Below are positions 1 through 64,000 of a stretch of 64,000 nt of DNA, one piece after another. Positions within the stretch are counted from its first letter, which is position 1. Each line of letters starts with the position of its first letter. A program made the position numbers and the translations under genes. The stretch is from NCBI GenBank assembly GCA_963822445.1, contig CAWGHO010000002.1, positions 384,001 to 448,000 of the forward strand. The letters run 5' to 3'. This stretch comes from an uncultured Acidobacteriota bacterium (GTDB taxonomy: Bacteria > Acidobacteriota > Thermoanaerobaculia > Gp7-AA8). A model generated the notes under the pieces. It had not been told where the DNA came from and did not search any database. It worked only from the letters and a program-made list of their open reading frames with translations.

Positions 1-437
1 AAGTTGTTGAAGGCCTGCCCCTTCTCCAGATCGTCCTCGGTGAACAGACCGGCGTAGCGGCCGCTGACGTAGCAGGTGCTCACGTAATGCACGCGCTCGA
101 GCTTCGGCGCACGCTCCGCGAGATCGAGCACGCGCGACGTGCCCGTGACGTTGACTCGCATGCCCACTTCGCGCGAAACGGCGAGTTCGTAAACCGCGGC
201 GAGGTGCCAGATCTCGCGAATGTCGCCCGCATCGATGTGATCGAGCGCCGCGGTCAGATCCCCTTCCACGAGGCGAATGCGGTCGCCGAGGCCGAGCTGG
301 CGCACCCGCTCCTCCGCCAGCTCACGAAACTTCGGCTGCACCAGGCACAACGCGTAGTCATCCGACCGCGCGATGAGCCGCGGCAGGAGCTCGGAACCGA
401 GAAAGCCGGGGAAACCGGTGAGGAAGATGGCGGGCAT
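1..437 (-). CDS. SDR family oxidoreductase (NAD-dependent epimerase/thioester-reductase-like), 3' part runs off the window
   Basis: Read manually on the minus strand: MPAIFLTGFPGFLGSELLPRL... (TGxxGxxG Rossmann motif), HLAAVY, VNVTGT, YVSTCYVSG. Absent from the ORF track because it is truncated. Confidence 0.85.
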   Translation of the reverse strand, partial: MPAIFLTGFPGFLGSELLPRLIARSDDYALCLVQPKFRELAEERVRQLGLGDRIRLVEGDLTAALDHIDAGDIREIWHLAAVYELAVSREVGMRVNVTGTSRVLDLAERAPKLERVHYVSTCYVSGRYAGLFTEDDLEKGQAFNN

Positions 438-452
438 GCGCCATTCTAGTTT

Positions 453-519
453 CGAGGTTACGAGGTCTCGGGGTTACGGGGTCGAATCTCCCTCGTAACC
501 CCGAAACCCCGTAACCTCG
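453..519. repeat. Imperfect 29-bp inverted repeat built from 8-mer units (REP-like hairpin)
   Basis: CGAGGTTACGAGGTCTCGGGGTTACGGGG (453-481) pairs with CCTCGTAACCCCGAAACCCCGTAACCTCG (491-519), between two divergent genes. Confidence 0.75.
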
Positions 520-536
520 CAACCGTAACCACCTCC

Positions 537-1670
537 ATGACCGCCGCCACCCTCACGCCCGCTCCGCGCACTTACGGGTGGCGTACGTGGCAGGACGCCG
601 CGCGCGAGGCGGCGATCGCCATCGCCCTGGCCCTGCTCTTCTCCGCGCTCCACAGCGGCGGACTGACCCGCGAGGCCTTCACCCAAAACGCGCTGCTCGC
701 GCTGGCGATCGTCCTCGATGCGCGCGGCCTCGAGACCGCCCTGAGCTGGGCCATCGAGCAGAGCCGCATGCCCGCGCTCTTCCGCATCGTCCTCTACATC
801 CTCGGCGCGGGCATCGCCACGCTCGTCGTCTCCGGTGTCGGCTACGACGTCTTCGACACGGTTCTCATCGCCGTCCTCAGCGCGGTCACCATCGGCTTCA
901 TCCTTCATCACAACCGCAAGCGCTACGACCGCGTCCGCGCCAGCATCGAACGGCTCAAGGAGCACGAGTTCGCCGAGAAAGAGCTGGAGATCGCGCGCGA
1001 GATGCAGCAGCGCCTCCTGCCGCCGGAGCTCGTCGAGCGCGATGGCCTTCGCGTCACCGCGCGCACGCACGCGGCGCACATCGTCGGCGGCGATTTCTAC
1101 GACGTCCTGCGCCTCACCGATCGCGAAAGCGCCGTCATCGCCGCGGACGTCTCCGGCAAAGGCATCGCCGCCAGTCTGATTATGGCCTCCTGCAAAGCCA
1201 TGATTCCCTTCCTGGCCGCGAGCGGCACCGCCGCGGACGTCATGCGTTCGCTGAACCTGCGGCTCTGCGAGCAACTGCAGCGGCGGGAGTTCGTGGCCAT
1301 GGTGTTCGTGCGCATCGACCATGAATCGGGCCGCGCGGAGATCGTGAACGCCGGCATGCCCGAGCCGCTCCGGATCCGCGACGGCCGCGCCGAGCCCGTG
1401 CAATTCACCGGCGACCGCCTCCCCCTCGGCGCCATGCGCGGCGCGCGCTACGAGATCACGACGATCACCCTCGACCGGTCCGAGCGGCTCCTGCTCTTCT
1501 CGGATGGATTGCCCGAGGCGAGCGTCGACGGATCGCCGATCGGGTATGAGCGGGTCGAAGAGCTCGCCGCGAACACGGCGGGTGTGGACGTACTGCTCGC
1601 GCGGGTGCGGGCAATCGCCGGCATTCAGATCGATGACGATCTGACCGTGGTGAACCTGGAGCGCGTGTAA
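537..1670 (+). CDS. Membrane-anchored PP2C-family (SpoIIE/RsbU-like) Ser/Thr phosphatase
   Basis: N-terminal TM helices; motifs ELEIAREMQ, VGGDFYD, ADVSGKG, NAGMP, FSDGL, DDLT. Confidence 0.92.
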   Translation: MTAATLTPAPRTYGWRTWQDAAREAAIAIALALLFSALHSGGLTREAFTQNALLALAIVLDARGLETALSWAIEQSRMPALFRIVLYILGAGIATLVVSGVGYDVFDTVLIAVLSAVTIGFILHHNRKRYDRVRASIERLKEHEFAEKELEIAREMQQRLLPPELVERDGLRVTARTHAAHIVGGDFYDVLRLTDRESAVIAADVSGKGIAASLIMASCKAMIPFLAASGTAADVMRSLNLRLCEQLQRREFVAMVFVRIDHESGRAEIVNAGMPEPLRIRDGRAEPVQFTGDRLPLGAMRGARYEITTITLDRSERLLLFSDGLPEASVDGSPIGYERVEELAANTAGVDVLLARVRAIAGIQIDDDLTVVNLERV

Positions 1671-2489
1671 TTACGGCGTCGGGAACCCCACCTGCGACCA
1701 CGCATCTCCGGTGATGTTGTCGATCGACGACGCCCAGGTCTGCCAGTCCGACTCGTTCGCGGTGTCGGTGAGGTTCACGACGGTGACCTGAAACGAGCCC
1801 TCGCTGCTGGTCGCGTTCATCACCCGCTGCTCCATCGACCGGCCGGGCAGCTCGATGTCCAGCACTTCGTTCTGGCCGCCGGGAACGTTGGGAGTGACGG
1901 TGATGCGGAAGCGCTGGCGCTCGCGGGCCGCGTTCACGATGCCGACGTTCATGCGGTACTGCGCGTCGCGGCGCACGCCGAACATCCACTTTGTCTGCGA
2001 TCGCGAGGCCGCGGAGATGGCCAGGGCCGGGAAGCTCTGGGACATCGTTCCGTTCGGCACGTTCGGCTCGGGCGTCCAGATGCGGGCCACGGCGTGAAGC
2101 TGCGCCGTCGGGTCCTCGTTGCCACCCGAATCGAGGGCGATGATCTCAACCGATCCCAGGCCTTCCTGATCGAGGACGGAGTTGACGAAGTCGCTGGAAA
2201 AGAGGCCGCTGCGGGCCTGGATGGTGATCGTTTTGGGGCCGATGCTCGTTCCCACCCTCCCCTGCGGAAGCCAGTACACGGCGACGACCTGATCGACGTT
2301 CTTGAGGTTGATGAGGTGGACGTCGGTGCGGAAATGGGTCCCGTTGGCGCCCTGAACGTCGCCCGCCGCGGGAATGATGATGTGCGAGGCAAACGCGCGA
2401 GGGGTGAAAAGGTCTTCGCTGCGGGGCTCCTGGGCGAGGGCGGAAACGGCGGCAAGAGAGAGGACGGCAAACAGCAGTCGGATTCGCAT
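1671..2489 (-). CDS. Secreted hypothetical protein (lineage-expanded family)
   Basis: Signal peptide MRIRLLFAVLSLAAVSALA; motifs IIIPAAGDVQGANGTHFRTDV and SSIDNITGDAW shared with the paralog at 18887-19699. Confidence 0.8.
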   Translation of the reverse strand: MRIRLLFAVLSLAAVSALAQEPRSEDLFTPRAFASHIIIPAAGDVQGANGTHFRTDVHLINLKNVDQVVAVYWLPQGRVGTSIGPKTITIQARSGLFSSDFVNSVLDQEGLGSVEIIALDSGGNEDPTAQLHAVARIWTPEPNVPNGTMSQSFPALAISAASRSQTKWMFGVRRDAQYRMNVGIVNAARERQRFRITVTPNVPGGQNEVLDIELPGRSMEQRVMNATSSEGSFQVTVVNLTDTANESDWQTWASSIDNITGDAWSQVGFPTP

Positions 2490-2648
2490 GGCGACCGGAG
2501 AGACAAGCAACGGCCGGGCCGCGCGGCATCTGAACCCTACAGGACGGGTCGGATACCCTACAAGTGACAGACCCGTGACGGGTTAGAGGGGCAGCAAACT
2601 TGCAGCCGGACGCCGTTCAGTGTTCATCTAGAGACGAGGTAACCATCG

Positions 2649-5600
2649 ATGCGAATCGTCGTCCGGCTCGTAGTCGTCCTTCTTTTCATACTCGCGTTCC
2701 TGTCACCCGCGGCCGAGGCTCAGTACTTCGGGCGCAACAAGGTGCAATGGGAGCAATTCGATTTCAAAGTGCTCCAGACCGAGCACTTCGACATCTACTA
2801 CTACGAGCAGGAGGCCGACGTCGTACACGATATCGGGCGCATGTCCGAGCGCTGGTACGCGCGCCTCTCCCGCGTCTTCAACCACTCCTTCAAGCGCAAG
2901 CCGATCGTGCTGTACGCGAACGCCGCGGACTTCCATCAGACCACCACCACCGGCGGCATGATCGGCGAGGGCACGGGCGGTTTCACCGACGCGTTCATGA
3001 ACCGCGTCGTCCTGCCGCTCACCGGCGACTACGCGCAGAACGATCACGTCCTCGGACACGAGATCGTGCACGTCTTCCAGTACGACATCGCCGCGACCGC
3101 GAATGCGAACCGCCGCCGTTTCGCGCTCGAAGCCATGCCGCTGTGGATCGTCGAAGGAATGGCGGAGTACCTGTCGAAAGGACGCGTCGATCCGCTGACT
3201 TCGATGTGGATCCGCGACGCGACGATTCAGGACCGCATGCCGGACCTCCGCGAGCTCACCCGCGACCCGCGCTACTTCCCCTATCGCTACGGCCAGGCGC
3301 TGATGGCCTACATCGGCGCGCGCTTCGGCGATGAGGCCGTGGTCCGCTACTTCATGGCCGCGGGCACTGTCGGAATCGAAGACGGCGTCGAGCGGGCCCT
3401 GGGCATCTCGCACAAGCAGCTCTTCGCCGACTGGGCGGAATCCGCCCGCGAGCTGTACACGCCGATTGTTCAGGAACGGAAGACAGACACGTCGACTCTG
3501 CTCATCGGCCGCGCGCCCGAGCCTCCACCGGTGCGCGTCGAGGGAGAAAAGAAGAAACGGCGCCGCCGCGGTTCGTCGGAGCTGAACGTCGGCCCCGCGC
3601 TCAGTCCCGACGGCCGCTACATCGCCTTCCTGTCCGCGCGCGAGCTGTTCTCCATCGATCTCTTCCTCGCTGATGCGAAGACCGGCAAAGTCATCCGCCG
3701 GCTCGTCTCCTCGGCTCGCGATCCTCACTTCGAATCGTTGCGATTCATCGAAGCGGCCGGATCGTGGTCGCCCGACAACCGGAAGCTGGCCTTCATCACC
3801 TTCGCCCGCGGCGACAACTTCCTGTCGATCGTCGACGTCGAGACGCGCGACACGGAGCACATCAGCGTCCCCGGCCTCGAAGCGATCCTCAACGTCGCCT
3901 GGTCGCCGGACGGATCGACGATCGCCCTCGCCGCGCAGACGACCGGCGTCAGCGACCTGTTTCTGTACAACCTTCAGTCGAAGGAATTGCGCCGCCTGAC
4001 CGCGGACAAATTCGCCGACCTGCAGCCGGCCTGGTCGCCCGACGGACGCACCATCGCCTTCGTCAGCGATCGCGGCGCGGACACGGTCCTCGAGCAGCTT
4101 CAGTTCACCGATCACCGACTGGCCACGATCGACGTGGCCAGCGGCCAGGTCACCGAGCTGGTTGCGTTCGGGAAGACCAAGCACCTCAATCCGCAGTGGG
4201 CGCCGGACGGGCGATCGATCTACTTCCTCGCCAATCCCGAAGGCATTCCGGATCTGTATCGGATCAGCGTTCCGCAAGGACAGCTGTCGCGCGTGACCAG
4301 CATCGATACCGGCATCGCCGGCATCACCGACATGTCACCTGCACTGAGCGTTGCGTCCCGCACAGGTGACATCGCCTTCTCGGTGTTCGAAGACGACAAC
4401 TACAACATCTACTCGCTGCCGGCCAACTCGGGCGGCACGCAGATCGTGGCCGGAGCGCCGCCCGCGGAAGGCGCCGCCCCCCGCGCCGCGCTCCTCCCGC
4501 CGCTGCGCGGAACGGGCTCGGAGATCACCGGCTATCTGATGCGTCCCGAAGAAGGGCTGCCGTCGGCGTCGACCGAGTTCCGCCTCAAGCCCTACTCCTC
4601 CGCGCTGCATCTCGCCTACCTCGGACCTCCGACCCTCGGCGTCGGCGTGAATGAATTCGGCTTCGGCGCGGGCGGCAGCGTCAGTGCCTTCTTCAGCGAC
4701 ATCCTCGGGCAGCACAACGTCGGCTTCACCTTCCAGGGTGGCGGCGGTAGCGGCACCGGCGCGTCGAGCCTCGTCGACCAGCTGGGCGGCGAGCTCTTCT
4801 ACCTCAATCAGAAGCACCGTCTGAACTGGGGCGCGGACGTACTCCACATTCCGTACACCTACAGCCAGGTGGCGTACGGCGTCGGGGAGACCAGCACGGG
4901 TCAGCTTGCCGACGTCTACCAGATCTTCCGCGAAGTTCAGACGGTCAGTGATGGCAGTCTGCTCGCGCAATATCCGTTCAGCACTACCCGCCGCATCGAA
5001 GGTGCGGCGGGCATGCAGCGCTTCGCGTACAAGACCGAGCTCGAGACCTGGTACATCATCGGGAACCAGATCGTCGAGCGCACCAAAGAGCGTCTCCCGG
5101 GCGACTTCCAGGTGAATCTGGCCAAGGCCTCCACGGCGTTCGTTGGCGACAGCTCGGTTTACGGCTTCATCTCGCCGATCAACGGCACGCGTTACCGGTA
5201 CGAGGTCGAGACGCTCAGCGGCGATCTGAAGTTCACGACCGCGCTCGCCGACTGGCGCAGGTACTTCTTCATGCGTCCGGCGACGCTGGCCATCCGCGGA
5301 TTGCACTACGGCCGCTACGGCTCGGGCTCCACCGACTCGCGGCTGTCATCGCTCTACCTCGGCCAGGGCTCGCTCGTTCGCGGCTATGACCCCTACTCCA
5401 TCGACCCCGTCGAATGCGGCACGACCACCGCGGATTGCCCGGTCTTCGATCGCCTCATCGGAACGCGCATCGGCGTAGCCAGCGCGGAACTGCGCGCGCC
5501 GCTTCTCGGCACACGCGAGTTCGGACTGATCAACGCGGCTTTCCTGCCGACGGAGATCTTCGGATTCTTCGATGCCGGCGCGGCCTGGACGGCCGGCGAC

Positions 5601-5774
5601 ACGCCGAAGCTGAAGTGGGCAACGCGGACCGACGAGCGCGTCCCCGTCTTCAGCGTCGGCCTCGGCCTGCGCATCCTCCTCAGCTACATTCCGATCGAGG
5701 TCTACGCCGCCAAGCCGTTCCAGCGGCCGGACGAACAGATCGTCTACGGCTTCAACATCATCCCGGGATGGTAG
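2649..5774 (+). CDS. Outer-membrane protein: gluzincin/peptidase MA-like domain + PD40/TolB-like propeller + BamA/TamA-type barrel
   Basis: Signal peptide; HEIVH...EGMAEY zincin motif; repeated WSPDG/LSPDG (PD40); C-terminal VRGY and ELRAP...FFDAG barrel motifs; ends in W. Confidence 0.85.
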   Translation: MRIVVRLVVVLLFILAFLSPAAEAQYFGRNKVQWEQFDFKVLQTEHFDIYYYEQEADVVHDIGRMSERWYARLSRVFNHSFKRKPIVLYANAADFHQTTTTGGMIGEGTGGFTDAFMNRVVLPLTGDYAQNDHVLGHEIVHVFQYDIAATANANRRRFALEAMPLWIVEGMAEYLSKGRVDPLTSMWIRDATIQDRMPDLRELTRDPRYFPYRYGQALMAYIGARFGDEAVVRYFMAAGTVGIEDGVERALGISHKQLFADWAESARELYTPIVQERKTDTSTLLIGRAPEPPPVRVEGEKKKRRRRGSSELNVGPALSPDGRYIAFLSARELFSIDLFLADAKTGKVIRRLVSSARDPHFESLRFIEAAGSWSPDNRKLAFITFARGDNFLSIVDVETRDTEHISVPGLEAILNVAWSPDGSTIALAAQTTGVSDLFLYNLQSKELRRLTADKFADLQPAWSPDGRTIAFVSDRGADTVLEQLQFTDHRLATIDVASGQVTELVAFGKTKHLNPQWAPDGRSIYFLANPEGIPDLYRISVPQGQLSRVTSIDTGIAGITDMSPALSVASRTGDIAFSVFEDDNYNIYSLPANSGGTQIVAGAPPAEGAAPRAALLPPLRGTGSEITGYLMRPEEGLPSASTEFRLKPYSSALHLAYLGPPTLGVGVNEFGFGAGGSVSAFFSDILGQHNVGFTFQGGGGSGTGASSLVDQLGGELFYLNQKHRLNWGADVLHIPYTYSQVAYGVGETSTGQLADVYQIFREVQTVSDGSLLAQYPFSTTRRIEGAAGMQRFAYKTELETWYIIGNQIVERTKERLPGDFQVNLAKASTAFVGDSSVYGFISPINGTRYRYEVETLSGDLKFTTALADWRRYFFMRPATLAIRGLHYGRYGSGSTDSRLSSLYLGQGSLVRGYDPYSIDPVECGTTTADCPVFDRLIGTRIGVASAELRAPLLGTREFGLINAAFLPTEIFGFFDAGAAWTAGDTPKLKWATRTDERVPVFSVGLGLRILLSYIPIEVYAAKPFQRPDEQIVYGFNIIPGW

Positions 5775-5781
5775 TCACCTC

Positions 5782-6708
5782 ATGATCTCCCTCGGGGCGG
5801 CCGCGATTCTCGCGGCCGCCCTCATGAGCCGCGAGGTCGCCGTCACTTTCGACGACCTCCCCGCCGTGCCGCTGTCGATCCCTCTCGAACGGCAGCAGAC
5901 CCTGACCCGCGATCTTCTCCGTTCGATCAAAGCCGCCGGTGTTCCCGCGATCGGCTTCGTGAACGAGAACAAGCTCGAGACCGACGGCAAAGTCGATCCG
6001 CAGAAGGTGAAGTTGCTCGAGCAGTGGCTGGACGCGGGCTTGGAACTGGGGAATCACAGCTACTCGCATCCCGATCTGCACCGCATCGACGTCGCGACGT
6101 ACGAGAAAAACATCGTCAAAGGCGAGCGGATCATCCGTCCGCTGCTGAAGAAGCGAGGCCGCGAGCTTCGCTGGTTCCGCCATCCATTTCTGCACACCGG
6201 CACCTCGCTGGTGACGCGGACGCGCGTGGAAGAGCTGTTGCGCAAGCGCGGCGTTCGCGTTGCGCCGGTGACGCTCGACAATTCGGAATGGATCTTCGCG
6301 CGGGCGTACGAGAACGCCATCGAAGCCGGCGATACGGATCTGATGAAGCGCCTCGGAATCGAATACGTCGCCTACATGGATCGCAAGCTCGCCTACTTTG
6401 AAGATCAGTCGCAACAGCTCTTCGGCCGCAACATCCGCCACACCCTCCTGGTTCACGCGAACGCGCTCAATGCCGACTGGTTCGACGAGGTCGCGGCCTC
6501 GATGAAGAAACGGGGCTATTCGTTCATCCCGATCGAGCGCGCCATGCAGGATCCGGCGTACTCAAGTCCCGATGCGTACACCGGTCCCATGGGCCTGACC
6601 TGGATTCATCGTTGGGCGATCACCGCGAAGAAACCGCGCACGTACTTTGGCGATGAGCCGCGAACGGCGCAATGGGTGCTCGACGCAGCGGGGATGGACT
6701 CGGAGTAG
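5782..6708 (+). CDS. Polysaccharide deacetylase family protein
   Basis: NodB-type motifs TFDDLP, GNHSYSHPD, FRHPFL, LLVH. Confidence 0.9.
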   Translation: MISLGAAAILAAALMSREVAVTFDDLPAVPLSIPLERQQTLTRDLLRSIKAAGVPAIGFVNENKLETDGKVDPQKVKLLEQWLDAGLELGNHSYSHPDLHRIDVATYEKNIVKGERIIRPLLKKRGRELRWFRHPFLHTGTSLVTRTRVEELLRKRGVRVAPVTLDNSEWIFARAYENAIEAGDTDLMKRLGIEYVAYMDRKLAYFEDQSQQLFGRNIRHTLLVHANALNADWFDEVAASMKKRGYSFIPIERAMQDPAYSSPDAYTGPMGLTWIHRWAITAKKPRTYFGDEPRTAQWVLDAAGMDSE

Positions 6709-6719
6709 AGTCCCGGTCG

Positions 6720-7079
6720 ATGTTCGTCCCTCCCCGCGAATTCGAGCGTCTCGTCGAGGAAGCTCTCGCCAGCCTGCCCGAGGAGTTCTCCCGTCTGCTG
6801 GAGAACATTGCCGTGGTGGTGGAAGAGGAACCGTCCGAGGAAGATCTCGAGCTCGTGGAAGCCGATGACGCGGAGCTTCTGGGGATTTATCGCGGTATCG
6901 CCATGACCCGGCGCACGCACAACATGCTGCCGGCCCTGCCCGATCAGATCGCGATTTTCCGCGGGCCGATCAATCGCGTTTCGCGCACGCGGTACCAGGC
7001 CATCCGGCAGATTCGCGAGACGGTGATCCACGAGCTCGGCCACTATTTCGGCCTGCACGACGCCGACATGGTTTTCTGA
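6720..7079 (+). CDS. Zincin-like metallopeptidase family protein (DUF1025-like)
   Basis: LLGIYRG...LPDQIAIFRGPI...TVIHELGHYFG; ATG at 6720 preferred over the longer ORF. Confidence 0.88.
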   Translation: MFVPPREFERLVEEALASLPEEFSRLLENIAVVVEEEPSEEDLELVEADDAELLGIYRGIAMTRRTHNMLPALPDQIAIFRGPINRVSRTRYQAIRQIRETVIHELGHYFGLHDADMVF

Positions 7080-7121
7080 TTCGTGCCTTTCGTTTCTAAG
7101 TGAAGCGAAAGGAACACGAAG

Positions 7122-8711
7122 ATGAAACGCATCATCGTCATTGCGACCCTGCTGGTCGTTGCGGCCTGCAGCAAGAACGAGCTCAATCAAAACGCGCCAC
7201 CGGTACAGCACAAGGAGCAGGCGGCGGTCACGGACACCGCTGCGACCGGCGTCGAGCAAGGTGTCGTCGGGGGTGTCGTTGGCGGCGTCGTGGGCGGCGT
7301 CGTCGGCGGATATCCAGCGACATTTGTCTCCGAGGTGCAGGTCGCGCCGCAGTACAAGCGCATCGAAGAACATGCCGTCGTTCGCGCCGACAACCAGCCC
7401 GTCACCACCTTTTCGATCGACGTCGATCGCGCGTCGTACGCAAACGTCCGCCGCTTCCTGACCGCCGGCACGATGCCCCCTGCGGACGCGGTCCGCATCG
7501 AAGAGATGCTGAACTACTTCACTTACCGCTATCCCCAGCCCAACGGCGACGTGCCGTTTTCCATTACGACGGAAGTTGCCGGCACGCCCTGGAACACGAG
7601 CACGCGCCTGCTGCGCATCGGCATTCAGGGCCGCAATCTCGACGAATGGAAGACCGCGCCGAACAACCTGGTGTTCCTGATCGACACCTCCGGCTCGATG
7701 CAGCCGCACAATCGTCTGCCGCTGATCAAGTCCGCGTTCCGGGTGCTGGTGGACCGACTTCGGGCCGAGGATCGCGTGGCCATGGTTACTTACGCGGGAT
7801 CGGCGGGACTGGTACTGCCGCCGACGTCAGGCGCGGACAAGCACACGATCCTCGAGGCCCTCGACCGGCTCGCCGCCGGTGGATCGACAGCGGGCGGCGC
7901 CGGGATCGAGCTCGCGTACGAAGTCGCGCAGCAGCAGTTCCTCGAGGACGGCAACAACCGGGTCATTCTCGCGACCGACGGCGACTTCAATGTCGGCGTG
8001 AGCAGCCTCGGCGAGCTGGAAGAGCTCATCGAGCGCAAACGCAAGTCGGGCATCTTCCTGTCCGTCGTCGGCGTGGGCGACGACAACTATCAGGACGCGA
8101 AAATGGAGCTGCTCGCCGACAAGGGCAACGGCAATTACGCGTATCTCGACACGCAGAAAGAAGCGGAGAAGGTCTTCAAGCACGAGCTCACTGGAACGCT
8201 GGTGGCCATCGCCAAGGACGTGAAGGTGCAGCTCGAGTTCGATTCGTCGAAGGTCGAGTCCTACCGCCAGATCGGCTACGAGAACCGCGCGCTGGCCAAT
8301 GAAGACTTCGACGACGACACCAAAGACGCCGGCGAGTTGGGCGCGGGTCATTCAGTGACGGCCCTTTACGAAATCGTGATGAAGCCGCAAACGAAAGGTG
8401 CCATTGCCACGGTGAAGCTTCGCTACAAAGAGCCCAACGGCGACGTGAGCCGCCTGATTACGGCTAGCGCCGTCGACGAGGGCCGCGAAGCGTTCAATGC
8501 CTCTCCGGACACGCAATTCGCGGCGGCCATTGCCGAATTCGGAATGCTTCTGCGCAATTCGCCGCACAAGGGAACGTCCACTTACGCCGACGTGCTGAAG
8601 CTCGCGCGCATCGCCCGCGGCGAGGACCTCGACGGCCTGCGCGAGGAGTTCATCCGCCTGACCGAATCCGCCAAAGCCCTCGGCGGAAATCACGTCGCGT
8701 TGAACGACTGA
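7122..8711 (+). CDS. vWA domain lipoprotein (YfbK/DUF3520 type)
   Basis: Lipobox VAAC; TTFSIDVDRASY, DTSGSM MIDAS, ILATDGDFNVG, GELGAGHSVTALYE; GVVG repeat near the N-terminus. Confidence 0.92.
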   Translation: MKRIIVIATLLVVAACSKNELNQNAPPVQHKEQAAVTDTAATGVEQGVVGGVVGGVVGGVVGGYPATFVSEVQVAPQYKRIEEHAVVRADNQPVTTFSIDVDRASYANVRRFLTAGTMPPADAVRIEEMLNYFTYRYPQPNGDVPFSITTEVAGTPWNTSTRLLRIGIQGRNLDEWKTAPNNLVFLIDTSGSMQPHNRLPLIKSAFRVLVDRLRAEDRVAMVTYAGSAGLVLPPTSGADKHTILEALDRLAAGGSTAGGAGIELAYEVAQQQFLEDGNNRVILATDGDFNVGVSSLGELEELIERKRKSGIFLSVVGVGDDNYQDAKMELLADKGNGNYAYLDTQKEAEKVFKHELTGTLVAIAKDVKVQLEFDSSKVESYRQIGYENRALANEDFDDDTKDAGELGAGHSVTALYEIVMKPQTKGAIATVKLRYKEPNGDVSRLITASAVDEGREAFNASPDTQFAAAIAEFGMLLRNSPHKGTSTYADVLKLARIARGEDLDGLREEFIRLTESAKALGGNHVALND

Positions 8712-8834
8712 TTCAACTTTATCGATGTAGCGCCTTCGTGAACTTGCTCACGTCGCTGAGCGCGCGCGACTTACGGGTCGCGCGCGCCGGGCAGCGGCGG
8801 TGCACACGTTGGCGCGGCGAAGGGAGGCTTCACA

Positions 8835-10751
8835 ATGAAACGACTCCTGGTCTTCACTCTGGTCGTCCTCACCGCGTGTACCACCGCGCCTCTGCCGCCA
8901 CCCGCGGCAATCTCCATGCGCTCGGGACCGACAGCCATCCACGGCGCGGTCACCGACAACAGCGGTGCTGCGCTCCCCGGAGCAACGGTGACCGTAACCG
9001 GTCCACAAGGCACTCTGAGCGCGGTTACCGACGCGAATGGCTCGTTCGCGATCAATTCACTGGGCCCGGGGCGATACATGATCACGGCGCAATTGACGGG
9101 ATTCCAGGCCGCGAGCTACTCGGTCACCGTCGTTTCGGGCAACACCACCATCGTTCCCCTCAGTCTCGGATTCGGCTCGGTCTCGGAGACGATCACCGTT
9201 ACCGCCGACGCGCCGCTCGTCACGACGACGAGCAGCACCGCGTCGTCGGTCATCTCGACCGGGACTCCGCCGTCGCCGTCGCGACCACGTGCGCGCATCA
9301 ACACGCCGCCGCCCGCTCCCGCACCGGTGGCCGTGCCCGCACCGGCGCCAGCGGCTCTTGCCGAGCCGATTTCACCGGCGCGCCCGCAATACGCGAGCTT
9401 CGCCGATCACGGGTTCATTGACGCGGGCCAGCAGCGCGTGACCACGTTCGCCATCGACGTCGATCGCGCGTCGTACGCGAACATCCGCCGCTTCCTCACC
9501 CAGGGTCACATGCCGCCGCGCGATGCAGTGCGCATCGAAGAGATGGTGAATTACTTCACCTACGACTATCCGCAGCCGACCGGCAGCGATCCGTTCTCGA
9601 TCACCACCGAGATCGCCGGCTGCCCCTGGAATCCATCCAATCGTCTGCTGCGCGTCGGCATCCAGGGTCGCAACCTCGATCAGTGGAAGATGGCCCCGAA
9701 CAACCTCGTCTTCCTTCTCGACGTCTCCGGCTCGATGTCCCCGCCGCAGCGTTTGCCACTGCTCCAACAGGCCTTCCGCGTGCTCGTCGATCAGCTTCGC
9801 GCCGAGGATCGGGTGGCGATCGTGGTCTACGCGGGAAGTGAGGGCCTGGTGCTGCCGTCGACGTCCGGCGCGGACAAGCAGGCCATTCTCTACGCCCTCA
9901 ACTCTCTACGTTCCGGCGGTTCGACTGCCGGTGCGGCCGGAATCGAGCTCGCGTACAAAGTCGCTCAGGAGAACTTCATCAAAGGCGGGAACAACCGGGT
10001 CATTCTCGCGACGGACGGCGACTTCAACGTCGGCATTTCGAGCATTCCTGCCTTGCAGACGCTCATCGAGCAGAAGCGCGAGTCGGGTGTGTTTCTGTCG
10101 ACCATCGGCGTCGGCGACAACAACTTCCAGGACGCCGTCATGGAGACGCTGGCGGACAAGGGAAACGGCAATTACAACTACCTCGATTCGCTGTCCGAAG
10201 CGGAGAAGGTGTTCCGCCGCGAGCTGACCGGCACGCTGGTGACGATCGCCAAGGACGTGAAAGTGCAGCTCGATTTCGACCCGGCCTACGTCGCGTCGTA
10301 TCGCCAGATCGGCTATGAGAATCGCGCGCTGGCGAACGAGGACTTCGAGGACGACAAGAAGGACGCGGGCGAGCTCGGCGCCGGCCACTCCGTGACGGCG
10401 CTGTACGAAATCGTGCCCCGCGGCTCGACGAAGGGAACGGTGGGGACGATCACGCTGCGCTACAAGGAACCGCAAGGCTCGGTCAGCACTCCGGTCAGCG
10501 CGACCGTGATCGATCAGGGCAAGAGCGTGTTCGAGGCGTCGCCGGACCTGCAGTTCGCGGCCGCGGTCGCGGAGATGGGCATGCTCCTTCGCAACTCGCC
10601 GAACAAAGGCACGTCGTCATGGGAAGAGGTCGCGCATCTGGCCAACCTCTCGCGCGGCGCGGACCTCGACGGAATGCGCGGTGAGTTCGCGACGCTGGTG
10701 AAGTCCGCGCAACTGAAGACGTCCGGCGATCAGATGGCGATTGGAAAGTGA
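8835..10751 (+). CDS. vWA domain lipoprotein (YfbK type) with N-terminal carboxypeptidase-regulatory-like domain
   Basis: Lipobox LTAC; GAVTDNSGAALPGATVTV; Pro-rich linker; same YfbK motifs as the upstream paralog; RBS GGAGG. Confidence 0.92.
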   Translation: MKRLLVFTLVVLTACTTAPLPPPAAISMRSGPTAIHGAVTDNSGAALPGATVTVTGPQGTLSAVTDANGSFAINSLGPGRYMITAQLTGFQAASYSVTVVSGNTTIVPLSLGFGSVSETITVTADAPLVTTTSSTASSVISTGTPPSPSRPRARINTPPPAPAPVAVPAPAPAALAEPISPARPQYASFADHGFIDAGQQRVTTFAIDVDRASYANIRRFLTQGHMPPRDAVRIEEMVNYFTYDYPQPTGSDPFSITTEIAGCPWNPSNRLLRVGIQGRNLDQWKMAPNNLVFLLDVSGSMSPPQRLPLLQQAFRVLVDQLRAEDRVAIVVYAGSEGLVLPSTSGADKQAILYALNSLRSGGSTAGAAGIELAYKVAQENFIKGGNNRVILATDGDFNVGISSIPALQTLIEQKRESGVFLSTIGVGDNNFQDAVMETLADKGNGNYNYLDSLSEAEKVFRRELTGTLVTIAKDVKVQLDFDPAYVASYRQIGYENRALANEDFEDDKKDAGELGAGHSVTALYEIVPRGSTKGTVGTITLRYKEPQGSVSTPVSATVIDQGKSVFEASPDLQFAAAVAEMGMLLRNSPNKGTSSWEEVAHLANLSRGADLDGMRGEFATLVKSAQLKTSGDQMAIGK

Positions 10752-10761
10752 GTTTGAGGAA

Positions 10762-10783
10762 AGGGCGGGCAGTTGCCCGCCCT
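10762..10783. terminator. Hairpin between convergent genes (possible bidirectional terminator)
   Basis: AGGGCGGGCA-GT-TGCCCGCCCT perfect inverted repeat. Confidence 0.6.
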
Positions 10784-11537
10784 ACTTGATCGCCAGCAAC
10801 TCGATGTCGAATACCAGCATGCCCTGGGGCTTCCTCGGGTCCGACGCGTAGGCGAGCTTCGCCGGAATCCAGAACCGCCGCTTCTCGCCGACGACCATCA
10901 GCTGCAGCCCTTCCGTCCAGCCCTTGATCACCTGGTCGAGGCGGAACTCGGAAGGAGTACCGCGGGCAACGGAGCTGTCGATCATCCTTCCGTCGGTGGT
11001 CCAGCCGCTGTAGTGAACGGAGACCGTGCTTCGCGCTTTCGGACGCTCAGTGCCCGTGCCCGGACGAAGGACCTTTGACGCCAGTCCGGATGGAGTCGCC
11101 GTCGCATCAGCAGGCGCCGCGGCGAGGTCGGCAGGCGTTTCCGGCGGCGAGATGATCTCGAGCAGCTCGGTGTCGAAGACCAGGCCCAGGTCGACCTTGC
11201 CGCCGGTGAGCGCGGGCGGAACCCAGATGCGGCGACGCTCGCCGGCGACCATCTGCTGCACGGCGATGCGCCAGCCCGGAACGAGCTTCGTCACGGCGAT
11301 CGTCGCCGAGCGCGGGGCGGGCACGTGCTGCACCAGACTGCCGTCCGACTTCCACACCGTATAGCGAACCTTGACCAGATCGCCTTCCTTCGGGTTCGAG
11401 GTCCCGGTCCCTTCCGCGAGCCGCTTTGAGGCAAGCCCGTCCTCGCTCCGCACCGCATCGGCGGGCGGCGTGGTCAGGTCGGGCGGCGGGGTGGGCGGGT
11501 CGGTGGAAAGGGCGAGGAGCAGGAGAAAGAAGGTCAT
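10782..11537 (-). CDS. Two-domain FKBP-type peptidyl-prolyl cis-trans isomerase
   Basis: Two FKBP domains: VHYSGWTTDG..DSS, VIKGWTEGLQLM, GEKRRFWIP, LVFDIELL. Confidence 0.93.
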   Translation of the reverse strand: MTFFLLLLALSTDPPTPPPDLTTPPADAVRSEDGLASKRLAEGTGTSNPKEGDLVKVRYTVWKSDGSLVQHVPAPRSATIAVTKLVPGWRIAVQQMVAGERRRIWVPPALTGGKVDLGLVFDTELLEIISPPETPADLAAAPADATATPSGLASKVLRPGTGTERPKARSTVSVHYSGWTTDGRMIDSSVARGTPSEFRLDQVIKGWTEGLQLMVVGEKRRFWIPAKLAYASDPRKPQGMLVFDIELLAIK

Positions 11538-11553
11538 CGCCGCGGGATTCTAA

Positions 11554-11664
11554 TCAATCCCGCGGGATGTGAAACGGCACCTCGTCATCGCTGGGCGGCG
11601 AAGCGAGCTCGCGCTCTTCTTCGGTCTTCTCTTCTTCGATGCGGTACGTGCGAATGTCTTCCAT
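11554..11664 (-). CDS. Putative 36-aa acidic small protein downstream of aceA
   Basis: GGAG RBS 5 nt before ATG; MEDIRTYRIEEEKTEEERELASPPSDDEVPFHIPRD*; starts 8 nt after the aceA stop; GC-rich third codon positions. Confidence 0.5.
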   Translation of the reverse strand: MEDIRTYRIEEEKTEEERELASPPSDDEVPFHIPRD

Positions 11665-11672
11665 CTGTTCTC

Positions 11673-12949
<1,277 letters not shown>

Positions 12950-12953
<4 letters not shown>

Positions 12954-14527
12954 GCTTGCTCCTGTCGCAACAGTTCTTGGTATGCGGGAATCGTCAGAAA
13001 GTCCGCGAGGTCGTCCGCGAGGATCAGCTCGTCGAAAATCTTTGATGCAGTCGTGATGTGTGGTCGCTCGCCGATGCTCGCCAGCTCTTCGTCGCGCAGC
13101 GTTTCGTAGAGCGCCGCGTCGATGGCACGGCCGTCATCGAGATGCGCGCCGTGATGAATCCACTGCCAGATCTGCGTGCGCGAGATCTCGGCCGTGGCCG
13201 CGTCTTCCATCAGGTTGTAGAGCGGCACCGCGCCGCTGCCGCCGAGCCAGGCCTCGAGGTAGAGCAGGCCGACGTTGATGTTCTGGCGCAGACCTTTCTC
13301 GGTGATCGGCCCTTCGTGGCGGCGGAGAAGATCGTCGGGTTTCACGCGGACGTCTTCGCGCTTGCGGTCGATCTGATTCGGTTGCGGCATGTGCTCGTCG
13401 AACACGCGCTTCGCGGTCTCGACATGGCCCGGATGCGCGACCCAGGTTCCGTCGTGGCCGGCCTTCACCTCGCGCAGCTTGTCCGCCGCGACTTTCGCCG
13501 TCGCCGCGTCATTCGCGTCCGCGTCGCCCTTGATCGGGATCTGCGCGGCCATGCCGCCCATCGCGTGAATGCCGCGGCGATGGCAGGTCTGAATGAGCAG
13601 ATCGACGTACGCGGCGAGGAAGGCCCTGTCCATCGTCACCAGCGCGCGGTCCGGCAGTTGCCAGTCGCGCGAACGGAACTTCTTGATGAACGAGAAGATG
13701 TAATCCCAGCGGCCACAGTTGAGTCCCGAGGAGTGGCTGCGCAGCTCCCAGAGGATCTCGTGCATCTCGAACGCGGCCAGGATCGTCTCAATGAGCACCG
13801 TGGCGCGGATCGTTCCGACCGGAATGCCGAGCTCCTGTTGCGCGCGGATGAAGACGTCGTTCCAGAGCCGCGCCTCGAGGTGCGACTCCATCTTCGGCAG
13901 GTAAAAGTACGGGCCGCTGCCGCGCGCGATCAGCTCCTTCGCGTTGTGGAAGAAGTAGAGCGCGAAGTCGAAGATGCTCGCGCTGACCGGCTGGCCGTCG
14001 ACGTGGACGTGTTCCTCGAGCAGATGCCAGCCACGCGGTCGAACGACCAGCGTCGCTGTCGTTTCATTGAGCTTGTATTGCTTCGCGCCGGTATCGAGGC
14101 TGATGGTGCGGCGCACTGCGTCGAAGAGATTGAGCTGACCTTCAACGCAGTTTTCCCACGTCGGTGAGTTCGCGTCCTCGAAGTCGGCCATGAAGACGTT
14201 CGCGCCGGAGTTGAGAGCGTTGATGATCATCTTCCGGTCGACGGGACCGGTGATCTCGACGCGGCGGTCGAGGAGATCGGGCGGAATCGGCGCGACGGTC
14301 CAGTCGCTCTCGCGGATCTCGCGCGTCTCCGCCAGGAAATCAGGGAGCTCGCCGGCGTCGAGGCGCTTCTTGCGCTCTTCGCGCGCGGCCAGCAGTTCCT
14401 CGCGGCGCGGATTGAATTCTTTGTGCAGCAAGGCGACGAACCCGAGGGCTTCGTCGGAGAGGATCGGGTCCCACTCCGGCTGCAGCTCGCGGCGCACCTC
14501 GATGTCGGTCGTGATCGTTGACGTCAT
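12950..14527 (-). CDS. aceB: Malate synthase A
   Basis: [44 protein letters not shown]; 4-nt overlap with aceA. Confidence 0.97.
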
Positions 14528-14529
14528 CG

Positions 14530-14640
14530 TGTAAAATAATGAGCACGCGCCCTGCCAAGGTCAATAAGACACACCTTGTCTGTCAGTTACAGTGTCAAAG
14601 GTTGTAAAGCGAGATGAGTAAAGCTGTAAACAGCTGTGAA
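14530..14640. promoter_or_regulatory. aceBA/ramB divergent promoter region with repeated TGT(A/C/G)AA boxes
   Basis: Minus-strand TTGACC (14559-14564), 17 bp, CATTAT (14536-14541); TGTAAA-like boxes at 14530, 14593, 14603, 14625, 14635. Confidence 0.55.
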
Positions 14641-14665
14641 TTCAGCCGCTGAGGAGTGCAATGTC

Positions 14666-16138
14666 ATGAGTGCACAATCCAAACTCGGGGCCAAGGTTCG
14701 CTCCATGCGCCGCCGGGAGCAGCTTTCCCAGGTTCAATTGGCCGAGCGGCTGGAGATCTCGCCGAGCTATCTCAATCTCATCGAGCACAATCAGCGGCCG
14801 CTTCCCGCGCACCTGCTCGTCCGCCTCGCCCAGATCTTTCACGTCGAGCTGCAGGCGTTCGCGGATGACAGTCAGGTGCGCCTCGCCGACTCGCTGCAGG
14901 AAGTCTTCGCCGATCCATTGCTCGAGGAGCACGGCGTGACGACGAACGAGGTCCGGGAGATCGCCGAATCGCCCGCGGCGGCGCGCGCGGTCATCGCCCT
15001 GTTCGACGCGTACAAGAGCTCCGTCTCCTCGATGCGCGACCTGGCTTCGCAGGTTTACGACGGCGGCACGTTTCACGGCGTCGATCCGGCGCATCTGCCG
15101 TCCGAGGAGGCTTCGGATGTGATCCAGGAAAACGTGAATTACTTTCCCGAGCTCGAGGCGGCCGCCGTCGATCTGGCGCAGCGCACGTCGCTCGATCGCT
15201 CGGACATGTACCGCTGCCTCACCAGCTACCTGCGCGAGAAGCATCGCGTCGAAGTGATCCTCACGCCGGTGAGCCGCGACCGGGGGCTGATCCGCCGGTA
15301 CGACCCGGAGATGCGGACGCTTTCACTGTCGGAAGTCCTGCCGCCCTGGTCGCGCCAGTTTCAGGTCGCCCATCAGCTTGGACTGATCGAAGCGGCGCCG
15401 GTCATCGATTCGATCATCGCCCGCTCGCAAAAGAACCTGACCACGCCCGAGTCGGTGAAGTTGTGCCGCGTCGCGCTCGCGAATTACTTCGCCGGCGCGC
15501 TGCTGATGCCGTACGACGACTTTTACCGGCTGGCCGAGGATGTCCGTTACGACATCGAGCTGCTGCAGCATCACTACACCGCGAGCTGGGAGCAGGTCTG
15601 CCATCGCCTGACCACGTTGCGCAAGCCCGGCGCGACCGGCGTCGCGTTTCACTTCGTCCGCGTCGACATCGCCGGCAACATCTCCAAGCGTTTCTCCGGC
15701 ACGGGCATCCGCTTCGCGCGCTTCTCCGGATCCTGTCCGCGTTGGGATGTGCATGCCGCGTTTCTTACGCCGGGGCGCATCCGCACGCAGTTCTCGCAGA
15801 TGCCCGACGGCACAGCCTACTTCTGCATCGCCCGCACGATCCGCAAGAGTTACGGCTACGCATCGGGCGACGCGTTGATGGCCGTGGGCATCGGCTGCCC
15901 GGTCCGCGACGCGCGCAAGCTTGTTTACGCGGATGGCTACGATCTCGCCAATCTCGAAGCGGCCGTGCCGATCGGAACGACCTGCCGTTTGTGCGAGCGT
16001 CTCGATTGCGAGCAGCGCGCGTTTCCGCCGATGCAGCATGGATTGAAGGTCGACGAGAACGTGCGCGGGCGATCGTTTTACGCGCCGGTGATCGAATCGC
16101 CGCGCGTCGCGGAGACGAAGGTGAAGCGCAAACGCTGA
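14666..16138 (+). CDS. ramB: XRE-family short-chain fatty acyl-CoA regulator (ScfR/RamB type)
   Basis: N-terminal HTH (LEISPSYLNLIEHNQRP); ANYFAGALLMPY, VCHRLTTL, RVDIAGNISKRFS, CRLCERLDCEQRAFP; divergent from aceBA. Confidence 0.88.
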   Translation: MSAQSKLGAKVRSMRRREQLSQVQLAERLEISPSYLNLIEHNQRPLPAHLLVRLAQIFHVELQAFADDSQVRLADSLQEVFADPLLEEHGVTTNEVREIAESPAAARAVIALFDAYKSSVSSMRDLASQVYDGGTFHGVDPAHLPSEEASDVIQENVNYFPELEAAAVDLAQRTSLDRSDMYRCLTSYLREKHRVEVILTPVSRDRGLIRRYDPEMRTLSLSEVLPPWSRQFQVAHQLGLIEAAPVIDSIIARSQKNLTTPESVKLCRVALANYFAGALLMPYDDFYRLAEDVRYDIELLQHHYTASWEQVCHRLTTLRKPGATGVAFHFVRVDIAGNISKRFSGTGIRFARFSGSCPRWDVHAAFLTPGRIRTQFSQMPDGTAYFCIARTIRKSYGYASGDALMAVGIGCPVRDARKLVYADGYDLANLEAAVPIGTTCRLCERLDCEQRAFPPMQHGLKVDENVRGRSFYAPVIESPRVAETKVKRKR

Positions 16139-16198
16139 TGTAGTCATCCCGGAACCTTTCGCAGATCGCTCCGTCCCACTCAGCGAAAGGAATCCCCC

Positions 16199-17419
16199 AT
16201 GCCCCGGACCCTGATCCTCGCCGGTTCCCTCGCCCTTCTCCTCTCCCCTTCTTCGCTTTTCGCTCAGACCATCGACTCATTCGTCGGGATTCGTCTTCGT
16301 CTGGACAACGCCGGTGCGCGCGGTGCCGCGATGGGCGGTACGTCGGAAGCGCTCACCGACGTCTTCGCCGCCGCGACGAATCCCGCGGCGCTCGCGAAAC
16401 AGAAGCATCGCTCGGCAGCGATCGAAGTGCGACACACCTCTTCGTCCACGGACTTCATCAGCGGTGGCGTCCTGTTCGATCGCCACGAAACGGCGGACGT
16501 GACTTCGACGCGTAACGCGATCGGCGCGGCGATGGTCGTTCTGCCGGCGCGTCGCGTGACCTTCGCGCTTCATTACGACGAGCCCCTCTTCGCGAGAATG
16601 AATCCGGGCGCGCTCAGTCAGCAGGCCCTCCTGCCCTTCGGTCTCGATATCAGCGACGGTCTCGTCCCGCCATGGCAGTGCACGGACGATTGCTCGCTGG
16701 TCTATCTTCGCGCTCCGATCGCGCCGACGCTCGACATGAGCACGTCAATCCGGCGCGCGGGCGCCGCGGCCGGCTGGAGCCACGGCAATGTCTCCCTCGG
16801 CGCGGCCCTTCAATACACGCAGGTGGAGCGATCGATTGCTCTGCCGTATCCAGAATCTCCCTTCGTCACGCCGGTCGGCACCGCGGACGGCGGGAAACTC
16901 GCCTGGAGCACCGGCGTGCAATGGCAGATCGTTCCGGCGCTTCGTGCCGGCGCCTCGTACCGAAGCGGCGCAACATACGAAGAGCAGTACTCGGTGAACT
17001 TCGCCGTGCCGTCTTCCTACGGCGCGGGACTGGCCGCAGATCTCGGACCGAACGTCACGATCTCCGCGGATGCCGTTCGCGTCCACTACAGCGAGTCCCT
17101 CGGATTCAGCCCGGAGTTTCCGGCGACCGTCGACTATCGCTTCCCAGACGTGACCGAGTTGCACGCGGGCGCCGAATGGCGCTCATCGACGCGCGTTCCC
17201 GTCGCGCTTCGGGCCGGCTGGTGGCGCGACCCGGCGCATCGCCTCCGCGCGTTCGGCGAGCCGGTGCAGGCAGGGGTGTTCAACCTGGGATTGCTCGACG
17301 CCGATGAGAATCACGTCACCGCGGGCATCGGCATCGGCGATCGCGTCCGGTTCGACGCGGCGATCGATCGCAGCGAGAACACCACGCGCGGATCGCTGAG
17401 CCTGGCGACGAATTTCTAA
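16199..17419 (+). CDS. Outer-membrane beta-barrel, FadL/OmpP1-like
   Basis: Signal peptide; GARGAAMGG...NPAAL hatch motif; amphipathic strands; C-terminal Phe. Confidence 0.7.
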   Translation: MPRTLILAGSLALLLSPSSLFAQTIDSFVGIRLRLDNAGARGAAMGGTSEALTDVFAAATNPAALAKQKHRSAAIEVRHTSSSTDFISGGVLFDRHETADVTSTRNAIGAAMVVLPARRVTFALHYDEPLFARMNPGALSQQALLPFGLDISDGLVPPWQCTDDCSLVYLRAPIAPTLDMSTSIRRAGAAAGWSHGNVSLGAALQYTQVERSIALPYPESPFVTPVGTADGGKLAWSTGVQWQIVPALRAGASYRSGATYEEQYSVNFAVPSSYGAGLAADLGPNVTISADAVRVHYSESLGFSPEFPATVDYRFPDVTELHAGAEWRSSTRVPVALRAGWWRDPAHRLRAFGEPVQAGVFNLGLLDADENHVTAGIGIGDRVRFDAAIDRSENTTRGSLSLATNF

Positions 17420-17649
17420 GTGCCGAACCGATACTGCAAGGCCCGGCGGATCTCATCGAGCTCCTGGGATTCGCCGGCGCCGAGCGGTTTGGAAACCTCG
17501 ATCGGTTTGAGCTCGGGATCGCTGAACGAGATCACGCAGTAATCAGCACCCAGGGGCTCAACGACGTCCGCGATCTCGCTTCCATCGCGTCCGATCTCCG
17601 TCATCGCCTCGCGGGCCATGCGGCGAATCCGGTCTTCGAAGTCGGTCAT
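17416..17649 (-). CDS. Small hypothetical protein (77 aa)
   Basis: ATG at 17649 just after the upstream membrane-protein gene; MTDFEDRIRRMAREAM...; typical codon usage. Confidence 0.6.
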   Translation of the reverse strand: MTDFEDRIRRMAREAMTEIGRDGSEIADVVEPLGADYCVISFSDPELKPIEVSKPLGAGESQELDEIRRALQYRFGT

Positions 17650-17669
17650 GAAGACCGGAGAAACAAGAA

Positions 17670-18449
17670 TCAGGCCCAGAGCACCGCGGCACCCAGTGCC
17701 GCGACGATCGCCCCGATCGCGGCGAGCACCACGAGATGCGCGCGCTTCATCCGATTGAGGACCGGCATGAACAGCGCGCGAATCGGCGCGAAGAGCAACG
17801 CGAACAGCCCCGCCATCAGAATCCACCACCCGCCCGCGGCCATGCTCACCACACCGATCGTCATCCGGATCCGCTCGGCGCGATCAACGGGCTCGGGGAG
17901 TCCAAGTTCTTCCAACCCCTGCTCCGACGCAAACATCCCGGGAACGGCGACGCCGACGATCAATGCCGCCGCAACGAAGCCGATCAACGCGAGGACGATC
18001 GGCGGCAGGACCAGCCATGCCCTGGGACCGAGCGGCTCGCCCCGCTCGCGCAGCAAAGCGACGCAGGCGCGGCTCAGAACGAAGGCGAGAGGAAGGAGAA
18101 GAACGCCTCCGATCGGGAACGTGAACACCATCAGCGCGGTCACCGCGAACGACAGATACGCGAGCCGCCAGTCCTCGGGACCGGTCATCAACCGGCCCAT
18201 CACGCGACGCCAGGCCGGCAGTTCCTCATCGGGAAGCCAGCGTTCCGGCGGTCCAAGCTGTTCGAGCACCGTATGAAGGGCGTCCGGACCGACCGGCCCC
18301 GGCACTCCCGCCAGCGCGAACTCGACGTGCTCGATCACGTTCTGCTCGACCTCGGTCGCCTCGATCGCGCGCGTCCCGCGCAACGCGCTCCGTGTCCGCT
18401 GCAGGTAATCGTCGAATCGCCGTCTCGCGTCGGGGGTCAGTTCGATCAT
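17670..18449 (-). CDS. PadR-associated membrane protein (HAAS/DUF1700-like N-terminus)
   Basis: DYL..T...L...EVEQNVIEHV...LEQLGPPE followed by several TM helices; overlaps the padR stop. Confidence 0.8.
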   Translation of the reverse strand: MIELTPDARRRFDDYLQRTRSALRGTRAIEATEVEQNVIEHVEFALAGVPGPVGPDALHTVLEQLGPPERWLPDEELPAWRRVMGRLMTGPEDWRLAYLSFAVTALMVFTFPIGGVLLLPLAFVLSRACVALLRERGEPLGPRAWLVLPPIVLALIGFVAAALIVGVAVPGMFASEQGLEELGLPEPVDRAERIRMTIGVVSMAAGGWWILMAGLFALLFAPIRALFMPVLNRMKRAHLVVLAAIGAIVAALGAAVLWA

Positions 18450-18790
18450 CGCTTGGTCTCCTTCAGCTCGCCGATTGCTTCGTGCAGCCGCTGCCAGTGC
18501 TGGTTCATCCGCTTCAACTCTTCGCGGCCACCAGGGGTGAGCCGGTAGTACTTACGTGGCGGACCTTCCGAGGATTCTTCGATGTAGCTCTCCACGTAAG
18601 CCTCGTTCCGGAGGCGGCTGAGGATCGGGTAGACCGTTCCCTCGGTGATGACCAGGCTGTCGACGCCGCCGAGGCGGCGCACGATCTCGTAACCGTAGAG
18701 CGGGCCGGAGCCGAGAACATTGAGGATGGCCAGCTCGAGAAGTCCCTTGCGCAGTTGCGTCGTCCAGTTCACGTAAAAGCTCTCCGTCAT
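18446..18790 (-). CDS. PadR family transcriptional regulator
   Basis: QLRKGLLELAIL, YGYEI, EGTVYPILSRL, GPPRKYYRLT. Confidence 0.95.
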   Translation of the reverse strand: MTESFYVNWTTQLRKGLLELAILNVLGSGPLYGYEIVRRLGGVDSLVITEGTVYPILSRLRNEAYVESYIEESSEGPPRKYYRLTPGGREELKRMNQHWQRLHEAIGELKETKR

Positions 18791-18801
18791 CCCTGCAATG
18801 C

Positions 18802-18839
18802 AATATAGGGCGTCACCAGCTACCTGTCAATGCTATGTA
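18802..18839 (-). promoter_or_regulatory. Sigma70 promoter of padR with overlapping palindrome (candidate operator)
   Basis: TTGACA (18825-18830), 17 bp, TATATT (18802-18807); imperfect palindrome TACCT-N9-ATGTA (18821-18839) covers the -35. Confidence 0.65.
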
Positions 18840-18844
18840 GCCAG

Positions 18845-18880
18845 AAAAAGAAGAAGGCCCGCAACTGGCGGGCCTTCTTC
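18845..18880 (-). terminator. Rho-independent terminator
   Basis: GAAGAAGGCCCGC/GCGGGCCTTCTTC stem followed by a T-run on the minus strand, just after the stop at 18887. Confidence 0.8.
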
Positions 18881-18886
18881 GAGACG

Positions 18887-19699
18887 TTACGGTTGCGGTT
18901 TCGCCAGCGACCGGACACCGGTCCAGGCGTCGCCGGTGAACGTATCCACCGAGCTGGTGTAGGCCACCCACGGCGTCGGCTCCTCGCCGCTCTTCGCCCA
19001 GTCCGGATAGATCCTGATCTCGCGAGCCTGGTTGCCTTCGCCGGGGATGCGGATGCTGCGCATCGACTGGGGGGGCACTTCAACTGCGAGCGGCGCGAGG
19101 CTCGGGAACTCGACGAAGAAGGTCACGGTGCGCTCCTGGTCCATGTTGGTGATGCCGACGTTGGTGTAGATGTTCGCGTCATGGCTGATGCCGTGAAAGA
19201 TGGCTTCACGCGCGTGATACTCGGTCGACGCGGTGGCCTGAATCTCCTGCCGCGAGCTACCGAGGCTGCCGAAGCGCCCGCGGTCGCCGACGACGTAGGC
19301 GATGGCCTCGATCCGGCCCTCCGGATCGGGCTCGAACAGCGGCAGCCCGCGCTCATTCTTCTGGCCCGTAGGTTTCGCTGCCCAGAGACGCATCGAACGG
19401 ATGAACGTGCCGTGTGTGTTCGGGATGAAACCCTGCCTGTAGAAATGAGTGCCGCGTGCATCGAGGGCGGCCAGTCCGTCGTAGGGAAAGAACCCACCCG
19501 GTTGCTCGGGGCCGCCGATGTATTCGATGACCACCTGCTGGGGAACATCACGATGGTTCCGTAGAACCAGTTCCGTCCTGTAGGTGACATTCGGCAGGAA
19601 GACGTTCCCGACGATGGGAAGGGTGATGTCGTGTCCGATGTCGGCGGCGGCGGGCAGAGCGAGTGCGAGCAGCAGCGATACCACGGCAATTCGTTTCAA
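18887..19699 (-). CDS. Secreted hypothetical protein, paralog of 1671-2489
   Basis: GAGGAG RBS then TTG; signal peptide; ITLPIVG...YRTELVLRN, NVGITN, WVAYTSSVDTFTGDAW. Confidence 0.78.
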   Translation of the reverse strand: MKRIAVVSLLLALALPAAADIGHDITLPIVGNVFLPNVTYRTELVLRNHRDVPQQVVIEYIGGPEQPGGFFPYDGLAALDARGTHFYRQGFIPNTHGTFIRSMRLWAAKPTGQKNERGLPLFEPDPEGRIEAIAYVVGDRGRFGSLGSSRQEIQATASTEYHAREAIFHGISHDANIYTNVGITNMDQERTVTFFVEFPSLAPLAVEVPPQSMRSIRIPGEGNQAREIRIYPDWAKSGEEPTPWVAYTSSVDTFTGDAWTGVRSLAKPQP

Positions 19700-19739
19700 T
19701 GGTTCTCCTCCTCGGATGGTGGTTGTTTGCGACCCGCGC

Positions 19740-19773
19740 AAAAAGAAAAAGGCCGGCGGTCAGCCGGCCTTTT
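19740..19773 (-). terminator. Rho-independent terminator (possibly bidirectional)
   Basis: AAAAGGCCGGC-GGTCA-GCCGGCCTTTT with flanking A/T runs. Confidence 0.75.
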
Positions 19774-19809
19774 CACTGCGTCGTTTCGCGAGGCGCATAT
19801 GGTACTGAA

Positions 19810-19990
19810 TCAGGGTCGGAATTTCGAGCCCGGCGGTACGCGAACGCCTGAGAAGGCGTCACCGGTGTAGCCGTCACTCGCTCGCCGGGAGCCCTCGACT
19901 TCCTGCCGCGAGCTGCCGTCGAAGCCGAACCGTCCCCGCAGCTTGACGATCGTCGCGCTGATCTCGAGGCGGCCGTGAGGATCCTCGGTC
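19810..19990 (-). pseudogene. Internally deleted, 5'-truncated remnant of a paralog of 18887-19699
   Basis: EDPHGRLEISATIVKLRGRFGFDGSSRQEVEG aligns with PDPEGRIEAIAYVVGDRGRFGSLGSSRQEIQA, then jumps to SDGYTGDAFSGVR, matching VDTFTGDAWTGVR; no credible start. Confidence 0.75.
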
Positions 19991-19995
19991 CGCGC

Positions 19996-20027
19996 AAAAA
20001 AAAAGGCAGGCGCGAGGCCTGCCTTTT
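19996..20027 (-). terminator. Rho-independent terminator after the bacilliredoxin gene
   Basis: GGCAGGC-GCGAG-GCCTGCC stem with a 9-T tail on the minus strand. Confidence 0.8.
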
Positions 20028-20046
20028 GCCGAGACAACTGGGTTGC

Positions 20047-20481
20047 TTACTGCACCGAAACCGGCTTCTGGCAATGCTCCTTGAACGCGGTCGTCAGCTC
20101 GGCGGCGATGTCGTGCGCGGCACGGCCTTCGATGTTCCAGCGCTCGAACATCTTCACCACCTGGCCGTCCTTCAGCAGGGCGATCGAGGGCGAAGACGGC
20201 CTGAAGCCGACAAAGTACTCACGCGCGCGGGCAGTGGCGTCGCGGTCATTGCCCGCGAACACGGTGATCATTTTGTCGGGCAGACAGTCGCTCTCGAGCG
20301 CCATCGCCACCGCGGGGCGGGCCATGCCGGCCGCACATCCGCAAACTGAGTTGACGACGACCAGAACGGTCCCCTTCTTCTCACCGAGAACGGCGTCGAC
20401 ATCGGCCGCCGTCCGCGCTTCCTGAATGCCGAGCCGAGTCAGCTCCTGCCGCATCGGTCCGACGATCATTTCGTCATACAT
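20047..20481 (-). CDS. BrxA/BrxB family bacilliredoxin
   Basis: VVNSVCGCAAGMARP (CGC motif), TVFAGND, PSSPSIALLKDG; RBS GGAGG. Confidence 0.93.
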   Translation of the reverse strand: MYDEMIVGPMRQELTRLGIQEARTAADVDAVLGEKKGTVLVVVNSVCGCAAGMARPAVAMALESDCLPDKMITVFAGNDRDATARAREYFVGFRPSSPSIALLKDGQVVKMFERWNIEGRAAHDIAAELTTAFKEHCQKPVSVQ

Positions 20482-20554
20482 CTCAGAGTCCTCCGGCCGC
20501 GAATCATAGCAAGTCGCCGGATTGCCGCCCGAAAGGTCCGGCGACAACCCGGCT

Positions 20555-20585
20555 ACTAATCACTAACGACTAACCACTAACGACT
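20555..20585. repeat. 7-bp tandem repeat ACTAA(T/C)(C/G), about 4.5 copies
   Basis: ACTAATC ACTAACG ACTAACC ACTAACG ACT directly after the M48 stop; neighbouring hairpin at 20513-20545. Confidence 0.7.
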
Positions 20586-22052
20586 TCAGTGCGCGTGTTT
20601 CGTGTCATCCACGTTCAGCGACTTCAGCATCGAGTTCAGCACGGCGCTGTACTGCGACGCCTCCTGCTCCGGGGTCACGAACACCAGGTACATCACGTGA
20701 CCGTCGGGCAGGGCCCGGGTGACGACCGAGACCCGCTCGTTGACGCGCGTGTTCGGGTTCGTCCCGCGAAGCGACGCCGCGTACGCGGTCTTGCCGTCGA
20801 TGGCGAGCTTCGCCCCGGAGTTCTGAAGCACCCTCAGGTGAGGACTGGACTGCATGATCTGGCCGACCAGATCGTTCGTCGCATCCTCGAGGGTGATCGA
20901 GCCGCTGCGCGTGTCTCGCAGATACGTCCCGCTGCGGTTTCCAAACGGGTCGTAGTGGTTGATCATCGCGCCGTAAACCACCTCGGTCTTGTTTCCGACG
21001 TTGCCGATGCCCCCTTCCGGAGCGAAGGTCACGCCGAATCCGCTCTCACCGTACACCCTCCAGTTCGACGGGTAGCCGATCTCGTAGGCGCCCGACTGCG
21101 GCCTGAACTTCCGCCACGAGCTCGAAGGCGCTTCGACCCGGCCGATGCTGCTGCTGCTCGTCATCGGAGGATCATTGGTCCGCGTCCCCTGCGCGATGGC
21201 AGTGGACGACGAGCCCGCGCTGCCGAAGCCGCGCAGACGCGACTGCACGCGCGCGAGCTGCTGGGTATTCTGCGTCGGTGAGGCCGGCTCGCGCAGGAGC
21301 TGGCGCTCCTTCTCGATGCGCGCGATGCGGTCAGGCGGCGCAGGGTGATGTGAAAGCCAGGTGGTCTTCTTCGCCGTGTCGACCTTCGCCAGCGTGTTGA
21401 AGAAGCTGACCATGTCCGCAGGCGTGTAGCCGCTCGCGGCCAGAATCTGCGCGCCGCGCACATCCGCCTGCGTCTCGAGCTCGCGGCTGAACTTCAGGAA
21501 CAGCGCGTTCAGTCCGACGCCGCCAACGGTGTTGAGAATCTGGGCGGTGCTCTGTCCGACCTTGCCGCCGAGGAGTCCGCCGAGAATCTGCAGGCCGGCG
21601 TTGGCGGCGTAGGCCTTCGAGGCCTGGTGCGTGCCGTGGCGAAGCGCGGAGTGCGCGATCTCGTGGGCGAGCACGCCCGCGATCTCACCCTCGTTCCGCG
21701 CGTTCTCGATGATGCCGCGGTTGAGATAGATGTAGCCGCCGGGCAACGCGAAGGCGTTGATGTCCGACTGGTTCACGACCTTGAAGCGATACTGAAATTT
21801 CGGGCCGCCCGCGTTGGCGGCGAGCTTCTGGCCGATGCTGTTGACGTACTGCTCGATGTCCCGGTCGTTGAGGATGGGAACCTGACGTTCGGCTTCCATC
21901 GCCGACTGCTGACCGATCTCGACATCCTGTTGCGGACTGAAAAGGTTCCAGCCCGGATTGATCTTCGTCTGCGCCTCGGCCACACCTGCCGCAAGGGTCA
22001 GGGCGACCATCAACGCGATCACCGGGCGCGCACGTAGCGCTGATCCGTTCAT
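20586..22052 (-). CDS. M48 family metalloprotease (BepA/YfgC-like) with C-terminal extension
   Basis: INAFALPGG, LAHEIAH, FSRELETQAD, SHHP; signal peptide. Confidence 0.92.
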   Translation of the reverse strand: MNGSALRARPVIALMVALTLAAGVAEAQTKINPGWNLFSPQQDVEIGQQSAMEAERQVPILNDRDIEQYVNSIGQKLAANAGGPKFQYRFKVVNQSDINAFALPGGYIYLNRGIIENARNEGEIAGVLAHEIAHSALRHGTHQASKAYAANAGLQILGGLLGGKVGQSTAQILNTVGGVGLNALFLKFSRELETQADVRGAQILAASGYTPADMVSFFNTLAKVDTAKKTTWLSHHPAPPDRIARIEKERQLLREPASPTQNTQQLARVQSRLRGFGSAGSSSTAIAQGTRTNDPPMTSSSSIGRVEAPSSSWRKFRPQSGAYEIGYPSNWRVYGESGFGVTFAPEGGIGNVGNKTEVVYGAMINHYDPFGNRSGTYLRDTRSGSITLEDATNDLVGQIMQSSPHLRVLQNSGAKLAIDGKTAYAASLRGTNPNTRVNERVSVVTRALPDGHVMYLVFVTPEQEASQYSAVLNSMLKSLNVDDTKHAH

Positions 22053-22148
22053 ATTGCCTCCTTCAAATAACTACCCTCCAGAGTGCACGGGCGGTGCCGG
22101 AGAGCGGAACGCGGCCCTCGGCACCGGATGTAATTGGAATGGCAGGAC

Positions 22149-23390
22149 TTAGCGGCGAACGGCGCGCTTCTTCATGAACATCGCCGTCAGCCGCTGGAGA
22201 TCGAGGGAGTCAATCAGTCCATCGGCGGTGACATCGCAGCCCCACGAGCCGGCGTGTGCACCATCCTGCGCACGGATCATGGGCTGGGAAGGTGCCTCGG
22301 CCAGCTCGCGCATGAGCGGCAGGACGTCCCGGCCATCCGCGAATCCATCCCCGTTGCAGTCGCCGCGCTGCGGCACGACCAGGCGGTGGATGGTGGACGT
22401 CGCCGGGAAGGACGCCGTCGCGAAGTAGATCTCTCCGTCCGGCGCTTCGGTGACGTCGATGATGAAGTCGTCGAAGTCGCTCACGATCGCGATCGGATCG
22501 GCGACCGGTCGCGTGTCGAGGTCGGGAAAGTAGAAGAGCGACTTGGCCACGAACGTCGCCAGCAGATAGCCGTGCTGCACGAGCGAGCCCGCGCCGCTCA
22601 TTCTGGCGAGACCGGTCGGAGCGACGGTGTGGGCGAAAACGTAATCGGGCTCGATCGCGCCGACCATCTGCGGCTCGTTGCCGAAGGTCTCCGGCCATCC
22701 GCAGTTCGCTCCCTGATCGATGACGTGAATCTCATCGCCGCCATCGGGACCGTTGTCCGCGACGACGATGCGATCGGACTCCGGATCCCAGGCGAGGTCG
22801 TACGGATTGCGAAGTCCCAGCGCGAACTGCGAAGTACGGCCGTCGGACTCGATGCGAAAGATCTTGCCGCCGTTCCAGTCCGGACGCTGCGCGGCAACGC
22901 GGCCGCCGTACTCGCCGATGCCGACGAAGATCGAGCCGTCCGGCGCGACGATGGGATTGCCGCCGTGATGTTCGGAGGAGACGCCGTTCAGCCGATTGAC
23001 GACGTCGCAGGGGAAGACCTGCAGGACGGTCTCGACACCGGTGACGAGATCTACGCGCGAGATCACGTCATCGAGAACTCGGCTCTTGTCCCACGTCGTG
23101 TAATGAACGACCGCCGTGCGATCGTCGATGAGGGCCATGCCCAGGAGGCCGGCGTTGCCGCCGGACTTGGTCGGCAGCGCGGCGATCTGCACGCTTCCGC
23201 CGTCCTCGAGCCGGTGGATCCAGCCGTCGGTGGTCGTGAAGTAGATGGTGTTCTTCGAGTCGACGACGATCGAGCTGACGAAGCCCGGGGCCGTGCCGAG
23301 GGTCTCAGCGCGGAAACCGGGCAGCATCTGGCCGCTTGCGAAAGGGGCCGTGAGAAGGAGGAGTACGAGAACCGGGCTGAGGCGCTTCAT
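22149..23390 (-). CDS. PQQ-dependent sugar dehydrogenase (glucose/sorbosone DH) with C-terminal dockerin/EF-hand-like repeats
   Basis: GLLGMA, HHGG, GKIFRI, GLRNPY, NCGWP, APTGL; GDCNGDG..DGRD and DVTADGLIDSLD; start MKRLSPVLV with signal peptide. Confidence 0.88.
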   Translation of the reverse strand: MKRLSPVLVLLLLTAPFASGQMLPGFRAETLGTAPGFVSSIVVDSKNTIYFTTTDGWIHRLEDGGSVQIAALPTKSGGNAGLLGMALIDDRTAVVHYTTWDKSRVLDDVISRVDLVTGVETVLQVFPCDVVNRLNGVSSEHHGGNPIVAPDGSIFVGIGEYGGRVAAQRPDWNGGKIFRIESDGRTSQFALGLRNPYDLAWDPESDRIVVADNGPDGGDEIHVIDQGANCGWPETFGNEPQMVGAIEPDYVFAHTVAPTGLARMSGAGSLVQHGYLLATFVAKSLFYFPDLDTRPVADPIAIVSDFDDFIIDVTEAPDGEIYFATASFPATSTIHRLVVPQRGDCNGDGFADGRDVLPLMRELAEAPSQPMIRAQDGAHAGSWGCDVTADGLIDSLDLQRLTAMFMKKRAVRR

Positions 23391-23465
23391 CCGTTGGCCG
23401 CACTTTAAGAAAGATTCACGCCAGCCGGCACGAAACCTCTCGCAATCCTCTGCATCGAAACCATC

Positions 23466-23897
23466 ATGCGTTTCCTCACCCTCACCTTTCTGCTCCTCAC
23501 CGTGCCCGTCTTCGCCATCGATCCGGTCTTCGAAACGGACGGCGTGGCCATCGGCGGCTACGACGCCGTCGCGTATTTCACCGACGCGAAGGCGGTCGAG
23601 GGCACGAAACAGCACTCGTTCGACTGGTACGGCACGACCTGGCAGTTCGTCTCGGAAGCCAATCGTGCCGCCTTCGCCAAAGATCCGAAAAAGTACGCGC
23701 CGCAGTACGGCGGCTACTGCGCGTTCGGCGTGAGCCGCGGTTACGCGGTGAGAGTCGACCCGACGGCCTGGAAGGTGGTCGACGGAAAGCTCTACCTCAA
23801 TTACAACCACGACGTGCAGGCCGAATGGGCGAAGGACATCGCCGGCCATATCCAGAAGGCCGACGCGAACTGGCCGAAGGTCCTCGAAGCGAAGTAG
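23466..23897 (+). CDS. YHS domain-containing (seleno)protein family, Cys form
   Basis: AIGGYDAVAYF, PKKYAPQYGGYCAF, VDGKLYLNYN, ADANWP. Confidence 0.92.
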   Translation: MRFLTLTFLLLTVPVFAIDPVFETDGVAIGGYDAVAYFTDAKAVEGTKQHSFDWYGTTWQFVSEANRAAFAKDPKKYAPQYGGYCAFGVSRGYAVRVDPTAWKVVDGKLYLNYNHDVQAEWAKDIAGHIQKADANWPKVLEAK

Positions 23898-23922
23898 GGC
23901 TCGTGCTGCGGCGCAGGCGATA

Positions 23923-24525
23923 ATGGCCGCGATCCCCATGGTCAGTCTCGACAGCGACGCGGCACTCGTGGCCGGTCTGCAAGCCGGCGACGCGCAGGCG
24001 TTCGAGAAACTGATCGGCCTCCACGGCCCCCCGCTCCTCCGCCTGGCCCGCCGCATCCTCGGCAACGAAGAAGACGCCCGCGACGCATTCCAGGACGCCA
24101 TGCTCGCCGTGCATCGATCGATCGGGTCGTTCGAAGGACAGGCCATGCTCTCCACGTGGCTGCACCGGATCGTGGTCAACGCCTGTCTGATGCGGTTGCG
24201 CGCGAAACGGCGGCGCCCCGAGGAAAGCGACATCGAGACGCTGCTGCCGACGTTCATCGAGGATGGACATCAGACCGAGCCGAACACCGCCTGGACCGAG
24301 CCGGCCGACGCGATCATCGAGCGCGAGGAGACCCGGGCCATGGTCCGCGACTGCATCGCCCGGCTTCCCGACGCTTACCGTATCGTTTTGCACTTGCGCG
24401 ACATCGAAGAGAAGAGCACCGAGGAGACCGCGGGGATTCTGGGGATCACCAGGAACGCGGTGAAGATCCGGTTGCACCGCGCGCGGCAGGCGCTGCGCAC
24501 GCTGCTGGACAGGCACATGAGATGA
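23923..24525 (+). CDS. ECF sigma-70 factor (start may be ATG at 23938)
   Basis: DARDAFQD, FEGQAMLSTWLHRIVVN, region 4 VKIRLHRAR. Confidence 0.93.
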   Translation: MAAIPMVSLDSDAALVAGLQAGDAQAFEKLIGLHGPPLLRLARRILGNEEDARDAFQDAMLAVHRSIGSFEGQAMLSTWLHRIVVNACLMRLRAKRRRPEESDIETLLPTFIEDGHQTEPNTAWTEPADAIIEREETRAMVRDCIARLPDAYRIVLHLRDIEEKSTEETAGILGITRNAVKIRLHRARQALRTLLDRHMR

Positions 24526-24752
24526 GCTACATCACCTGCAAAGAGCTGATCGACTTCCTCGACGACTACGTCGCGGACGACCTGCCGCCCTCGCGGCGTC
24601 ACGAGTTCGAGCGCCATCTCAAAGTCTGCCCCTCGTGCGTCGCGTACGTGAAGAGCTACCGCGACACCATCCAGATGGCGCGGCACGCATACGCCGATCC
24701 GGCGGAGATTCCGCCGGAGCTCCTCACCACGTTACTGCGTCTGATCACGTAA
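24522..24752 (+). CDS. zf-HC2 anti-sigma factor
   Basis: MSYITCKE...HLKVCPSC (HxxxCxxC); ATGA overlap with the sigma gene. Confidence 0.9.
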   Translation: MSYITCKELIDFLDDYVADDLPPSRRHEFERHLKVCPSCVAYVKSYRDTIQMARHAYADPAEIPPELLTTLLRLIT

Positions 24753-27674
24753 CTGCTCCATGTGAACCCGCTTCACGGCGATGCCGGCCAGCGAAGGGTC
24801 GGTATAGCCGCCGCTGGTCAGGCCAAGGGCCGCGCGGGCTGCGTCGAGCTGGGAACGCAGCTCGGTGAAGTGCACGGCCTTGATGATCACGCCGGCGAGC
24901 GCCGGATCGTCGTAAGCCGCCGGCGGAAGGCCGGCCAGATGGCGAACCGCATTCACCGCACCGCGCAGCTCCGCGAGATGCAGCGCTTTGACGTGTACCA
25001 CGCCGATCGGCGCATCGGCGAAGAAGACAGTGGTCGCGAGATCGGATCCGCTGTTGCCGGAGACCCCAAGGTCGTTCACTGCGCGCACGCGGTACACGTA
25101 GGAGGTGTCCGGGGCGACGGTGGTGTCCGAATACGAATTCGTCGGAGACGTACCGATCTGAATGAACCCGGTACCCGGCGACCGCCGATCGATCTGATAC
25201 GACGACGCGCCGGAGGCCGCGGTCCAGGTCAGATCGATGCGCGTCGTGGTGACCGCACCGGCGCTCAGCCCGGTCGGGATGCCCGGAGGCGCGGCCTGAT
25301 AGGTGTACCCGTTGATGATCGAGTCCGTGCCACCCGCGGTCTGCACGATCACCGTCACCGCTCCCGCCGCGTGCGCCGGCGTGAGCACGTCAATGGAAGT
25401 CGGCGTGTTGCCGGTGATGGTCGCCGGAACGCCTCCGAAGGTGACCGAGACCGCGCCGGCGAGATACGTTCCGCTGATGGTCACGCTCTGGCCGCCGGCC
25501 TGCGGTCCTGCATTCGGCAGGATCGTCGTCGCCGAAGCGCACTCGGACGTGTTGTAAACCACCGAAACCTGCGCCGTTTCGGCCACCACCAGATCCTGCG
25601 CGCCGTCTTCGTCGAAGTCCGCAGCGGCAACTCCGAACGAAGTGTTGCTGAACCCGAAACTGGTGAGATATTCGCCGTCGAACGTTCCGTCGCCGTTGCC
25701 CGGAAGAAAGAACAGGTTCGGGTAGAAGGTCAGGTTGTGATCCTCGGCGACCGCGAGATCGAGGAACCCGTCGCCGTTCAGATCCGCCGCGACGAGGTCG
25801 TTCAGTTCGTCGTACTCATCGAAGCCGACTTCGTAGTTGACGGCCGCGGCGAACGTTCCGCTGCCGCTGCCGATGAAGATCGACACGTTGTACGAGTAGC
25901 GGTTGCTGACGGCCAGGTCGAGGTCTCCGTCATCATCGAAGTCGGCGGCGGTGACTCTCGCCGGAGTGTCGCCCGCGGTGTAGGGCACGTGCGCGCCGAA
26001 CGCACCATTGCCGGGGTTGATCAGCACGGCCAGACCGCTCTCCGTGGCCGCGGCGATGTCGGAGATCTGGTCACCGTTGAAGTCGCCGGCAGCGAGGCCT
26101 TGCACGTAACCGCCTACGCCGAAGTTGACGACGGCGTCGAAGGTGCCGTCGCCGTTGCCGGTCAGAACACCGACGCTGCTGGCGAAGTAGTTCGCGACCA
26201 CGAGGTCCTGTAGGCCGTCGTCATTGAAATCGCCGGCCGCCAGGTCGCGAACGTCGCTCAGCGTGGTGAAGCTGGTCGCGCTGCCGAACGTCCCGTCACC
26301 GACGCCGAGGAAGATCCGCACGCTGCTGTAGCTCGCGGCGGCGAGATCGAGGATCTGATCGTTGTTGAAGTACCCCGCGACCACGTCGCTGATGAACGTG
26401 CCGCTGTCGTACGTGACGATGGGCTCGAATGCACCGTCGCCGCGGCCCAGGAGCACCTGCAGGTCGCCCGCAGCGACGGCGATGTCCTGATGCCCGTCGT
26501 TGTCGAAGTCGTTCGTGGTCACGTCGTTCACGGGCGACCCGACGGCGTAGTGCGCTGCGAGGAGACCATCGCCCAGGCCGTAGAGCATGGTCACCTCGTA
26601 GAGAGTCGCACCGGTCACCGCGACGTCGACGAATCCGTTTTCATCGACGTCGGCGATGGCGATCCCGCTGGGGTTCTGGCCGGCGCCGTAGGTGGTCGTA
26701 TCGGTGAAGGTGCCGTCGCTCTCGCCAAGAAGGACGCTGATCGTGTTGTCGGCGCGATTGGCGGCGAGGAGGTCCAGCCGTCCATCGCCGTTGATGTCGC
26801 CCGCCGTGAGGAAACCAGGATTGTCGCCGACGGGATACGTGACGGCGGGGTCGAAGGTGCCGTCGCCGTTGCTGATGCGGATGGCGACGCTGTCGGATCC
26901 ACTGACGGTTGCGGCGATGTCGAAATCGCCGTCGCCGTTGAAGTCGCCCGTGGCCACGCCGGCCGCGTTCCCGCCCGTGGTCACCGCGACCGCGGCGGCG
27001 AGCGTCCCACTGCCGTTGTTCAACAGCACCGAGACTGCATCGCTGACCGAGCTGCCGACCACGACGTCACGATCGCCGTCGCCGTCGACGTCGCCGATGG
27101 CCACGGAGCCGGGAGTGGGGCCGACGGCGTAACTCACGCCCGCCGCGAATACGCCGCTGCCGTTGTTGATGAGGATGGAGACGGTACTGGTGTTCTCGTT
27201 CGCCACGGCGAGATCGGCCCTGCCGTCGCCGGTGAGGTCCCCCGCGGCGAGCGCGCGAGGTGAGTCGGACGTGATGGAGACCGGCGTACCTAGGGTGCCG
27301 AAGCCGTTGTTCAGCTTGACCGTGACGGCGTCCTGGATGAGCGCGCCGCCGGCGAGGTCCACGACGCCGTCTCCGTTGAAGTCGGCCAGGACGACGGAGG
27401 TAGGCTGGGTGCCGATGTAGTGATCGGAGGGCGGCGCGAGAAAGAGGCCGCCGCCGGTGTTGCGGAGAATGGTGATCTCGCTCGAGTTCGCGACCGCCAG
27501 ATCGGGCCTGCCGTCGTCGTTCACGTCGCCCGCGGAGACGGCCACGGGATTGCTACCCGCGTCGAACTTCTTCGCCGCGATGAAGTCCGTGCAGAACTGC
27601 GCGGCGGCGCCCCTCGCGAACAGGATGAACATCGTCAACGCGAGGTAACGGCAATCGAGTTTTCCGAAACGCAT
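24732..27674 (-). CDS. Secreted FG-GAP/VCBS repeat protein with IPT/TIG, Fn3 and a C-terminal triple repeat
   Basis: About a dozen (G/A)DxxxDGxxD repeats; GPQAGGQSVTISG (IPT); PTGLSA...YRVRAVN (Fn3); RBS GGAGG before ATG at 27674. Confidence 0.92.
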   Translation of the reverse strand: MRFGKLDCRYLALTMFILFARGAAAQFCTDFIAAKKFDAGSNPVAVSAGDVNDDGRPDLAVANSSEITILRNTGGGLFLAPPSDHYIGTQPTSVVLADFNGDGVVDLAGGALIQDAVTVKLNNGFGTLGTPVSITSDSPRALAAGDLTGDGRADLAVANENTSTVSILINNGSGVFAAGVSYAVGPTPGSVAIGDVDGDGDRDVVVGSSVSDAVSVLLNNGSGTLAAAVAVTTGGNAAGVATGDFNGDGDFDIAATVSGSDSVAIRISNGDGTFDPAVTYPVGDNPGFLTAGDINGDGRLDLLAANRADNTISVLLGESDGTFTDTTTYGAGQNPSGIAIADVDENGFVDVAVTGATLYEVTMLYGLGDGLLAAHYAVGSPVNDVTTNDFDNDGHQDIAVAAGDLQVLLGRGDGAFEPIVTYDSGTFISDVVAGYFNNDQILDLAAASYSSVRIFLGVGDGTFGSATSFTTLSDVRDLAAGDFNDDGLQDLVVANYFASSVGVLTGNGDGTFDAVVNFGVGGYVQGLAAGDFNGDQISDIAAATESGLAVLINPGNGAFGAHVPYTAGDTPARVTAADFDDDGDLDLAVSNRYSYNVSIFIGSGSGTFAAAVNYEVGFDEYDELNDLVAADLNGDGFLDLAVAEDHNLTFYPNLFFLPGNGDGTFDGEYLTSFGFSNTSFGVAAADFDEDGAQDLVVAETAQVSVVYNTSECASATTILPNAGPQAGGQSVTISGTYLAGAVSVTFGGVPATITGNTPTSIDVLTPAHAAGAVTVIVQTAGGTDSIINGYTYQAAPPGIPTGLSAGAVTTTRIDLTWTAASGASSYQIDRRSPGTGFIQIGTSPTNSYSDTTVAPDTSYVYRVRAVNDLGVSGNSGSDLATTVFFADAPIGVVHVKALHLAELRGAVNAVRHLAGLPPAAYDDPALAGVIIKAVHFTELRSQLDAARAALGLTSGGYTDPSLAGIAVKRVHMEQLRDQTQ

Positions 27675-27811
27675 TCGGCCTCCAGGTACGGGGTCCCGTT
27701 TGTATGGATTTGTCGGTCGGACCGCCGGGCAGATTAGCGGGTTCGGAGGAGGTAGGCAACGGCCGAGCGGAACCGGAATAGGAAGGGATGGAGGCAGGTT
27801 CTTGAGTGTCC

Positions 27812-27840
27812 TTGACGGGGAGAGGAGCGGTGGAGATAAT
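27812..27840 (+). promoter_or_regulatory. Sigma70 promoter of the tRNA
   Basis: TTGACG (27812-27817), 17 bp, GATAAT (27835-27840). Confidence 0.75.
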
Positions 27841-27869
27841 CCCGCCTCTTCGCAGTCAACCAACCTTGT

Positions 27870-27946
<77 letters not shown>

Positions 27947-27962
27947 ATGCTAAATACCTGAA

Positions 27963-27994
27963 TGGCCGGCACTTACGCCGGCCACTTGCGTTTT
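27963..27994 (+). terminator. Hairpin after the tRNA (putative terminator)
   Basis: TGGCCGGC-ACTTAC-GCCGGCCA followed by TTGCGTTTT. Confidence 0.5.
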
Positions 27995-28124
27995 CACAAG
28001 AAACCCTGATTAAGGGATTCTTGTGACCTGAGTTTACGCAACCGCTCTCCGCTCCGAATCAGGGCTTCGAAAGTCAGTGATTTACGACACCCCGATCGAC
28101 GGTCAGCCGCGCTGCTTGTGGCTA

Positions 28125-28137
28125 AACCCAAAGGTCG
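28125..28137 (+). repeat. 13-bp direct repeat of tRNA-Met (att-like scar)
   Basis: AACCCAAAGGTCG is identical to tRNA positions 27907-27919, with looser similarity on both sides (..TTCA). Confidence 0.6.
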
Positions 28138-28321
28138 GTATTCACCTCACCCGCGATGCGCCTTCAAACTCGAATTGACCCAAGGGTTGAGGATTCAACT
28201 ACTCCTCTCACCTCGGCAGTCAACGCCTGGCACGGGTCGCTCACCGTCCTTCCGGCAGTCGGCTGGAACGGCAGCGTCGCTTGAATCGGTCGATTTCTCG
28301 CTCCGAGGCTCGCTTGATGTC

Positions 28322-30907
28322 CTACGACTGTGGCTCACGACGACCGGACGGACCCCTCGCGAAGATGCGCGGGTCCTTGGTCGGGTTATAGGCGCCGTCG
28401 GGGGGCTTGACGCTCTCACAGTGCTTCCGGATGGCGGAGGTCACCGAGTCGTCGCTTTCCGTGATCGCCGGATCGTCGATGTCAATGTGGCCCATTTTGC
28501 AAGCCTGAACGACATCGAGGGCCAGGAATGAAGCGTGGAACTCCGACCATACGTCGGTGTAGACGTCGTGATTCTCGAAATTGTTTTCGATCCAAGCAAT
28601 GAGATCGTCGACGGCAGCGACGAGCTCCGGCGGCACGTTATCGGTACCGCCCCAAACGTCGTCCATCCACGGCCACATGAAAAGCGACAGCGCCGCGAAT
28701 GCCGCGCTCACGGAGGTCGGCCCGTCATCCGTGAAACGGGGAGGCGTTGTCAGGCTTGCCACGTGCTGGCACAAGCTGTTGATCGCCTTGTTCACATACT
28801 CCCGCCGCACGGAGCCTTCGAGGATCCGGCCATCCACCAGCGTCGCGAATGCGTGCACCGATGAAAGAAAGATTGGGCCGAGCTCGTCCGGCGTTTTCCC
28901 ATTGGGCTTGATCCCGTCCGCGCCGGCGACGAGCTGCCGCCCCAATCGGTCCATCACGAGGTCCTCCGCGCGCGAGTCCGGGTCGAGGTCGCGCAGGACG
29001 CGGTGTAAAACGCACAGGCCGCCGAAGGGCCAGTCATCCTCGCTGAACCTCAATTCTTCCTCTGGCTTCGCCGTCAACTCGGCAATCCACTGTCGGATCG
29101 CCTCTTCCTGTCCCGATTTCACGACAGCGAGCGCCGACGACTCAGAGCTTTCCTCGGACTCGACGCACGCTAGATAGGCAAAACAAGCGTGCCGCCAGCG
29201 CTCAAGGATCCTTTTCGGCCGTGTCGACGACAGCGGCCCGACGATTCGCCTGAGCGGACCGATTCGGTCGGCCCAGTGTTCAGCGAGCTCACGTTCGAGC
29301 TCACCAACATCCCGGAGGTGCGGACGCAGCCCCCGCAACGCGTAATACGTGTTGGCGACGCCGCCCTCACCCCACTTACGATCGCGACCCGACGATTCGA
29401 ATCCTTCGCGCTCGATCAGTGGCCGGCACGTCGCGTGGTAGGTGGCTCCCCATGGGCCTGCCGGGAATCGTTCATCGTAAACGAATTGGACGTTGCGACG
29501 GATTAGCCTGCTCCACAGGTCTCTGTTCCCCTCGATCCTTGCTGCCAGCACCTTTTCGAACCTCGTAAACTCGCGATCACGCCATGAACGTGGATCGTTG
29601 AGAAAGTCACATAGGTGCCTGACACTCTCCTCTGAATGAAGTCGCGGATGAATCGAAACTCTGTAGGACTCAGGGACGTCGCACTTTTCCTCCATCAACG
29701 AGACGTCGTTCCGCCAGCTTTCAGCGACCGACCAGTCATCATCGATAAGCTTCAAGAACGCGCGCTCGTTGCGCCGTCGAATACCCCGAACCAGAAGTTG
29801 GTCCTTACCCGACAGCGAGGATATGTGATAGCCGACGCTTGCCGATTTCCGGCTGAGCAGGCGTCGGAGACGGAGCGCCACGCGACGATCTTTGGTTGAG
29901 ATCTGGAAGAGGCCACTGCGATACCCGTCACCGTGTCGGAGCACAGTCCAGGGGCCCTTGGCCAAACCGCGAAGGAACGCGTCTTGCGCTGAGCGCGGCT
30001 CGCCCAATACCGAGTACGCGCTTCTCGCGAGCGATGCCATCGACTCGATACTCCCGGTCCCGCGCGCGCCTTGACCAAGAGAATACGCCACCGCCTTGTC
30101 CTCGAGCTCCCACTTTTCAACGTCGGCACGCAACGCGATCAGGAGCCCGAGTGTCGGCAAGGCACACAGAAACTTATGTGCACTAGCGGCATAAAGATGC
30201 GGGCCCTCGGCGCCGTGAAGTTGAAAACATTTACGAAGATCGATGTTACCGACCGCCTGAGCGCCGTCGATCACGACGATCGGCGGATCGGCACCTTCCC
30301 CGGCGATTGCGCTCAGCACATCCCACGGAAAAACGAAGCCCGTGTATCGATCGACATGACTGATGTAGATGACGTCCGGCCTCACGACCCGTACAGCCCG
30401 AGCAAACAGATCGGGGACTTGGCTGCTCTCGCTGTAAAGCAGGGCCTTCAGTTGTGCCACGAAAACCGGTCCATCCCAGATTTCGTCGATCGCCGTTATG
30501 ATTCCGGGATACTCGAAATCCGTAGTCAGCAGGGTCGGGTGCGTGGTGTTGGTACAATTCCGCGCACGATCCAGGGCAACGACTAGTGCACGCTGAATGG
30601 AGCGCGTCGTGCCCGAATGAATGGCGAGACCCAGCGGCTCGAAGGCGTCTTCCGACTGACGCCCTTCGGCGACATTCTTGAGCTCAGGCTGTGCTACGCG
30701 GCCCGGCAACAGTTTGCTTGCCAGCGCCACCAATACGGCGGCCTTCGCTTCCTCCCATGCACCCAGCCGCGCGAAATGACCCTCGATTTCACTGTCGTAA
30801 ACACAATAGGGTACATTGGTGACGCTGGCAAAATCGAAGAAGCGTCGCCAGTCGTTGGGCTTGTGCTGTGGCGGTCTTTCGGGTAACTGCAGTAGCTCGA
30901 TGCGCAC
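28322..30907 (-). CDS. Class-V aminotransferase/cysteine-desulfurase-like PLP domain fused to a putative prenyltransferase/terpene-cyclase-like alpha-toroid domain
   Basis: FFDFASVT, TTDFEYPG, ISHVDRYTG, VIDGAQAVG, SAHKFLC (PLP Lys); C-terminal half has QW-like RRNVQFVYDERFPAGPWG and NTYYALRGL; AAGGAG RBS and 1-nt overlap with the upstream gene. Confidence 0.7.
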   Translation of the reverse strand: MRIELLQLPERPPQHKPNDWRRFFDFASVTNVPYCVYDSEIEGHFARLGAWEEAKAAVLVALASKLLPGRVAQPELKNVAEGRQSEDAFEPLGLAIHSGTTRSIQRALVVALDRARNCTNTTHPTLLTTDFEYPGIITAIDEIWDGPVFVAQLKALLYSESSQVPDLFARAVRVVRPDVIYISHVDRYTGFVFPWDVLSAIAGEGADPPIVVIDGAQAVGNIDLRKCFQLHGAEGPHLYAASAHKFLCALPTLGLLIALRADVEKWELEDKAVAYSLGQGARGTGSIESMASLARSAYSVLGEPRSAQDAFLRGLAKGPWTVLRHGDGYRSGLFQISTKDRRVALRLRRLLSRKSASVGYHISSLSGKDQLLVRGIRRRNERAFLKLIDDDWSVAESWRNDVSLMEEKCDVPESYRVSIHPRLHSEESVRHLCDFLNDPRSWRDREFTRFEKVLAARIEGNRDLWSRLIRRNVQFVYDERFPAGPWGATYHATCRPLIEREGFESSGRDRKWGEGGVANTYYALRGLRPHLRDVGELERELAEHWADRIGPLRRIVGPLSSTRPKRILERWRHACFAYLACVESEESSESSALAVVKSGQEEAIRQWIAELTAKPEEELRFSEDDWPFGGLCVLHRVLRDLDPDSRAEDLVMDRLGRQLVAGADGIKPNGKTPDELGPIFLSSVHAFATLVDGRILEGSVRREYVNKAINSLCQHVASLTTPPRFTDDGPTSVSAAFAALSLFMWPWMDDVWGGTDNVPPELVAAVDDLIAWIENNFENHDVYTDVWSEFHASFLALDVVQACKMGHIDIDDPAITESDDSVTSAIRKHCESVKPPDGAYNPTKDPRIFARGPSGRREPQS

Positions 30908-31902
30908 TACTTCTCCTTGCCCGGCAACGGTGCGAGGTTATAAGGGATTGCCGAATTGTCAGTGCCGTGAAAATTGACCGGCAGGGTGCCCAGCGAAGAC
31001 AGGTTCTTGACCTTCGTCGCCAATTGTCGAGGCGCCAGGTCGGCGTACGTCTCTAGAAATGAGACCGTTTCACTGGCGATCTTGTTGGGCTCCACGCTGC
31101 TTTGAATGGCAAAGGTCGTTTCGGCCTCGCGCTTGGCAGTCGCACTCCTGAGATCGGTCAGCGGCGTACATCCGTCGGAGAACAAAACGAGGCTTGCTTC
31201 GTCCAGCGGCCGGCTGATCCGATCCAGCTGTTTCACGGTGGCGGAGTATCCGGCGACGAAAAGAACCGCATCCGCATTGTCCAGAGGAACGGTGTCCTGC
31301 CAGAGCGGAACCGGGATGTTGAGCGACTGCGCCAGGAACGTTCTCAGTTCGTCAGCGTGATAGGAATGCTCGTCGCTTCCAACCTTCTCGGACGTCCAGA
31401 AGAACAGCGTGCGAAGTTTCGCCAGCCGCATCTTCATCACCACAAGTTCTGCCTGCTGGCGATTGTTGGGACACAGGCGAAAGATGTTGTCGTCGCCCAA
31501 AGCGCTGACATCCGGCGACAACAGCTTGTCGTTGCTCGCAACAATCACGAAGATCGGCCTCGTCGAGAGAGGACCCAGGATCTCGAGCGTCCGGCGCGCA
31601 TGCGGAGAGTCACACACTAGAACGAGAGACGTAACGTTCTGCCTGTTCAGATAAGAAAACAGCTCGCGGCGGAAGTGGTCTTTGTCGCTGGACTCCGAGC
31701 CTGGAGCTGCCAGCGGGATCGGTAGGAACGTCGGGAGACCCTCCGTCTCGGAGAAGTACTTACGCGCTGAGGCCCAGGGGCTGGCGGGAGCTGCTTCGGG
31801 ATCGAAGAATCTGCGCGCAATGTCCGCCCAACACTTGCGCGAGTAGGTTCCTGGCGGATCCCAGTTGCCGATCACGATCGTGCGGGCCGCTTGCTCGGTC
31901 AT
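30907..31902 (-). CDS. Divergent type-I periplasmic-binding-fold (LivJ-like) protein without signal peptide
   Basis: VTSLVLVCDS, IVASNDKL, NIFRLCPNNRQQAE, DAVLFVAGY, VLFSDG; start uncertain (ATG 31902 chosen). Confidence 0.6.
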   Translation of the reverse strand: MTEQAARTIVIGNWDPPGTYSRKCWADIARRFFDPEAAPASPWASARKYFSETEGLPTFLPIPLAAPGSESSDKDHFRRELFSYLNRQNVTSLVLVCDSPHARRTLEILGPLSTRPIFVIVASNDKLLSPDVSALGDDNIFRLCPNNRQQAELVVMKMRLAKLRTLFFWTSEKVGSDEHSYHADELRTFLAQSLNIPVPLWQDTVPLDNADAVLFVAGYSATVKQLDRISRPLDEASLVLFSDGCTPLTDLRSATAKREAETTFAIQSSVEPNKIASETVSFLETYADLAPRQLATKVKNLSSLGTLPVNFHGTDNSAIPYNLAPLPGKEK

Positions 31903-32048
31903 CGGCGTCGTCCGTCGGGGGATGACGTTCGCCGGCCTACCGGACGAGGCATCGTCTCGAATCCACATGGCGAGATACGCACAACTTCCTCCCTCGACTC
32001 GAACTGAATTGCTGTGAGCTGCCTTCTCGTGTGGAACGGTGGGCGGAC

Positions 32049-33235
32049 CTAGCCCACGTCTAGGAGTGACGGCGCGGACTCTTTCCCTACCCCGCCACGC
32101 CGCCACTCCAAACTCGCCGCCGACGCTGCTCTTGTACGCGAGCACACCACTTCGGATCTTCTCGACGACGAGTTTCTTCTGACTGGCATTGCGCTCGTGA
32201 TCGAGTGTGAGGGTGTGACCACGCGAAACCCGCGAGTTGCGGCGACCGCGTTCCGCAGGCGTTGCCCACCCTGCCCCTCCGTTCGCCGCAGCGTGTCCGC
32301 GACGAGATGCGTGGATCGTACGAGCGCGGCGAATGCATCCGGGGTGGCACCGTAAAGGCGCGTGTACTCGTTGACGAATTTCGCCACGCCTGGAGCTGAA
32401 TCGATGAGCTTCGGCGATTCCCATCCGTCGCCACCGAGGAGCGGCACGGTCAGCCCGAGGTCTTTCGCCTGAACGGCGATCTGACCGACGTCTGTGTAGT
32501 AGCCCGGGACGAACACTGCCTCGGGCGTTGCTCGGCGGATCGCCGTCAGCTGGGCGCGGAATTCGGAGTCCCCGTTCGCATGGCTCGATCGCGTGGCGAT
32601 TTGCCCTCCGTGCTGCGTGAACCGTTGCTCGAACTCCTTGGCAAGACCGCGTGAGCAGTCGCTTTTCACGTCGGTCAGCAACGCCACTCGCCGCAGACCG
32701 AGCGTACGCGCTGCGCAGTGGGCGAGCGCGCGGCCCTGATCATCATCCGTGAAGCACACCCGGAAGATGTAATCGCCCTTCTTAGTCACCTCCGGGTTCG
32801 TCGATGCGGGCGTGATCATCGGTACGCGATTACTCTGGCAGATCGGTGCGGGGGCGAGCGGCGCGGACGACGAGGCTTCGCCGATCACCGCCACGACGTT
32901 GTCGCGTGAAATGAGCTTCGTCACGGCGTTTGCGGTGTCGTCGTGCTTCGACTGGTCGTCTCGGGTAATGACGCGCAGCCGTGCGCCGGCGACGCCGCCC
33001 CTTCGATTGATCTCATTGACCACCATCACGATGGCATTGTGAGACGACTGTTCGAACGTCGCCTGGGGCCGGTGAGCGAGCCGATTCGCCGATCAGAATC
33101 TCGCGCCGCGCCGCATTCTGCGCGCTGTCGGAGCCACGCGCAGAAGTTGCCGTAGCGCCCGGCCAGAGCCAGCAACACAATCGACGAGATGATGAACTGC
33201 ACGACGAAAGGAACACGATTGGATTTGTTTCGCAT
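32049..33235 (-). pseudogene. Decayed branched-chain amino-acid ABC transporter substrate-binding protein (LivJ/K family)
   Basis: Intact-looking core (VPMITPASTNPEVTKKGDYIFRVCFTDDDQG, PLLGGDGW), but the N-terminus (MRNKSNRV.../EILIGE/SLTGP) and C-terminus (TLDHERNASQKKLVV) lie in other frames; apparent deletion after PKLID. Confidence 0.8.
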
Positions 33236-33979
33236 TTTCTATCTCCGTCTTCGCGTCTACCCGCCTGTCGAGGACGGTATTTGCCCGCTGATACGGAGCA
33301 ACTGATTTTCCGGAGGTTGAGCATTCGGACGTATGCGACGATATTGATCTGTAGTCCTGCTGATTCACATGCAGACGAACCTCACAGTTTTGTCGTCACG
33401 GGCGTCCGCGGGCGATGAAAACGCGTCCTGCACCGACCTCGGCACGCGGCTCGTGGCGGAAATCGGCGACATTAACCTGCAGCTGGTGACGTAGTACTGC
33501 ACCGCATCGGGGAAGGTGCGTCACCGGGGCAGGCCGTCGAACAGGCAGCTCGCTTCACCGTGCTTCATCTTGTCGACAAAGTGGACCGTTTGGTGCTCGT
33601 CCGCAAGGCGATCGAGCGCGGCGTTCGCGTCGCCGCGCGGTCGGGAGATATCGAAGAGATCATCGCCGTCGGGTTCAAAAGACCGATGCCATCGACCGCA
33701 ACATCGAAGCCGCTGAGGAACCTATCAGAAGAATCGCGCGGTTCATGGGCGACCTCTCGGTGATGCCTCAATGCCGACCTGAGTTCCCGCCGAACCGGTG
33801 CAAGGCGCCGAACTGCTGTTCACGTTCCGCCCGAAACTGCGGATTCTCCGGGATCGAAACATCGCCGCCTACGACGCCACACACGACCCCGATCTTCCTC
33901 TCCTGAACGTGCTGACCGCGAACTCGGATGCGCCGATCACCGTGGTAAGAACTGGCCGGCGGGTTTGAAGCGGTAACCC

Positions 33980-34381
33980 CTATTCACTTTTGTTCGCAGG
34001 ATCCCAGTTCTTCGGCTCCCATAGCTCGACCTTATTGCCTTCGGGATCCATCACCCAGGCGAACTTGCCGTTCTCGTGTTTCTCCGGCCCCTGGTGGATC
34101 TCGACGCCGCCGGCGCGCAGCTGCGCGAGCAGCGCGTCCATGTCGTCCACGCGGTAATTGATCATGAACGAGGAGTTGCTCGGCGCGAACCATTGACTGT
34201 CGCTCTTGGCGAGGCTCCACACCGTCAGGCCCTTGTCCTCGGCCGTGTCGTCGGGCCACTTCAGGATCGCGCCGCCCCACTCCTCGAGTGAGAGGCCGAG
34301 GTGCTTCTGGTACCAGTCCGCGAGGGACTTGGGATCGTTTGCCTTGAAGAAAATGCCGCCGATGCCGGTGATGCGCGCCAT
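33980..34381 (-). CDS. VOC/glyoxalase family protein
   Basis: ITGIGGIFFK..DP..L..WY, FMINYRVDD, GKFAWVMDPEGNKVELWEP; RBS AAGGAG. Confidence 0.93.
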   Translation of the reverse strand: MARITGIGGIFFKANDPKSLADWYQKHLGLSLEEWGGAILKWPDDTAEDKGLTVWSLAKSDSQWFAPSNSSFMINYRVDDMDALLAQLRAGGVEIHQGPEKHENGKFAWVMDPEGNKVELWEPKNWDPANKSE

Positions 34382-34489
34382 TCACGCTCCTTGAAGCAAC
34401 AGGATTCTGCGCGGCGACTATATCGGCGTTTGTCGTCAGTTGATGAAGTGATTGAGCTTGGTCTGTCACGGCAGGCGTGATCGGGAAAC

Positions 34490-36163
34490 TCATCGCCTCC
34501 GTTTCCCCAGGAGCCAGAGCTCAGGCCGCCCATTGAGAACCTTCCCGGCGAAATCCAGCTGGAACGTCTCTCCGCCTGTCGTGGACACGACGATGTCCCT
34601 TTTCGTGTCGTTATCGAAATCGATGACCTCGAGGCGCCGGATTCGGGCCGACCTCGGGACGACCACACCTGCCCACACACGCTCGAGCTTCGAGTCCAGC
34701 AAAGCGACGGTGGCATGAGGGCGATCGGTGCCGAAGGTCGCACCGGGCTTGTCGTCGATACCGGCAACGATGATTTTGCGGGTGTGCCGCGAGGTTGGTC
34801 GGTCGATGACCATGGACTGCAAGTGGCCCACGTGGTCATACGAAAGAAGGCGTTGACCGTCGGCGGCGTAGAGGGAGACGCGGGAGGCCGAGCTTCCATC
34901 ACTCCACAAGGCGACGATCTCGAGGCCCTGGTCCTGACGCGACAGATCCTGAACGAGGAACTGCCGCAAGGTCGTGTCCTGCTGCGCGGACCAGCGCCGC
35001 AGACCTACCCGGTCGAACACGGTGATCGTGTTCGCGCCGACGACGACTTCCTGACTGCCATCCGCATCGAGATCCGCAACCTCCGCGCGTGTCACGAGGC
35101 CATCGACGCTGTGTTGCCAGAGCCGTTTACCGTTCGCCGAGAATGCCGCGACGGTCGAGCCATCGGTCACGGCGCGTGCGACATTGCCGGGCGGAGGCGG
35201 GGGAGGAGGACCATGGCAGATCGATAGCGGCATGTTCTGAGAGTCGCCGTCGATGCTGACCTGGGTAGCGGCGCGAATCGATGGATTGCGATTCGCGAGA
35301 ATCCACCTCCGGACATAGCGTTCCACGTAGGGTTTCAGCGTTCCGATCGTAACGGCGCCGCGCGTCAACGAGGCCTTACAGCTCATCCCGTTGATCACGG
35401 CTTTCGTGAACACCCCATTGCCATCACCTTCGTATGCATATCCGCCTGCCGTGGCAGCCGAGAACACGATCTGTCCATGCACGCGTCCCATCCTGCCGAT
35501 CATCGGCGCCCTGCCGGCGAGTGAGCCGCGCACATCAGGGATGCGGTTGCGACAGGTGTCGACGAGAAACAGCGATCGTTCCGCGTCCGATTTGCCGGCA
35601 ATGTCCAACAGCCGCGGCATCTGCAAGGCCGTTTCCGGATATCGAAAAAGAGAGCTCGAACCGAGAATGTATTGAACCCCGTCCTTCGTGAAGCCGTGTG
35701 TGGCGATCGACACGATGAGAATTCCGCCGGGGCCGGCGACGGCCGACTGTTTTTGCAGCAGGTCCAGAATGTCACTCGGCCCCGCCGGCTCGATTCTCGC
35801 CCCCGCTCGGACGAGCTCGTCGAGACGTCTTTTCGATGCTTCCTTTCTGGGCCGCCCCGACAGGGAGAGCACCACGCGATCCGGCGGCACGAGCAGTACT
35901 CGTGGATCGAGCGAGAACATATAAGCGAGATCCACCGCGTCGTCCGCCGCATATCGGACTTCGAGTGCCGGATCATTCGTGAATTTCGGCACGCCGATGA
36001 ACAGCGCGGCGGATTGAGCCGGATTGAATTTCGCCGGCTCGACCGGCGCCGCCTCGGGCACGAGTCGAACGCCGCGAAACAATCTCATTGCCACAGGCGA
36101 GACTGCCGCGGTCGTGACCAGGAGTGCTCCCAGTGCGACAACGAGCGGCTTCCAAAGCTTCAT
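34490..36163 (-). CDS. Caspase-family (peptidase C14) protein with N-terminal hydrophobic segment and C-terminal FG-GAP/propeller-like region
   Basis: ALFIGV, YAADDA, SIATHG (His), LVDTCR (Cys), GNGVFT; ADLDADGSQEV and DFDNDTKRDIV repeats; ATGA overlap with hxsC. Confidence 0.88.
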   Translation of the reverse strand: MKLWKPLVVALGALLVTTAAVSPVAMRLFRGVRLVPEAAPVEPAKFNPAQSAALFIGVPKFTNDPALEVRYAADDAVDLAYMFSLDPRVLLVPPDRVVLSLSGRPRKEASKRRLDELVRAGARIEPAGPSDILDLLQKQSAVAGPGGILIVSIATHGFTKDGVQYILGSSSLFRYPETALQMPRLLDIAGKSDAERSLFLVDTCRNRIPDVRGSLAGRAPMIGRMGRVHGQIVFSAATAGGYAYEGDGNGVFTKAVINGMSCKASLTRGAVTIGTLKPYVERYVRRWILANRNPSIRAATQVSIDGDSQNMPLSICHGPPPPPPPGNVARAVTDGSTVAAFSANGKRLWQHSVDGLVTRAEVADLDADGSQEVVVGANTITVFDRVGLRRWSAQQDTTLRQFLVQDLSRQDQGLEIVALWSDGSSASRVSLYAADGQRLLSYDHVGHLQSMVIDRPTSRHTRKIIVAGIDDKPGATFGTDRPHATVALLDSKLERVWAGVVVPRSARIRRLEVIDFDNDTKRDIVVSTTGGETFQLDFAGKVLNGRPELWLLGKRRR

Positions 36164-37314
36164 GCGATCCCATTCCCGTCGGAATCCAGCGGATGGATGC
36201 GCGCACTGCGGATCTTCGTTCCGGATTGAAAGAACCCTCCACACCGCTCGATCACGCCGCAGCCGTTGCACTCCGGGAGATACACATTTTTCCAATCGGA
36301 GATCGATTTGCGCGCCAGCGGCCAGAGCCGACGATCGAGAACGCAGAGCTGGTGGTTGTAAATCGACACGTTCATCCCTGCATCACGGAAGACATCACTG
36401 GCCGCGAGGAGCTCGCGCTGATAGTCGGCCGGATCGATCCAAAGCTCATCGAGATTTCGATGTACCAGGCCGAACATCTCCAGCCCCATGAGGGCGACGT
36501 GACATGCGAAGGGGAAATTGCGCGCGATGAACGCGGCCAGTTGGGGCAAGCGCGGAATGGAACGCGCGTGCAGGACGATCCGAATCTCGACGCGGACGCG
36601 GTGACGATCGAGGTTCTGCAATCCGATCACGGTCTGCTCGAATGCACCGGGCGCTTGCACGATGTGATCGTGAAGAGAATCAACGTCCGCATAAAGAGGA
36701 ATGCCGAGAACGAGATCCGGGTGATCGATTCGTCCGAGCTTTTCGGCGAAATGCCGATAGAAGAACAGGCGGCCGTTCGTCAGCACGTGAAGAGCGGTCG
36801 AGGGCAGGCGCTCTTTGCAGCGCGCGACGAGCTCGAGGAAGCCATCCCGAAAAAGCGTTGGCTCTCCCCCCGTGATCCCGAGCTCTTCCGTCGTCGGATC
36901 GATCAGGTCGATGAGGCGCAGGTGTTCCGCCAGACGATCGGAGTCGTCGATCGCTTTCGGGGGCTGTGAGCACATCAGGCAGAGGCTGTTGCACTGTTCG
37001 GTGACGAGAATGAAATTGTGCGGGGATCCGCGGCGATAGAGCGTCCGCACGAAGCCGTTCGGATCGACGGCCACGACGTCGCCGTCATCGAGATAGTCGA
37101 GCTGATGGAGACCGCTCGCCGTCGGAATTGCGGAAACGGAGGGTGCTTCTCCGAGCGCGAGAACGCCGAGGTAGCCATCGGGGTGACAAGGCAAAGCGCC
37201 GCCGCTGGCGAGCAGCCACGCATCGCCGCGGCCGGACGGCAGCGGCGAGCGTGCGACGCGCCCGATCAAAGTTCGATCGACATTCGTCACCCGGGCGTTC
37301 GCATGCAGCCTCAT
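36160..37314 (-). CDS. hxsC: His-Xaa-Ser system radical SAM maturase HxsC
   Basis: VTEQCNSLCLMCSQPP (CxxxCxxC), GITGGEPT, LTNGR, ARKSISDWKN, C-terminal CxxC...CGGFF; follows hxsB. Confidence 0.93.
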   Translation of the reverse strand: MRLHANARVTNVDRTLIGRVARSPLPSGRGDAWLLASGGALPCHPDGYLGVLALGEAPSVSAIPTASGLHQLDYLDDGDVVAVDPNGFVRTLYRRGSPHNFILVTEQCNSLCLMCSQPPKAIDDSDRLAEHLRLIDLIDPTTEELGITGGEPTLFRDGFLELVARCKERLPSTALHVLTNGRLFFYRHFAEKLGRIDHPDLVLGIPLYADVDSLHDHIVQAPGAFEQTVIGLQNLDRHRVRVEIRIVLHARSIPRLPQLAAFIARNFPFACHVALMGLEMFGLVHRNLDELWIDPADYQRELLAASDVFRDAGMNVSIYNHQLCVLDRRLWPLARKSISDWKNVYLPECNGCGVIERCGGFFQSGTKIRSARIHPLDSDGNGIA

Positions 37315-38756
37315 GCGACCTGCTCCCGCTGTAATGGCTCTTCGCGGATCCACGACCACAACACGCGTCGGGTGACCTCATCACGCTCGAGGAGCGAGAT
37401 CAGGTGTTTGATGATGGAGAAGTTCTTTTCGTGGAAATCGCTGGTGGGAATGACCGGCACGAGGTCGCCGGTGGTCGCATAGTGATGCACCGGATCGGCG
37501 CCGCACCAAGGCAGAAACGCACAATCGGAGCAGCCGGGAAACGATTCGGCAACCGACGCGGCAATGATCCTGCGGAGGGTCTCGCCTCCGAAGATCGCCT
37601 CGTACGAATCGCGATGGACGTTGCCGAGGCGGAAGCGCGTGTCGCCCATTGCTGCCAGCATGCGCGACTCGTCCGTGGGGTAGACGTCGCCATCATGGTT
37701 GTAGACGACGGCACCGATTCCGGCACCGGCGGGACTCTGCAGGTCGACGTAGCCGGTGGCGAACGGCGTCAGGATTCGCGTCAGGAGAAGCTGCGCATAG
37801 CTCTCGATCAGAAACGTGCCGTCGGCATTGAGTCGAATGATGTAGTCGAGCGCGCGGACATAAAACTCGAGGAACTCACGCATCGAGTAACCGGTCGTGC
37901 GCACGCTACGCAATGCGAAGCCGTAAGGGCTCAAAGGGCGCAGGAAAATCGACGAAAATCCGAGGCGGACGTATTCGTCGACGATTGCTTCCGGCGACTG
38001 GAGGGATGCACTGGTGGTCGTCATGAGCGCGGCAACGCGATCGTGACCGAGCACTTCCCGAGCGCGCCGGATTCCGTCGATCGTTCGCGCGTGGCTGTCG
38101 TTGCCGGGCCGGGGACGATTGGCATCATGCAGGGCCTGCGGTCCGTCGAGAGACGTCGACAGGAAGACGCCGTGCTCGCGGAAGAAATCCAGCATCTCTC
38201 CGTCGAGCAAGGCCAGGTTCGTCGTCACGACGAAATCGACGTCGCGGCCGGCCGCGTCCGCGCGCCTCCGGCCTTCCACCACGATCTGCCGGACGCGATC
38301 GAAGTGCAGCAGCGGCTCACCACCCTGCAGCTCGATCTTGAGCCGCGGCGCCGGCGAGCGAAACGCAAGGTCGAGCCCGCGCTCCGCGGTTTCCTCGCTC
38401 ATGTCGTAGCGCTTTTTGTCGACGCTCACCCGCGAGACCTGACAGTAGTGACACGAATGCTCGCAACGCAGCGACACGACGAAGATGTGCAGGCTCGTGA
38501 ACCCGTCGAGGAATGCCTTCTTCGTCCGATACTTCGCCGCCAGCAGCTCGAATGGCGCAAGACTGTTGCTGTCGAAGAGGAAGTGCTTGGCCTTCAGATC
38601 GAGATAGGCGTCCGAGTCCGGCGACAGGTCACGCTGGACGAACCGCGCGAGATCGTCCTTCGCCAGAAAGTGAAACTCCCCTGTTTCATTGACGACCAAC
38701 GTCCTTGTTTGATCGAAGCGCAGGAATCGGAAAGGCAAGAGACGATACGCGCTCAT
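37311..38756 (-). CDS. hxsB: His-Xaa-Ser system radical SAM/SPASM maturase HxsB
   Basis: YRLLPFRF, LHIFVVSLRCEHSCHYCQVS, KIELQGGEPLL, YVDLQSPAG, DESRMLA, CSDCAFLPWCGADPV. Confidence 0.95.
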   Translation of the reverse strand: MSAYRLLPFRFLRFDQTRTLVVNETGEFHFLAKDDLARFVQRDLSPDSDAYLDLKAKHFLFDSNSLAPFELLAAKYRTKKAFLDGFTSLHIFVVSLRCEHSCHYCQVSRVSVDKKRYDMSEETAERGLDLAFRSPAPRLKIELQGGEPLLHFDRVRQIVVEGRRRADAAGRDVDFVVTTNLALLDGEMLDFFREHGVFLSTSLDGPQALHDANRPRPGNDSHARTIDGIRRAREVLGHDRVAALMTTTSASLQSPEAIVDEYVRLGFSSIFLRPLSPYGFALRSVRTTGYSMREFLEFYVRALDYIIRLNADGTFLIESYAQLLLTRILTPFATGYVDLQSPAGAGIGAVVYNHDGDVYPTDESRMLAAMGDTRFRLGNVHRDSYEAIFGGETLRRIIAASVAESFPGCSDCAFLPWCGADPVHHYATTGDLVPVIPTSDFHEKNFSIIKHLISLLERDEVTRRVLWSWIREEPLQREQVA

Positions 38757-39088
38757 CCAACGATTCCTCGGACATCGACGTACTGGTCGCTCTCGATGTC
38801 GCTCCGATCGAGTAAATCTGCCTCGCAGAACGCCTGTGCCACGAGCAGTTCGCGAATGACTCGGGTCTCGTCCGCAACGATCGCGCGCAGGCGAAAATCC
38901 AGAAGCGCATTCGAAAACTGTCCGGCCAGATCGCGCAGGGAATCGCGCTCGTCGCGGGCCGCAAACTCGATCGCCAAACGACCCTCGCCGGCATGGCGAG
39001 GCTGCACGTGGCAGCGTGCCGTGAATGCATGACAGGCCCGCAACACCAGCTCGAGCGGATAGATCGCCAGATCGACGGTGATGGTCAC
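38753..39088 (-). CDS. hxsD: His-Xaa-Ser system protein HxsD
   Basis: GTG start overlapping the hxsA stop; IY....V..ACHAF, FSNALLDFRLR..V..ET..IRELLVAQAF; position between hxsA and hxsB. Confidence 0.88.
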   Translation of the reverse strand: MTITVDLAIYPLELVLRACHAFTARCHVQPRHAGEGRLAIEFAARDERDSLRDLAGQFSNALLDFRLRAIVADETRVIRELLVAQAFCEADLLDRSDIESDQYVDVRGIVG

Positions 39089-40125
39089 GGCTGACGCTCC
39101 ACGGTCACGTGGTCGAACGCCGCGGCCTCGGTGGCCGGCGCGGGGGTCACGGTGCCGGCGCTCAACGCGATGCGCATTTCCGTCAACGGGATGCCTGCTG
39201 TTTCGACGTACTGCGGAAACCAATTCCTCCCGTCGGTGCTCGTTTCCCACACCGCTACCGGGGCGGCCGCAGCAACCTTGCTCGTGCGCAGGCGAAGAAA
39301 CCGATGTGCCGTCGCGCTATAGGCGAGCTTCTTCGAGGCCACGCGACCCTTCGTGTGGCTTTCGATGGAGAGATGACCGCTCTCGACTCGGAAGCCGATC
39401 CAGTTCCCGGAATCGATCGCCGCCGCGAAGATTGTCACCGCCCCTCGTGCCGGACGCCGGAGCTCCACAGCAACACTGGACGTTTTCAAATCGAACGATT
39501 GCGTCGAGACATACCCGCTGAAATGCGAGCCTCGCTGCAGCACCGGCGGCGCAACTCTCAATACACTCCCCATCTGCTCTGTCGTCACGTTCGGATCGAA
39601 CGTCTCGAGAGGCGTTGCGAGGACGCCGATGGTCCACCGCTCCGCGACCCGCTCGGTGGTCGCGAATTCCTCACTCAGGAGCGTCTCCGCTTTCGGTTCA
39701 GGAGGCCGCGGTTCGACGACTTTCGGGCGCGGCGGTTCCGGGGCGGGCGTAGTGGGCGTGCTCCGAGGCGGCGCGGGCGACGAGGAAAAGTGCGAGGAGT
39801 GTGCGCCCGAATAATGCGAGCTGGAGCTGTGCGATCGATGGGAGCTGTGGGACCGATGAGAACTATGCGAGCGATGTTGCGCAAAGCGGATGACGAACGA
39901 GCTCTCCGCGCGCTCGAGCACGTACCTGCCCTTGAATTTCCGCACAGTGGCCTCAGGCGCCAGGGTCGGCGCCACAGGAACGCGCGGCTGCGCACCGGCG
40001 CCAGCGCCGGCCTGCGTGGCCATTCCAAGGAGGCTCGCGCTCAATGCCACGCGTGCCGTGAGCCGGCGCAACGGAAGCACATCGAGCAGTTTCCATAGAG
40101 CGTTCTTCCAATCCGAGTCCGACAT
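39085..40125 (-). CDS. hxsA: His-Xaa-Ser repeat protein (HxsA-type precursor) fused to a Pro-rich linker and a C-terminal ConA/lectin-like beta-sandwich
   Basis: AQHRSHSSHRSHSSHRSHSSSSHYSGAHSSHFSS (nine HxS triplets); hydrophobic N-terminal segment; C-terminal FLRLR...WETSTDGRNW...FDHV. Confidence 0.88.
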   Translation of the reverse strand: MSDSDWKNALWKLLDVLPLRRLTARVALSASLLGMATQAGAGAGAQPRVPVAPTLAPEATVRKFKGRYVLERAESSFVIRFAQHRSHSSHRSHSSHRSHSSSSHYSGAHSSHFSSSPAPPRSTPTTPAPEPPRPKVVEPRPPEPKAETLLSEEFATTERVAERWTIGVLATPLETFDPNVTTEQMGSVLRVAPPVLQRGSHFSGYVSTQSFDLKTSSVAVELRRPARGAVTIFAAAIDSGNWIGFRVESGHLSIESHTKGRVASKKLAYSATAHRFLRLRTSKVAAAAPVAVWETSTDGRNWFPQYVETAGIPLTEMRIALSAGTVTPAPATEAAAFDHVTVERQP

Positions 40126-40135
40126 ATGGCTCCCT

Positions 40136-41983
40136 TCACTGCGCGCGTCGTCGTTCGCTGCGCTCGATCGCAGCGACGTCGCGCGCCATTGCCACGCGCA
40201 ATGCGATCAACGGCGGCGTTCCCCAAACCTCCGCCGTCCGTTCCCATGAAACGAGGATCTCTTCGGCCGTGAGCTCGCTTCGAAAGCGACTTCGGAGATC
40301 CCGCTCCCGTCTCGCCGACGCGGCGGCACTCAGACCGGCGGCGTGGATGGCATCCGTCACCGTTTGCCATTCGGAAGATGAAACGCCGAGGCTCTGCGCC
40401 GCGATGACCGAGTCGGCGGCTTCGGACCAATGCTTTCGCGCAAGTTTTTGCCGCGCCAGCGGAATGTGGACGGCGGCCGAAACGGCGGCACTTTCCGGTT
40501 TTCCGCGTGCACGGGCGCTGAGCAGGCGGAGCGCGTCAGAGCCATCGGTCCAGCGTTGCGCGGACGCCGCTTCACGCGCCTTGGTGAGGATCAGTTGATC
40601 GATCGCATCCGTCGCCTCTCCGTACTGCGGAAGCTCGCGTGGAATCTGAGCGAGAGCGGTCCGCGCCGCCTCGAGCTCGGTGGCCTGCCGAATTCGGGCG
40701 AGCCGCAAATCGGCCCAGGAACGCCGCCCTGCACTGCCGCCCAGCGATTGCAGCTCCGACTCGGCATCGTCGAGCTTTCCCGCCGCGATCAGCCCATCGG
40801 CGCGACCGACGCGCGGAAGAGCGGCGAACGCAAATGCGATGGCGACGATGAGGGTCACCGTGATGGCGATGAACCACTTCCGCGTTTCCAGTCGCGACGC
40901 CGTCCAATCCGCGCTCGCGCGGTAAATCGAAGCTAAAGCGGCGCCGAACGCTACGAGACTGGCGAGCGTCGCCATGCTCCAGAAAAATGGGCCGCGCGCG
41001 AGTGATACCAGCACGATCACGCCGTAGATGGCGACCAGGACCAGAAGCAGAGCACGCAGGTTCGCGGCACGAATCACGAACAGAGCAGCCGCGGCCTCCC
41101 GCGGCGCGGAAAGGCGGCGCCCCGCGAACGCGACGGAGTCCTTCGCGGCGCCCACGCGATAGTGCACGGTATGCGTCGGTACGCGCGCAATTCGGAGCCT
41201 CTGCCGCTGCACTCGCTCACCGGACATCAATACGGGCTCGAGCACCTCCAGCCATTGCAACGGGATGTCGCCGAGATCGCTTGCGGCGAGGACATGCGGA
41301 CGTTCGAGATCGGCGATCACATGTGCGTCGCGCTCGATGATTTCGTTCACGGGGTTCTCCATCCACCCGAAACGCGACGCGAGCTGCTGCGGATGAACCG
41401 TCGGGATCGAGCGACGCCACCATTCGAGCTCGAGCCAGCGCTGCACGCGCCCCTCGCCCGCACAGATCGCGCAGACCGCCACGCCGCGGCGGCACTCCGC
41501 GCAATCGACAGCACCCTTGCCACGACACGCCGTGCAATTGAGCAGACGCCACGCGCCGTTCGCGGTGTAGCCATACGCCTTGCGTTCCCCGCCGCATGCA
41601 CCGCAGGTTCGTTTTCCGCTTCCGTCGCATGCTGCGCAACGGGTTTTCCCTGCACCCGCGCATGGATCGCAAAGAGCGACGTGATCACTCTGCTTTCGAA
41701 GCGAGGGCGCGTCGGCCACCCATGCGTCGACTTCCTCGGCAACGATCGGAGGCGGAAGTGTGATGCGAGCCCTGCCGGCGGCCGGTACCGATTTCCAGAC
41801 CACACGTTGTCCCCGCAAGTCCGTCTCGATCAGACCGATGTAATCGTGCGTCACCGCCACGTGCTCGAGGAGCGAACGCACGTCGCGCGGAGCGCCGTCC
41901 TGCAGCGATGCCCAGTGAACGAAGGCATCGCCTGCCATCTGATTTTCGCCGGCGGACAGGGGCGTCATCCCTGGCATAGACAC
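40136..41983 (-). CDS. DnaJ-type Zn-finger (SSUH2-like) membrane protein with C-terminal TPR-like helices
   Basis: Six CxxC units, four as CxxCxGxG; three TM helices; helical C-terminus; no HPD J-domain motif; exact start uncertain. Confidence 0.8.
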   Translation of the reverse strand: MSMPGMTPLSAGENQMAGDAFVHWASLQDGAPRDVRSLLEHVAVTHDYIGLIETDLRGQRVVWKSVPAAGRARITLPPPIVAEEVDAWVADAPSLRKQSDHVALCDPCAGAGKTRCAACDGSGKRTCGACGGERKAYGYTANGAWRLLNCTACRGKGAVDCAECRRGVAVCAICAGEGRVQRWLELEWWRRSIPTVHPQQLASRFGWMENPVNEIIERDAHVIADLERPHVLAASDLGDIPLQWLEVLEPVLMSGERVQRQRLRIARVPTHTVHYRVGAAKDSVAFAGRRLSAPREAAAALFVIRAANLRALLLVLVAIYGVIVLVSLARGPFFWSMATLASLVAFGAALASIYRASADWTASRLETRKWFIAITVTLIVAIAFAFAALPRVGRADGLIAAGKLDDAESELQSLGGSAGRRSWADLRLARIRQATELEAARTALAQIPRELPQYGEATDAIDQLILTKAREAASAQRWTDGSDALRLLSARARGKPESAAVSAAVHIPLARQKLARKHWSEAADSVIAAQSLGVSSSEWQTVTDAIHAAGLSAAASARRERDLRSRFRSELTAEEILVSWERTAEVWGTPPLIALRVAMARDVAAIERSERRRAQ

Positions 41984-42010
41984 GGTTCCGATGGAATCGG
42001 CACCGTCGGA

Positions 42011-43229
42011 TCAGCGGCCGAATTTGAGGACCGGCGTCGTCCCCTCGGGCTCGCAGGTCTGTCGCTCCGCCAGTTCGACGCGGCCGGCGTCGTAGCGCAA
42101 ATTGGTCACGTTCCAGATGCGAAATGCGCAATCGGGGGAGGATTGAACGTCCGCACCTGACATCCCCGGGTGTAGACCTGCACCATTGCACCGGCGTCAG
42201 CGATCGTGCCGCTGCCTTGATAGACGTGAATGAAGTAGCGGAAGTCTCCCACCGCGTCGCCGCGCACCGTGAGTGTCTCGTAACGCCCGGGGTAGACCTC
42301 ATCGACATCGAGCCGGGCGAAGGTCCGACCGTTGGGCAACACGCCTTCCTTGTTCCGGAAATAGACAGTGTCGGCTGCCGGGAAGCGCGTTGCGTTCGAC
42401 TGCCAGAAATGCGTGTCGAGGTCACGTGGATCGTTGCGCCAGCCGAGAACGAAACGGGCGACTTCATCGTCCTTGAGGTCTGGAGAAAGAGGCAACGCCG
42501 CACGTGTAATCTTCCCGGGGCGCACTTCGAATTCACGTTCCGAGGGGCAGTACCCGGGCGCCTGCGCGGAGAAGCGATGCCGTCCCGGTGGCAAGTCGAC
42601 TGTGACGACGCGTCGCGGACTCGACGACAGAGAACGCGTACGATCCTTCACGATCGCGTCGACCGGCTCGGCCGCTCGCATGGCATTGAACGTTGCGATT
42701 TCCAGTCTGCCGAACGTCGGTTTCAGATCGACAGGAACGCGAACGCTCTGCAGCGCGGCCGCCTGCACCCGTGCGGTCCGCGGGTGGTAGCCGTCGAGAC
42801 GCGCCGTATAGCTGCCAGACCCGCTGTTGATGCGGCCGAGACGCGCAATGAACAGACCGCCGATGTGAGTGATCGGCACCGACATCGCCCGTCCGGTGGC
42901 GTCGTCCGTCACAGTGAGGCGGCGGGACGTGAGGTCGGCATCGAATACGCTGTCGCGCACCGCGAGATCGAGATACGCGGGCGGCGTCAGAAACCAGGGG
43001 ACGCTCAACAGGCCGAGCCCAGCCACGATCATCGAGCAGAGGAACGTGAGCGGTTTGCGCTCGTTCGGAATGGCTGCCATCGCAAATCCTAGCGTCGCCC
43101 CGATGACGGCGTCGAAGCGGCCGGCTTCACGAGCACGCGATGCGTCCACTGCAGGTCGATGAACGCAAAAAGCGTCAGCGCCAAACCAAAGAAGAAGAGC
43201 AGGAAGAGAAGGCGGGCCGCTCGGTTCAT
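42011..43229 (-). pseudogene. Membrane-anchored PEGA-like + YfaP/DUF2135-like protein, interrupted by two 1-nt frameshifts (real or assembly error)
   Basis: ATG 43229 (MNRAARLLFLLFFFGL) shifts frame near 43130 into the long ORF (LPPGRHRFSAQAPGY; RFVLGWRNDPRDLDTH; LDVD...ETLT); a second shift at the G5 run near 42144-42148 gives DCAFRIWNVTNL...KFGR* ending at 42011. Confidence 0.7.
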
Positions 43230-43231
43230 GA

Positions 43232-46200
43232 TCAGGCAACCTCCAACGGACTCTCGCACACCGAGCAACGTCCCCGCGGCTCGACGTTCGAATAGCAGAT
43301 CGAGCATTGCACGAGCGCCGCGATGGGAACGGGCATGGACTCGACGACGGTCGCCGTTCGCGACTCATCTTCCTGAGCCGCGACGCTGAGAATCGGCCCC
43401 TCGGCGATCGGCATCACTGGCCCGACCTTCGGGTCATACCCGCAATTGGGGCACGGATACTGATCCTCGTAACCACTCCAGGTGAAGCACTGCGGACAAT
43501 CGATCGTCTCGTCCTCACGCATCCGCAGGCCGCATTTCCAGCAGAGCTCGAGATCGTCGGGTACGCGCGATTCCTGGCAATGCGGACAGGCGACATGCGC
43601 GGCGATCATCTTCTGGCAATGGGTGCAGTGCACGGCGCGCCGATCGATCGGTTTCGCACACGACGGACAAGGACGATCGCCGAATTGCTTCTCGACCACG
43701 GCGACCGGAGCAGCAGGACGAAGAGGAGGCGTCACCACCTGCTCCCTGGCCGCGCTCTTGTCGATCCTGGTGATGTCGAGCGCGAAGATGTCGCGCCAGG
43801 CGATGGCCGTATGCACGACGGCGTCTTCCGTCCGCGTTGCGAACTTGCCCGCGGTCTTTGTATATGGCGCGAGCACATCGCGGTACTCCTCGTAGCTCAG
43901 GTCTTGCGCGAGATCCTTGTTAGTGAGCGTCCTGTATTGAGTGACGAACTGTTTCTGCTCGTCTGCCTCGCCCACGATCTGCGCCAGCCGCATGCGCGCT
44001 TGCGCCAGCACGGCATGCTCGGGCGAATACTGCATCATCGTCAGGTCGGGGATGCCGCTCTGATCGAGCTGGCGCGGCGGATAGACCTTCTTCAGGTAGA
44101 AGTCGAGGAGCAGCCGATAGACGGCGAGCTTTTTCTGTTCGCGCAGCATCTGGATGGTCTTCTCGATCTTCTGCAATAGGTACCGGCGATGCGTCAGGTG
44201 CTCGCTCCGCCGGTCGCGGTAGAGAAAGTCGACGGCATGGGCTTCACCGCCGAGGTTCACGTCTTCAGCAATCAGGTCGGTGAGATGCTGGTAGCTGAAG
44301 CGGAACGCCAACTGGTCTCCGTCCGACGGTAGAGGGTGCGTGGTCAGCAGTCCGAGCAGCCGTGCCAGCACGAACGCCGTCAGCGAATCGGCATACTGCT
44401 TCGCTTCGCCTGCCTGTTTCGGGATCAGATCCGCGAACTGAAAGCGGTTCTTGTCGGTGTGCAGCTCTTCTTTCTCGGCGAACGCGTTGTATGCCGCCCG
44501 CAGGCCGTGAGGGGCGGTGACGGAGCTGGGATAGAAGGCCGGAATGCCCGCCAGCTCGTGGTAGAAGACGATCGTGCCGCGGTGCTGCTCGCCGATGTTC
44601 TGATAGCTCGGCATGGTGTCACCGGGTGAACGGGCGCCGTCGACGAGGTGCTTGAATTCCGCGACTTTCTGCACGTTTCCGGCGTCGTCGAACCCGATCA
44701 GGCAGGGGCGCTGATCGGTGCTCACCGGCGCCAGCCCGGTGTGCTCCAGGCCGTGATCGCTCGGTGCGACCCACACCTTCGACAGGCGGTAGGCCTGCCG
44801 CACCATGTCGGTCCGCTCCCGCACGCTGAAACGGTTGCCGTCGAAGAGCATCGTCAAAGCGTCCGGTTGTCTCGGCTTCCGGACGATGAAGTCGCGGCAC
44901 TTGGACAGGATTTGTTCTTCGACTGTCTCCGAGGGCGTGCGCTGAATTTTCGCCAGCGCAGCGGTCACGCCGTCGACCTCGAAAACTTCGGCGAGGATCT
45001 GGCTGCCGACCATTTTCAGCGTCTGCGCTTCCGCGGCGGGCTCCCCGATCCAGGTCCGATACCACTCCTCCACGTCGCCATCGCGAAACAGGGTCAGCGT
45101 GAGCTCGGACTTCTCCGGTTTCGAGAAATAGGCATCCTTCTTCTGCAGATGCTCCTTGACGCGAGCGAAGCCAACCAGCAGCTCGTAATAACGGCCGAGC
45201 AGCCCGTCGCCGCCCTGGTGGTCGGGACCGAGGAACCGGTCGAGCTCATCGCAGATCTGCCGGCCGCGTTTGGCGATCTGCTTGCCGACACGCGCATGGA
45301 AATGGTTGTAGAAGACGCCGCGATCCTCGTCGCCATCGTCGGCCACGAGCTTTTCGTAATCGCGCTTGAGATCAGGCGAACGGAAGAGTAACTGTTCCTC
45401 GTGACGGGCCATGTCCAACTGCAACTGGTCGAGCGCGTAGGCGTAGTACTGCACGCGGTCACGCCATTGCGGAAGGCGTTCGTCGAAATAGTGCATGTAG
45501 CGGAAGTTCTCGTTGCGGAGAAGCGCCTTGAGCTCGCGGAGAAGCGAGAGCGTGTAATTGACGCCGTATTGAGGGTTGTCGGAGAGCTCGGCCGCTTTCG
45601 CTTCGATCCCGGTTTTCACCCGTTCCAGATACGTGCGCATGTTCGTGTCGAGGTGGCGCACGCCCATTCCCCACTCGTCGGGATTCTCGGAGTCTTCCCT
45701 GGCGAAGAACTGGTCGAGCTCCGCGCGGCGCTGGCTGAGAAGTGACGCTTTCTGACCGTTCGGCGTGTCCGCGAGCTCTGCGCGCAGGCTCTGAGCTTTC
45801 TGCCAGAGGTGACTCTCGAACGTGCGGCCACCGCCGGCATCGAAGACCGTCAGCGCATCTTCGATGTCGACATGCTCGATGATGCCCCCGCCGTCGCGGC
45901 GCTCATAACTGCCCTGCGCGCACTGCACGCGCTCGTCGGTCAGGAATTTGGTGAAGAGATGCTCGAGAGGATCGTCGACGATGCTCTTCTGCCAGTAATC
46001 GAGAATCTGCGAGGCCAGACGGCTCGCGCAGGCGGCCTGCACGCGCTCCGTCGGAAAGGAGATCGTGGCCAGGCCGAAGGAGCCGAAACGACAAGGGAAG
46101 GTATCGCCGACGATGTCTTTGTGCGTCGCGTCGCGGTCCTGGCGCAGCGCGACGTTGAGGAAGTTGTGCGTGTATACATTGAGATTGAACTGTTCGAGGT

Positions 46201-47182
46201 TGACGCGCGTCGCGCGCTTCATTCCGGCGAAGGCGCCGATCGAATAATCCTGGTACAGCACCTCGGCCACCATCCGATAGACGTCGAGCTCCTTGCCGCC
46301 CGAGCCGATGGCCAGTCCCGCTTCATTGCGTCCGTCGATCAGGTAGGTGCTGCTGAACGGCGGCGGCCCCATTTGCTCTTTTTGGTGGCCGGTCCAGTCG
46401 GCGGTGAACATGTGCGCGAACGTGTAATGGTTCAGCTCCATCAGTGCCGCGTAACCATTCGCGCGCACCCGCTCGGCGCCCGCGTAGGCGCTGAAGAAGC
46501 CGGGGAACAGCAGAATGCCGACGCGCTCCGCCGCAGGGAAATAGCGCCGGGCCAGAAACCCCGCGTCGAGAAAGGTCCCGCTGCCGGTTCCGCCGGCCAG
46601 CGAGGCGACGATGACCACCTTCATGTTCGAGGCGCTGAAGTCGAATCCGAATCGCGCCGCTTCGGCGAGGATGGCCGCGTCGGTCAGCTCGCGCCGGCAT
46701 TGCTCGAGCCGGCCGGTGATCTTCTGATGATTGGCGGCATCGAAGAATCCGAGACGGCTGGCGATGCGCACCTGGCCGGCCCCTTCGCGCAAATCGCCGA
46801 GGTGCGCGATTTTCCCGCCGGCCGGGAACCAGCGCTTGACGCTCGGAAAATTGTCGAGGTGCTCGACGTACTTTCCGGTACCTCCGGCGATGGTCAGATC
46901 GATGCGCTCGGTGTTGGAAAACTGCACTTCGCGATACAGAGGATCGTCGCTGCTGCGCAGGTCGTACTGCTCGGCCGCGGTCTGATTCTTGTCCGTATCG
47001 ATGTGCATGAAGCGGAGAAACGGCAGGCGCGACAGCGTGCCGTAACGCTCCACGATCTTGCGCCGCAGACGGAGCAGCACTTCCTTCCCCGTCCCGCCCA
47101 GGCCAATGAGCAGAGTCGGGCCGACCGGCTTGTCGTTGACCTGCGTCGAGGGAAGGCTGGTCTGCAGAAGTTCGAGGTTCAT
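43232..47182 (-). CDS. Tubulin/FtsZ-like GTPase (Tubulin_2/FtsZl1 type), 1316 aa, with long helical region and C-terminal Zn ribbons
   Basis: LIGLGGTG, IDTD, GAGQVR..SRLGF, ASLAGGTGSG, ANGYAALMEL; eight C-terminal CxxC motifs; RBS AAGGAG. Confidence 0.92.
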   Translation of the reverse strand: MNLELLQTSLPSTQVNDKPVGPTLLIGLGGTGKEVLLRLRRKIVERYGTLSRLPFLRFMHIDTDKNQTAAEQYDLRSSDDPLYREVQFSNTERIDLTIAGGTGKYVEHLDNFPSVKRWFPAGGKIAHLGDLREGAGQVRIASRLGFFDAANHQKITGRLEQCRRELTDAAILAEAARFGFDFSASNMKVVIVASLAGGTGSGTFLDAGFLARRYFPAAERVGILLFPGFFSAYAGAERVRANGYAALMELNHYTFAHMFTADWTGHQKEQMGPPPFSSTYLIDGRNEAGLAIGSGGKELDVYRMVAEVLYQDYSIGAFAGMKRATRVNLEQFNLNVYTHNFLNVALRQDRDATHKDIVGDTFPCRFGSFGLATISFPTERVQAACASRLASQILDYWQKSIVDDPLEHLFTKFLTDERVQCAQGSYERRDGGGIIEHVDIEDALTVFDAGGGRTFESHLWQKAQSLRAELADTPNGQKASLLSQRRAELDQFFAREDSENPDEWGMGVRHLDTNMRTYLERVKTGIEAKAAELSDNPQYGVNYTLSLLRELKALLRNENFRYMHYFDERLPQWRDRVQYYAYALDQLQLDMARHEEQLLFRSPDLKRDYEKLVADDGDEDRGVFYNHFHARVGKQIAKRGRQICDELDRFLGPDHQGGDGLLGRYYELLVGFARVKEHLQKKDAYFSKPEKSELTLTLFRDGDVEEWYRTWIGEPAAEAQTLKMVGSQILAEVFEVDGVTAALAKIQRTPSETVEEQILSKCRDFIVRKPRQPDALTMLFDGNRFSVRERTDMVRQAYRLSKVWVAPSDHGLEHTGLAPVSTDQRPCLIGFDDAGNVQKVAEFKHLVDGARSPGDTMPSYQNIGEQHRGTIVFYHELAGIPAFYPSSVTAPHGLRAAYNAFAEKEELHTDKNRFQFADLIPKQAGEAKQYADSLTAFVLARLLGLLTTHPLPSDGDQLAFRFSYQHLTDLIAEDVNLGGEAHAVDFLYRDRRSEHLTHRRYLLQKIEKTIQMLREQKKLAVYRLLLDFYLKKVYPPRQLDQSGIPDLTMMQYSPEHAVLAQARMRLAQIVGEADEQKQFVTQYRTLTNKDLAQDLSYEEYRDVLAPYTKTAGKFATRTEDAVVHTAIAWRDIFALDITRIDKSAAREQVVTPPLRPAAPVAVVEKQFGDRPCPSCAKPIDRRAVHCTHCQKMIAAHVACPHCQESRVPDDLELCWKCGLRMREDETIDCPQCFTWSGYEDQYPCPNCGYDPKVGPVMPIAEGPILSVAAQEDESRTATVVESMPVPIAALVQCSICYSNVEPRGRCSVCESPLEVA

Positions 47183-47194
47183 TCGTTTTCTCCT

Positions 47195-47566
47195 TTACGC
47201 GGGCACGCGGCGCATCAAAAGGACCGCGCCCGAGATCAGCCACCACACGGCGAGGAAAACGGCCGTCCACGGAAGCCACGCCCAATAGAAACCGATGTCG
47301 AGCACGACGTAGAACGACACGAAAATCCAGGTGAGGGAGTAAAGGAAGAAGAGGTTCCAGAAGATGGTCTTGCAGAATTCATCGCGGTAATACCGCCGAA
47401 AGAACGGATACACCGCCTTGTAGAGCACGACCCAGATCATGACGACGACCAGAAAGACCGCGGCGCCGCGCAACAGCAGGTTGTCGGATTCTTCGAACGC
47501 GCGCCCACTCTGGGCGGCGGCCGGCACCGCCACAATCAGCGACGACAGAGCATTACGGCATTTCAT
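47195..47566 (-). CDS. Small integral membrane protein (3-4 TM)
   Basis: AAAGGAG RBS then ATG 47566; strongly hydrophobic, aromatic-rich segments. Confidence 0.8.
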   Translation of the reverse strand: MKCRNALSSLIVAVPAAAQSGRAFEESDNLLLRGAAVFLVVVMIWVVLYKAVYPFFRRYYRDEFCKTIFWNLFFLYSLTWIFVSFYVVLDIGFYWAWLPWTAVFLAVWWLISGAVLLMRRVPA

Positions 47567-47583
47567 GAGCGACTCCTTTCGAT

Positions 47584-49293
47584 TCAGCGGCCGATCCTTG
47601 GAGGGCGGCCGGGCGGTGGAGCAGTTCGGGACATTGGCGGCGGTGGCGGCGGTCCGGCACGACTGGTCACGGCACCGGGCCTTGGTTGCTTCTGCACGGC
47701 ACGCACGCCTTTGGCTTTGATCGACAATCGCCTGGTCGGACCGCCAGTGAATTTCACGTCCCACATCTCACCGTCGGCGGCAGGCACGATGGCGAATGCA
47801 GGATTGCCGTTTGCCGGATGAAACCCATAGCTGCTGCCGAGACCTCGACACAGGCGCCCGAGCAGCTTGCCTTCGTACGAAACGTTGTGGGTCCCAAGGC
47901 GGCGGAGCGCGGTGATGGTCTCGGCGCCGGCGATCGTGATGTGGAACGTCTGCTTGCGGGACAGGACGAAGGCCGCGGCGACCGCGAGAGCGCCGAGAAT
48001 CGCCAGGATCGCCAGCAGGACCGCCGTGCGGCTGGAGCCCGTTCGCAATGCAAAGCTGACCGGCACCACGCTCGGACGGATACCCGACAGCGATGTCACG
48101 TCCTGAAACGAGAAGATCGACGACGCGTGATCGATCCCGAAAATACCGGCCATCTGCTGCCGCTGGAGACGCACACGGACGTCGGTCAGCGTCATGCGCA
48201 CATTTCCGGTGTAGCGGACGGTCGCACCGCTCCATGCCAGCCGAAGCCATTCGGTCACGCCACTGGGCGTGAATGAAACTGGCTGATTGGAACGAAGCTG
48301 CGCGCGGATGCGCTTCGCGCCGTTGGGCGGGATCTGTTCGCGAAGGTCGTCGCCGGCCGAGTCGAACACCTGCGGTGCGAGCGATTTCGCGCCGAGGTCG
48401 CGCTGGGCCCATGTCTCCGGAACGAACGGGGAATCGACGGCCAGGTCGTAATGCGCGGCGGTGACGGCGTGCTGGGTGAGACGGCTCCGGATCTCGCCAT
48501 CGAGCTCGAGCCCGACGCCGCGCCCTTCCTTGAACATTCCTTTGTCGCGGTCGGCGAGCACGAGCTGTAGATCGGCGCGAAGCGTGACTGGCTCAATGGC
48601 GAGGTTCTTCAGCTTGAGATGCTCTTGGCCCGGGAAGAGGTCGCGAAACCTGGCGTCGTACTCAGCGAGCCTTTCATTCGGGATCTCGGACGCCGAGACG
48701 AGGATGCCGTACACCGCAAGTGCGGAGCTCTGGCCGTTCTCGTCGAACGAATGCTTGTAGAGATGGACGGAGCGGATCTGGATCGACTGCGCCAGTGTTT
48801 CGAAAAAGCGCTGCACACCGGCGTCCGGCTCGCCGGCGGTGGTCTCGACGATGTTGTCGGTGATCAGCCAGACGATGCCGGTGTAGTCACGGGTGAACTC
48901 CAGCAGGGTCTCGGTGAGATAGGTACTGTTGCCGGTTCGCGCCGGAAAGTTCGCAATCGCGGTCTCGGTTCGAAATTCGCGCGGCGGCACAACGGGATGC
49001 ACTTCGCGAATGTCGGCCGGGGTGAAGGCGCCATTGGATGTGAACGTCCACATGCCGATGGTGTCGGCGTCGATGCCCGATTGGCGCCGAATGAATCCAT
49101 CGAGCCATGGCCCGAATTGCGGCGATCGATGAAAGAAATGCACGCCGAGCTGCTCGCGCGTGCGGCGTTCCGGCGAGCCGGGCGGACGGTAACCGGGATA
49201 CATGCTGCCGGAGTTGTCATAGAGGATGCGCACCGGCAACGCCTGCGCCGCGGTAGCGATCAGACAGAACGCGAGCGCGCAGAACGTCTTCAC
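47584..49293 (-). CDS. Exported vWA-like protein with C-terminal TM and Pro-rich cytoplasmic tail
   Basis: Signal peptide; ILYDNSGSM (MIDAS-like), TYL, WLITD; TM AVLLAILAILGALAVAAAFVL; GTGA overlap with the upstream gene. Confidence 0.8.
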   Translation of the reverse strand: MKTFCALAFCLIATAAQALPVRILYDNSGSMYPGYRPPGSPERRTREQLGVHFFHRSPQFGPWLDGFIRRQSGIDADTIGMWTFTSNGAFTPADIREVHPVVPPREFRTETAIANFPARTGNSTYLTETLLEFTRDYTGIVWLITDNIVETTAGEPDAGVQRFFETLAQSIQIRSVHLYKHSFDENGQSSALAVYGILVSASEIPNERLAEYDARFRDLFPGQEHLKLKNLAIEPVTLRADLQLVLADRDKGMFKEGRGVGLELDGEIRSRLTQHAVTAAHYDLAVDSPFVPETWAQRDLGAKSLAPQVFDSAGDDLREQIPPNGAKRIRAQLRSNQPVSFTPSGVTEWLRLAWSGATVRYTGNVRMTLTDVRVRLQRQQMAGIFGIDHASSIFSFQDVTSLSGIRPSVVPVSFALRTGSSRTAVLLAILAILGALAVAAAFVLSRKQTFHITIAGAETITALRRLGTHNVSYEGKLLGRLCRGLGSSYGFHPANGNPAFAIVPAADGEMWDVKFTGGPTRRLSIKAKGVRAVQKQPRPGAVTSRAGPPPPPPMSRTAPPPGRPPRIGR

Positions 49294-50552
49294 TGTGCCG
49301 CTCCTTTCGAGACCAGCTCGCGGACTTCTACGATGCCGTCCCGGTTTCCGGCGGCGATGTACGACTCGAACGAAGCGAGCGCCGTGATGGCGGCACCGCT
49401 CTGGTCGCCGAGGCGCCACACCTCGTGGCGCGGCAGTTGGGCGAGGTTGTAGAGGAGAACGCGGCCGTCCTCCATCCCCACCGCGGCCGCGCAGCCCTGC
49501 ACGATGACGGGCGAGCCCTTGCTCGCGCGCTCATGGGGCGCGAACGAGTCGCGCACGCCGGTGCGCCAGAAAGCGATTCCGCGCGTGTCGATGCCGACGC
49601 CGTCGCGGTCCCAGTCATCGGCGCCGTCGCGTGTCAGCGCAAAGAGCTGCGTGTCTTCGTCGAGCGGTTCCTCGATCGCCCCCGTGGCCGCGTTGATCCG
49701 GTAAAGCCGGTGCGCATCGCCGAAAATACCGAAGATCGTGCCGCCCAGGAGAGCGATGGGATGGTCTGTCAGCGAGTGCAGGGCAACGGCATGCGTCGCG
49801 AGGCCGTCACTCATCACGTGCAATCGCACGCGGCCGTCTTCCTCAGACAGAAATACCGCGCGCGAGCTCGAAGGATCGGCAGCCACCCAACTCATTTTCG
49901 GAGCGCCATGAATCGAGCGAACGCTGCCTTGCTCGATGACCTGAACCTCGCGCCAGTCGGCCGTGGCGACGGTCACGTAAAGGCGATCGCCGACCGCTGT
50001 GAGCGCATGAATCGGCGTTCCGCTCAGCGTCACGTGCCAAAGAGGACGGATGCGCGGCGTTTCGAGCACCAACGCCGCCAATGCGTAGGCACTCAGTTGG
50101 CCGCGCGTTGCGAGATAGAGCACTCCGTCGCTGATGCATGGCTCCGCCGTGACTGGTCCCTGCGTCTGAAAGCGGCAGACGCTCTTCGCGCGCAACGGAT
50201 CGGCGACCTCGACGACGCCGTTGAGAGAGATCGCGATGAGGTGGCCGTCATAACCGAGAAGGCTCCGGCAGCTATCGCCGAGGCGGAGGCGCAGGTCGGT
50301 CGCGCGGGTGGTGCAGTCATGGGCGGCGGCGGACGACGCATTCGCGCTCAGGCGTCGCGGCCCGCCTCTGTACCCGGCCCAATTCGCGGCCAGCGGCGAC
50401 AATGCGGTTCCGCAACCTCGGCAAAAGACGGCAAACGAGCGGTTGCGCGACGCGCAGCGCGAACATCGCTTCACGTAACCGCCGCAAAGACAGCGGGGGG
50501 CATCCGTGGCGAGCTCGGACACACAGTCAGGTTGCGAATAAGGGCAAGTCAC
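49290..50552 (-). CDS. N-terminal Zn ribbon + PQQ/WD40-like beta-propeller protein
   Basis: CPYSQPDC..CLC..CSRC..FCRGCG; WAGYRGG, EPCISDGVLYL, IAAGNRDGIVEV. Confidence 0.75.
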   Translation of the reverse strand: MTCPYSQPDCVSELATDAPRCLCGGYVKRCSRCASRNRSFAVFCRGCGTALSPLAANWAGYRGGPRRLSANASSAAAHDCTTRATDLRLRLGDSCRSLLGYDGHLIAISLNGVVEVADPLRAKSVCRFQTQGPVTAEPCISDGVLYLATRGQLSAYALAALVLETPRIRPLWHVTLSGTPIHALTAVGDRLYVTVATADWREVQVIEQGSVRSIHGAPKMSWVAADPSSSRAVFLSEEDGRVRLHVMSDGLATHAVALHSLTDHPIALLGGTIFGIFGDAHRLYRINAATGAIEEPLDEDTQLFALTRDGADDWDRDGVGIDTRGIAFWRTGVRDSFAPHERASKGSPVIVQGCAAAVGMEDGRVLLYNLAQLPRHEVWRLGDQSGAAITALASFESYIAAGNRDGIVEVRELVSKGAAQ

Positions 50553-50561
50553 ACTCGGTCC

Positions 50562-51515
50562 TCACCGACTCCGGTTGACGATCACCTCGGGTTGTCGAAG
50601 GACCTGCTGTCCTTCGATGAACCCGTTTCGAATCACACCGGTAATGACACCGTCCGCGACGCGGGGGTCATTCGTGGTGGAGCGGCCGATGTGGCGTGCG
50701 CTGTCGAACAGCGTCTCCCCGAGCGTCACTTCGATCGGCTCGACGGCGGCGATGCGCAGTAGCTGGCGCACGAGATCCACGCCGTTCTGCAGCTCATCCG
50801 GACGCTGCTCGAGCTGCGCCTGCTGATAGCGCTGGAGATACAGGTCCGCAAACGGGAGGAACGATTCAGTGACCCAGCTCTGGAATCGGAACGCGAAGCG
50901 GCTTGCGTCGGAAGTGAGCAGCCCCGCCAGCTCGCGCGTGCGGCGTACCTCCTCCGCATCCGTTTCGAGGCGTGGAAACTTGCCGCTGATGATGCGCGGG
51001 ATGAATCCGATGCGCTGAATGACCGTGCGATGCTCGCGGCACGGCCCGATCACGCCGTCGAACGTCGGCCTCAGATCGGAGGGCACGACCTGCGTCAGCT
51101 CATCGAGAATCCCCTGCCACGCGTTGTCGTGCGTCGCGCTCTCGAATGCAGCACTCAGCTCCTTGTTCGCGCAGAACTGGTTCCACTCCGCGCCCAGGAT
51201 CTGGTGCTCGAGCGCGACGGCGTCGGTCGACACGGGCGGCCTCGCGGCAATTTGCTCGACGATGCGAAGGACGCCGGTCACTTCCGCGCGCAGAAGGGCG
51301 AGCTCGTTCGCGATCGGATCCAGTTGCTCGACAGTAAGGACATTCGCCTTATTTACTTTCTCGTCGAGAACATCGATCACAGCATTCAGCCGCTTCGCTG
51401 CGTCCGTTTCTTCGAGCACGGCGCGCCTGCGTCGGAACAGAAGAAACACGAGCAGCACCACCGCGATCAGCGACAGCGCAGCGCAGGCGACGATCAACAT
51501 GGTCTGAATGGTCAT
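50562..51515 (-). CDS. Membrane-anchored GrpE-like nucleotide exchange factor
   Basis: N-terminal TM and coiled coil; C-terminal GETLFDSARH...GVITGVIRNGF...QVLRQPEVIV matches the GrpE beta-head pattern; ATGA overlap. Confidence 0.75.
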   Translation of the reverse strand: MTIQTMLIVACAALSLIAVVLLVFLLFRRRRAVLEETDAAKRLNAVIDVLDEKVNKANVLTVEQLDPIANELALLRAEVTGVLRIVEQIAARPPVSTDAVALEHQILGAEWNQFCANKELSAAFESATHDNAWQGILDELTQVVPSDLRPTFDGVIGPCREHRTVIQRIGFIPRIISGKFPRLETDAEEVRRTRELAGLLTSDASRFAFRFQSWVTESFLPFADLYLQRYQQAQLEQRPDELQNGVDLVRQLLRIAAVEPIEVTLGETLFDSARHIGRSTTNDPRVADGVITGVIRNGFIEGQQVLRQPEVIVNRSR

Positions 51516-52939
51516 CTCACCACCTCCAACTCCTGGGTGAACTGCGTGCGCGCCACGACGACGTCGTGCGGCATGCGCGCTTCGACGGTGCCGTGCAGGC
51601 GATGGCCGGCATTGCTGCACCGCAGATGGACGGTCAGGCGCAACGCGGCCTCGCCATCCAGCTTCATGGGTATCGCGCAGAGCGTCGTGTTGCCTTCGGG
51701 CGCGCGGTCGGCACCCCACAACAGATGCAGGAGGAACGACTGGCCGGCACGGCTGTCACCCCCGAGCCGGAAATCGGTGTCCACACGACACGCCTCGCCG
51801 GCCTCGGGAAGTTGCGCCTGCGGCAGCAACTCCATCGCCTCGCCTCGCATCGTGTTCACGCGCAATGTGCCACTCGGCGCGAGAACGACGCGCGAGCGCA
51901 TCGCCGACGCGACATCGCGCAGCGGGTCGACCGCCGGCGCGGCCCGCGACATGAATGCGCTGCGCACCGCGCCGATCCCGAAGATCTCCCCCGCAAAAAT
52001 CGTCGGCAGATCTTCCGCACCCAGTACCGTGAGCGTCTCGCGCAAACGCTGCGAGAGATCATGCGTCGTGATCCACGCACCATCGAGCGCTGAATCCACT
52101 GCCGCATGTGCAAGTCGATCAGGCAGCGAGTCAGGCGAGCCGGTCAACAGCGAAGTCAGCGTGCGCTCGAAGGCGGCACTCGGCGTCACGTGCAACGCTT
52201 CGGCGATGCGCGCGCTCCAGTGATTCCATCCGCGACCCGCAAGCGTCACGGAAGCTGTCGTGCGAAGACGAGGTTCGTCCGCTTTGCCGTCGATCGTGAC
52301 GCGATGAATGTGAAGATCAGTCTCCGACGTCTCGATGACCACGCATTCGCATGGGGCCTTGTCGACGAGCGCCATCGCCGCGGCGAGCTCCCGGCGGACG
52401 ACAAACGGCGATCGGAAGCCGCGCCGCCGAAACAACTTGTGCAGCACCAGCCGCGCATGCCGTCCGGTTTGCGCCGGCAGGATCACGATCGGGTCGATCT
52501 CCTGCGGGGCGTGCTGCCGCTCGAGAACGAACGCGAACGTCGGATCGAGCAATGCGTCGAGCATCGTCAGCGCGACGCGGGGCAAAAGGCCATCGACCGC
52601 GAGATCAGCGAGCGCCTCCGGCGTCGAAAGCACCGTCAGTGGAGAGGAAAGCTGCAACGCCACGGCGGATGCCTGCGGATCCCACGGTCGACGCACGCCG
52701 ATGCGCCGGGCGCGCAGAAAGAAACTGCGCGCGTCCGTTTTCGCGAGCGCCTCGACCGCGTCCTCCCACAGAAAATCGCGATCCTCGACGACACGCGGCT
52801 CGAAAAGGATGTCTGTCGACACGTTCCGGACCGCGACCTGGCGAATCTCCTGGCTGCACGGCACGAGCTCCCCGTCCTCGGTCACCAACAACGCGGAGAG
52901 AACGCGGCCGCCCAGATCGACGATCAGTTGCGGTCTCAT
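51512..52939 (-). CDS. Degenerate Hsp70/actin-fold protein
   Basis: IVDLGG, IVILPAQ...R..L......GF....VVRRELAAAMA, VVIET, LAGRGW, IFAG; ATP motifs decayed; ATG 52939 overlaps the Hsp70 stop. Confidence 0.65.
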   Translation of the reverse strand: MRPQLIVDLGGRVLSALLVTEDGELVPCSQEIRQVAVRNVSTDILFEPRVVEDRDFLWEDAVEALAKTDARSFFLRARRIGVRRPWDPQASAVALQLSSPLTVLSTPEALADLAVDGLLPRVALTMLDALLDPTFAFVLERQHAPQEIDPIVILPAQTGRHARLVLHKLFRRRGFRSPFVVRRELAAAMALVDKAPCECVVIETSETDLHIHRVTIDGKADEPRLRTTASVTLAGRGWNHWSARIAEALHVTPSAAFERTLTSLLTGSPDSLPDRLAHAAVDSALDGAWITTHDLSQRLRETLTVLGAEDLPTIFAGEIFGIGAVRSAFMSRAAPAVDPLRDVASAMRSRVVLAPSGTLRVNTMRGEAMELLPQAQLPEAGEACRVDTDFRLGGDSRAGQSFLLHLLWGADRAPEGNTTLCAIPMKLDGEAALRLTVHLRCSNAGHRLHGTVEARMPHDVVVARTQFTQELEVVR

Positions 52940-55770
52940 CCCATCCAACTCTCTTCCTCGTGCAGCCGCGCCGGCTCGATCGTGACCGGGCTGCCATTGG
53001 CGAACACGCGCAACGTGCGATTCGCGCCGATGGCGAACGTGACGTCGCAACCCGGCCTGCCGGCGGTGTCGATCGAAATCTGGCCGATCAGGCTGACGTG
53101 CGGATTGCCGACGATGGCCTTTCCGGTGCCGGTGTTCTGGTAGAACTTGAGATTGAGGTAGCCGCCGGGCGGGATCATCTCCGCCGGATACGGCTTGGTC
53201 GCTTCGACCGGATACCGCGCGCCGCGCGCGATCACTTCGTCGAACTCGGGCTCGACCGGATTGGTGAACGTTTCGACGCCGTAGCTGTGCGGCAGGCGCC
53301 GTCCGTCGCTGAGCAGCAGGATCCGCGCTTTCGGGTCGACCAGTCGATCGCGCATCGAGCCGTACAGCGCGGCGCCTTTGGCGACGCACACTTTCAGGTG
53401 CTGCTCTTCGAGGAGATCGCGGTCGTCGCCGAGGCCGGGAAACATCGCTCGAACGCAGCGGCGGATCTGCGGCAGCAAACTCTGGCGGCCCGTGTGAAGG
53501 ATGAAGTCGATCTCGTTCGCATCGACTTCCGCGAGCGCGAGCGATGCGCGAATCAACTCCTCGGATCGTGCCAGGACCGGCTGAAGGAGATTGCCTGCCG
53601 CCTCGGCAGATAAAGGCGGAATCTTCACGCCGCGACGCGCCTGCTCGATCCTGCCGCCGTTGATGCGCACGAGCAGGTCGGGATGGATGTCGGTCGACGA
53701 CTGCTTCTTGTCCGCCATCCGGATCTTGGCCTGCTCGGCGAGGTCTTTCCATTGCGCGCGGACGCGCAGCAGCTCGCGCCAGACCTCGGCGCTCCACCCT
53801 TCGCGATCGCAGCGGCGCTGAAAATCGGTGAAGTTGCCGGCGATCAGAGTCGTATCGAGCTCGAACGCGGTCAGCTCCTGCTTGCAACGTCGGAGCAGCT
53901 CCTTCATCACGAGCACGTCGATGTGATCGCCGCCGATGTCGTTGTCGCCGAGGTTGGCGAGAATGCGCAGACCGGTGCCGCCGGTCTTCACCTGAGTTAC
54001 GCCGGCGACGGCAACGTCGAGCGTACCGCCGCCATGATCGAAAACGAGCAGCTTCAGTCCCTGCTCGCGAGCGATCGCGCTGGTGATTTCCGAGGAGCTG
54101 CGGGTTCTGCGAAGGAAGTCGAGGTAATAGAGAACCGCGGCCGACGGCTCGTCGAGGATGATTCCGGCGTTGACGCTCGCGCCGACGTCCTCGCTCTGTC
54201 GCGCTTCGACACGCTGGGCGCGCTCCTCCTCGGTATCGAGACCCGCACCGGCGCACGCTTCCAGCACGTCACGGATCTGAAGGTCATGAAAGTTGGCCGG
54301 GACGGTGATGATCGCCTTGCGGACGTTGTATTGCGCTCCGTTGCCGGAGTCGGCATGCAGCTTGTCCTCGGCGAACTGGACGAGCTTGCGGATGATCATC
54401 GAGGCCAGCTCGGCGGCCGAATAGGAGCGATCGAAGAAGGTGCGATCCCGCTCGTAACCCATCACCCGCTTGATCGACCGCACCGTGCGATCGGGCGCGG
54501 TGTCGGCTTCGTTACGCGCGGACTCGCCGATCTTGTACGTGTCGGGATCATCGAACACGAGCACGCTCGGAATGAGCTCCTTGCCCGAGGATTCGTCCTT
54601 CACCAGCGCCAGGCCACTCTTGTCGCGCGGACTGAGCACGGCCACGACGGAGTTCGTGGTGCCGAAGTCGATCCCGATGTAGTCCGCGTACTCCTTCGGC
54701 TTCACGACCGTGAGCTCGACCGGCAGAACCAGCGGCTCCTGCGCGTGCGGACGGATGATTACGCTGCCGCGATGCTTCCCTTCGGCCAGCTCGCGCGGCG
54801 AGCAGATCACCCGGAAATCGAAGGAGCGCAGGAACATCGTCGGAGAGACGGTCTTTCGGGCGGCCGATTCCGAGCACAGGAGGGTGAACCTGGACGCGCG
54901 CGCGACGACGTTGATCCATGGCGCGTCGCTTTCGATCGAGAGGATTTCCACGTCGGTCGTTCCATGGTTCTCGAGACGAACCGACGTCGCGTAGTCGCGC
55001 TTCGCCAGCGCTCGAGAGAAACGCAACGCGGCCGGATCGAGCTGCAGTCGATAGCGGAACATCTGGGCAGTGATCGGAACGACGACAACGCCGGCGTGAT
55101 TGGCGAAGTCGATCCGGACGTTCCCCTCGCCCATCGCTTGTCCGCCCGCCGCCGTCTGCCACACGACCGGTATCGACAGCGTCTCGTCTCGTCTGATCAG
55201 CCGGCCGTCGAACTCCCCTCGCACGCTCAATTGCGGCGAACCGGCGGCGCGCACAGTGGCCACGCGCAACGGAATGCTGCCGGTGTTCGCCAGTTCCAGC
55301 AGCCGTTCGGCCGACTTCCCTTCCTCGACGTGCTCGAAGTCCAGCGCCGGAGTGAGCAACTTCGGCATGGGCCCGGAACGGAGATCGATCTGCAGCGGCC
55401 GCTGTTTGCGCGTATCGCCGTCGACGACGCAGATGTATTCGGCGACCCGCTGAAATCCAGCCGGAAGCTTTTGCGCGTCGAGCGTCACGCGCACGCGCAG
55501 TTCGGAGCTCGCTGCGATCTCAACTCCACTCCCGGGATCGAACATCAGACCCGGGATGGCAGAACCGGCCCGGGGCTCGATCGAGACCCGTATCGCTCGC
55601 GGTCCGCCGTTGCGCAGACACAGCTCTCTGGACGGCGCAATGGATGTGATCAGCACGAGCGTCTCGGGCTCGATCTCCAGGAACAGCAACAGCTTCCCGC
55701 AGAAGCTGCAATACGCGTCGTCGGGACCGGGCTCCCACTGATGACAGTAACGGCACTCGGTCCGGCTCAT
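52936..55770 (-). CDS. Hsp70-family protein with N-terminal Zn ribbon and three Ig-like domains
   Basis: CRYC..CSFC; LxNxG Ig-like repeats; IGIDFGTTNS, IPSV, SIKRVMG, ITVPANF, DEPSAA, FDHGGGTLDV, IGGDHID, VAKGAA; short lid-less substrate-binding region. Confidence 0.92.
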   Translation of the reverse strand: MSRTECRYCHQWEPGPDDAYCSFCGKLLLFLEIEPETLVLITSIAPSRELCLRNGGPRAIRVSIEPRAGSAIPGLMFDPGSGVEIAASSELRVRVTLDAQKLPAGFQRVAEYICVVDGDTRKQRPLQIDLRSGPMPKLLTPALDFEHVEEGKSAERLLELANTGSIPLRVATVRAAGSPQLSVRGEFDGRLIRRDETLSIPVVWQTAAGGQAMGEGNVRIDFANHAGVVVVPITAQMFRYRLQLDPAALRFSRALAKRDYATSVRLENHGTTDVEILSIESDAPWINVVARASRFTLLCSESAARKTVSPTMFLRSFDFRVICSPRELAEGKHRGSVIIRPHAQEPLVLPVELTVVKPKEYADYIGIDFGTTNSVVAVLSPRDKSGLALVKDESSGKELIPSVLVFDDPDTYKIGESARNEADTAPDRTVRSIKRVMGYERDRTFFDRSYSAAELASMIIRKLVQFAEDKLHADSGNGAQYNVRKAIITVPANFHDLQIRDVLEACAGAGLDTEEERAQRVEARQSEDVGASVNAGIILDEPSAAVLYYLDFLRRTRSSSEITSAIAREQGLKLLVFDHGGGTLDVAVAGVTQVKTGGTGLRILANLGDNDIGGDHIDVLVMKELLRRCKQELTAFELDTTLIAGNFTDFQRRCDREGWSAEVWRELLRVRAQWKDLAEQAKIRMADKKQSSTDIHPDLLVRINGGRIEQARRGVKIPPLSAEAAGNLLQPVLARSEELIRASLALAEVDANEIDFILHTGRQSLLPQIRRCVRAMFPGLGDDRDLLEEQHLKVCVAKGAALYGSMRDRLVDPKARILLLSDGRRLPHSYGVETFTNPVEPEFDEVIARGARYPVEATKPYPAEMIPPGGYLNLKFYQNTGTGKAIVGNPHVSLIGQISIDTAGRPGCDVTFAIGANRTLRVFANGSPVTIEPARLHEEESWMG

Positions 55771-56663
55771 CAGAAACCCCTCACGATCACGAACAGCAGC
55801 GTGAAAAAGAGGAGCGCGATCACCGCGATCATCGCTCCTGGATGCACGCGACTGGCAGCCTGCGGCGGCAGCGACGGAGGAACGCGTTTCTCGGCGGCGA
55901 CGTTAGACGCCGTGAAGCGCAGCGCGATGTCCTGCATCTCAGGCCGCGGATCGTTGGTGCTCAGCCGAATGACGCCGCCAGCCGTCCCTCCGAACAGTTG
56001 CAACCGCAGCTTTACGGCGAACGGCGCGGTCCGTTCGAAGAATGGTCCGGCAATCGGACCCGTCCGATGACGGCCGTCGACTTCGAACGCAATACCGGCC
56101 GGAAGATCGGCGATCGTGACCACGAGCGGAATCGACGAGTCATTGGCCACCGACAACTGGTACGCGCGGTCGCCGCTGCCGAAGTCGAACGGTTGCGGCA
56201 CCGCCGATCCATTGAAGTCGAAGCGCGCGATCGCGTGCGAACGCCGCGTGATCATGCGGACCGGCAACTCTTCGATTCGGTTGCCGACCGCGAACTGCAA
56301 CACGCCGTGAAACTCGCCTTCCGCGTCGTGGACGACCACCACGTCGACCGCTGCGCCGGCCCCGCCGCCGTCCAGCGAAACACTCTCGCCCTCGGCCGAA
56401 ACCCATCGCGCCGTGAGCCACGAGGGCAGGTCCGCGAGACGAACATCGACCCGTTCCGCGTCTCGATTGCAGACACGCACGTGACACCGTTCGGCGCCCG
56501 GCGACGACACGGTTCCGAGATCGAGAACCCCCGCGCGGATCGCGCCGCCGAGAAACAGGAGTCGCGGCGACGGCATCGGCTCCAGCCACGTGCGCGCAGG
56601 TGCGCGCAACGCGCCGAGGAAGTGACGCTGCAGGGCGAGCACCGAGTCGCGGGAAAGGTTCAT
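55770..56663 (-). CDS. Ig-like domain protein with C-terminal TM anchor
   Basis: LDLGTV, VCN, PSWLT, FDFG...VANDSSIPLVV, LSTNDP; C-terminal hydrophobic helix; coupled on both sides. Confidence 0.72.
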   Translation of the reverse strand: MNLSRDSVLALQRHFLGALRAPARTWLEPMPSPRLLFLGGAIRAGVLDLGTVSSPGAERCHVRVCNRDAERVDVRLADLPSWLTARWVSAEGESVSLDGGGAGAAVDVVVVHDAEGEFHGVLQFAVGNRIEELPVRMITRRSHAIARFDFNGSAVPQPFDFGSGDRAYQLSVANDSSIPLVVTIADLPAGIAFEVDGRHRTGPIAGPFFERTAPFAVKLRLQLFGGTAGGVIRLSTNDPRPEMQDIALRFTASNVAAEKRVPPSLPPQAASRVHPGAMIAVIALLFFTLLFVIVRGF

Positions 56664-57391
56664 CGCGCCGCCGTCATCACTCCGCCGCCCTGCCGGCCGA
56701 ACGCCATGATGTATAGCGGCGCCGTTCCGACATGCGGCGCAAAGCGGCCCTGCTCGTCGTCGATCAACGCCTCGACGTCGTACGTTCCTACGGGTGCTTT
56801 CTTGGACAGCGTCAGCTCGACCGTCGACTCGACCACGCCGCCACCCTTGGGAACCACGAACTCATTGGGACCGGCGCCGAACACGTAGTCCTCGCCGTAC
56901 TTCAGACCGCGAAAGACCCGCACCTTGATGTTCTCGTTCGGATCCGGTCCGAGCACGAGATAGCGGACGTATAGCTTCGCGGTCTGGCCCGGCTTCGGAT
57001 TCGCGGGCTGGAAGTGCACCTCTTCAATGCGCGCGACGTAACCCTGCGAGCTGTCGTAGCTGGCCTGGCGCACCGCGAGATCGCGGCCAGCGAAGATCTG
57101 ATCCTGTCGCTTGCCGACCGCGAATCCGGCGATCGCGCCGGCGACGGCACCAGCAAACGCGTGCTTCACGATCTGCTCGTGATCCATTCCGGCGACGCCC
57201 GCGCCGAGAGCCCCGATCGCGCCGCCGATCAGCGCACTAACGATTGCCTTTCGCTTGGCGCGGCTTTGCAGCGCCATCCAATCCTTGATGTTGGCGGGCT
57301 TCGACACCGCCCCGGCATTCGGCGTGGGTGCGGTCGCGCAGGCGGTGAAGAGCAGCGAGCAAACGAGCAGTGACGCAATTCCATTTCTCAT
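56660..57391 (-). CDS. Lipoprotein with glycine-zipper and C-terminal beta domain
   Basis: Lipobox FTAC; ALIGGAIGALGAG and AGAVAGAIAGFAVG. Confidence 0.8.
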   Translation of the reverse strand: MRNGIASLLVCSLLFTACATAPTPNAGAVSKPANIKDWMALQSRAKRKAIVSALIGGAIGALGAGVAGMDHEQIVKHAFAGAVAGAIAGFAVGKRQDQIFAGRDLAVRQASYDSSQGYVARIEEVHFQPANPKPGQTAKLYVRYLVLGPDPNENIKVRVFRGLKYGEDYVFGAGPNEFVVPKGGGVVESTVELTLSKKAPVGTYDVEALIDDEQGRFAPHVGTAPLYIMAFGRQGGGVMTAAR

Positions 57392-57401
57392 GTCGAGTAC
57401 C

Positions 57402-59042
57402 TCAGAGTTGGTTCCTCGGCGGTGACGAGGGTTTCCGGATGGTGTTGGTGTTCGGTCCGACCTGTGTGTCCTTGAAGGCGTTCTTGCGGCCCTCTTTCGC
57501 CAGTTGAAGGAGCGCGCGGGCCCGGGTGACGATCGATTCCGGAGCACGCGGGTCATCGCCGAGGTTTTTCGCGAAGCGCTCGGCTTCGGGCCAGCGCTCT
57601 TCGCGCAGGTCTTCCTCGATCTCGGAGAGACGTGAGGCCCACACGGCGTCCTGCGCTTTGCGCGTCTCTGCCGCAACGCGCGCGACGGTCACCCGCGAGC
57701 GGAGAGCTGCGATCTGTTCGCGCTCTTCACTGAGGTCTTGCGCGCGGCGCTGTGCCAACTCCGCGATGCGATCGAGCTCCTCGATCGCAATGTCGAATCG
57801 CTCGAAGGCGAGGTCGTTTTCGGCGCGCGCGAGCCCTGTGAGGATCGCCTTGCGCAGCGCATCGAGCTCGTGGCGCTTCGCCGCTCCGTCGTCCACCGGA
57901 TCGCGCTCGACCGCTGCGAACGGCGTCGTCTTGACCGGCTCGCTCTTGCGAGCCTCGGGCTGCTGCGGGGGCGGCGGCAGTGCCAGGCCGGGCGTTTCGA
58001 CGAAGACCGGTGCGGGGATGGAGGTCGCGATGCGCGTTGTCGATGGCGCCGCTACTGGAAACGGCTGTTCGCGGAGCCGATCGCGAACCACGAACGACGC
58101 GGCGGCGAGGCCTCCTGCGATGGCAAATCCCGCGACCACCGCCGGTTTTCGCGATGGCGGCTCCTGAACGACGACCGGCAGGACTTCGGTAGTCGCATCC
58201 ACCTCGATTGGTGGCGGCGCGGAGACGAAAAAGCCGACGGCACCTTCGCGCAACGCCTCACCGAATGCGGCTGCCGAAGGGAATCGCTCGTCCGGATCAT
58301 GTCGCAGCGCGATCCGGACGGCCTCGCACACCCCGATGGGCAAGTCGGGCGCGAACGTGCGCAATTCGGGCGGCCCGACTACCCGCTCATGGATCTGTGC
58401 GAGATATTCACGCGCTTCGAAGGCCTGACGCCCGGCCACCATCCGATACAGGACGAGCGCGGCGCTGTAGATGTCGGTGCGGCGATCGAGGCTCCTGGCC
58501 TGCAACTGTTCCGGCGACATGTACGGCGGGCTGCCGATCAGCTGCAGCGAGGCGGTGATCCGCGGCGTTTCGCTGAGCAGCGCGATCCCGAAATCGGCGA
58601 GCTTCACGCGGCTGCCGCAGACCATGACGTTCGACGGCTTTACGTCGCGATGAATGATCTTCTCGCCGTGCACATACTCGAGCGCGTCGAGCACTTGCTC
58701 GAAGATCGGCAGCGCTTCTTCGAGTGTCAGCCGGGCGCGCGTCGAACGATCGAGGAGTGCGGCCAGCGTCTCGCCTTCGACGTACTCCATGGCGATGAAC
58801 AGCTCGTCGTGCTCGTCGATGAGATCGTAGACGGCGACGACGTTCGGATGCTGCAGGCGGGCCTGGGCCTGCGCTTCGCGCAGGAGACGTTGACGAAGTG
58901 CGGCATCTCCGGCGCTCTTCGGCAGCAGCGTCTTGATGGCGGCTGCGCGCCCGAGTGTCTCGTGGCGGCCTTTGTAGACGAGACCCATCCCGCCTTCCGC
59001 CAGAACCCTCTCAATCCGGTAAGACCCGATTCGCTCTCTCAC
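57402..59042 (-). CDS. Hanks-type Ser/Thr protein kinase with TM and helical extracytoplasmic domain
   Basis: EGGMGLVY, AIK, HPNVV, HRDVKPSN, DFG, YMSPEQ, DIYS; TM AVVAGFAIAGGLAAASFVV. Confidence 0.95.
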   Translation of the reverse strand: MRERIGSYRIERVLAEGGMGLVYKGRHETLGRAAAIKTLLPKSAGDAALRQRLLREAQAQARLQHPNVVAVYDLIDEHDELFIAMEYVEGETLAALLDRSTRARLTLEEALPIFEQVLDALEYVHGEKIIHRDVKPSNVMVCGSRVKLADFGIALLSETPRITASLQLIGSPPYMSPEQLQARSLDRRTDIYSAALVLYRMVAGRQAFEAREYLAQIHERVVGPPELRTFAPDLPIGVCEAVRIALRHDPDERFPSAAAFGEALREGAVGFFVSAPPPIEVDATTEVLPVVVQEPPSRKPAVVAGFAIAGGLAAASFVVRDRLREQPFPVAAPSTTRIATSIPAPVFVETPGLALPPPPQQPEARKSEPVKTTPFAAVERDPVDDGAAKRHELDALRKAILTGLARAENDLAFERFDIAIEELDRIAELAQRRAQDLSEEREQIAALRSRVTVARVAAETRKAQDAVWASRLSEIEEDLREERWPEAERFAKNLGDDPRAPESIVTRARALLQLAKEGRKNAFKDTQVGPNTNTIRKPSSPPRNQL

Positions 59043-59078
59043 GTGAACTTTCTCGCGATGACGGGAAAGACACGGACG

Positions 59079-60488
59079 TCACGATTTGGTTTTTCTGAAC
59101 GAGATGAATGCGGCGATCACGGTCACGCCGGCCAGCAGCAATAACGCGATTCCACCCGAGACGACCGGTGACGCCGCGTTCGGCAGGGTGGCAATCCGCG
59201 CTTCCCGGTACCGCTTGCCGCAGTCCTGGCTCGGTCCAGGCGCGACTGAAAAACCGGACCAGCGGTCGCGGAAAACATCGAGTCGATGCCCGTCCACGTC
59301 GACGGTGGAAAGGCGAATGTCCGTCCAATAACGTCCGGCCAGATCGCATTCGACGTCGCGCACGCTGCGGAATCCGCCCGCACCGCCGGAAGGATCCCGT
59401 TCCATGGCGATGGCCGTCCGGTCACCGCCGGGCTTTGCCACGATCACCTCGAGCGCGAGTGCGTACTCCCGGAATTCCTCGAAGGCGCGGCCGCTCCCGT
59501 CGGCCACACGATAGATGACCGGCACCCGATCGCATTGACTCAGCGACTCCCCTTGACGCGGACGCAGCAACGTCCCGCGCGGAAAAAACTGTTGCGACAG
59601 AATCCGCACGCGGGCGTCGGCGCGCGACTTCCGGATGATCCATTTGCCCGCCGACGGCCGCGGAACGACCAGCGTGGTCAGGACGTCGCCAAGCGGCACC
59701 GACTCGATGCCGTCGGCTCCGGCGCGAATCGGTCTTGCGCTGCCGGCAGGGAACACCTCGACCGTGACGGCCGGTGAAGGGCGGAAAATGTCGAACACGA
59801 TGAGATCGAGATACGGAGGCACGAGCAGCACATCCACGCCATGGCCGGTTTTGACAGCGGCGCTTTCGACGGTTTGTGTGCCGGCAAGGCGGCCGATCAC
59901 ACCGTGCGCCGATGCCAGCAGCCGATCGGGTCTGCCGGCCGCCAGTTCCACGCGTGCGAGCTCGCGCCAGAACGCGTGCGCTCGCCGATCGGTCAGAAGA
60001 ACATCCAAGGTGATCCCGGAACGCGCGATGAAACGCGACAGGTCCGCGCGATACGCATTCATATCGCGGCCGCGCATGTACGGCGCACCGTCGGTGAACA
60101 GTACGATCGCTCGGCGCCGTTCCGGTCTCACCGGCAGTGCAAGAAAAAGCCGCTCCGCGGCGATGAGCGCGGCAAGTACGTCGGTCTCACCGCGATCCTC
60201 GTAGCCGAGTGCGTCGAGCCGCGGTCCGAGCCGGCGTGCGGAGGTGAACGGCAGGTCGACTGTCGGCGCCGATCCGAATCGAATCACCGCCAGTCGATGC
60301 TCGAGTTGGTAGGCGGCCGCATTGCGCTCGAGCATGTCGGCCGTCATCCGCAGAAGAAGGACCTCACCGCGAGGATGGCGGGCCATGCTTTTCGAGCAAT
60401 CGAGCAGCACCACCAGATCCAGTCCTGCATCCGCTGAAGCCGCGATACTGACGGAAAGCAACAGAGCGAGCGCGAAGAAGCGGGTCAC
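59079..60488 (-). CDS. Exported vWA domain protein with C-terminal TM anchor
   Basis: Signal peptide; LVVLLDCSKSM, TDVLAAL, IVLFTDG; C-terminal TM and basic tail. Confidence 0.88.
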   Translation of the reverse strand: MTRFFALALLLSVSIAASADAGLDLVVLLDCSKSMARHPRGEVLLLRMTADMLERNAAAYQLEHRLAVIRFGSAPTVDLPFTSARRLGPRLDALGYEDRGETDVLAALIAAERLFLALPVRPERRRAIVLFTDGAPYMRGRDMNAYRADLSRFIARSGITLDVLLTDRRAHAFWRELARVELAAGRPDRLLASAHGVIGRLAGTQTVESAAVKTGHGVDVLLVPPYLDLIVFDIFRPSPAVTVEVFPAGSARPIRAGADGIESVPLGDVLTTLVVPRPSAGKWIIRKSRADARVRILSQQFFPRGTLLRPRQGESLSQCDRVPVIYRVADGSGRAFEEFREYALALEVIVAKPGGDRTAIAMERDPSGGAGGFRSVRDVECDLAGRYWTDIRLSTVDVDGHRLDVFRDRWSGFSVAPGPSQDCGKRYREARIATLPNAASPVVSGGIALLLLAGVTVIAAFISFRKTKS

Positions 60489-60535
60489 ATCGAAGAAGAC
60501 ACGGCGAAGCGGAACTCGGGTGTGACACGCGGCGT

Positions 60536-61093
60536 CTAGCGTTCCAGTTGACGGCGCACGTCCGCAATCTCCACATCGATGCGATCGATTGCGGCTTCGT
60601 TTCCTTCGAGCTCGGATCGCTTCGCGTCGAGGGCTCGCTGTGCGGCGGTGATCTCGGCCTTTACGTTCTGCACGTGCACGTCGGCTTCGTGCAGCTTATC
60701 GGTCACACTCGCTACTTCACGCGCAAAAGAGGAATTGAGCAACGCGACCGCACAGATCGCCGCGCCGGCCCTCGTGAGATTGGAGACTTCTCCGGAGAAC
60801 GCGTTGCCATCGCCCCAGGTGCTGCGCGCGGCGCGAATGCACTCCGCCGCCATGCGGTGATTCTCGATGAATCGATGCACCTCGGTGTTGTACGTCGCGA
60901 GGCCACCGTTCAACGAATCGAGCCGCTGCTGCGCTTCGCGCATCGCGTTCTGCCGCACCGTAAGGCGCTCGGCCAGATCGGTGCGTTGCCGCTCGAGCGC
61001 CGCCAACCGCGCCTGTGATCGCTTCGTTTCACTGTCGCAGCCGACAACGAGTGCCGCCAGCGCAACGATGCACGCCGTCCTGCGCACGGTCAC
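60536..61093 (-). CDS. Coiled-coil lipoprotein
   Basis: GTG overlapping the CHAT stop; lipobox LVVGC; heptad-rich helices around a Cys pair. Confidence 0.75.
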   Translation of the reverse strand: MTVRRTACIVALAALVVGCDSETKRSQARLAALERQRTDLAERLTVRQNAMREAQQRLDSLNGGLATYNTEVHRFIENHRMAAECIRAARSTWGDGNAFSGEVSNLTRAGAAICAVALLNSSFAREVASVTDKLHEADVHVQNVKAEITAAQRALDAKRSELEGNEAAIDRIDVEIADVRRQLER

Positions 61094-64000
61094 TGCGGGC
61101 GCTTCCACCGTCCCCGCGGATCTCCCGCGAGCGTAAACGCCGCCCAATACCTGGGGTCGGCGTACCGTTTGTCCTCCTTGGTCGCCAGTTGTGCCTGGCG
61201 CAAAGCCTCGGCCGCGGAAGCACCGGCGGCCAGCCGTCGATAGAACTCCTGCATCAATCCGGCAGAGGCCGCGTCGTCGATGTTCCAAAGCGTCGAGATC
61301 ACTCCGGGCGTGCCTGCATAGAGCAGCGCGCGTGTCAGTCCGACGATCTCATCGCCGCCGCTGCGCGCGCCGGCCGCCGACTGACAGGCCGAAAGCACCA
61401 CCAGGTTCACGCCCGTGAGATCGAGGGACGAGAGGATCTCGTCGACGGTCAAACGGCCATCATGTGTCTCGTCCCTGGCCAACGCGATCCGGCTGAATAG
61501 AGGATTCTTCGGATCGTAAACACCATGCGCCGCGAGATGGACCAGATCGAATTTGCCGTGCGCGTCGTAGAGCAGCGACTCACGAGCCGCGGCGCCGAGA
61601 AATGGCGTCGCGCCGAGAGTTCGAGCGATGCCGGTCGCTTCCTCCGCCGCGCCGGGCAGTTTGCTCATTGCGCTGTCCGGATCGCCCAGGATCAGAGCTC
61701 CGCCGTCGAGCGGCGATTCCTTGGCGCGCAGGAACCGCAATGCGCTCGCGCTCGGCGCGTACGTCAATGTGTAGTCGTCGATCAGATAGCGCTGGGTGTC
61801 CGGGTTGCGCAACGCCGCAAACGGTACGTAGTGCAAAACCCCATGCGGCACGATGACCAGCTTGCGGTGACGGATCGAATCGAGCAGCGGCGCGATCAGT
61901 CGCGCGAACGCGTCCCCGGACGTCGCGCCGGGTTCGCACGCACCGACCAGGCGGACTCCACGTACATCGACGGGCGGTCCGAACTGTGCTGCCCAACAGA
62001 CGATTTGTTGGAGACCGCTCTGGTCGACCGGCAGGGCCACACGGCGGGTGGCATCCCGGTCGAGCACCCACGCGTGCACGACCTTCTCTGAAACGTAGTA
62101 GCTGATGAGTGTGGTGTCGGGCGCCAACTCCTTCCGGACCTCTTCGATGCGAAGCGGCTCGATGTTCGTGAGCGACTCGTACTCCGGACTCGAAACCTTC
62201 ACCCGCGTCAGCACAATGCGGTAGCGCTGGCGCGCGCGCTGGAGATCGGCGGTGAGGCGAACGGCACTCTCGCCCTGCGCTAGCTGGGCCTCCCGCTCAC
62301 GCGCCGCAATCTCCGTGCGAAGGCTTTCCGCCTCACGGACGAGATGCGGTTCGGCGGTGCGCGTCGCGTTCAAGCGGTGATTGCCGACCATCTGCAGAAA
62401 CGCACGCGTGCGGGCGCGCTCCGCCTGCGCGAAGGCTTCCTCGGAACGTCCGGCCTTCACCAGCATTTCGATGAGCAGGTCGTAAAACGCGCGCCGGTTA
62501 CTGCCGAGGTAGCCCGAGAGCATCTCTTCGACCTTGATGTTGCTGGCCGATGCCTCTAGCACGCTCACGGCCTGCTCGACGTAGTTGATCCCCTCGTCCA
62601 GTTTCCCGTCATTCCAGTGACTCGCCCCGATCATGGCCAGAAGACCGGCCTTGATATCGCCGCTCGGATTCGTTTCGAGAGCCTGCTGCCACAGGGCGCG
62701 TGCACCCTCGCGATCCCCCTGATCGAAGTGAGTCTTTCCTTTGAAGAAGAGCGGCAGGGCCTGAAGCATGGGCAGTGCACCCTGGATCGCTTTTCCTTGT
62801 CCGCCCACAGGATCGCGTATCGTCTGCAAGGGAACCTTTCCCATCAGCAAGGCCTGTATCTCCGATGATTCGGTCATCGTTTCCAACGCCTGACCGACCT
62901 CGCTGACGGAGCCCTGGCGAGCCATGACCGCCTTCGCATTTCTGACGGCATCGACCATCGTGCTCGCCAACCTGAACCCGCTGCGGCTCGCCAACACGCA
63001 GGCGTTGTCGAGTGCCGATGTCGCGTCGTCGTGCATGTCGAGCTGCATCTGCACCTCGGCGAGCAGAATCCACATCGGCGCCTCGATATACGTTTCACCG
63101 AGCCCCTGATAGAGCTCGATGGCCTTTTCGAGGTGGCGCGCGGCGCTGCCGAACGACCCGCGGAACATGTGCAGCGTCCCGAGATCCGCATGGACCGATG
63201 CCTCGCGGAAGGCATCGTTGCTGTCCATCGCCAGAGCGAGCACGTCTTCGTAGAGCGCAAACGCGTGGTCGTAGCGGCCGGCCTTTTGCAGCAACTCTGC
63301 TCGATCTTCGAGAATCGCCCGTTCACGCCTGGCGTTCCTCGCGGCGCGCACGCTCTCGAGCGCCCGATCGTTCCACGCCAGCGCTTCGTCGATCCGCCCG
63401 GTGAGCATCTCCAGCTCCGCGAGCTTGCCGAGAATTGCCGGATCTTCTCCGGTATTTCCTGTGAGCACGCGCATGATGTCGCTTCCACGAAGCGCCTCGA
63501 GATAGCTCTCTCGAGCTTCATCGAGGCGCCACTGACGCCGGCGGAGATCTCCGAAATGGACGTCGACCGTGGCATTGACGATCCCGCCGTAAGCCGACAT
63601 GGCGTCTTTCGCCAGCGTCAGTTGCGACTCGGCTTTCTCCAGTTCCCCTGCTTCCATCAGAACGGCGCCGTATGCGTCGCGATTGAGAAACTCCATCGTG
63701 CGCAGCACTACCGGCTTGAGGATCTCCGGATAGTTGGCCAGCGGCCCCAGCATCTCGAAGGACATGCCGGACGTCGGGCCGAGCGCTTTCAGAGTCGCCA
63801 GTGAAAAGCGCGAACCCGGGGCCGCCGCTTTGTGCAGCATGGCCAGCACTCGCTCGTACGTGGCCATGGCGTCGGTCAGACGATCTTCGGACCTCTCGAA
63901 CGTGGCCAGCGCGATGAGACCGATCGCCGCGCTGAAGTGATCGTCGAGGGCGACGAACTTCGCCGTCGCCTCCTCGATCTCCGACCGCGCCGCAACTCCG
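61090..64000 (-). CDS. TPR-CHAT domain protein (caspase-like peptidase), 5' end beyond the window
   Basis: TPR repeats; AERAR, IVPHGVLHYVPFAAL, HLAAHG (His), VVLSACQS (Cys), STLWNIDD, YWAAF; the frame stays open to the window edge. Confidence 0.95.
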   Translation of the reverse strand, partial: GVAARSEIEEATAKFVALDDHFSAAIGLIALATFERSEDRLTDAMATYERVLAMLHKAAAPGSRFSLATLKALGPTSGMSFEMLGPLANYPEILKPVVLRTMEFLNRDAYGAVLMEAGELEKAESQLTLAKDAMSAYGGIVNATVDVHFGDLRRRQWRLDEARESYLEALRGSDIMRVLTGNTGEDPAILGKLAELEMLTGRIDEALAWNDRALESVRAARNARRERAILEDRAELLQKAGRYDHAFALYEDVLALAMDSNDAFREASVHADLGTLHMFRGSFGSAARHLEKAIELYQGLGETYIEAPMWILLAEVQMQLDMHDDATSALDNACVLASRSGFRLASTMVDAVRNAKAVMARQGSVSEVGQALETMTESSEIQALLMGKVPLQTIRDPVGGQGKAIQGALPMLQALPLFFKGKTHFDQGDREGARALWQQALETNPSGDIKAGLLAMIGASHWNDGKLDEGINYVEQAVSVLEASASNIKVEEMLSGYLGSNRRAFYDLLIEMLVKAGRSEEAFAQAERARTRAFLQMVGNHRLNATRTAEPHLVREAESLRTEIAAREREAQLAQGESAVRLTADLQRARQRYRIVLTRVKVSSPEYESLTNIEPLRIEEVRKELAPDTTLISYYVSEKVVHAWVLDRDATRRVALPVDQSGLQQIVCWAAQFGPPVDVRGVRLVGACEPGATSGDAFARLIAPLLDSIRHRKLVIVPHGVLHYVPFAALRNPDTQRYLIDDYTLTYAPSASALRFLRAKESPLDGGALILGDPDSAMSKLPGAAEEATGIARTLGATPFLGAAARESLLYDAHGKFDLVHLAAHGVYDPKNPLFSRIALARDETHDGRLTVDEILSSLDLTGVNLVVLSACQSAAGARSGGDEIVGLTRALLYAGTPGVISTLWNIDDAASAGLMQEFYRRLAAGASAAEALRQAQLATKEDKRYADPRYWAAFTLAGDPRGRWKRPQ

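What the first reader, a model, noticed from the sequence alone, without database searches (positions are those of the whole stretch)
34490..64000. Candidate new system: 20-gene operon joining a tubulin-like GTPase, a private Hsp70/GrpE/DnaJ-finger set and a His-Xaa-Ser radical SAM cassette, with a caspase-fold protease at each visible end
Seen: 20 consecutive minus-strand genes with ten start/stop overlaps (ATGA, GTGA, TGATG) and all other gaps under 50 nt, running from the CHAT gene to the caspase gene. The hxsA-D-B-C block is coupled directly to its neighbours (10-nt gap upstream, ATGA overlap downstream). Established: FtsZ-like-1/Tubulin_2 proteins occur in operons with vWA proteins and Ser/Thr kinases and were proposed to remodel membranes (Makarova and Koonin); His-Xaa-Ser systems (TIGRFAM HxsA-D) are paired radical SAM systems of unknown function; CHAT and C14 proteases are typical of bacterial conflict and cell-death systems. 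Inference: these modules act as one envelope-spanning machine (surface sensing by vWA/lipoproteins/kinase, chaperone-assisted tubulin assembly, modified His-rich protein, proteolytic output), perhaps in defence or cell-cell interaction. I know of no description of this combination.
Basis: partly seen in the sequence, partly recalled or inferred. Interest (0 to 1): 0.92.

Follow-up and report, generated by a model that had tools for sequence, protein, structure and literature searches.

The report
Three defence modules parked side by side
The long gene row is real, but it is a chain of separately inherited units (protease genes, a tubulin/Hsp70 conflict system and a known anti-phage His-Xaa-Ser cassette that carries a new membrane partner), not one new machine.

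Summary
There are 20 intact minus-strand genes with ten start/stop overlaps. The row continues past the window into a caspase gene, an unknown gene and a second CHAT gene.

The "one machine" reading is only partly supported. Comparison with congeners and with a phylum-wide draw splits the row into modules:
- **P:** CHAT, unknown, caspase.
- **T:** 12 genes, namely vWA, Ser/Thr kinase, lipoproteins, two Hsp70-like proteins, GrpE, vWA-like and Tubulin_2.
- **H:** the Cys-rich "DnaJ-finger" membrane protein plus HxsA-D-B-C.
- **Casp:** a terminal caspase.

T is syntenic in 6 of 6 genus genomes that carry it. H follows T in only 3 of them. H lies away from T in 7 of 11 genus genomes that have it. 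In 401 Acidobacteriota genomes, tubulin-positive and HxsB-positive genomes overlap only in this one.

T resembles the tubulin, HSP70/GrpE and kinase "themes" of Kaur et al. 2020, but no P-loop GTPase was found. HXS is a published anti-phage system (Li et al. 2026).

The new part is that the DnaJ-finger protein belongs to Hxs, not to Hsp70. A model supports its binding to HxsA (score 0.71, best control 0.00).

The parts
61090..64000 (-). TPR-CHAT protease gene (1045 aa; continues to window 64227, outside the window). Variable: present in G020 and G009, absent from G003 and G024.
   Evidence: Pfam CHAT 250.8 bits plus TPR families; full extent from L001; synteny; hydrophobic N-terminus.
60536..61093 (-). 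Small coiled-coil lipoprotein (185 aa, Cys in a lipobox-like VVGC). It travels with the TPR-CHAT gene.
   Evidence: Only coiled-coil-type weak hits; N-terminus; found with CHAT-TPR in G020 and G009.
59079..60488 (-). Module T, gene 1: exported vWA protein with a C-terminal TM segment (469 aa; MIDAS DCSKS).
   Evidence: VWA_2 39.4 bits, VWA 35.3; TM-like segments at 1 and 438; DxSxS; syntenic in 6 of 6 T loci.
57402..59042 (-). Module T: Ser/Thr kinase with a TM segment near residue 300 and a 230-aa C-terminal part.
   Evidence: Pkinase 162.5 bits; HRDVKPSN, DFG and SPE motifs; TM; generic PD-T4-6 kinase hits in PADLOC.
56660..57391 (-). Module T: lipoprotein with a glycine zipper (243 aa).
   Evidence: Gly-zipper_YMGG E 8.4e-4, below cut-off; lipobox-like FTAC; syntenic 6 of 6.
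55770..56663 (-). Module T: 297-aa protein of no family with a C-terminal TM segment.
   Evidence: No Pfam or NCBIfam family; TM at 272; syntenic 6 of 6.
52936..55770 (-). Module T: zinc ribbon, Ig-like region and Hsp70 (944 aa).
   Evidence: HSP70 113.8 bits; DnaK chains E 5.6e-21 from residue 361; IDFGTTNS motif; 35% identical orthologue in G128.
51512..52939 (-).
   Evidence: No sequence family. AF2 model pLDDT 70.9 from a 7-row alignment. Foldseek best hits are DnaK chains, E 2.5e-15, TMq 0.42. Atlas features point to Hsp70 clusters, 0.95.
50562..51515 (-). Module T: GrpE-like protein anchored by an N-terminal TM segment (317 aa).
   Evidence: GrpE 26.6 bits against cut-off 25.8, residues 216-314; TM at 1 followed by RRRR; GrpE-like hits in G128 too.
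49290..50552 (-). Module T: zinc-ribbon protein with an unassigned C-terminal 300 aa (420 aa).
   Evidence: Zn_Ribbon_1 E 0.0026 only; 2 CxxC; conserved in G128 at 28%. The beta-propeller reading was not tested.
47584..49293 (-). Module T: exported vWA-like protein with a TM near 419 and a Pro-rich tail (569 aa).
   Evidence: No Pfam family; DNSGS MIDAS-like motif after a signal-like N-terminus; conserved in G128 and G207.
47195..47566 (-). Module T: small membrane protein with three TM segments (123 aa).
   Evidence: No family; TM-like segments; syntenic 6 of 6.
43232..47182 (-). Module T: 1316-aa tubulin-like GTPase (Tubulin_2 at 24-394, long helical middle, four C-terminal zinc ribbons).
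   Evidence: Tubulin_2 210.1 bits, DZR 27.1; GGTGSG at 197, eight C-terminal CxxC; orthologues at 70-81% in 5 congeners and 41% in G128.
42106..43080 (-). Module T, last gene: TM protein with a CarboxypepD_reg-like domain (324 aa with this start).
   Evidence: CarboxypepD_reg 27.4 bits, below cut-off 32.3; syntenic 6 of 6; two MAG contigs end just past it.
41939..42105 (.). Seam between module T and module H: spacer of at least 122 nt here, about 1.1-1.2 kb in G003 and G020.
   Evidence: Junction table; spacer translations; coordinates. No promoter-like or terminator-like site was reported in it, and that scan does not cover non-sigma-70 promoters.
40136..41938 (-). Module H, gene 1: Cys-rich (DnaJ-CRD-like) protein with three TM segments and a helical C-terminal domain. 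I propose it as a fifth Hxs component that holds HxsA.
   Evidence: Six CxxC pairs, four of them CxxCxGxG, and no HPD; 12 Cys invariant in 39 sequences; family of 53 proteins in 5.8 billion; directly upstream of hxsA in 10 of 10 genus genomes; complex model 0.71 against 0.00.
39085..40125 (-). Module H: HxsA (346 aa) with a leader, nine H-x-S triplets (residues 84-114), a Pro-rich linker and a ConA-like jelly-roll domain (about 147-346).
   Evidence: TIGR03979 22.7 bits, below cut-off; repeats invariant in 10 sequences; AF2 pLDDT above 90 for the C-terminal domain; Foldseek GH16/lectin folds, E 6e-7, TMt 0.6-0.67.
38753..39088 (-). Module H: HxsD (111 aa).
   Evidence: TIGR03976 60.2 bits against cut-off 50.
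37311..38756 (-). Module H: HxsB radical SAM/SPASM maturase (481 aa).
   Evidence: TIGR03978 599.7 bits against cut-off 370; Radical_SAM, SPASM.
36160..37314 (-). Module H: HxsC radical SAM maturase (384 aa).
   Evidence: TIGR03977 383.1 bits against cut-off 267.9.
34490..36163 (-). Exported caspase-like protease with a FG-GAP/PQQ-like C-terminal region (557 aa). It ATGA-overlaps hxsC.
   Evidence: NF047832 37.6 bits, below cut-off 140; weak FG-GAP and PQQ_2 hits; THG155 and DTC202, signal-like N-terminus. It follows HxsC only in G000, G003, G020 and G014. Paralogues sit inside module P in G009, G024 and G108.

Best explanation
The row is a composite conflict (defence) island built from units that are inherited separately.

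**Module T (12 genes).** This is an uncharacterised, envelope-spanning tubulin/Hsp70 conflict system of the kind outlined by Makarova and Koonin (2010) and Kaur et al. (2020).
- Two exported vWA-type proteins, a transmembrane Ser/Thr kinase and lipoproteins face outward.
- Inside sit a ZnR-Ig-Hsp70, a second divergent Hsp70-like protein, a membrane-anchored GrpE and a zinc-ribbon protein, next to a 1316-aa tubulin-like GTPase.
- Inferred, not shown: an envelope signal is passed inward (phosphorylation, vWA-peptide binding). The Hsp70/GrpE cycle then gates GTP-dependent assembly of the tubulin-like protein at the membrane.

**Module H (5 genes).** This is a variant of the HXS anti-phage system. 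In E. coli that system matures HxsA with two radical SAM enzymes plus HxsD, and blocks phage DNA entry from the periplasm.
- Here HxsA carries a ConA-like domain instead of a peptidoglycan-binding domain.
- A genus-restricted membrane protein (cytoplasmic DnaJ-type Cys-rich domain, three TM segments, outward helical domain) is predicted to bind that ConA-like domain. It would hold the effector at the outer face of the inner membrane.

**Module P and the caspase genes.** Module P (CHAT, unknown, caspase), the TPR-CHAT/lipoprotein pair and the terminal caspase are exported or membrane-anchored clan-CD proteases. They recur next to T and next to H. They are most likely proteolytic effectors or activators.

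**Linkage.** T and H are physically joined only in a small subclade of one genus.
For: **T is a unit.** The same 12 genes in the same order occur in 6 of 6 genus genomes with the long tubulin. A 6-gene core (Hsp70, Hsp70b, GrpE, ZnR, vWA2, tubulin) occurs in G128 of another family at 26-39% identity. Tubulin, vWA2-like and Hsp70 hits also occur in G207.

**H is a unit.**
- The DnaJ-finger gene is directly followed by hxsA in 10 of 10 genus genomes that have it.
- H sits between an AcrB/HlyD efflux pair and an AraC/DJ-1 regulator in G005, and next to a PLD gene in G011.
- The long tubulin was not found in G005, G011, G436, G438, G010 or G432.

**T and H are separable.**
- H follows T in G000, G003 and G020.
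- G014 is unresolved because of contig ends.
- In G009 the T contig runs 9 kb past the last T gene without hxs, and H lies on another contig.
- G024 has T and no HxsB.
- In the phylum draw, 9 of 401 genomes have tubulin-like hits and 8 of 401 have HxsB over the cut-off. Only G000 has both.
- Seven other Acidobacteriota hxs cassettes have no DnaJ-finger, tubulin or Hsp70 hit nearby.
- The seam spacer is at least 122 nt here and about 1.1-1.2 kb in G003 and G020.

**HXS function.** Taken from PMC13128918.

**DnaJ-finger protein and HxsA.** Complex model ipSAE 0.71, 0.70 and 0.72 against a best control of 0.00. That mark was reached by 58 of 80 solved complexes and 2 of 110 mismatched pairs. My own alignments were used, so these counts hold only roughly. 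The runs agree in at least 28% of contacts, and partner pLDDT is at least 67. The interface is residues 565-608 of the 613-aa form with HxsA 258-309.

**Folds.** Hsp70b is DnaK-like. The HxsA C-terminal domain is ConA/GH16-like.

**P is autonomous.** A second copy lies at G000:C3:1247626-1253582, next to TonB-receptor and DnaE-type genes.
Against: - In three species whose proteins are only 52-81% identical, the order P-T-H-caspase is fully kept, on one strand. This is more than a fleeting juxtaposition and may reflect co-regulation.
- In this genome the seam is short (122-167 nt), and no terminator-like site was found in it.
- Within the genus, 5 of the 6 T-bearing genomes also carry hxs somewhere. 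Kin are not independent, so this is weak.
- Protease genes of module P or the caspase type lie next to H in 7 of 18 hxs loci examined, in three different arrangements. This hints at a real P-H link that my module picture does not explain.
- No function of module T has been tested anywhere. Its defence role rests on analogy and on neighbours.
- The membrane topology of the DnaJ-finger protein comes from my own hydrophobicity scan and the positive-inside rule, not from a dedicated predictor.
- The complex model shows the model's confidence, not binding.
- The hxs trees do not resolve whether the unlinked states are ancestral or derived.
Confidence: 0.7

Rival explanations
1. All 20 or more genes form one co-transcribed envelope-spanning machine. 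Surface sensing, chaperone-assisted tubulin assembly, a modified His-rich protein and proteolytic output depend on one another.
For: Same strand, ten overlaps and short gaps. The order P-T-H-caspase is kept in G000, G003 and G020 at 52-81% protein identity. hxsC and the caspase gene overlap by ATGA. Protease genes recur beside hxs in G438, G108 and G009 as well.
Against: - H stands without T in G005, G011, G436, G438, G432 and G010.
- T stands without H in G024, and unlinked to H in G009.
- The distant T orthologue cluster in G128 has no hxs.
- There is no overlap in the phylum draw apart from G000.
- The spacer at the seam is 1.1-1.2 kb in G003 and G020.
- HXS works as four genes on its own in E. 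coli (PMC13128918).
Confidence: 0.15
2. Module T is not a defence system. It is a membrane-remodelling or cytoskeletal apparatus, as Makarova and Koonin proposed in 2010. The proteases and hxs are merely neighbours in a variable region.
For: The FtsZl1 operons with vWA, kinases and membrane proteins were read this way (PMC2875224, section 6). Most T proteins are membrane-associated. No known defence model matches the T core.
Against: - T is accessory: 6 of 35 genus genomes and about 2 full-length relatives in 400 other phylum genomes.
- It is flanked by caspase/CHAT genes in all 5 T loci whose upstream side could be read.
- Its parts match the themes of the conflict systems of Kaur et al..
- Patchy distribution and protease neighbours fit conflict systems better than a housekeeping cytoskeleton.
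Confidence: 0.15
3. Proteases are the hub. Module P and the caspase paralogues form a proteolytic cascade that services whichever cargo lies beside it (T, H or both), for example by cleaving the HxsA leader or T components. On this view P-H and P-T are the true functional pairs.
For: - P is directly upstream of H, co-directional, without T, in G438.
- P is convergent with a 4-gene hxs in G108, another genus.
- A CHAT fragment is convergent with H in G009.
- P is upstream of T in G000, G003, G020, G024 and G009.
- G000 gave only 3 Peptidase_C14 matches and 11 CHAT matches in 6 Mb, so chance adjacency is unlikely.
- HxsA cleavage in E. coli is non-canonical and its protease is unknown (PMC13128918, section 8).
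Against: - H has no protease hit in the fetched flanks in G005, G011, G436, G432 and G010, nor in 6 of 7 other phylum loci.
- P also stands alone in G000 contig C3.
- E. coli HXS needs no caspase.
- Several of the adjacencies may descend from one ancestral arrangement.
Confidence: 0.2

Closest known systems
HXS anti-phage system (HxsA-D; Li et al., Nat Commun 2026, PMC13128918; TIGR03976-03979)
   Same: HxsB, HxsC and HxsD score above the curated cut-offs. HxsA has the His-Xaa-Ser repeat block, invariant across 10 Acidobacteriota sequences. The four genes are translationally coupled.
   Different: - The gene order is A-D-B-C here. The paper reports D-B-C-A in 99.6% of systems.
- The phylum is Acidobacteriota. 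The paper finds 99.7% in Pseudomonadota.
- HxsA carries a ConA/GH16-like jelly-roll domain instead of a peptidoglycan-binding domain, and it is below the TIGR03979 cut-off.
- A fifth gene (Cys-rich three-TM protein) is fixed upstream of hxsA in this genus (10 of 10). It is absent from 7 other Acidobacteriota cassettes.
GAP1-N2-type DO-GTPase conflict systems (Kaur, Burroughs, Iyer, Aravind, eLife 2020, PMC7159879)
   Same: The variable 'themes' described there are all present (section 29):
- Tubulin with vWA proteins, one of them membrane-bound.
- HSP70 plus GrpE plus a second HSP70-only protein.
- An active kinase with a zinc ribbon or TM segment and a standalone vWA.

The membrane-proximal layout and zinc ribbons also match.
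   Different: - The paper calls the three themes non-overlapping. Here they sit in one operon.
- No Walker A motif was found in any of the 23 proteins, so no DO-GTPase was found. GAP1 could not be tested.
- The phylum differs: the paper lists Actinobacteria, Firmicutes, Planctomycetes, Verrucomicrobia and Chloroflexi.
- No PP2C phosphatase was seen.
FtsZl1 operons (Makarova and Koonin, Biol Direct 2010, PMC2875224)
   Same: A tubulin-superfamily protein of the Tubulin_2 type with vWA proteins, Ser/Thr kinases and many membrane proteins. Conventional cell-division FtsZ is not replaced (section 6).
   Different: - The paper does not mention Hsp70, GrpE, caspases or radical SAM (0 occurrences each).
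- Its frequent P-loop GTPase and OmpA components were not found here.
- In the paper the DnaJ Cys-rich domain is fused to the GTPase. Here a Cys-rich protein belongs to the Hxs unit.
- That PF13809 equals FtsZl1 is my recollection, not a call.
Caspase/CHAT protease-effector defence modules (Kaur et al. 2020; preprint PMC12642450)
   Same: Clan-CD proteases next to conflict systems, with weak matches to the EACC1-associated caspase model (56.8 and 37.6 bits). DnaK-like partners of protease modules are mentioned in the preprint (passages).
   Different: - Both scores are far below the cut-off of 140.
- No EACC1 was identified, and the 379-aa partner has no family.
- These proteases have signal-like or TM N-termini, so they probably act outside the cytoplasm.

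Membership tests
HXS (His-Xaa-Ser) system | HxsB radical SAM/SPASM maturase (TIGR03978) | tested here: met
   599.7 bits against cut-off 370, full length 1-466.
HXS (His-Xaa-Ser) system | HxsC radical SAM maturase (TIGR03977) | tested here: met
   383.1 bits against cut-off 267.9.
HXS (His-Xaa-Ser) system | HxsD (TIGR03976) | tested here: met
   60.2 bits against cut-off 50.
HXS (His-Xaa-Ser) system | HxsA with His-Xaa-Ser repeats (TIGR03979) | tested here: inconclusive
   The model scores 22.7 bits against cut-off 121.65. Nine consecutive H-x-S triplets are present and invariant in 10 sequences.
HXS (His-Xaa-Ser) system | HxsA peptidoglycan-binding domain, required in E. coli (PMC13128918, section 8) | tested here: not met
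   No such Pfam hit. The C-terminal domain models as a ConA/GH16-like jelly roll.
HXS (His-Xaa-Ser) system | Gene order D-B-C-A (99.6% of systems in the paper) | tested here: not met
   The order here is A-D-B-C. In 7 other Acidobacteriota cassettes, an HxS-rich ORF lies upstream in 5, downstream of HxsC in 1 (G186), and was not seen in 1 (G190).
HXS (His-Xaa-Ser) system | Anti-phage activity by blocking DNA entry | not testable with these tools
   This needs a phage challenge. It is known only for the E. coli system.
DO-GTPase / GAP1-N2 conflict systems | One or two TRAFAC-clade DO-GTPases | tested here: not met
   No [AG]xxxxGK[ST] motif in 22 of 23 proteins. The one match is in the hydrophobic N-terminus of the second CHAT protein. 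There is no GTPase family hit. A motif scan can miss divergent P-loops.
DO-GTPase / GAP1-N2 conflict systems | GAP1 protein (GAP1-N2, M and C domains) | not testable with these tools
   No profile of GAP1 is available in the libraries offered. The proteins without a family (297 aa, and 420 aa with a zinc ribbon) were not compared with GAP1.
DO-GTPase / GAP1-N2 conflict systems | Variable themes: tubulin+vWA; HSP70+GrpE+HSP70-only; kinase+vWA | tested here: met
   Tubulin_2, VWA_2, HSP70, GrpE and Pkinase. The second Hsp70-like protein is shown by fold. No PP2C was found.
FtsZl1 / Tubulin_2 operons | Tubulin_2 (PF13809) protein | tested here: met
   210.1 bits against cut-off 27, positions 1-355 of 356; GGTGSG at 197.
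FtsZl1 / Tubulin_2 operons | vWA protein and Ser/Thr kinase in the operon | tested here: met
FtsZl1 / Tubulin_2 operons | Diverged P-loop GTPase and OmpA-family protein (frequent, not universal) | tested here: not met
   No Walker A. Only a weak YiaD Gly-zipper/OmpA-like lipoprotein hit at 19.4 bits against 175.
DnaJ/Hsp40 co-chaperone | J domain with an HPD motif | tested here: not met
   No HPD and no DnaJ Pfam hit in the 600-aa protein. Only the CxxCxGxG zinc-finger motifs resemble DnaJ.
EACC1-caspase systems | EACC1-associated caspase (NF047832) with an EACC1 partner | tested here: not met
   56.8 and 37.6 bits against cut-off 140. The 379-aa neighbour has no family, and the Atlas gave no usable hit.

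The most novel reading that the evidence does not exclude
In the G000/G003/G020 subclade, the protease, tubulin/Hsp70 and Hxs units have been welded into one layered envelope-immunity locus, read largely from one transcript.
- The HxsA gate would be held at the inner membrane by the new Cys-rich three-TM protein and would be the first line.
- The vWA/kinase sensors with the Hsp70-gated tubulin polymer would be the second line.
- The exported caspases would process HxsA or T components.

A narrower and more likely part of this claim is that the Cys-rich membrane protein is a true fifth Hxs component (an 'HxsE') that replaces peptidoglycan anchoring. I put that part alone at about 0.6.
Probability: 0.15. 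Interest if true: 0.8.

Novelty: new variant of a known kind. Interest (0 to 1): 0.55.

Why it matters
**Hxs.** HXS was characterised only in 2026, and its authors state that HxsA export, cleavage and localisation need unknown factors. A lineage in which HxsA swaps its peptidoglycan anchor for a lectin-like domain, and acquires a dedicated membrane partner, gives a concrete candidate for such a factor. It is also a natural experiment on how the effector is positioned.

**Module T.** It merges, in one operon and with no GTPase found, three themes that Kaur et al. described as non-overlapping. This makes it a compact candidate for the first experimental test of what bacterial tubulin/Hsp70 conflict systems do.

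Tried and rejected
- **Expression.** No RNA holder was listed for window 35500-45000, so co-transcription could not be examined.
- **Empty-site test for an island.** The two flank proteins (window 24732-27863 and L001 13961-16171) were sought in five well-assembled congeners. The left one was not found in any. The right one matched at only 29-30% in one genome. The test says nothing.
- **Promoter and terminator scan, 33500-48000.** It found 0 promoter-like sites (1.8 expected) and 12 terminator-like sites (10.4 expected), none in the seam. It is uninformative for this phylum.
- **Rfam.** Window, L006 and L010 gave only one tRNA. The conserved DNA in the G003/G020 spacer therefore has no RNA family.
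- **Hsp70b by sequence.** BLASTP against Hsp70 (E 0.028) and PDB phmmer (0 hits) failed. The relation is seen only by fold.
- **The 379-aa protein of module P.** Pfam, NCBIfam and the Atlas gave nothing.
- **The 46-aa zinc-ribbon ORF.** It lies in the G003/G020 spacer and was found nowhere else among the fetched loci or in G000. It is not a regular Hxs component.
- **The search for related loci.** With the single tubulin protein it reached only three close loci.
- **Rows dropped from counts.** G415 (HxsB-like, 283 bits) and G428 (239 bits), both below the cut-off, are left out of the count of phylum hxs cassettes. G415 was fetched and G428 was not. G010's HxsB fragment (354.9 bits, below cut-off, at a contig end) is counted as module H through its DnaJ-finger/HxsA pair.
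- **Closed supplements.** Additional files 5 and 6 of PMC2875224 and Figure 1-source data 1 of PMC7159879 could not be seen. They may list tubulin+Hsp70 operons without a GTPase, or Acidobacteriota examples, which would lower the novelty of module T.
- **Literature searches for the hxs plus tubulin/Hsp70 combination.** Searches found no paper describing it.
- **Unpublished genomes.** G002 and G030 enter only the tallies (21 of 41; 7 of 41 over cut-off). No locus-level claim rests on them.

Full report
**What is in the window.** Between 34490 and 64000 there are 20 intact ORFs on the minus strand.
- With the start codons that orthologues support, nine junctions overlap by 4 nt and one by 1 nt. 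Seven gaps are 9-47 nt.
- Two gaps are larger: 151 nt after the tubulin gene and at least 122 nt before the DnaJ-finger gene.
- Family searches confirm CHAT+TPR, vWA, a Ser/Thr kinase, Hsp70, GrpE (just above its cut-off), Tubulin_2 with C-terminal zinc ribbons, and HxsB, HxsC and HxsD above their curated cut-offs.
- HxsA is below the model cut-off but carries nine consecutive His-Xaa-Ser triplets.
- The 'DnaJ finger' is a motif-level call: six CxxC pairs, four of them CxxCxGxG. It has no HPD motif and no DnaJ family hit.
- The terminal 'caspase' is supported only by a sub-threshold NCBIfam hit and by His/Cys motifs.
- PADLOC recognises nothing but generic kinases.

**The row is longer than the window.** The window is G000:C2:384001-448000.
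- The CHAT gene continues to window 64227 and ATGA-overlaps a 737-aa Peptidase_C14 gene.
- After a 472-nt gap come a 379-aa unknown gene and a 1202-aa CHAT gene.
- I call these three genes module P.

**Who carries it.** Record titles and source names place close relatives in Acidobacteriota/Thermoanaerobaculia MAGs.
- In the genus (35 genomes including G000), the long tubulin occurs in 6 and the DnaJ-finger protein in 10.
- In a draw of 401 genomes of the phylum, tubulin-like matches (E<=1e-10) occur in 9 and HxsB over the cut-off in 8. Only G000 has both.
- Both units are accessory.

**Synteny.** I ran tblastn with the 23 proteins of the extended row against the fetched loci. The results were:
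- **Module T.** The 12 genes from the first vWA to the TM-CarboxypepD_reg gene are collinear in all 6 genus genomes with the long tubulin (G000, G003, G020, G024, G009, G014).
- **Deep core of T.** In G128, from another family and with tubulin 39-41% identical, a core of Hsp70, Hsp70b, GrpE, ZnR protein, vWA2 and tubulin is kept. No hxs, DnaJ-finger or caspase hit occurs on that 38.5-kb contig. G207 keeps tubulin, vWA2-like and Hsp70 hits.
- **Module H.** The DnaJ-finger gene is immediately followed by hxsA-D-B-C in 10 of 10 genus genomes that have it. In G010 only the start of hxsA is seen before the contig ends.
- **T-H linkage.** H directly follows T in G000, G003 and G020.
  - In G014 the T contig ends 635 nt past the last T gene. 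The hxs contig ends about 530 nt upstream of the matched part of hxsA. The DnaJ-finger gene was not found in that assembly. This case is unresolved.
  - In G009 the T contig runs on for 9 kb without hxs, and H lies on a separate 8.9-kb contig.
  - G024 has T but no HxsB.
- **H away from T.** In G005 module H lies between an AcrB/HlyD efflux pair and an AraC/DJ-1 regulator. In G011 it lies beside a PLD-like gene. G436 and G432 show no hit to any other query in the flanks. In G438 module P lies directly upstream of H, co-directional, with no T.
- **Other Acidobacteriota.** Seven hxs cassettes with HxsB over the cut-off have no DnaJ-finger, tubulin or Hsp70 hit nearby. In G108 the four-gene cassette is convergent with a module P.
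- **Terminal caspase.** It follows hxsC only in G000, G003, G020 and G014. Paralogues of it lie inside module P in G009, G024 and G108.

**The seam.** That 10-nt gap lies inside module H. The break is one gene upstream.
- The spacer is at least 122 nt here and about 1.1-1.2 kb in G003 and G020. There it holds a small zinc-ribbon ORF found nowhere else among my loci.
- Two MAG contigs break just past the last T gene.
- Simple promoter and terminator scans are uninformative.
- No RNA data could be found.

**Trees.**
- Tubulin and Hsp70 leave G024 and G009 unresolved at the base. G003+G020 are supported as a pair (92/96 and 94/94). The Hsp70 tree groups G000, G014, G003 and G020 at 80/82, drawn open.
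- HxsB of the genus is one clade (100/99) with G009 outside the rest. G000, G005, G011, G014 and G003+G020 are unresolved.
- Linked and unlinked H loci are therefore close kin. The linked state is confined to a shallow group, and the direction of change is not resolved.

**What the unknown proteins are.**
- The 475-aa protein has no sequence family. Its AF2 model has mean pLDDT 70.9 from a shallow 7-row alignment. The model matches DnaK structures over both the nucleotide-binding and beta-sandwich parts, with E 2.5e-15 and a modest TM of 0.42, as expected for a multi-domain chain. The Atlas also points to Hsp70 clusters. Module T therefore encodes two Hsp70-like proteins and a membrane-anchored GrpE.
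- No Walker A motif occurs in any plausible position in the 23 proteins. The DO-GTPase that defines the Kaur et al. systems was not found.
- The HxsA C-terminal domain (about 147-346, pLDDT above 90) is a ConA/GH16-like jelly roll. It is not the peptidoglycan-binding domain that is essential in E. coli HxsA.

**The DnaJ-finger protein.**
- Its family is tiny: 53 proteins among 5.8 billion, all unnamed or 'hypothetical'. Twelve Cys are invariant in 39 aligned members.
- My hydrophobicity scan and the positive-inside rule suggest a cytoplasmic Cys-rich N-terminal half, three TM segments and an outward C-terminal helical domain. This is inference.
- A complex prediction with HxsA passed the tool's mark, with scores of 0.71, 0.70 and 0.72 against a best control of 0.00. 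That mark was reached by 58 of 80 solved complexes and 2 of 110 mismatched pairs. My own alignments were used, so the counts hold only roughly.
- The runs agree in at least 28% of contacts, and partner pLDDT is at least 67. The interface lies between the last helices of the membrane protein (565-608 of the 613-aa form) and the HxsA jelly roll (258-309).
- This supports binding and does not show it. It fits a tethering role that would replace peptidoglycan anchoring. Li et al. write that HxsA export and cleavage are non-canonical and probably need further factors (sections 8 and 11).

**Proteases.**
- G000 gave 3 Peptidase_C14 matches and 11 CHAT matches in 6 Mb.
- A second full copy of module P stands among unrelated genes on contig C3. 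P is therefore an autonomous unit.
- P or its paralogues lie upstream of T in all 5 T loci whose upstream side is assembled.
- A caspase/CHAT gene lies beside H in 7 of 18 hxs loci, in three arrangements. Shared ancestry explains part of this, so I keep a protease-hub rival at 0.2.

**Comparison with what is known.**
- HXS is a published anti-phage system. The cassette here is a variant in gene order, effector domain and an added fifth gene.
- Module T matches the content of the tubulin, HSP70/GrpE/HSP70-only and kinase/vWA themes of the GAP1-N2 DO-GTPase systems, and the FtsZl1 operons. It combines themes that the paper calls non-overlapping, and the defining GTPase was not found.
- I found no paper joining hxs to tubulin/Hsp70 clusters.
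- The supplements that list the published neighbourhoods were closed.

**Verdict.** The interpretation as one new system is not supported. The best reading is a composite conflict island of known kinds, with two new variants:
- a tubulin/two-Hsp70/GrpE/vWA/kinase operon in which no GTPase was found;
- a five-gene Hxs cassette with a dedicated membrane partner.

Functional coupling in the small subclade where the units are joined remains possible but unproven.

Noticed in passing
window 27870-27943 (+) and 28000-38000: A tRNA gene (65.1 bits) lies just before a stretch of lower G+C (0.59-0.62 against 0.63-0.67 elsewhere). That stretch holds two large ORFs with no clear family (861 and 505 aa), a truncated periplasmic-binding-protein ORF and a glyoxalase gene. 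This may be the edge of a genomic island.
   Followed up: partly
L001 2224-9579 (= window 64224-71579, outside the window): The row continues with a Peptidase_C14 gene (ATGA overlap with the CHAT gene), a 379-aa unknown gene and a second CHAT gene (module P).
   Followed up: yes
G000:C3:1247626-1253582: A second full copy of module P (CHAT 39%, unknown 45%, caspase 50% identical). It stands next to TonB-receptor, DnaE-type polymerase and asparagine-synthase genes, with no tubulin or hxs nearby.
   Followed up: partly
G003:C2:1120001-1140000 (L005): Directly beside the T-H row, G003 has a further tubulin-like gene about 915 aa long (30% identical N-terminal domain), another module P copy and another caspase paralogue. 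Tubulin_2 genes of about 913-960 aa are found in many genus genomes.
   Followed up: no
G020:C40:40835-46850 (L023 10835-16850): A second, divergent hxs-like cassette in G020: HxsB 40% identical, over the TIGR03978 cut-off at 503 bits, with several further radical SAM hits and an HxsD-like hit. It is far from the tubulin cluster.
   Followed up: no
G003 L006 about 10833-10970; G020 L010 about 15498-15635: A conserved 46-aa zinc-ribbon ORF (80% identical between the two) lies in the 1.1-1.2 kb spacer between modules T and H. It is absent from G000 and from all other fetched loci.
   Followed up: yes
L024 5025-9467 (G128:C26): In the distant cluster, the Hsp70 and Hsp70b regions lie in one 1480-aa open frame, which may be a fusion. 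Two GrpE-like regions and a second Hsp70-like region are present.
   Followed up: no
L003 and L004 ends; G014:C808: Two independent MAG contigs end within about 0.6-1.1 kb after the last module T gene. That is the seam where the gene content differs between species.
   Followed up: partly
G024 L013 1433-2212; G009 L020/L021 (joined 22673-23455): G024 and G009 have an extra ORF of about 260 aa between the tubulin gene and the TM-CarboxypepD_reg gene. G000 has only a 151-nt gap there.
   Followed up: no
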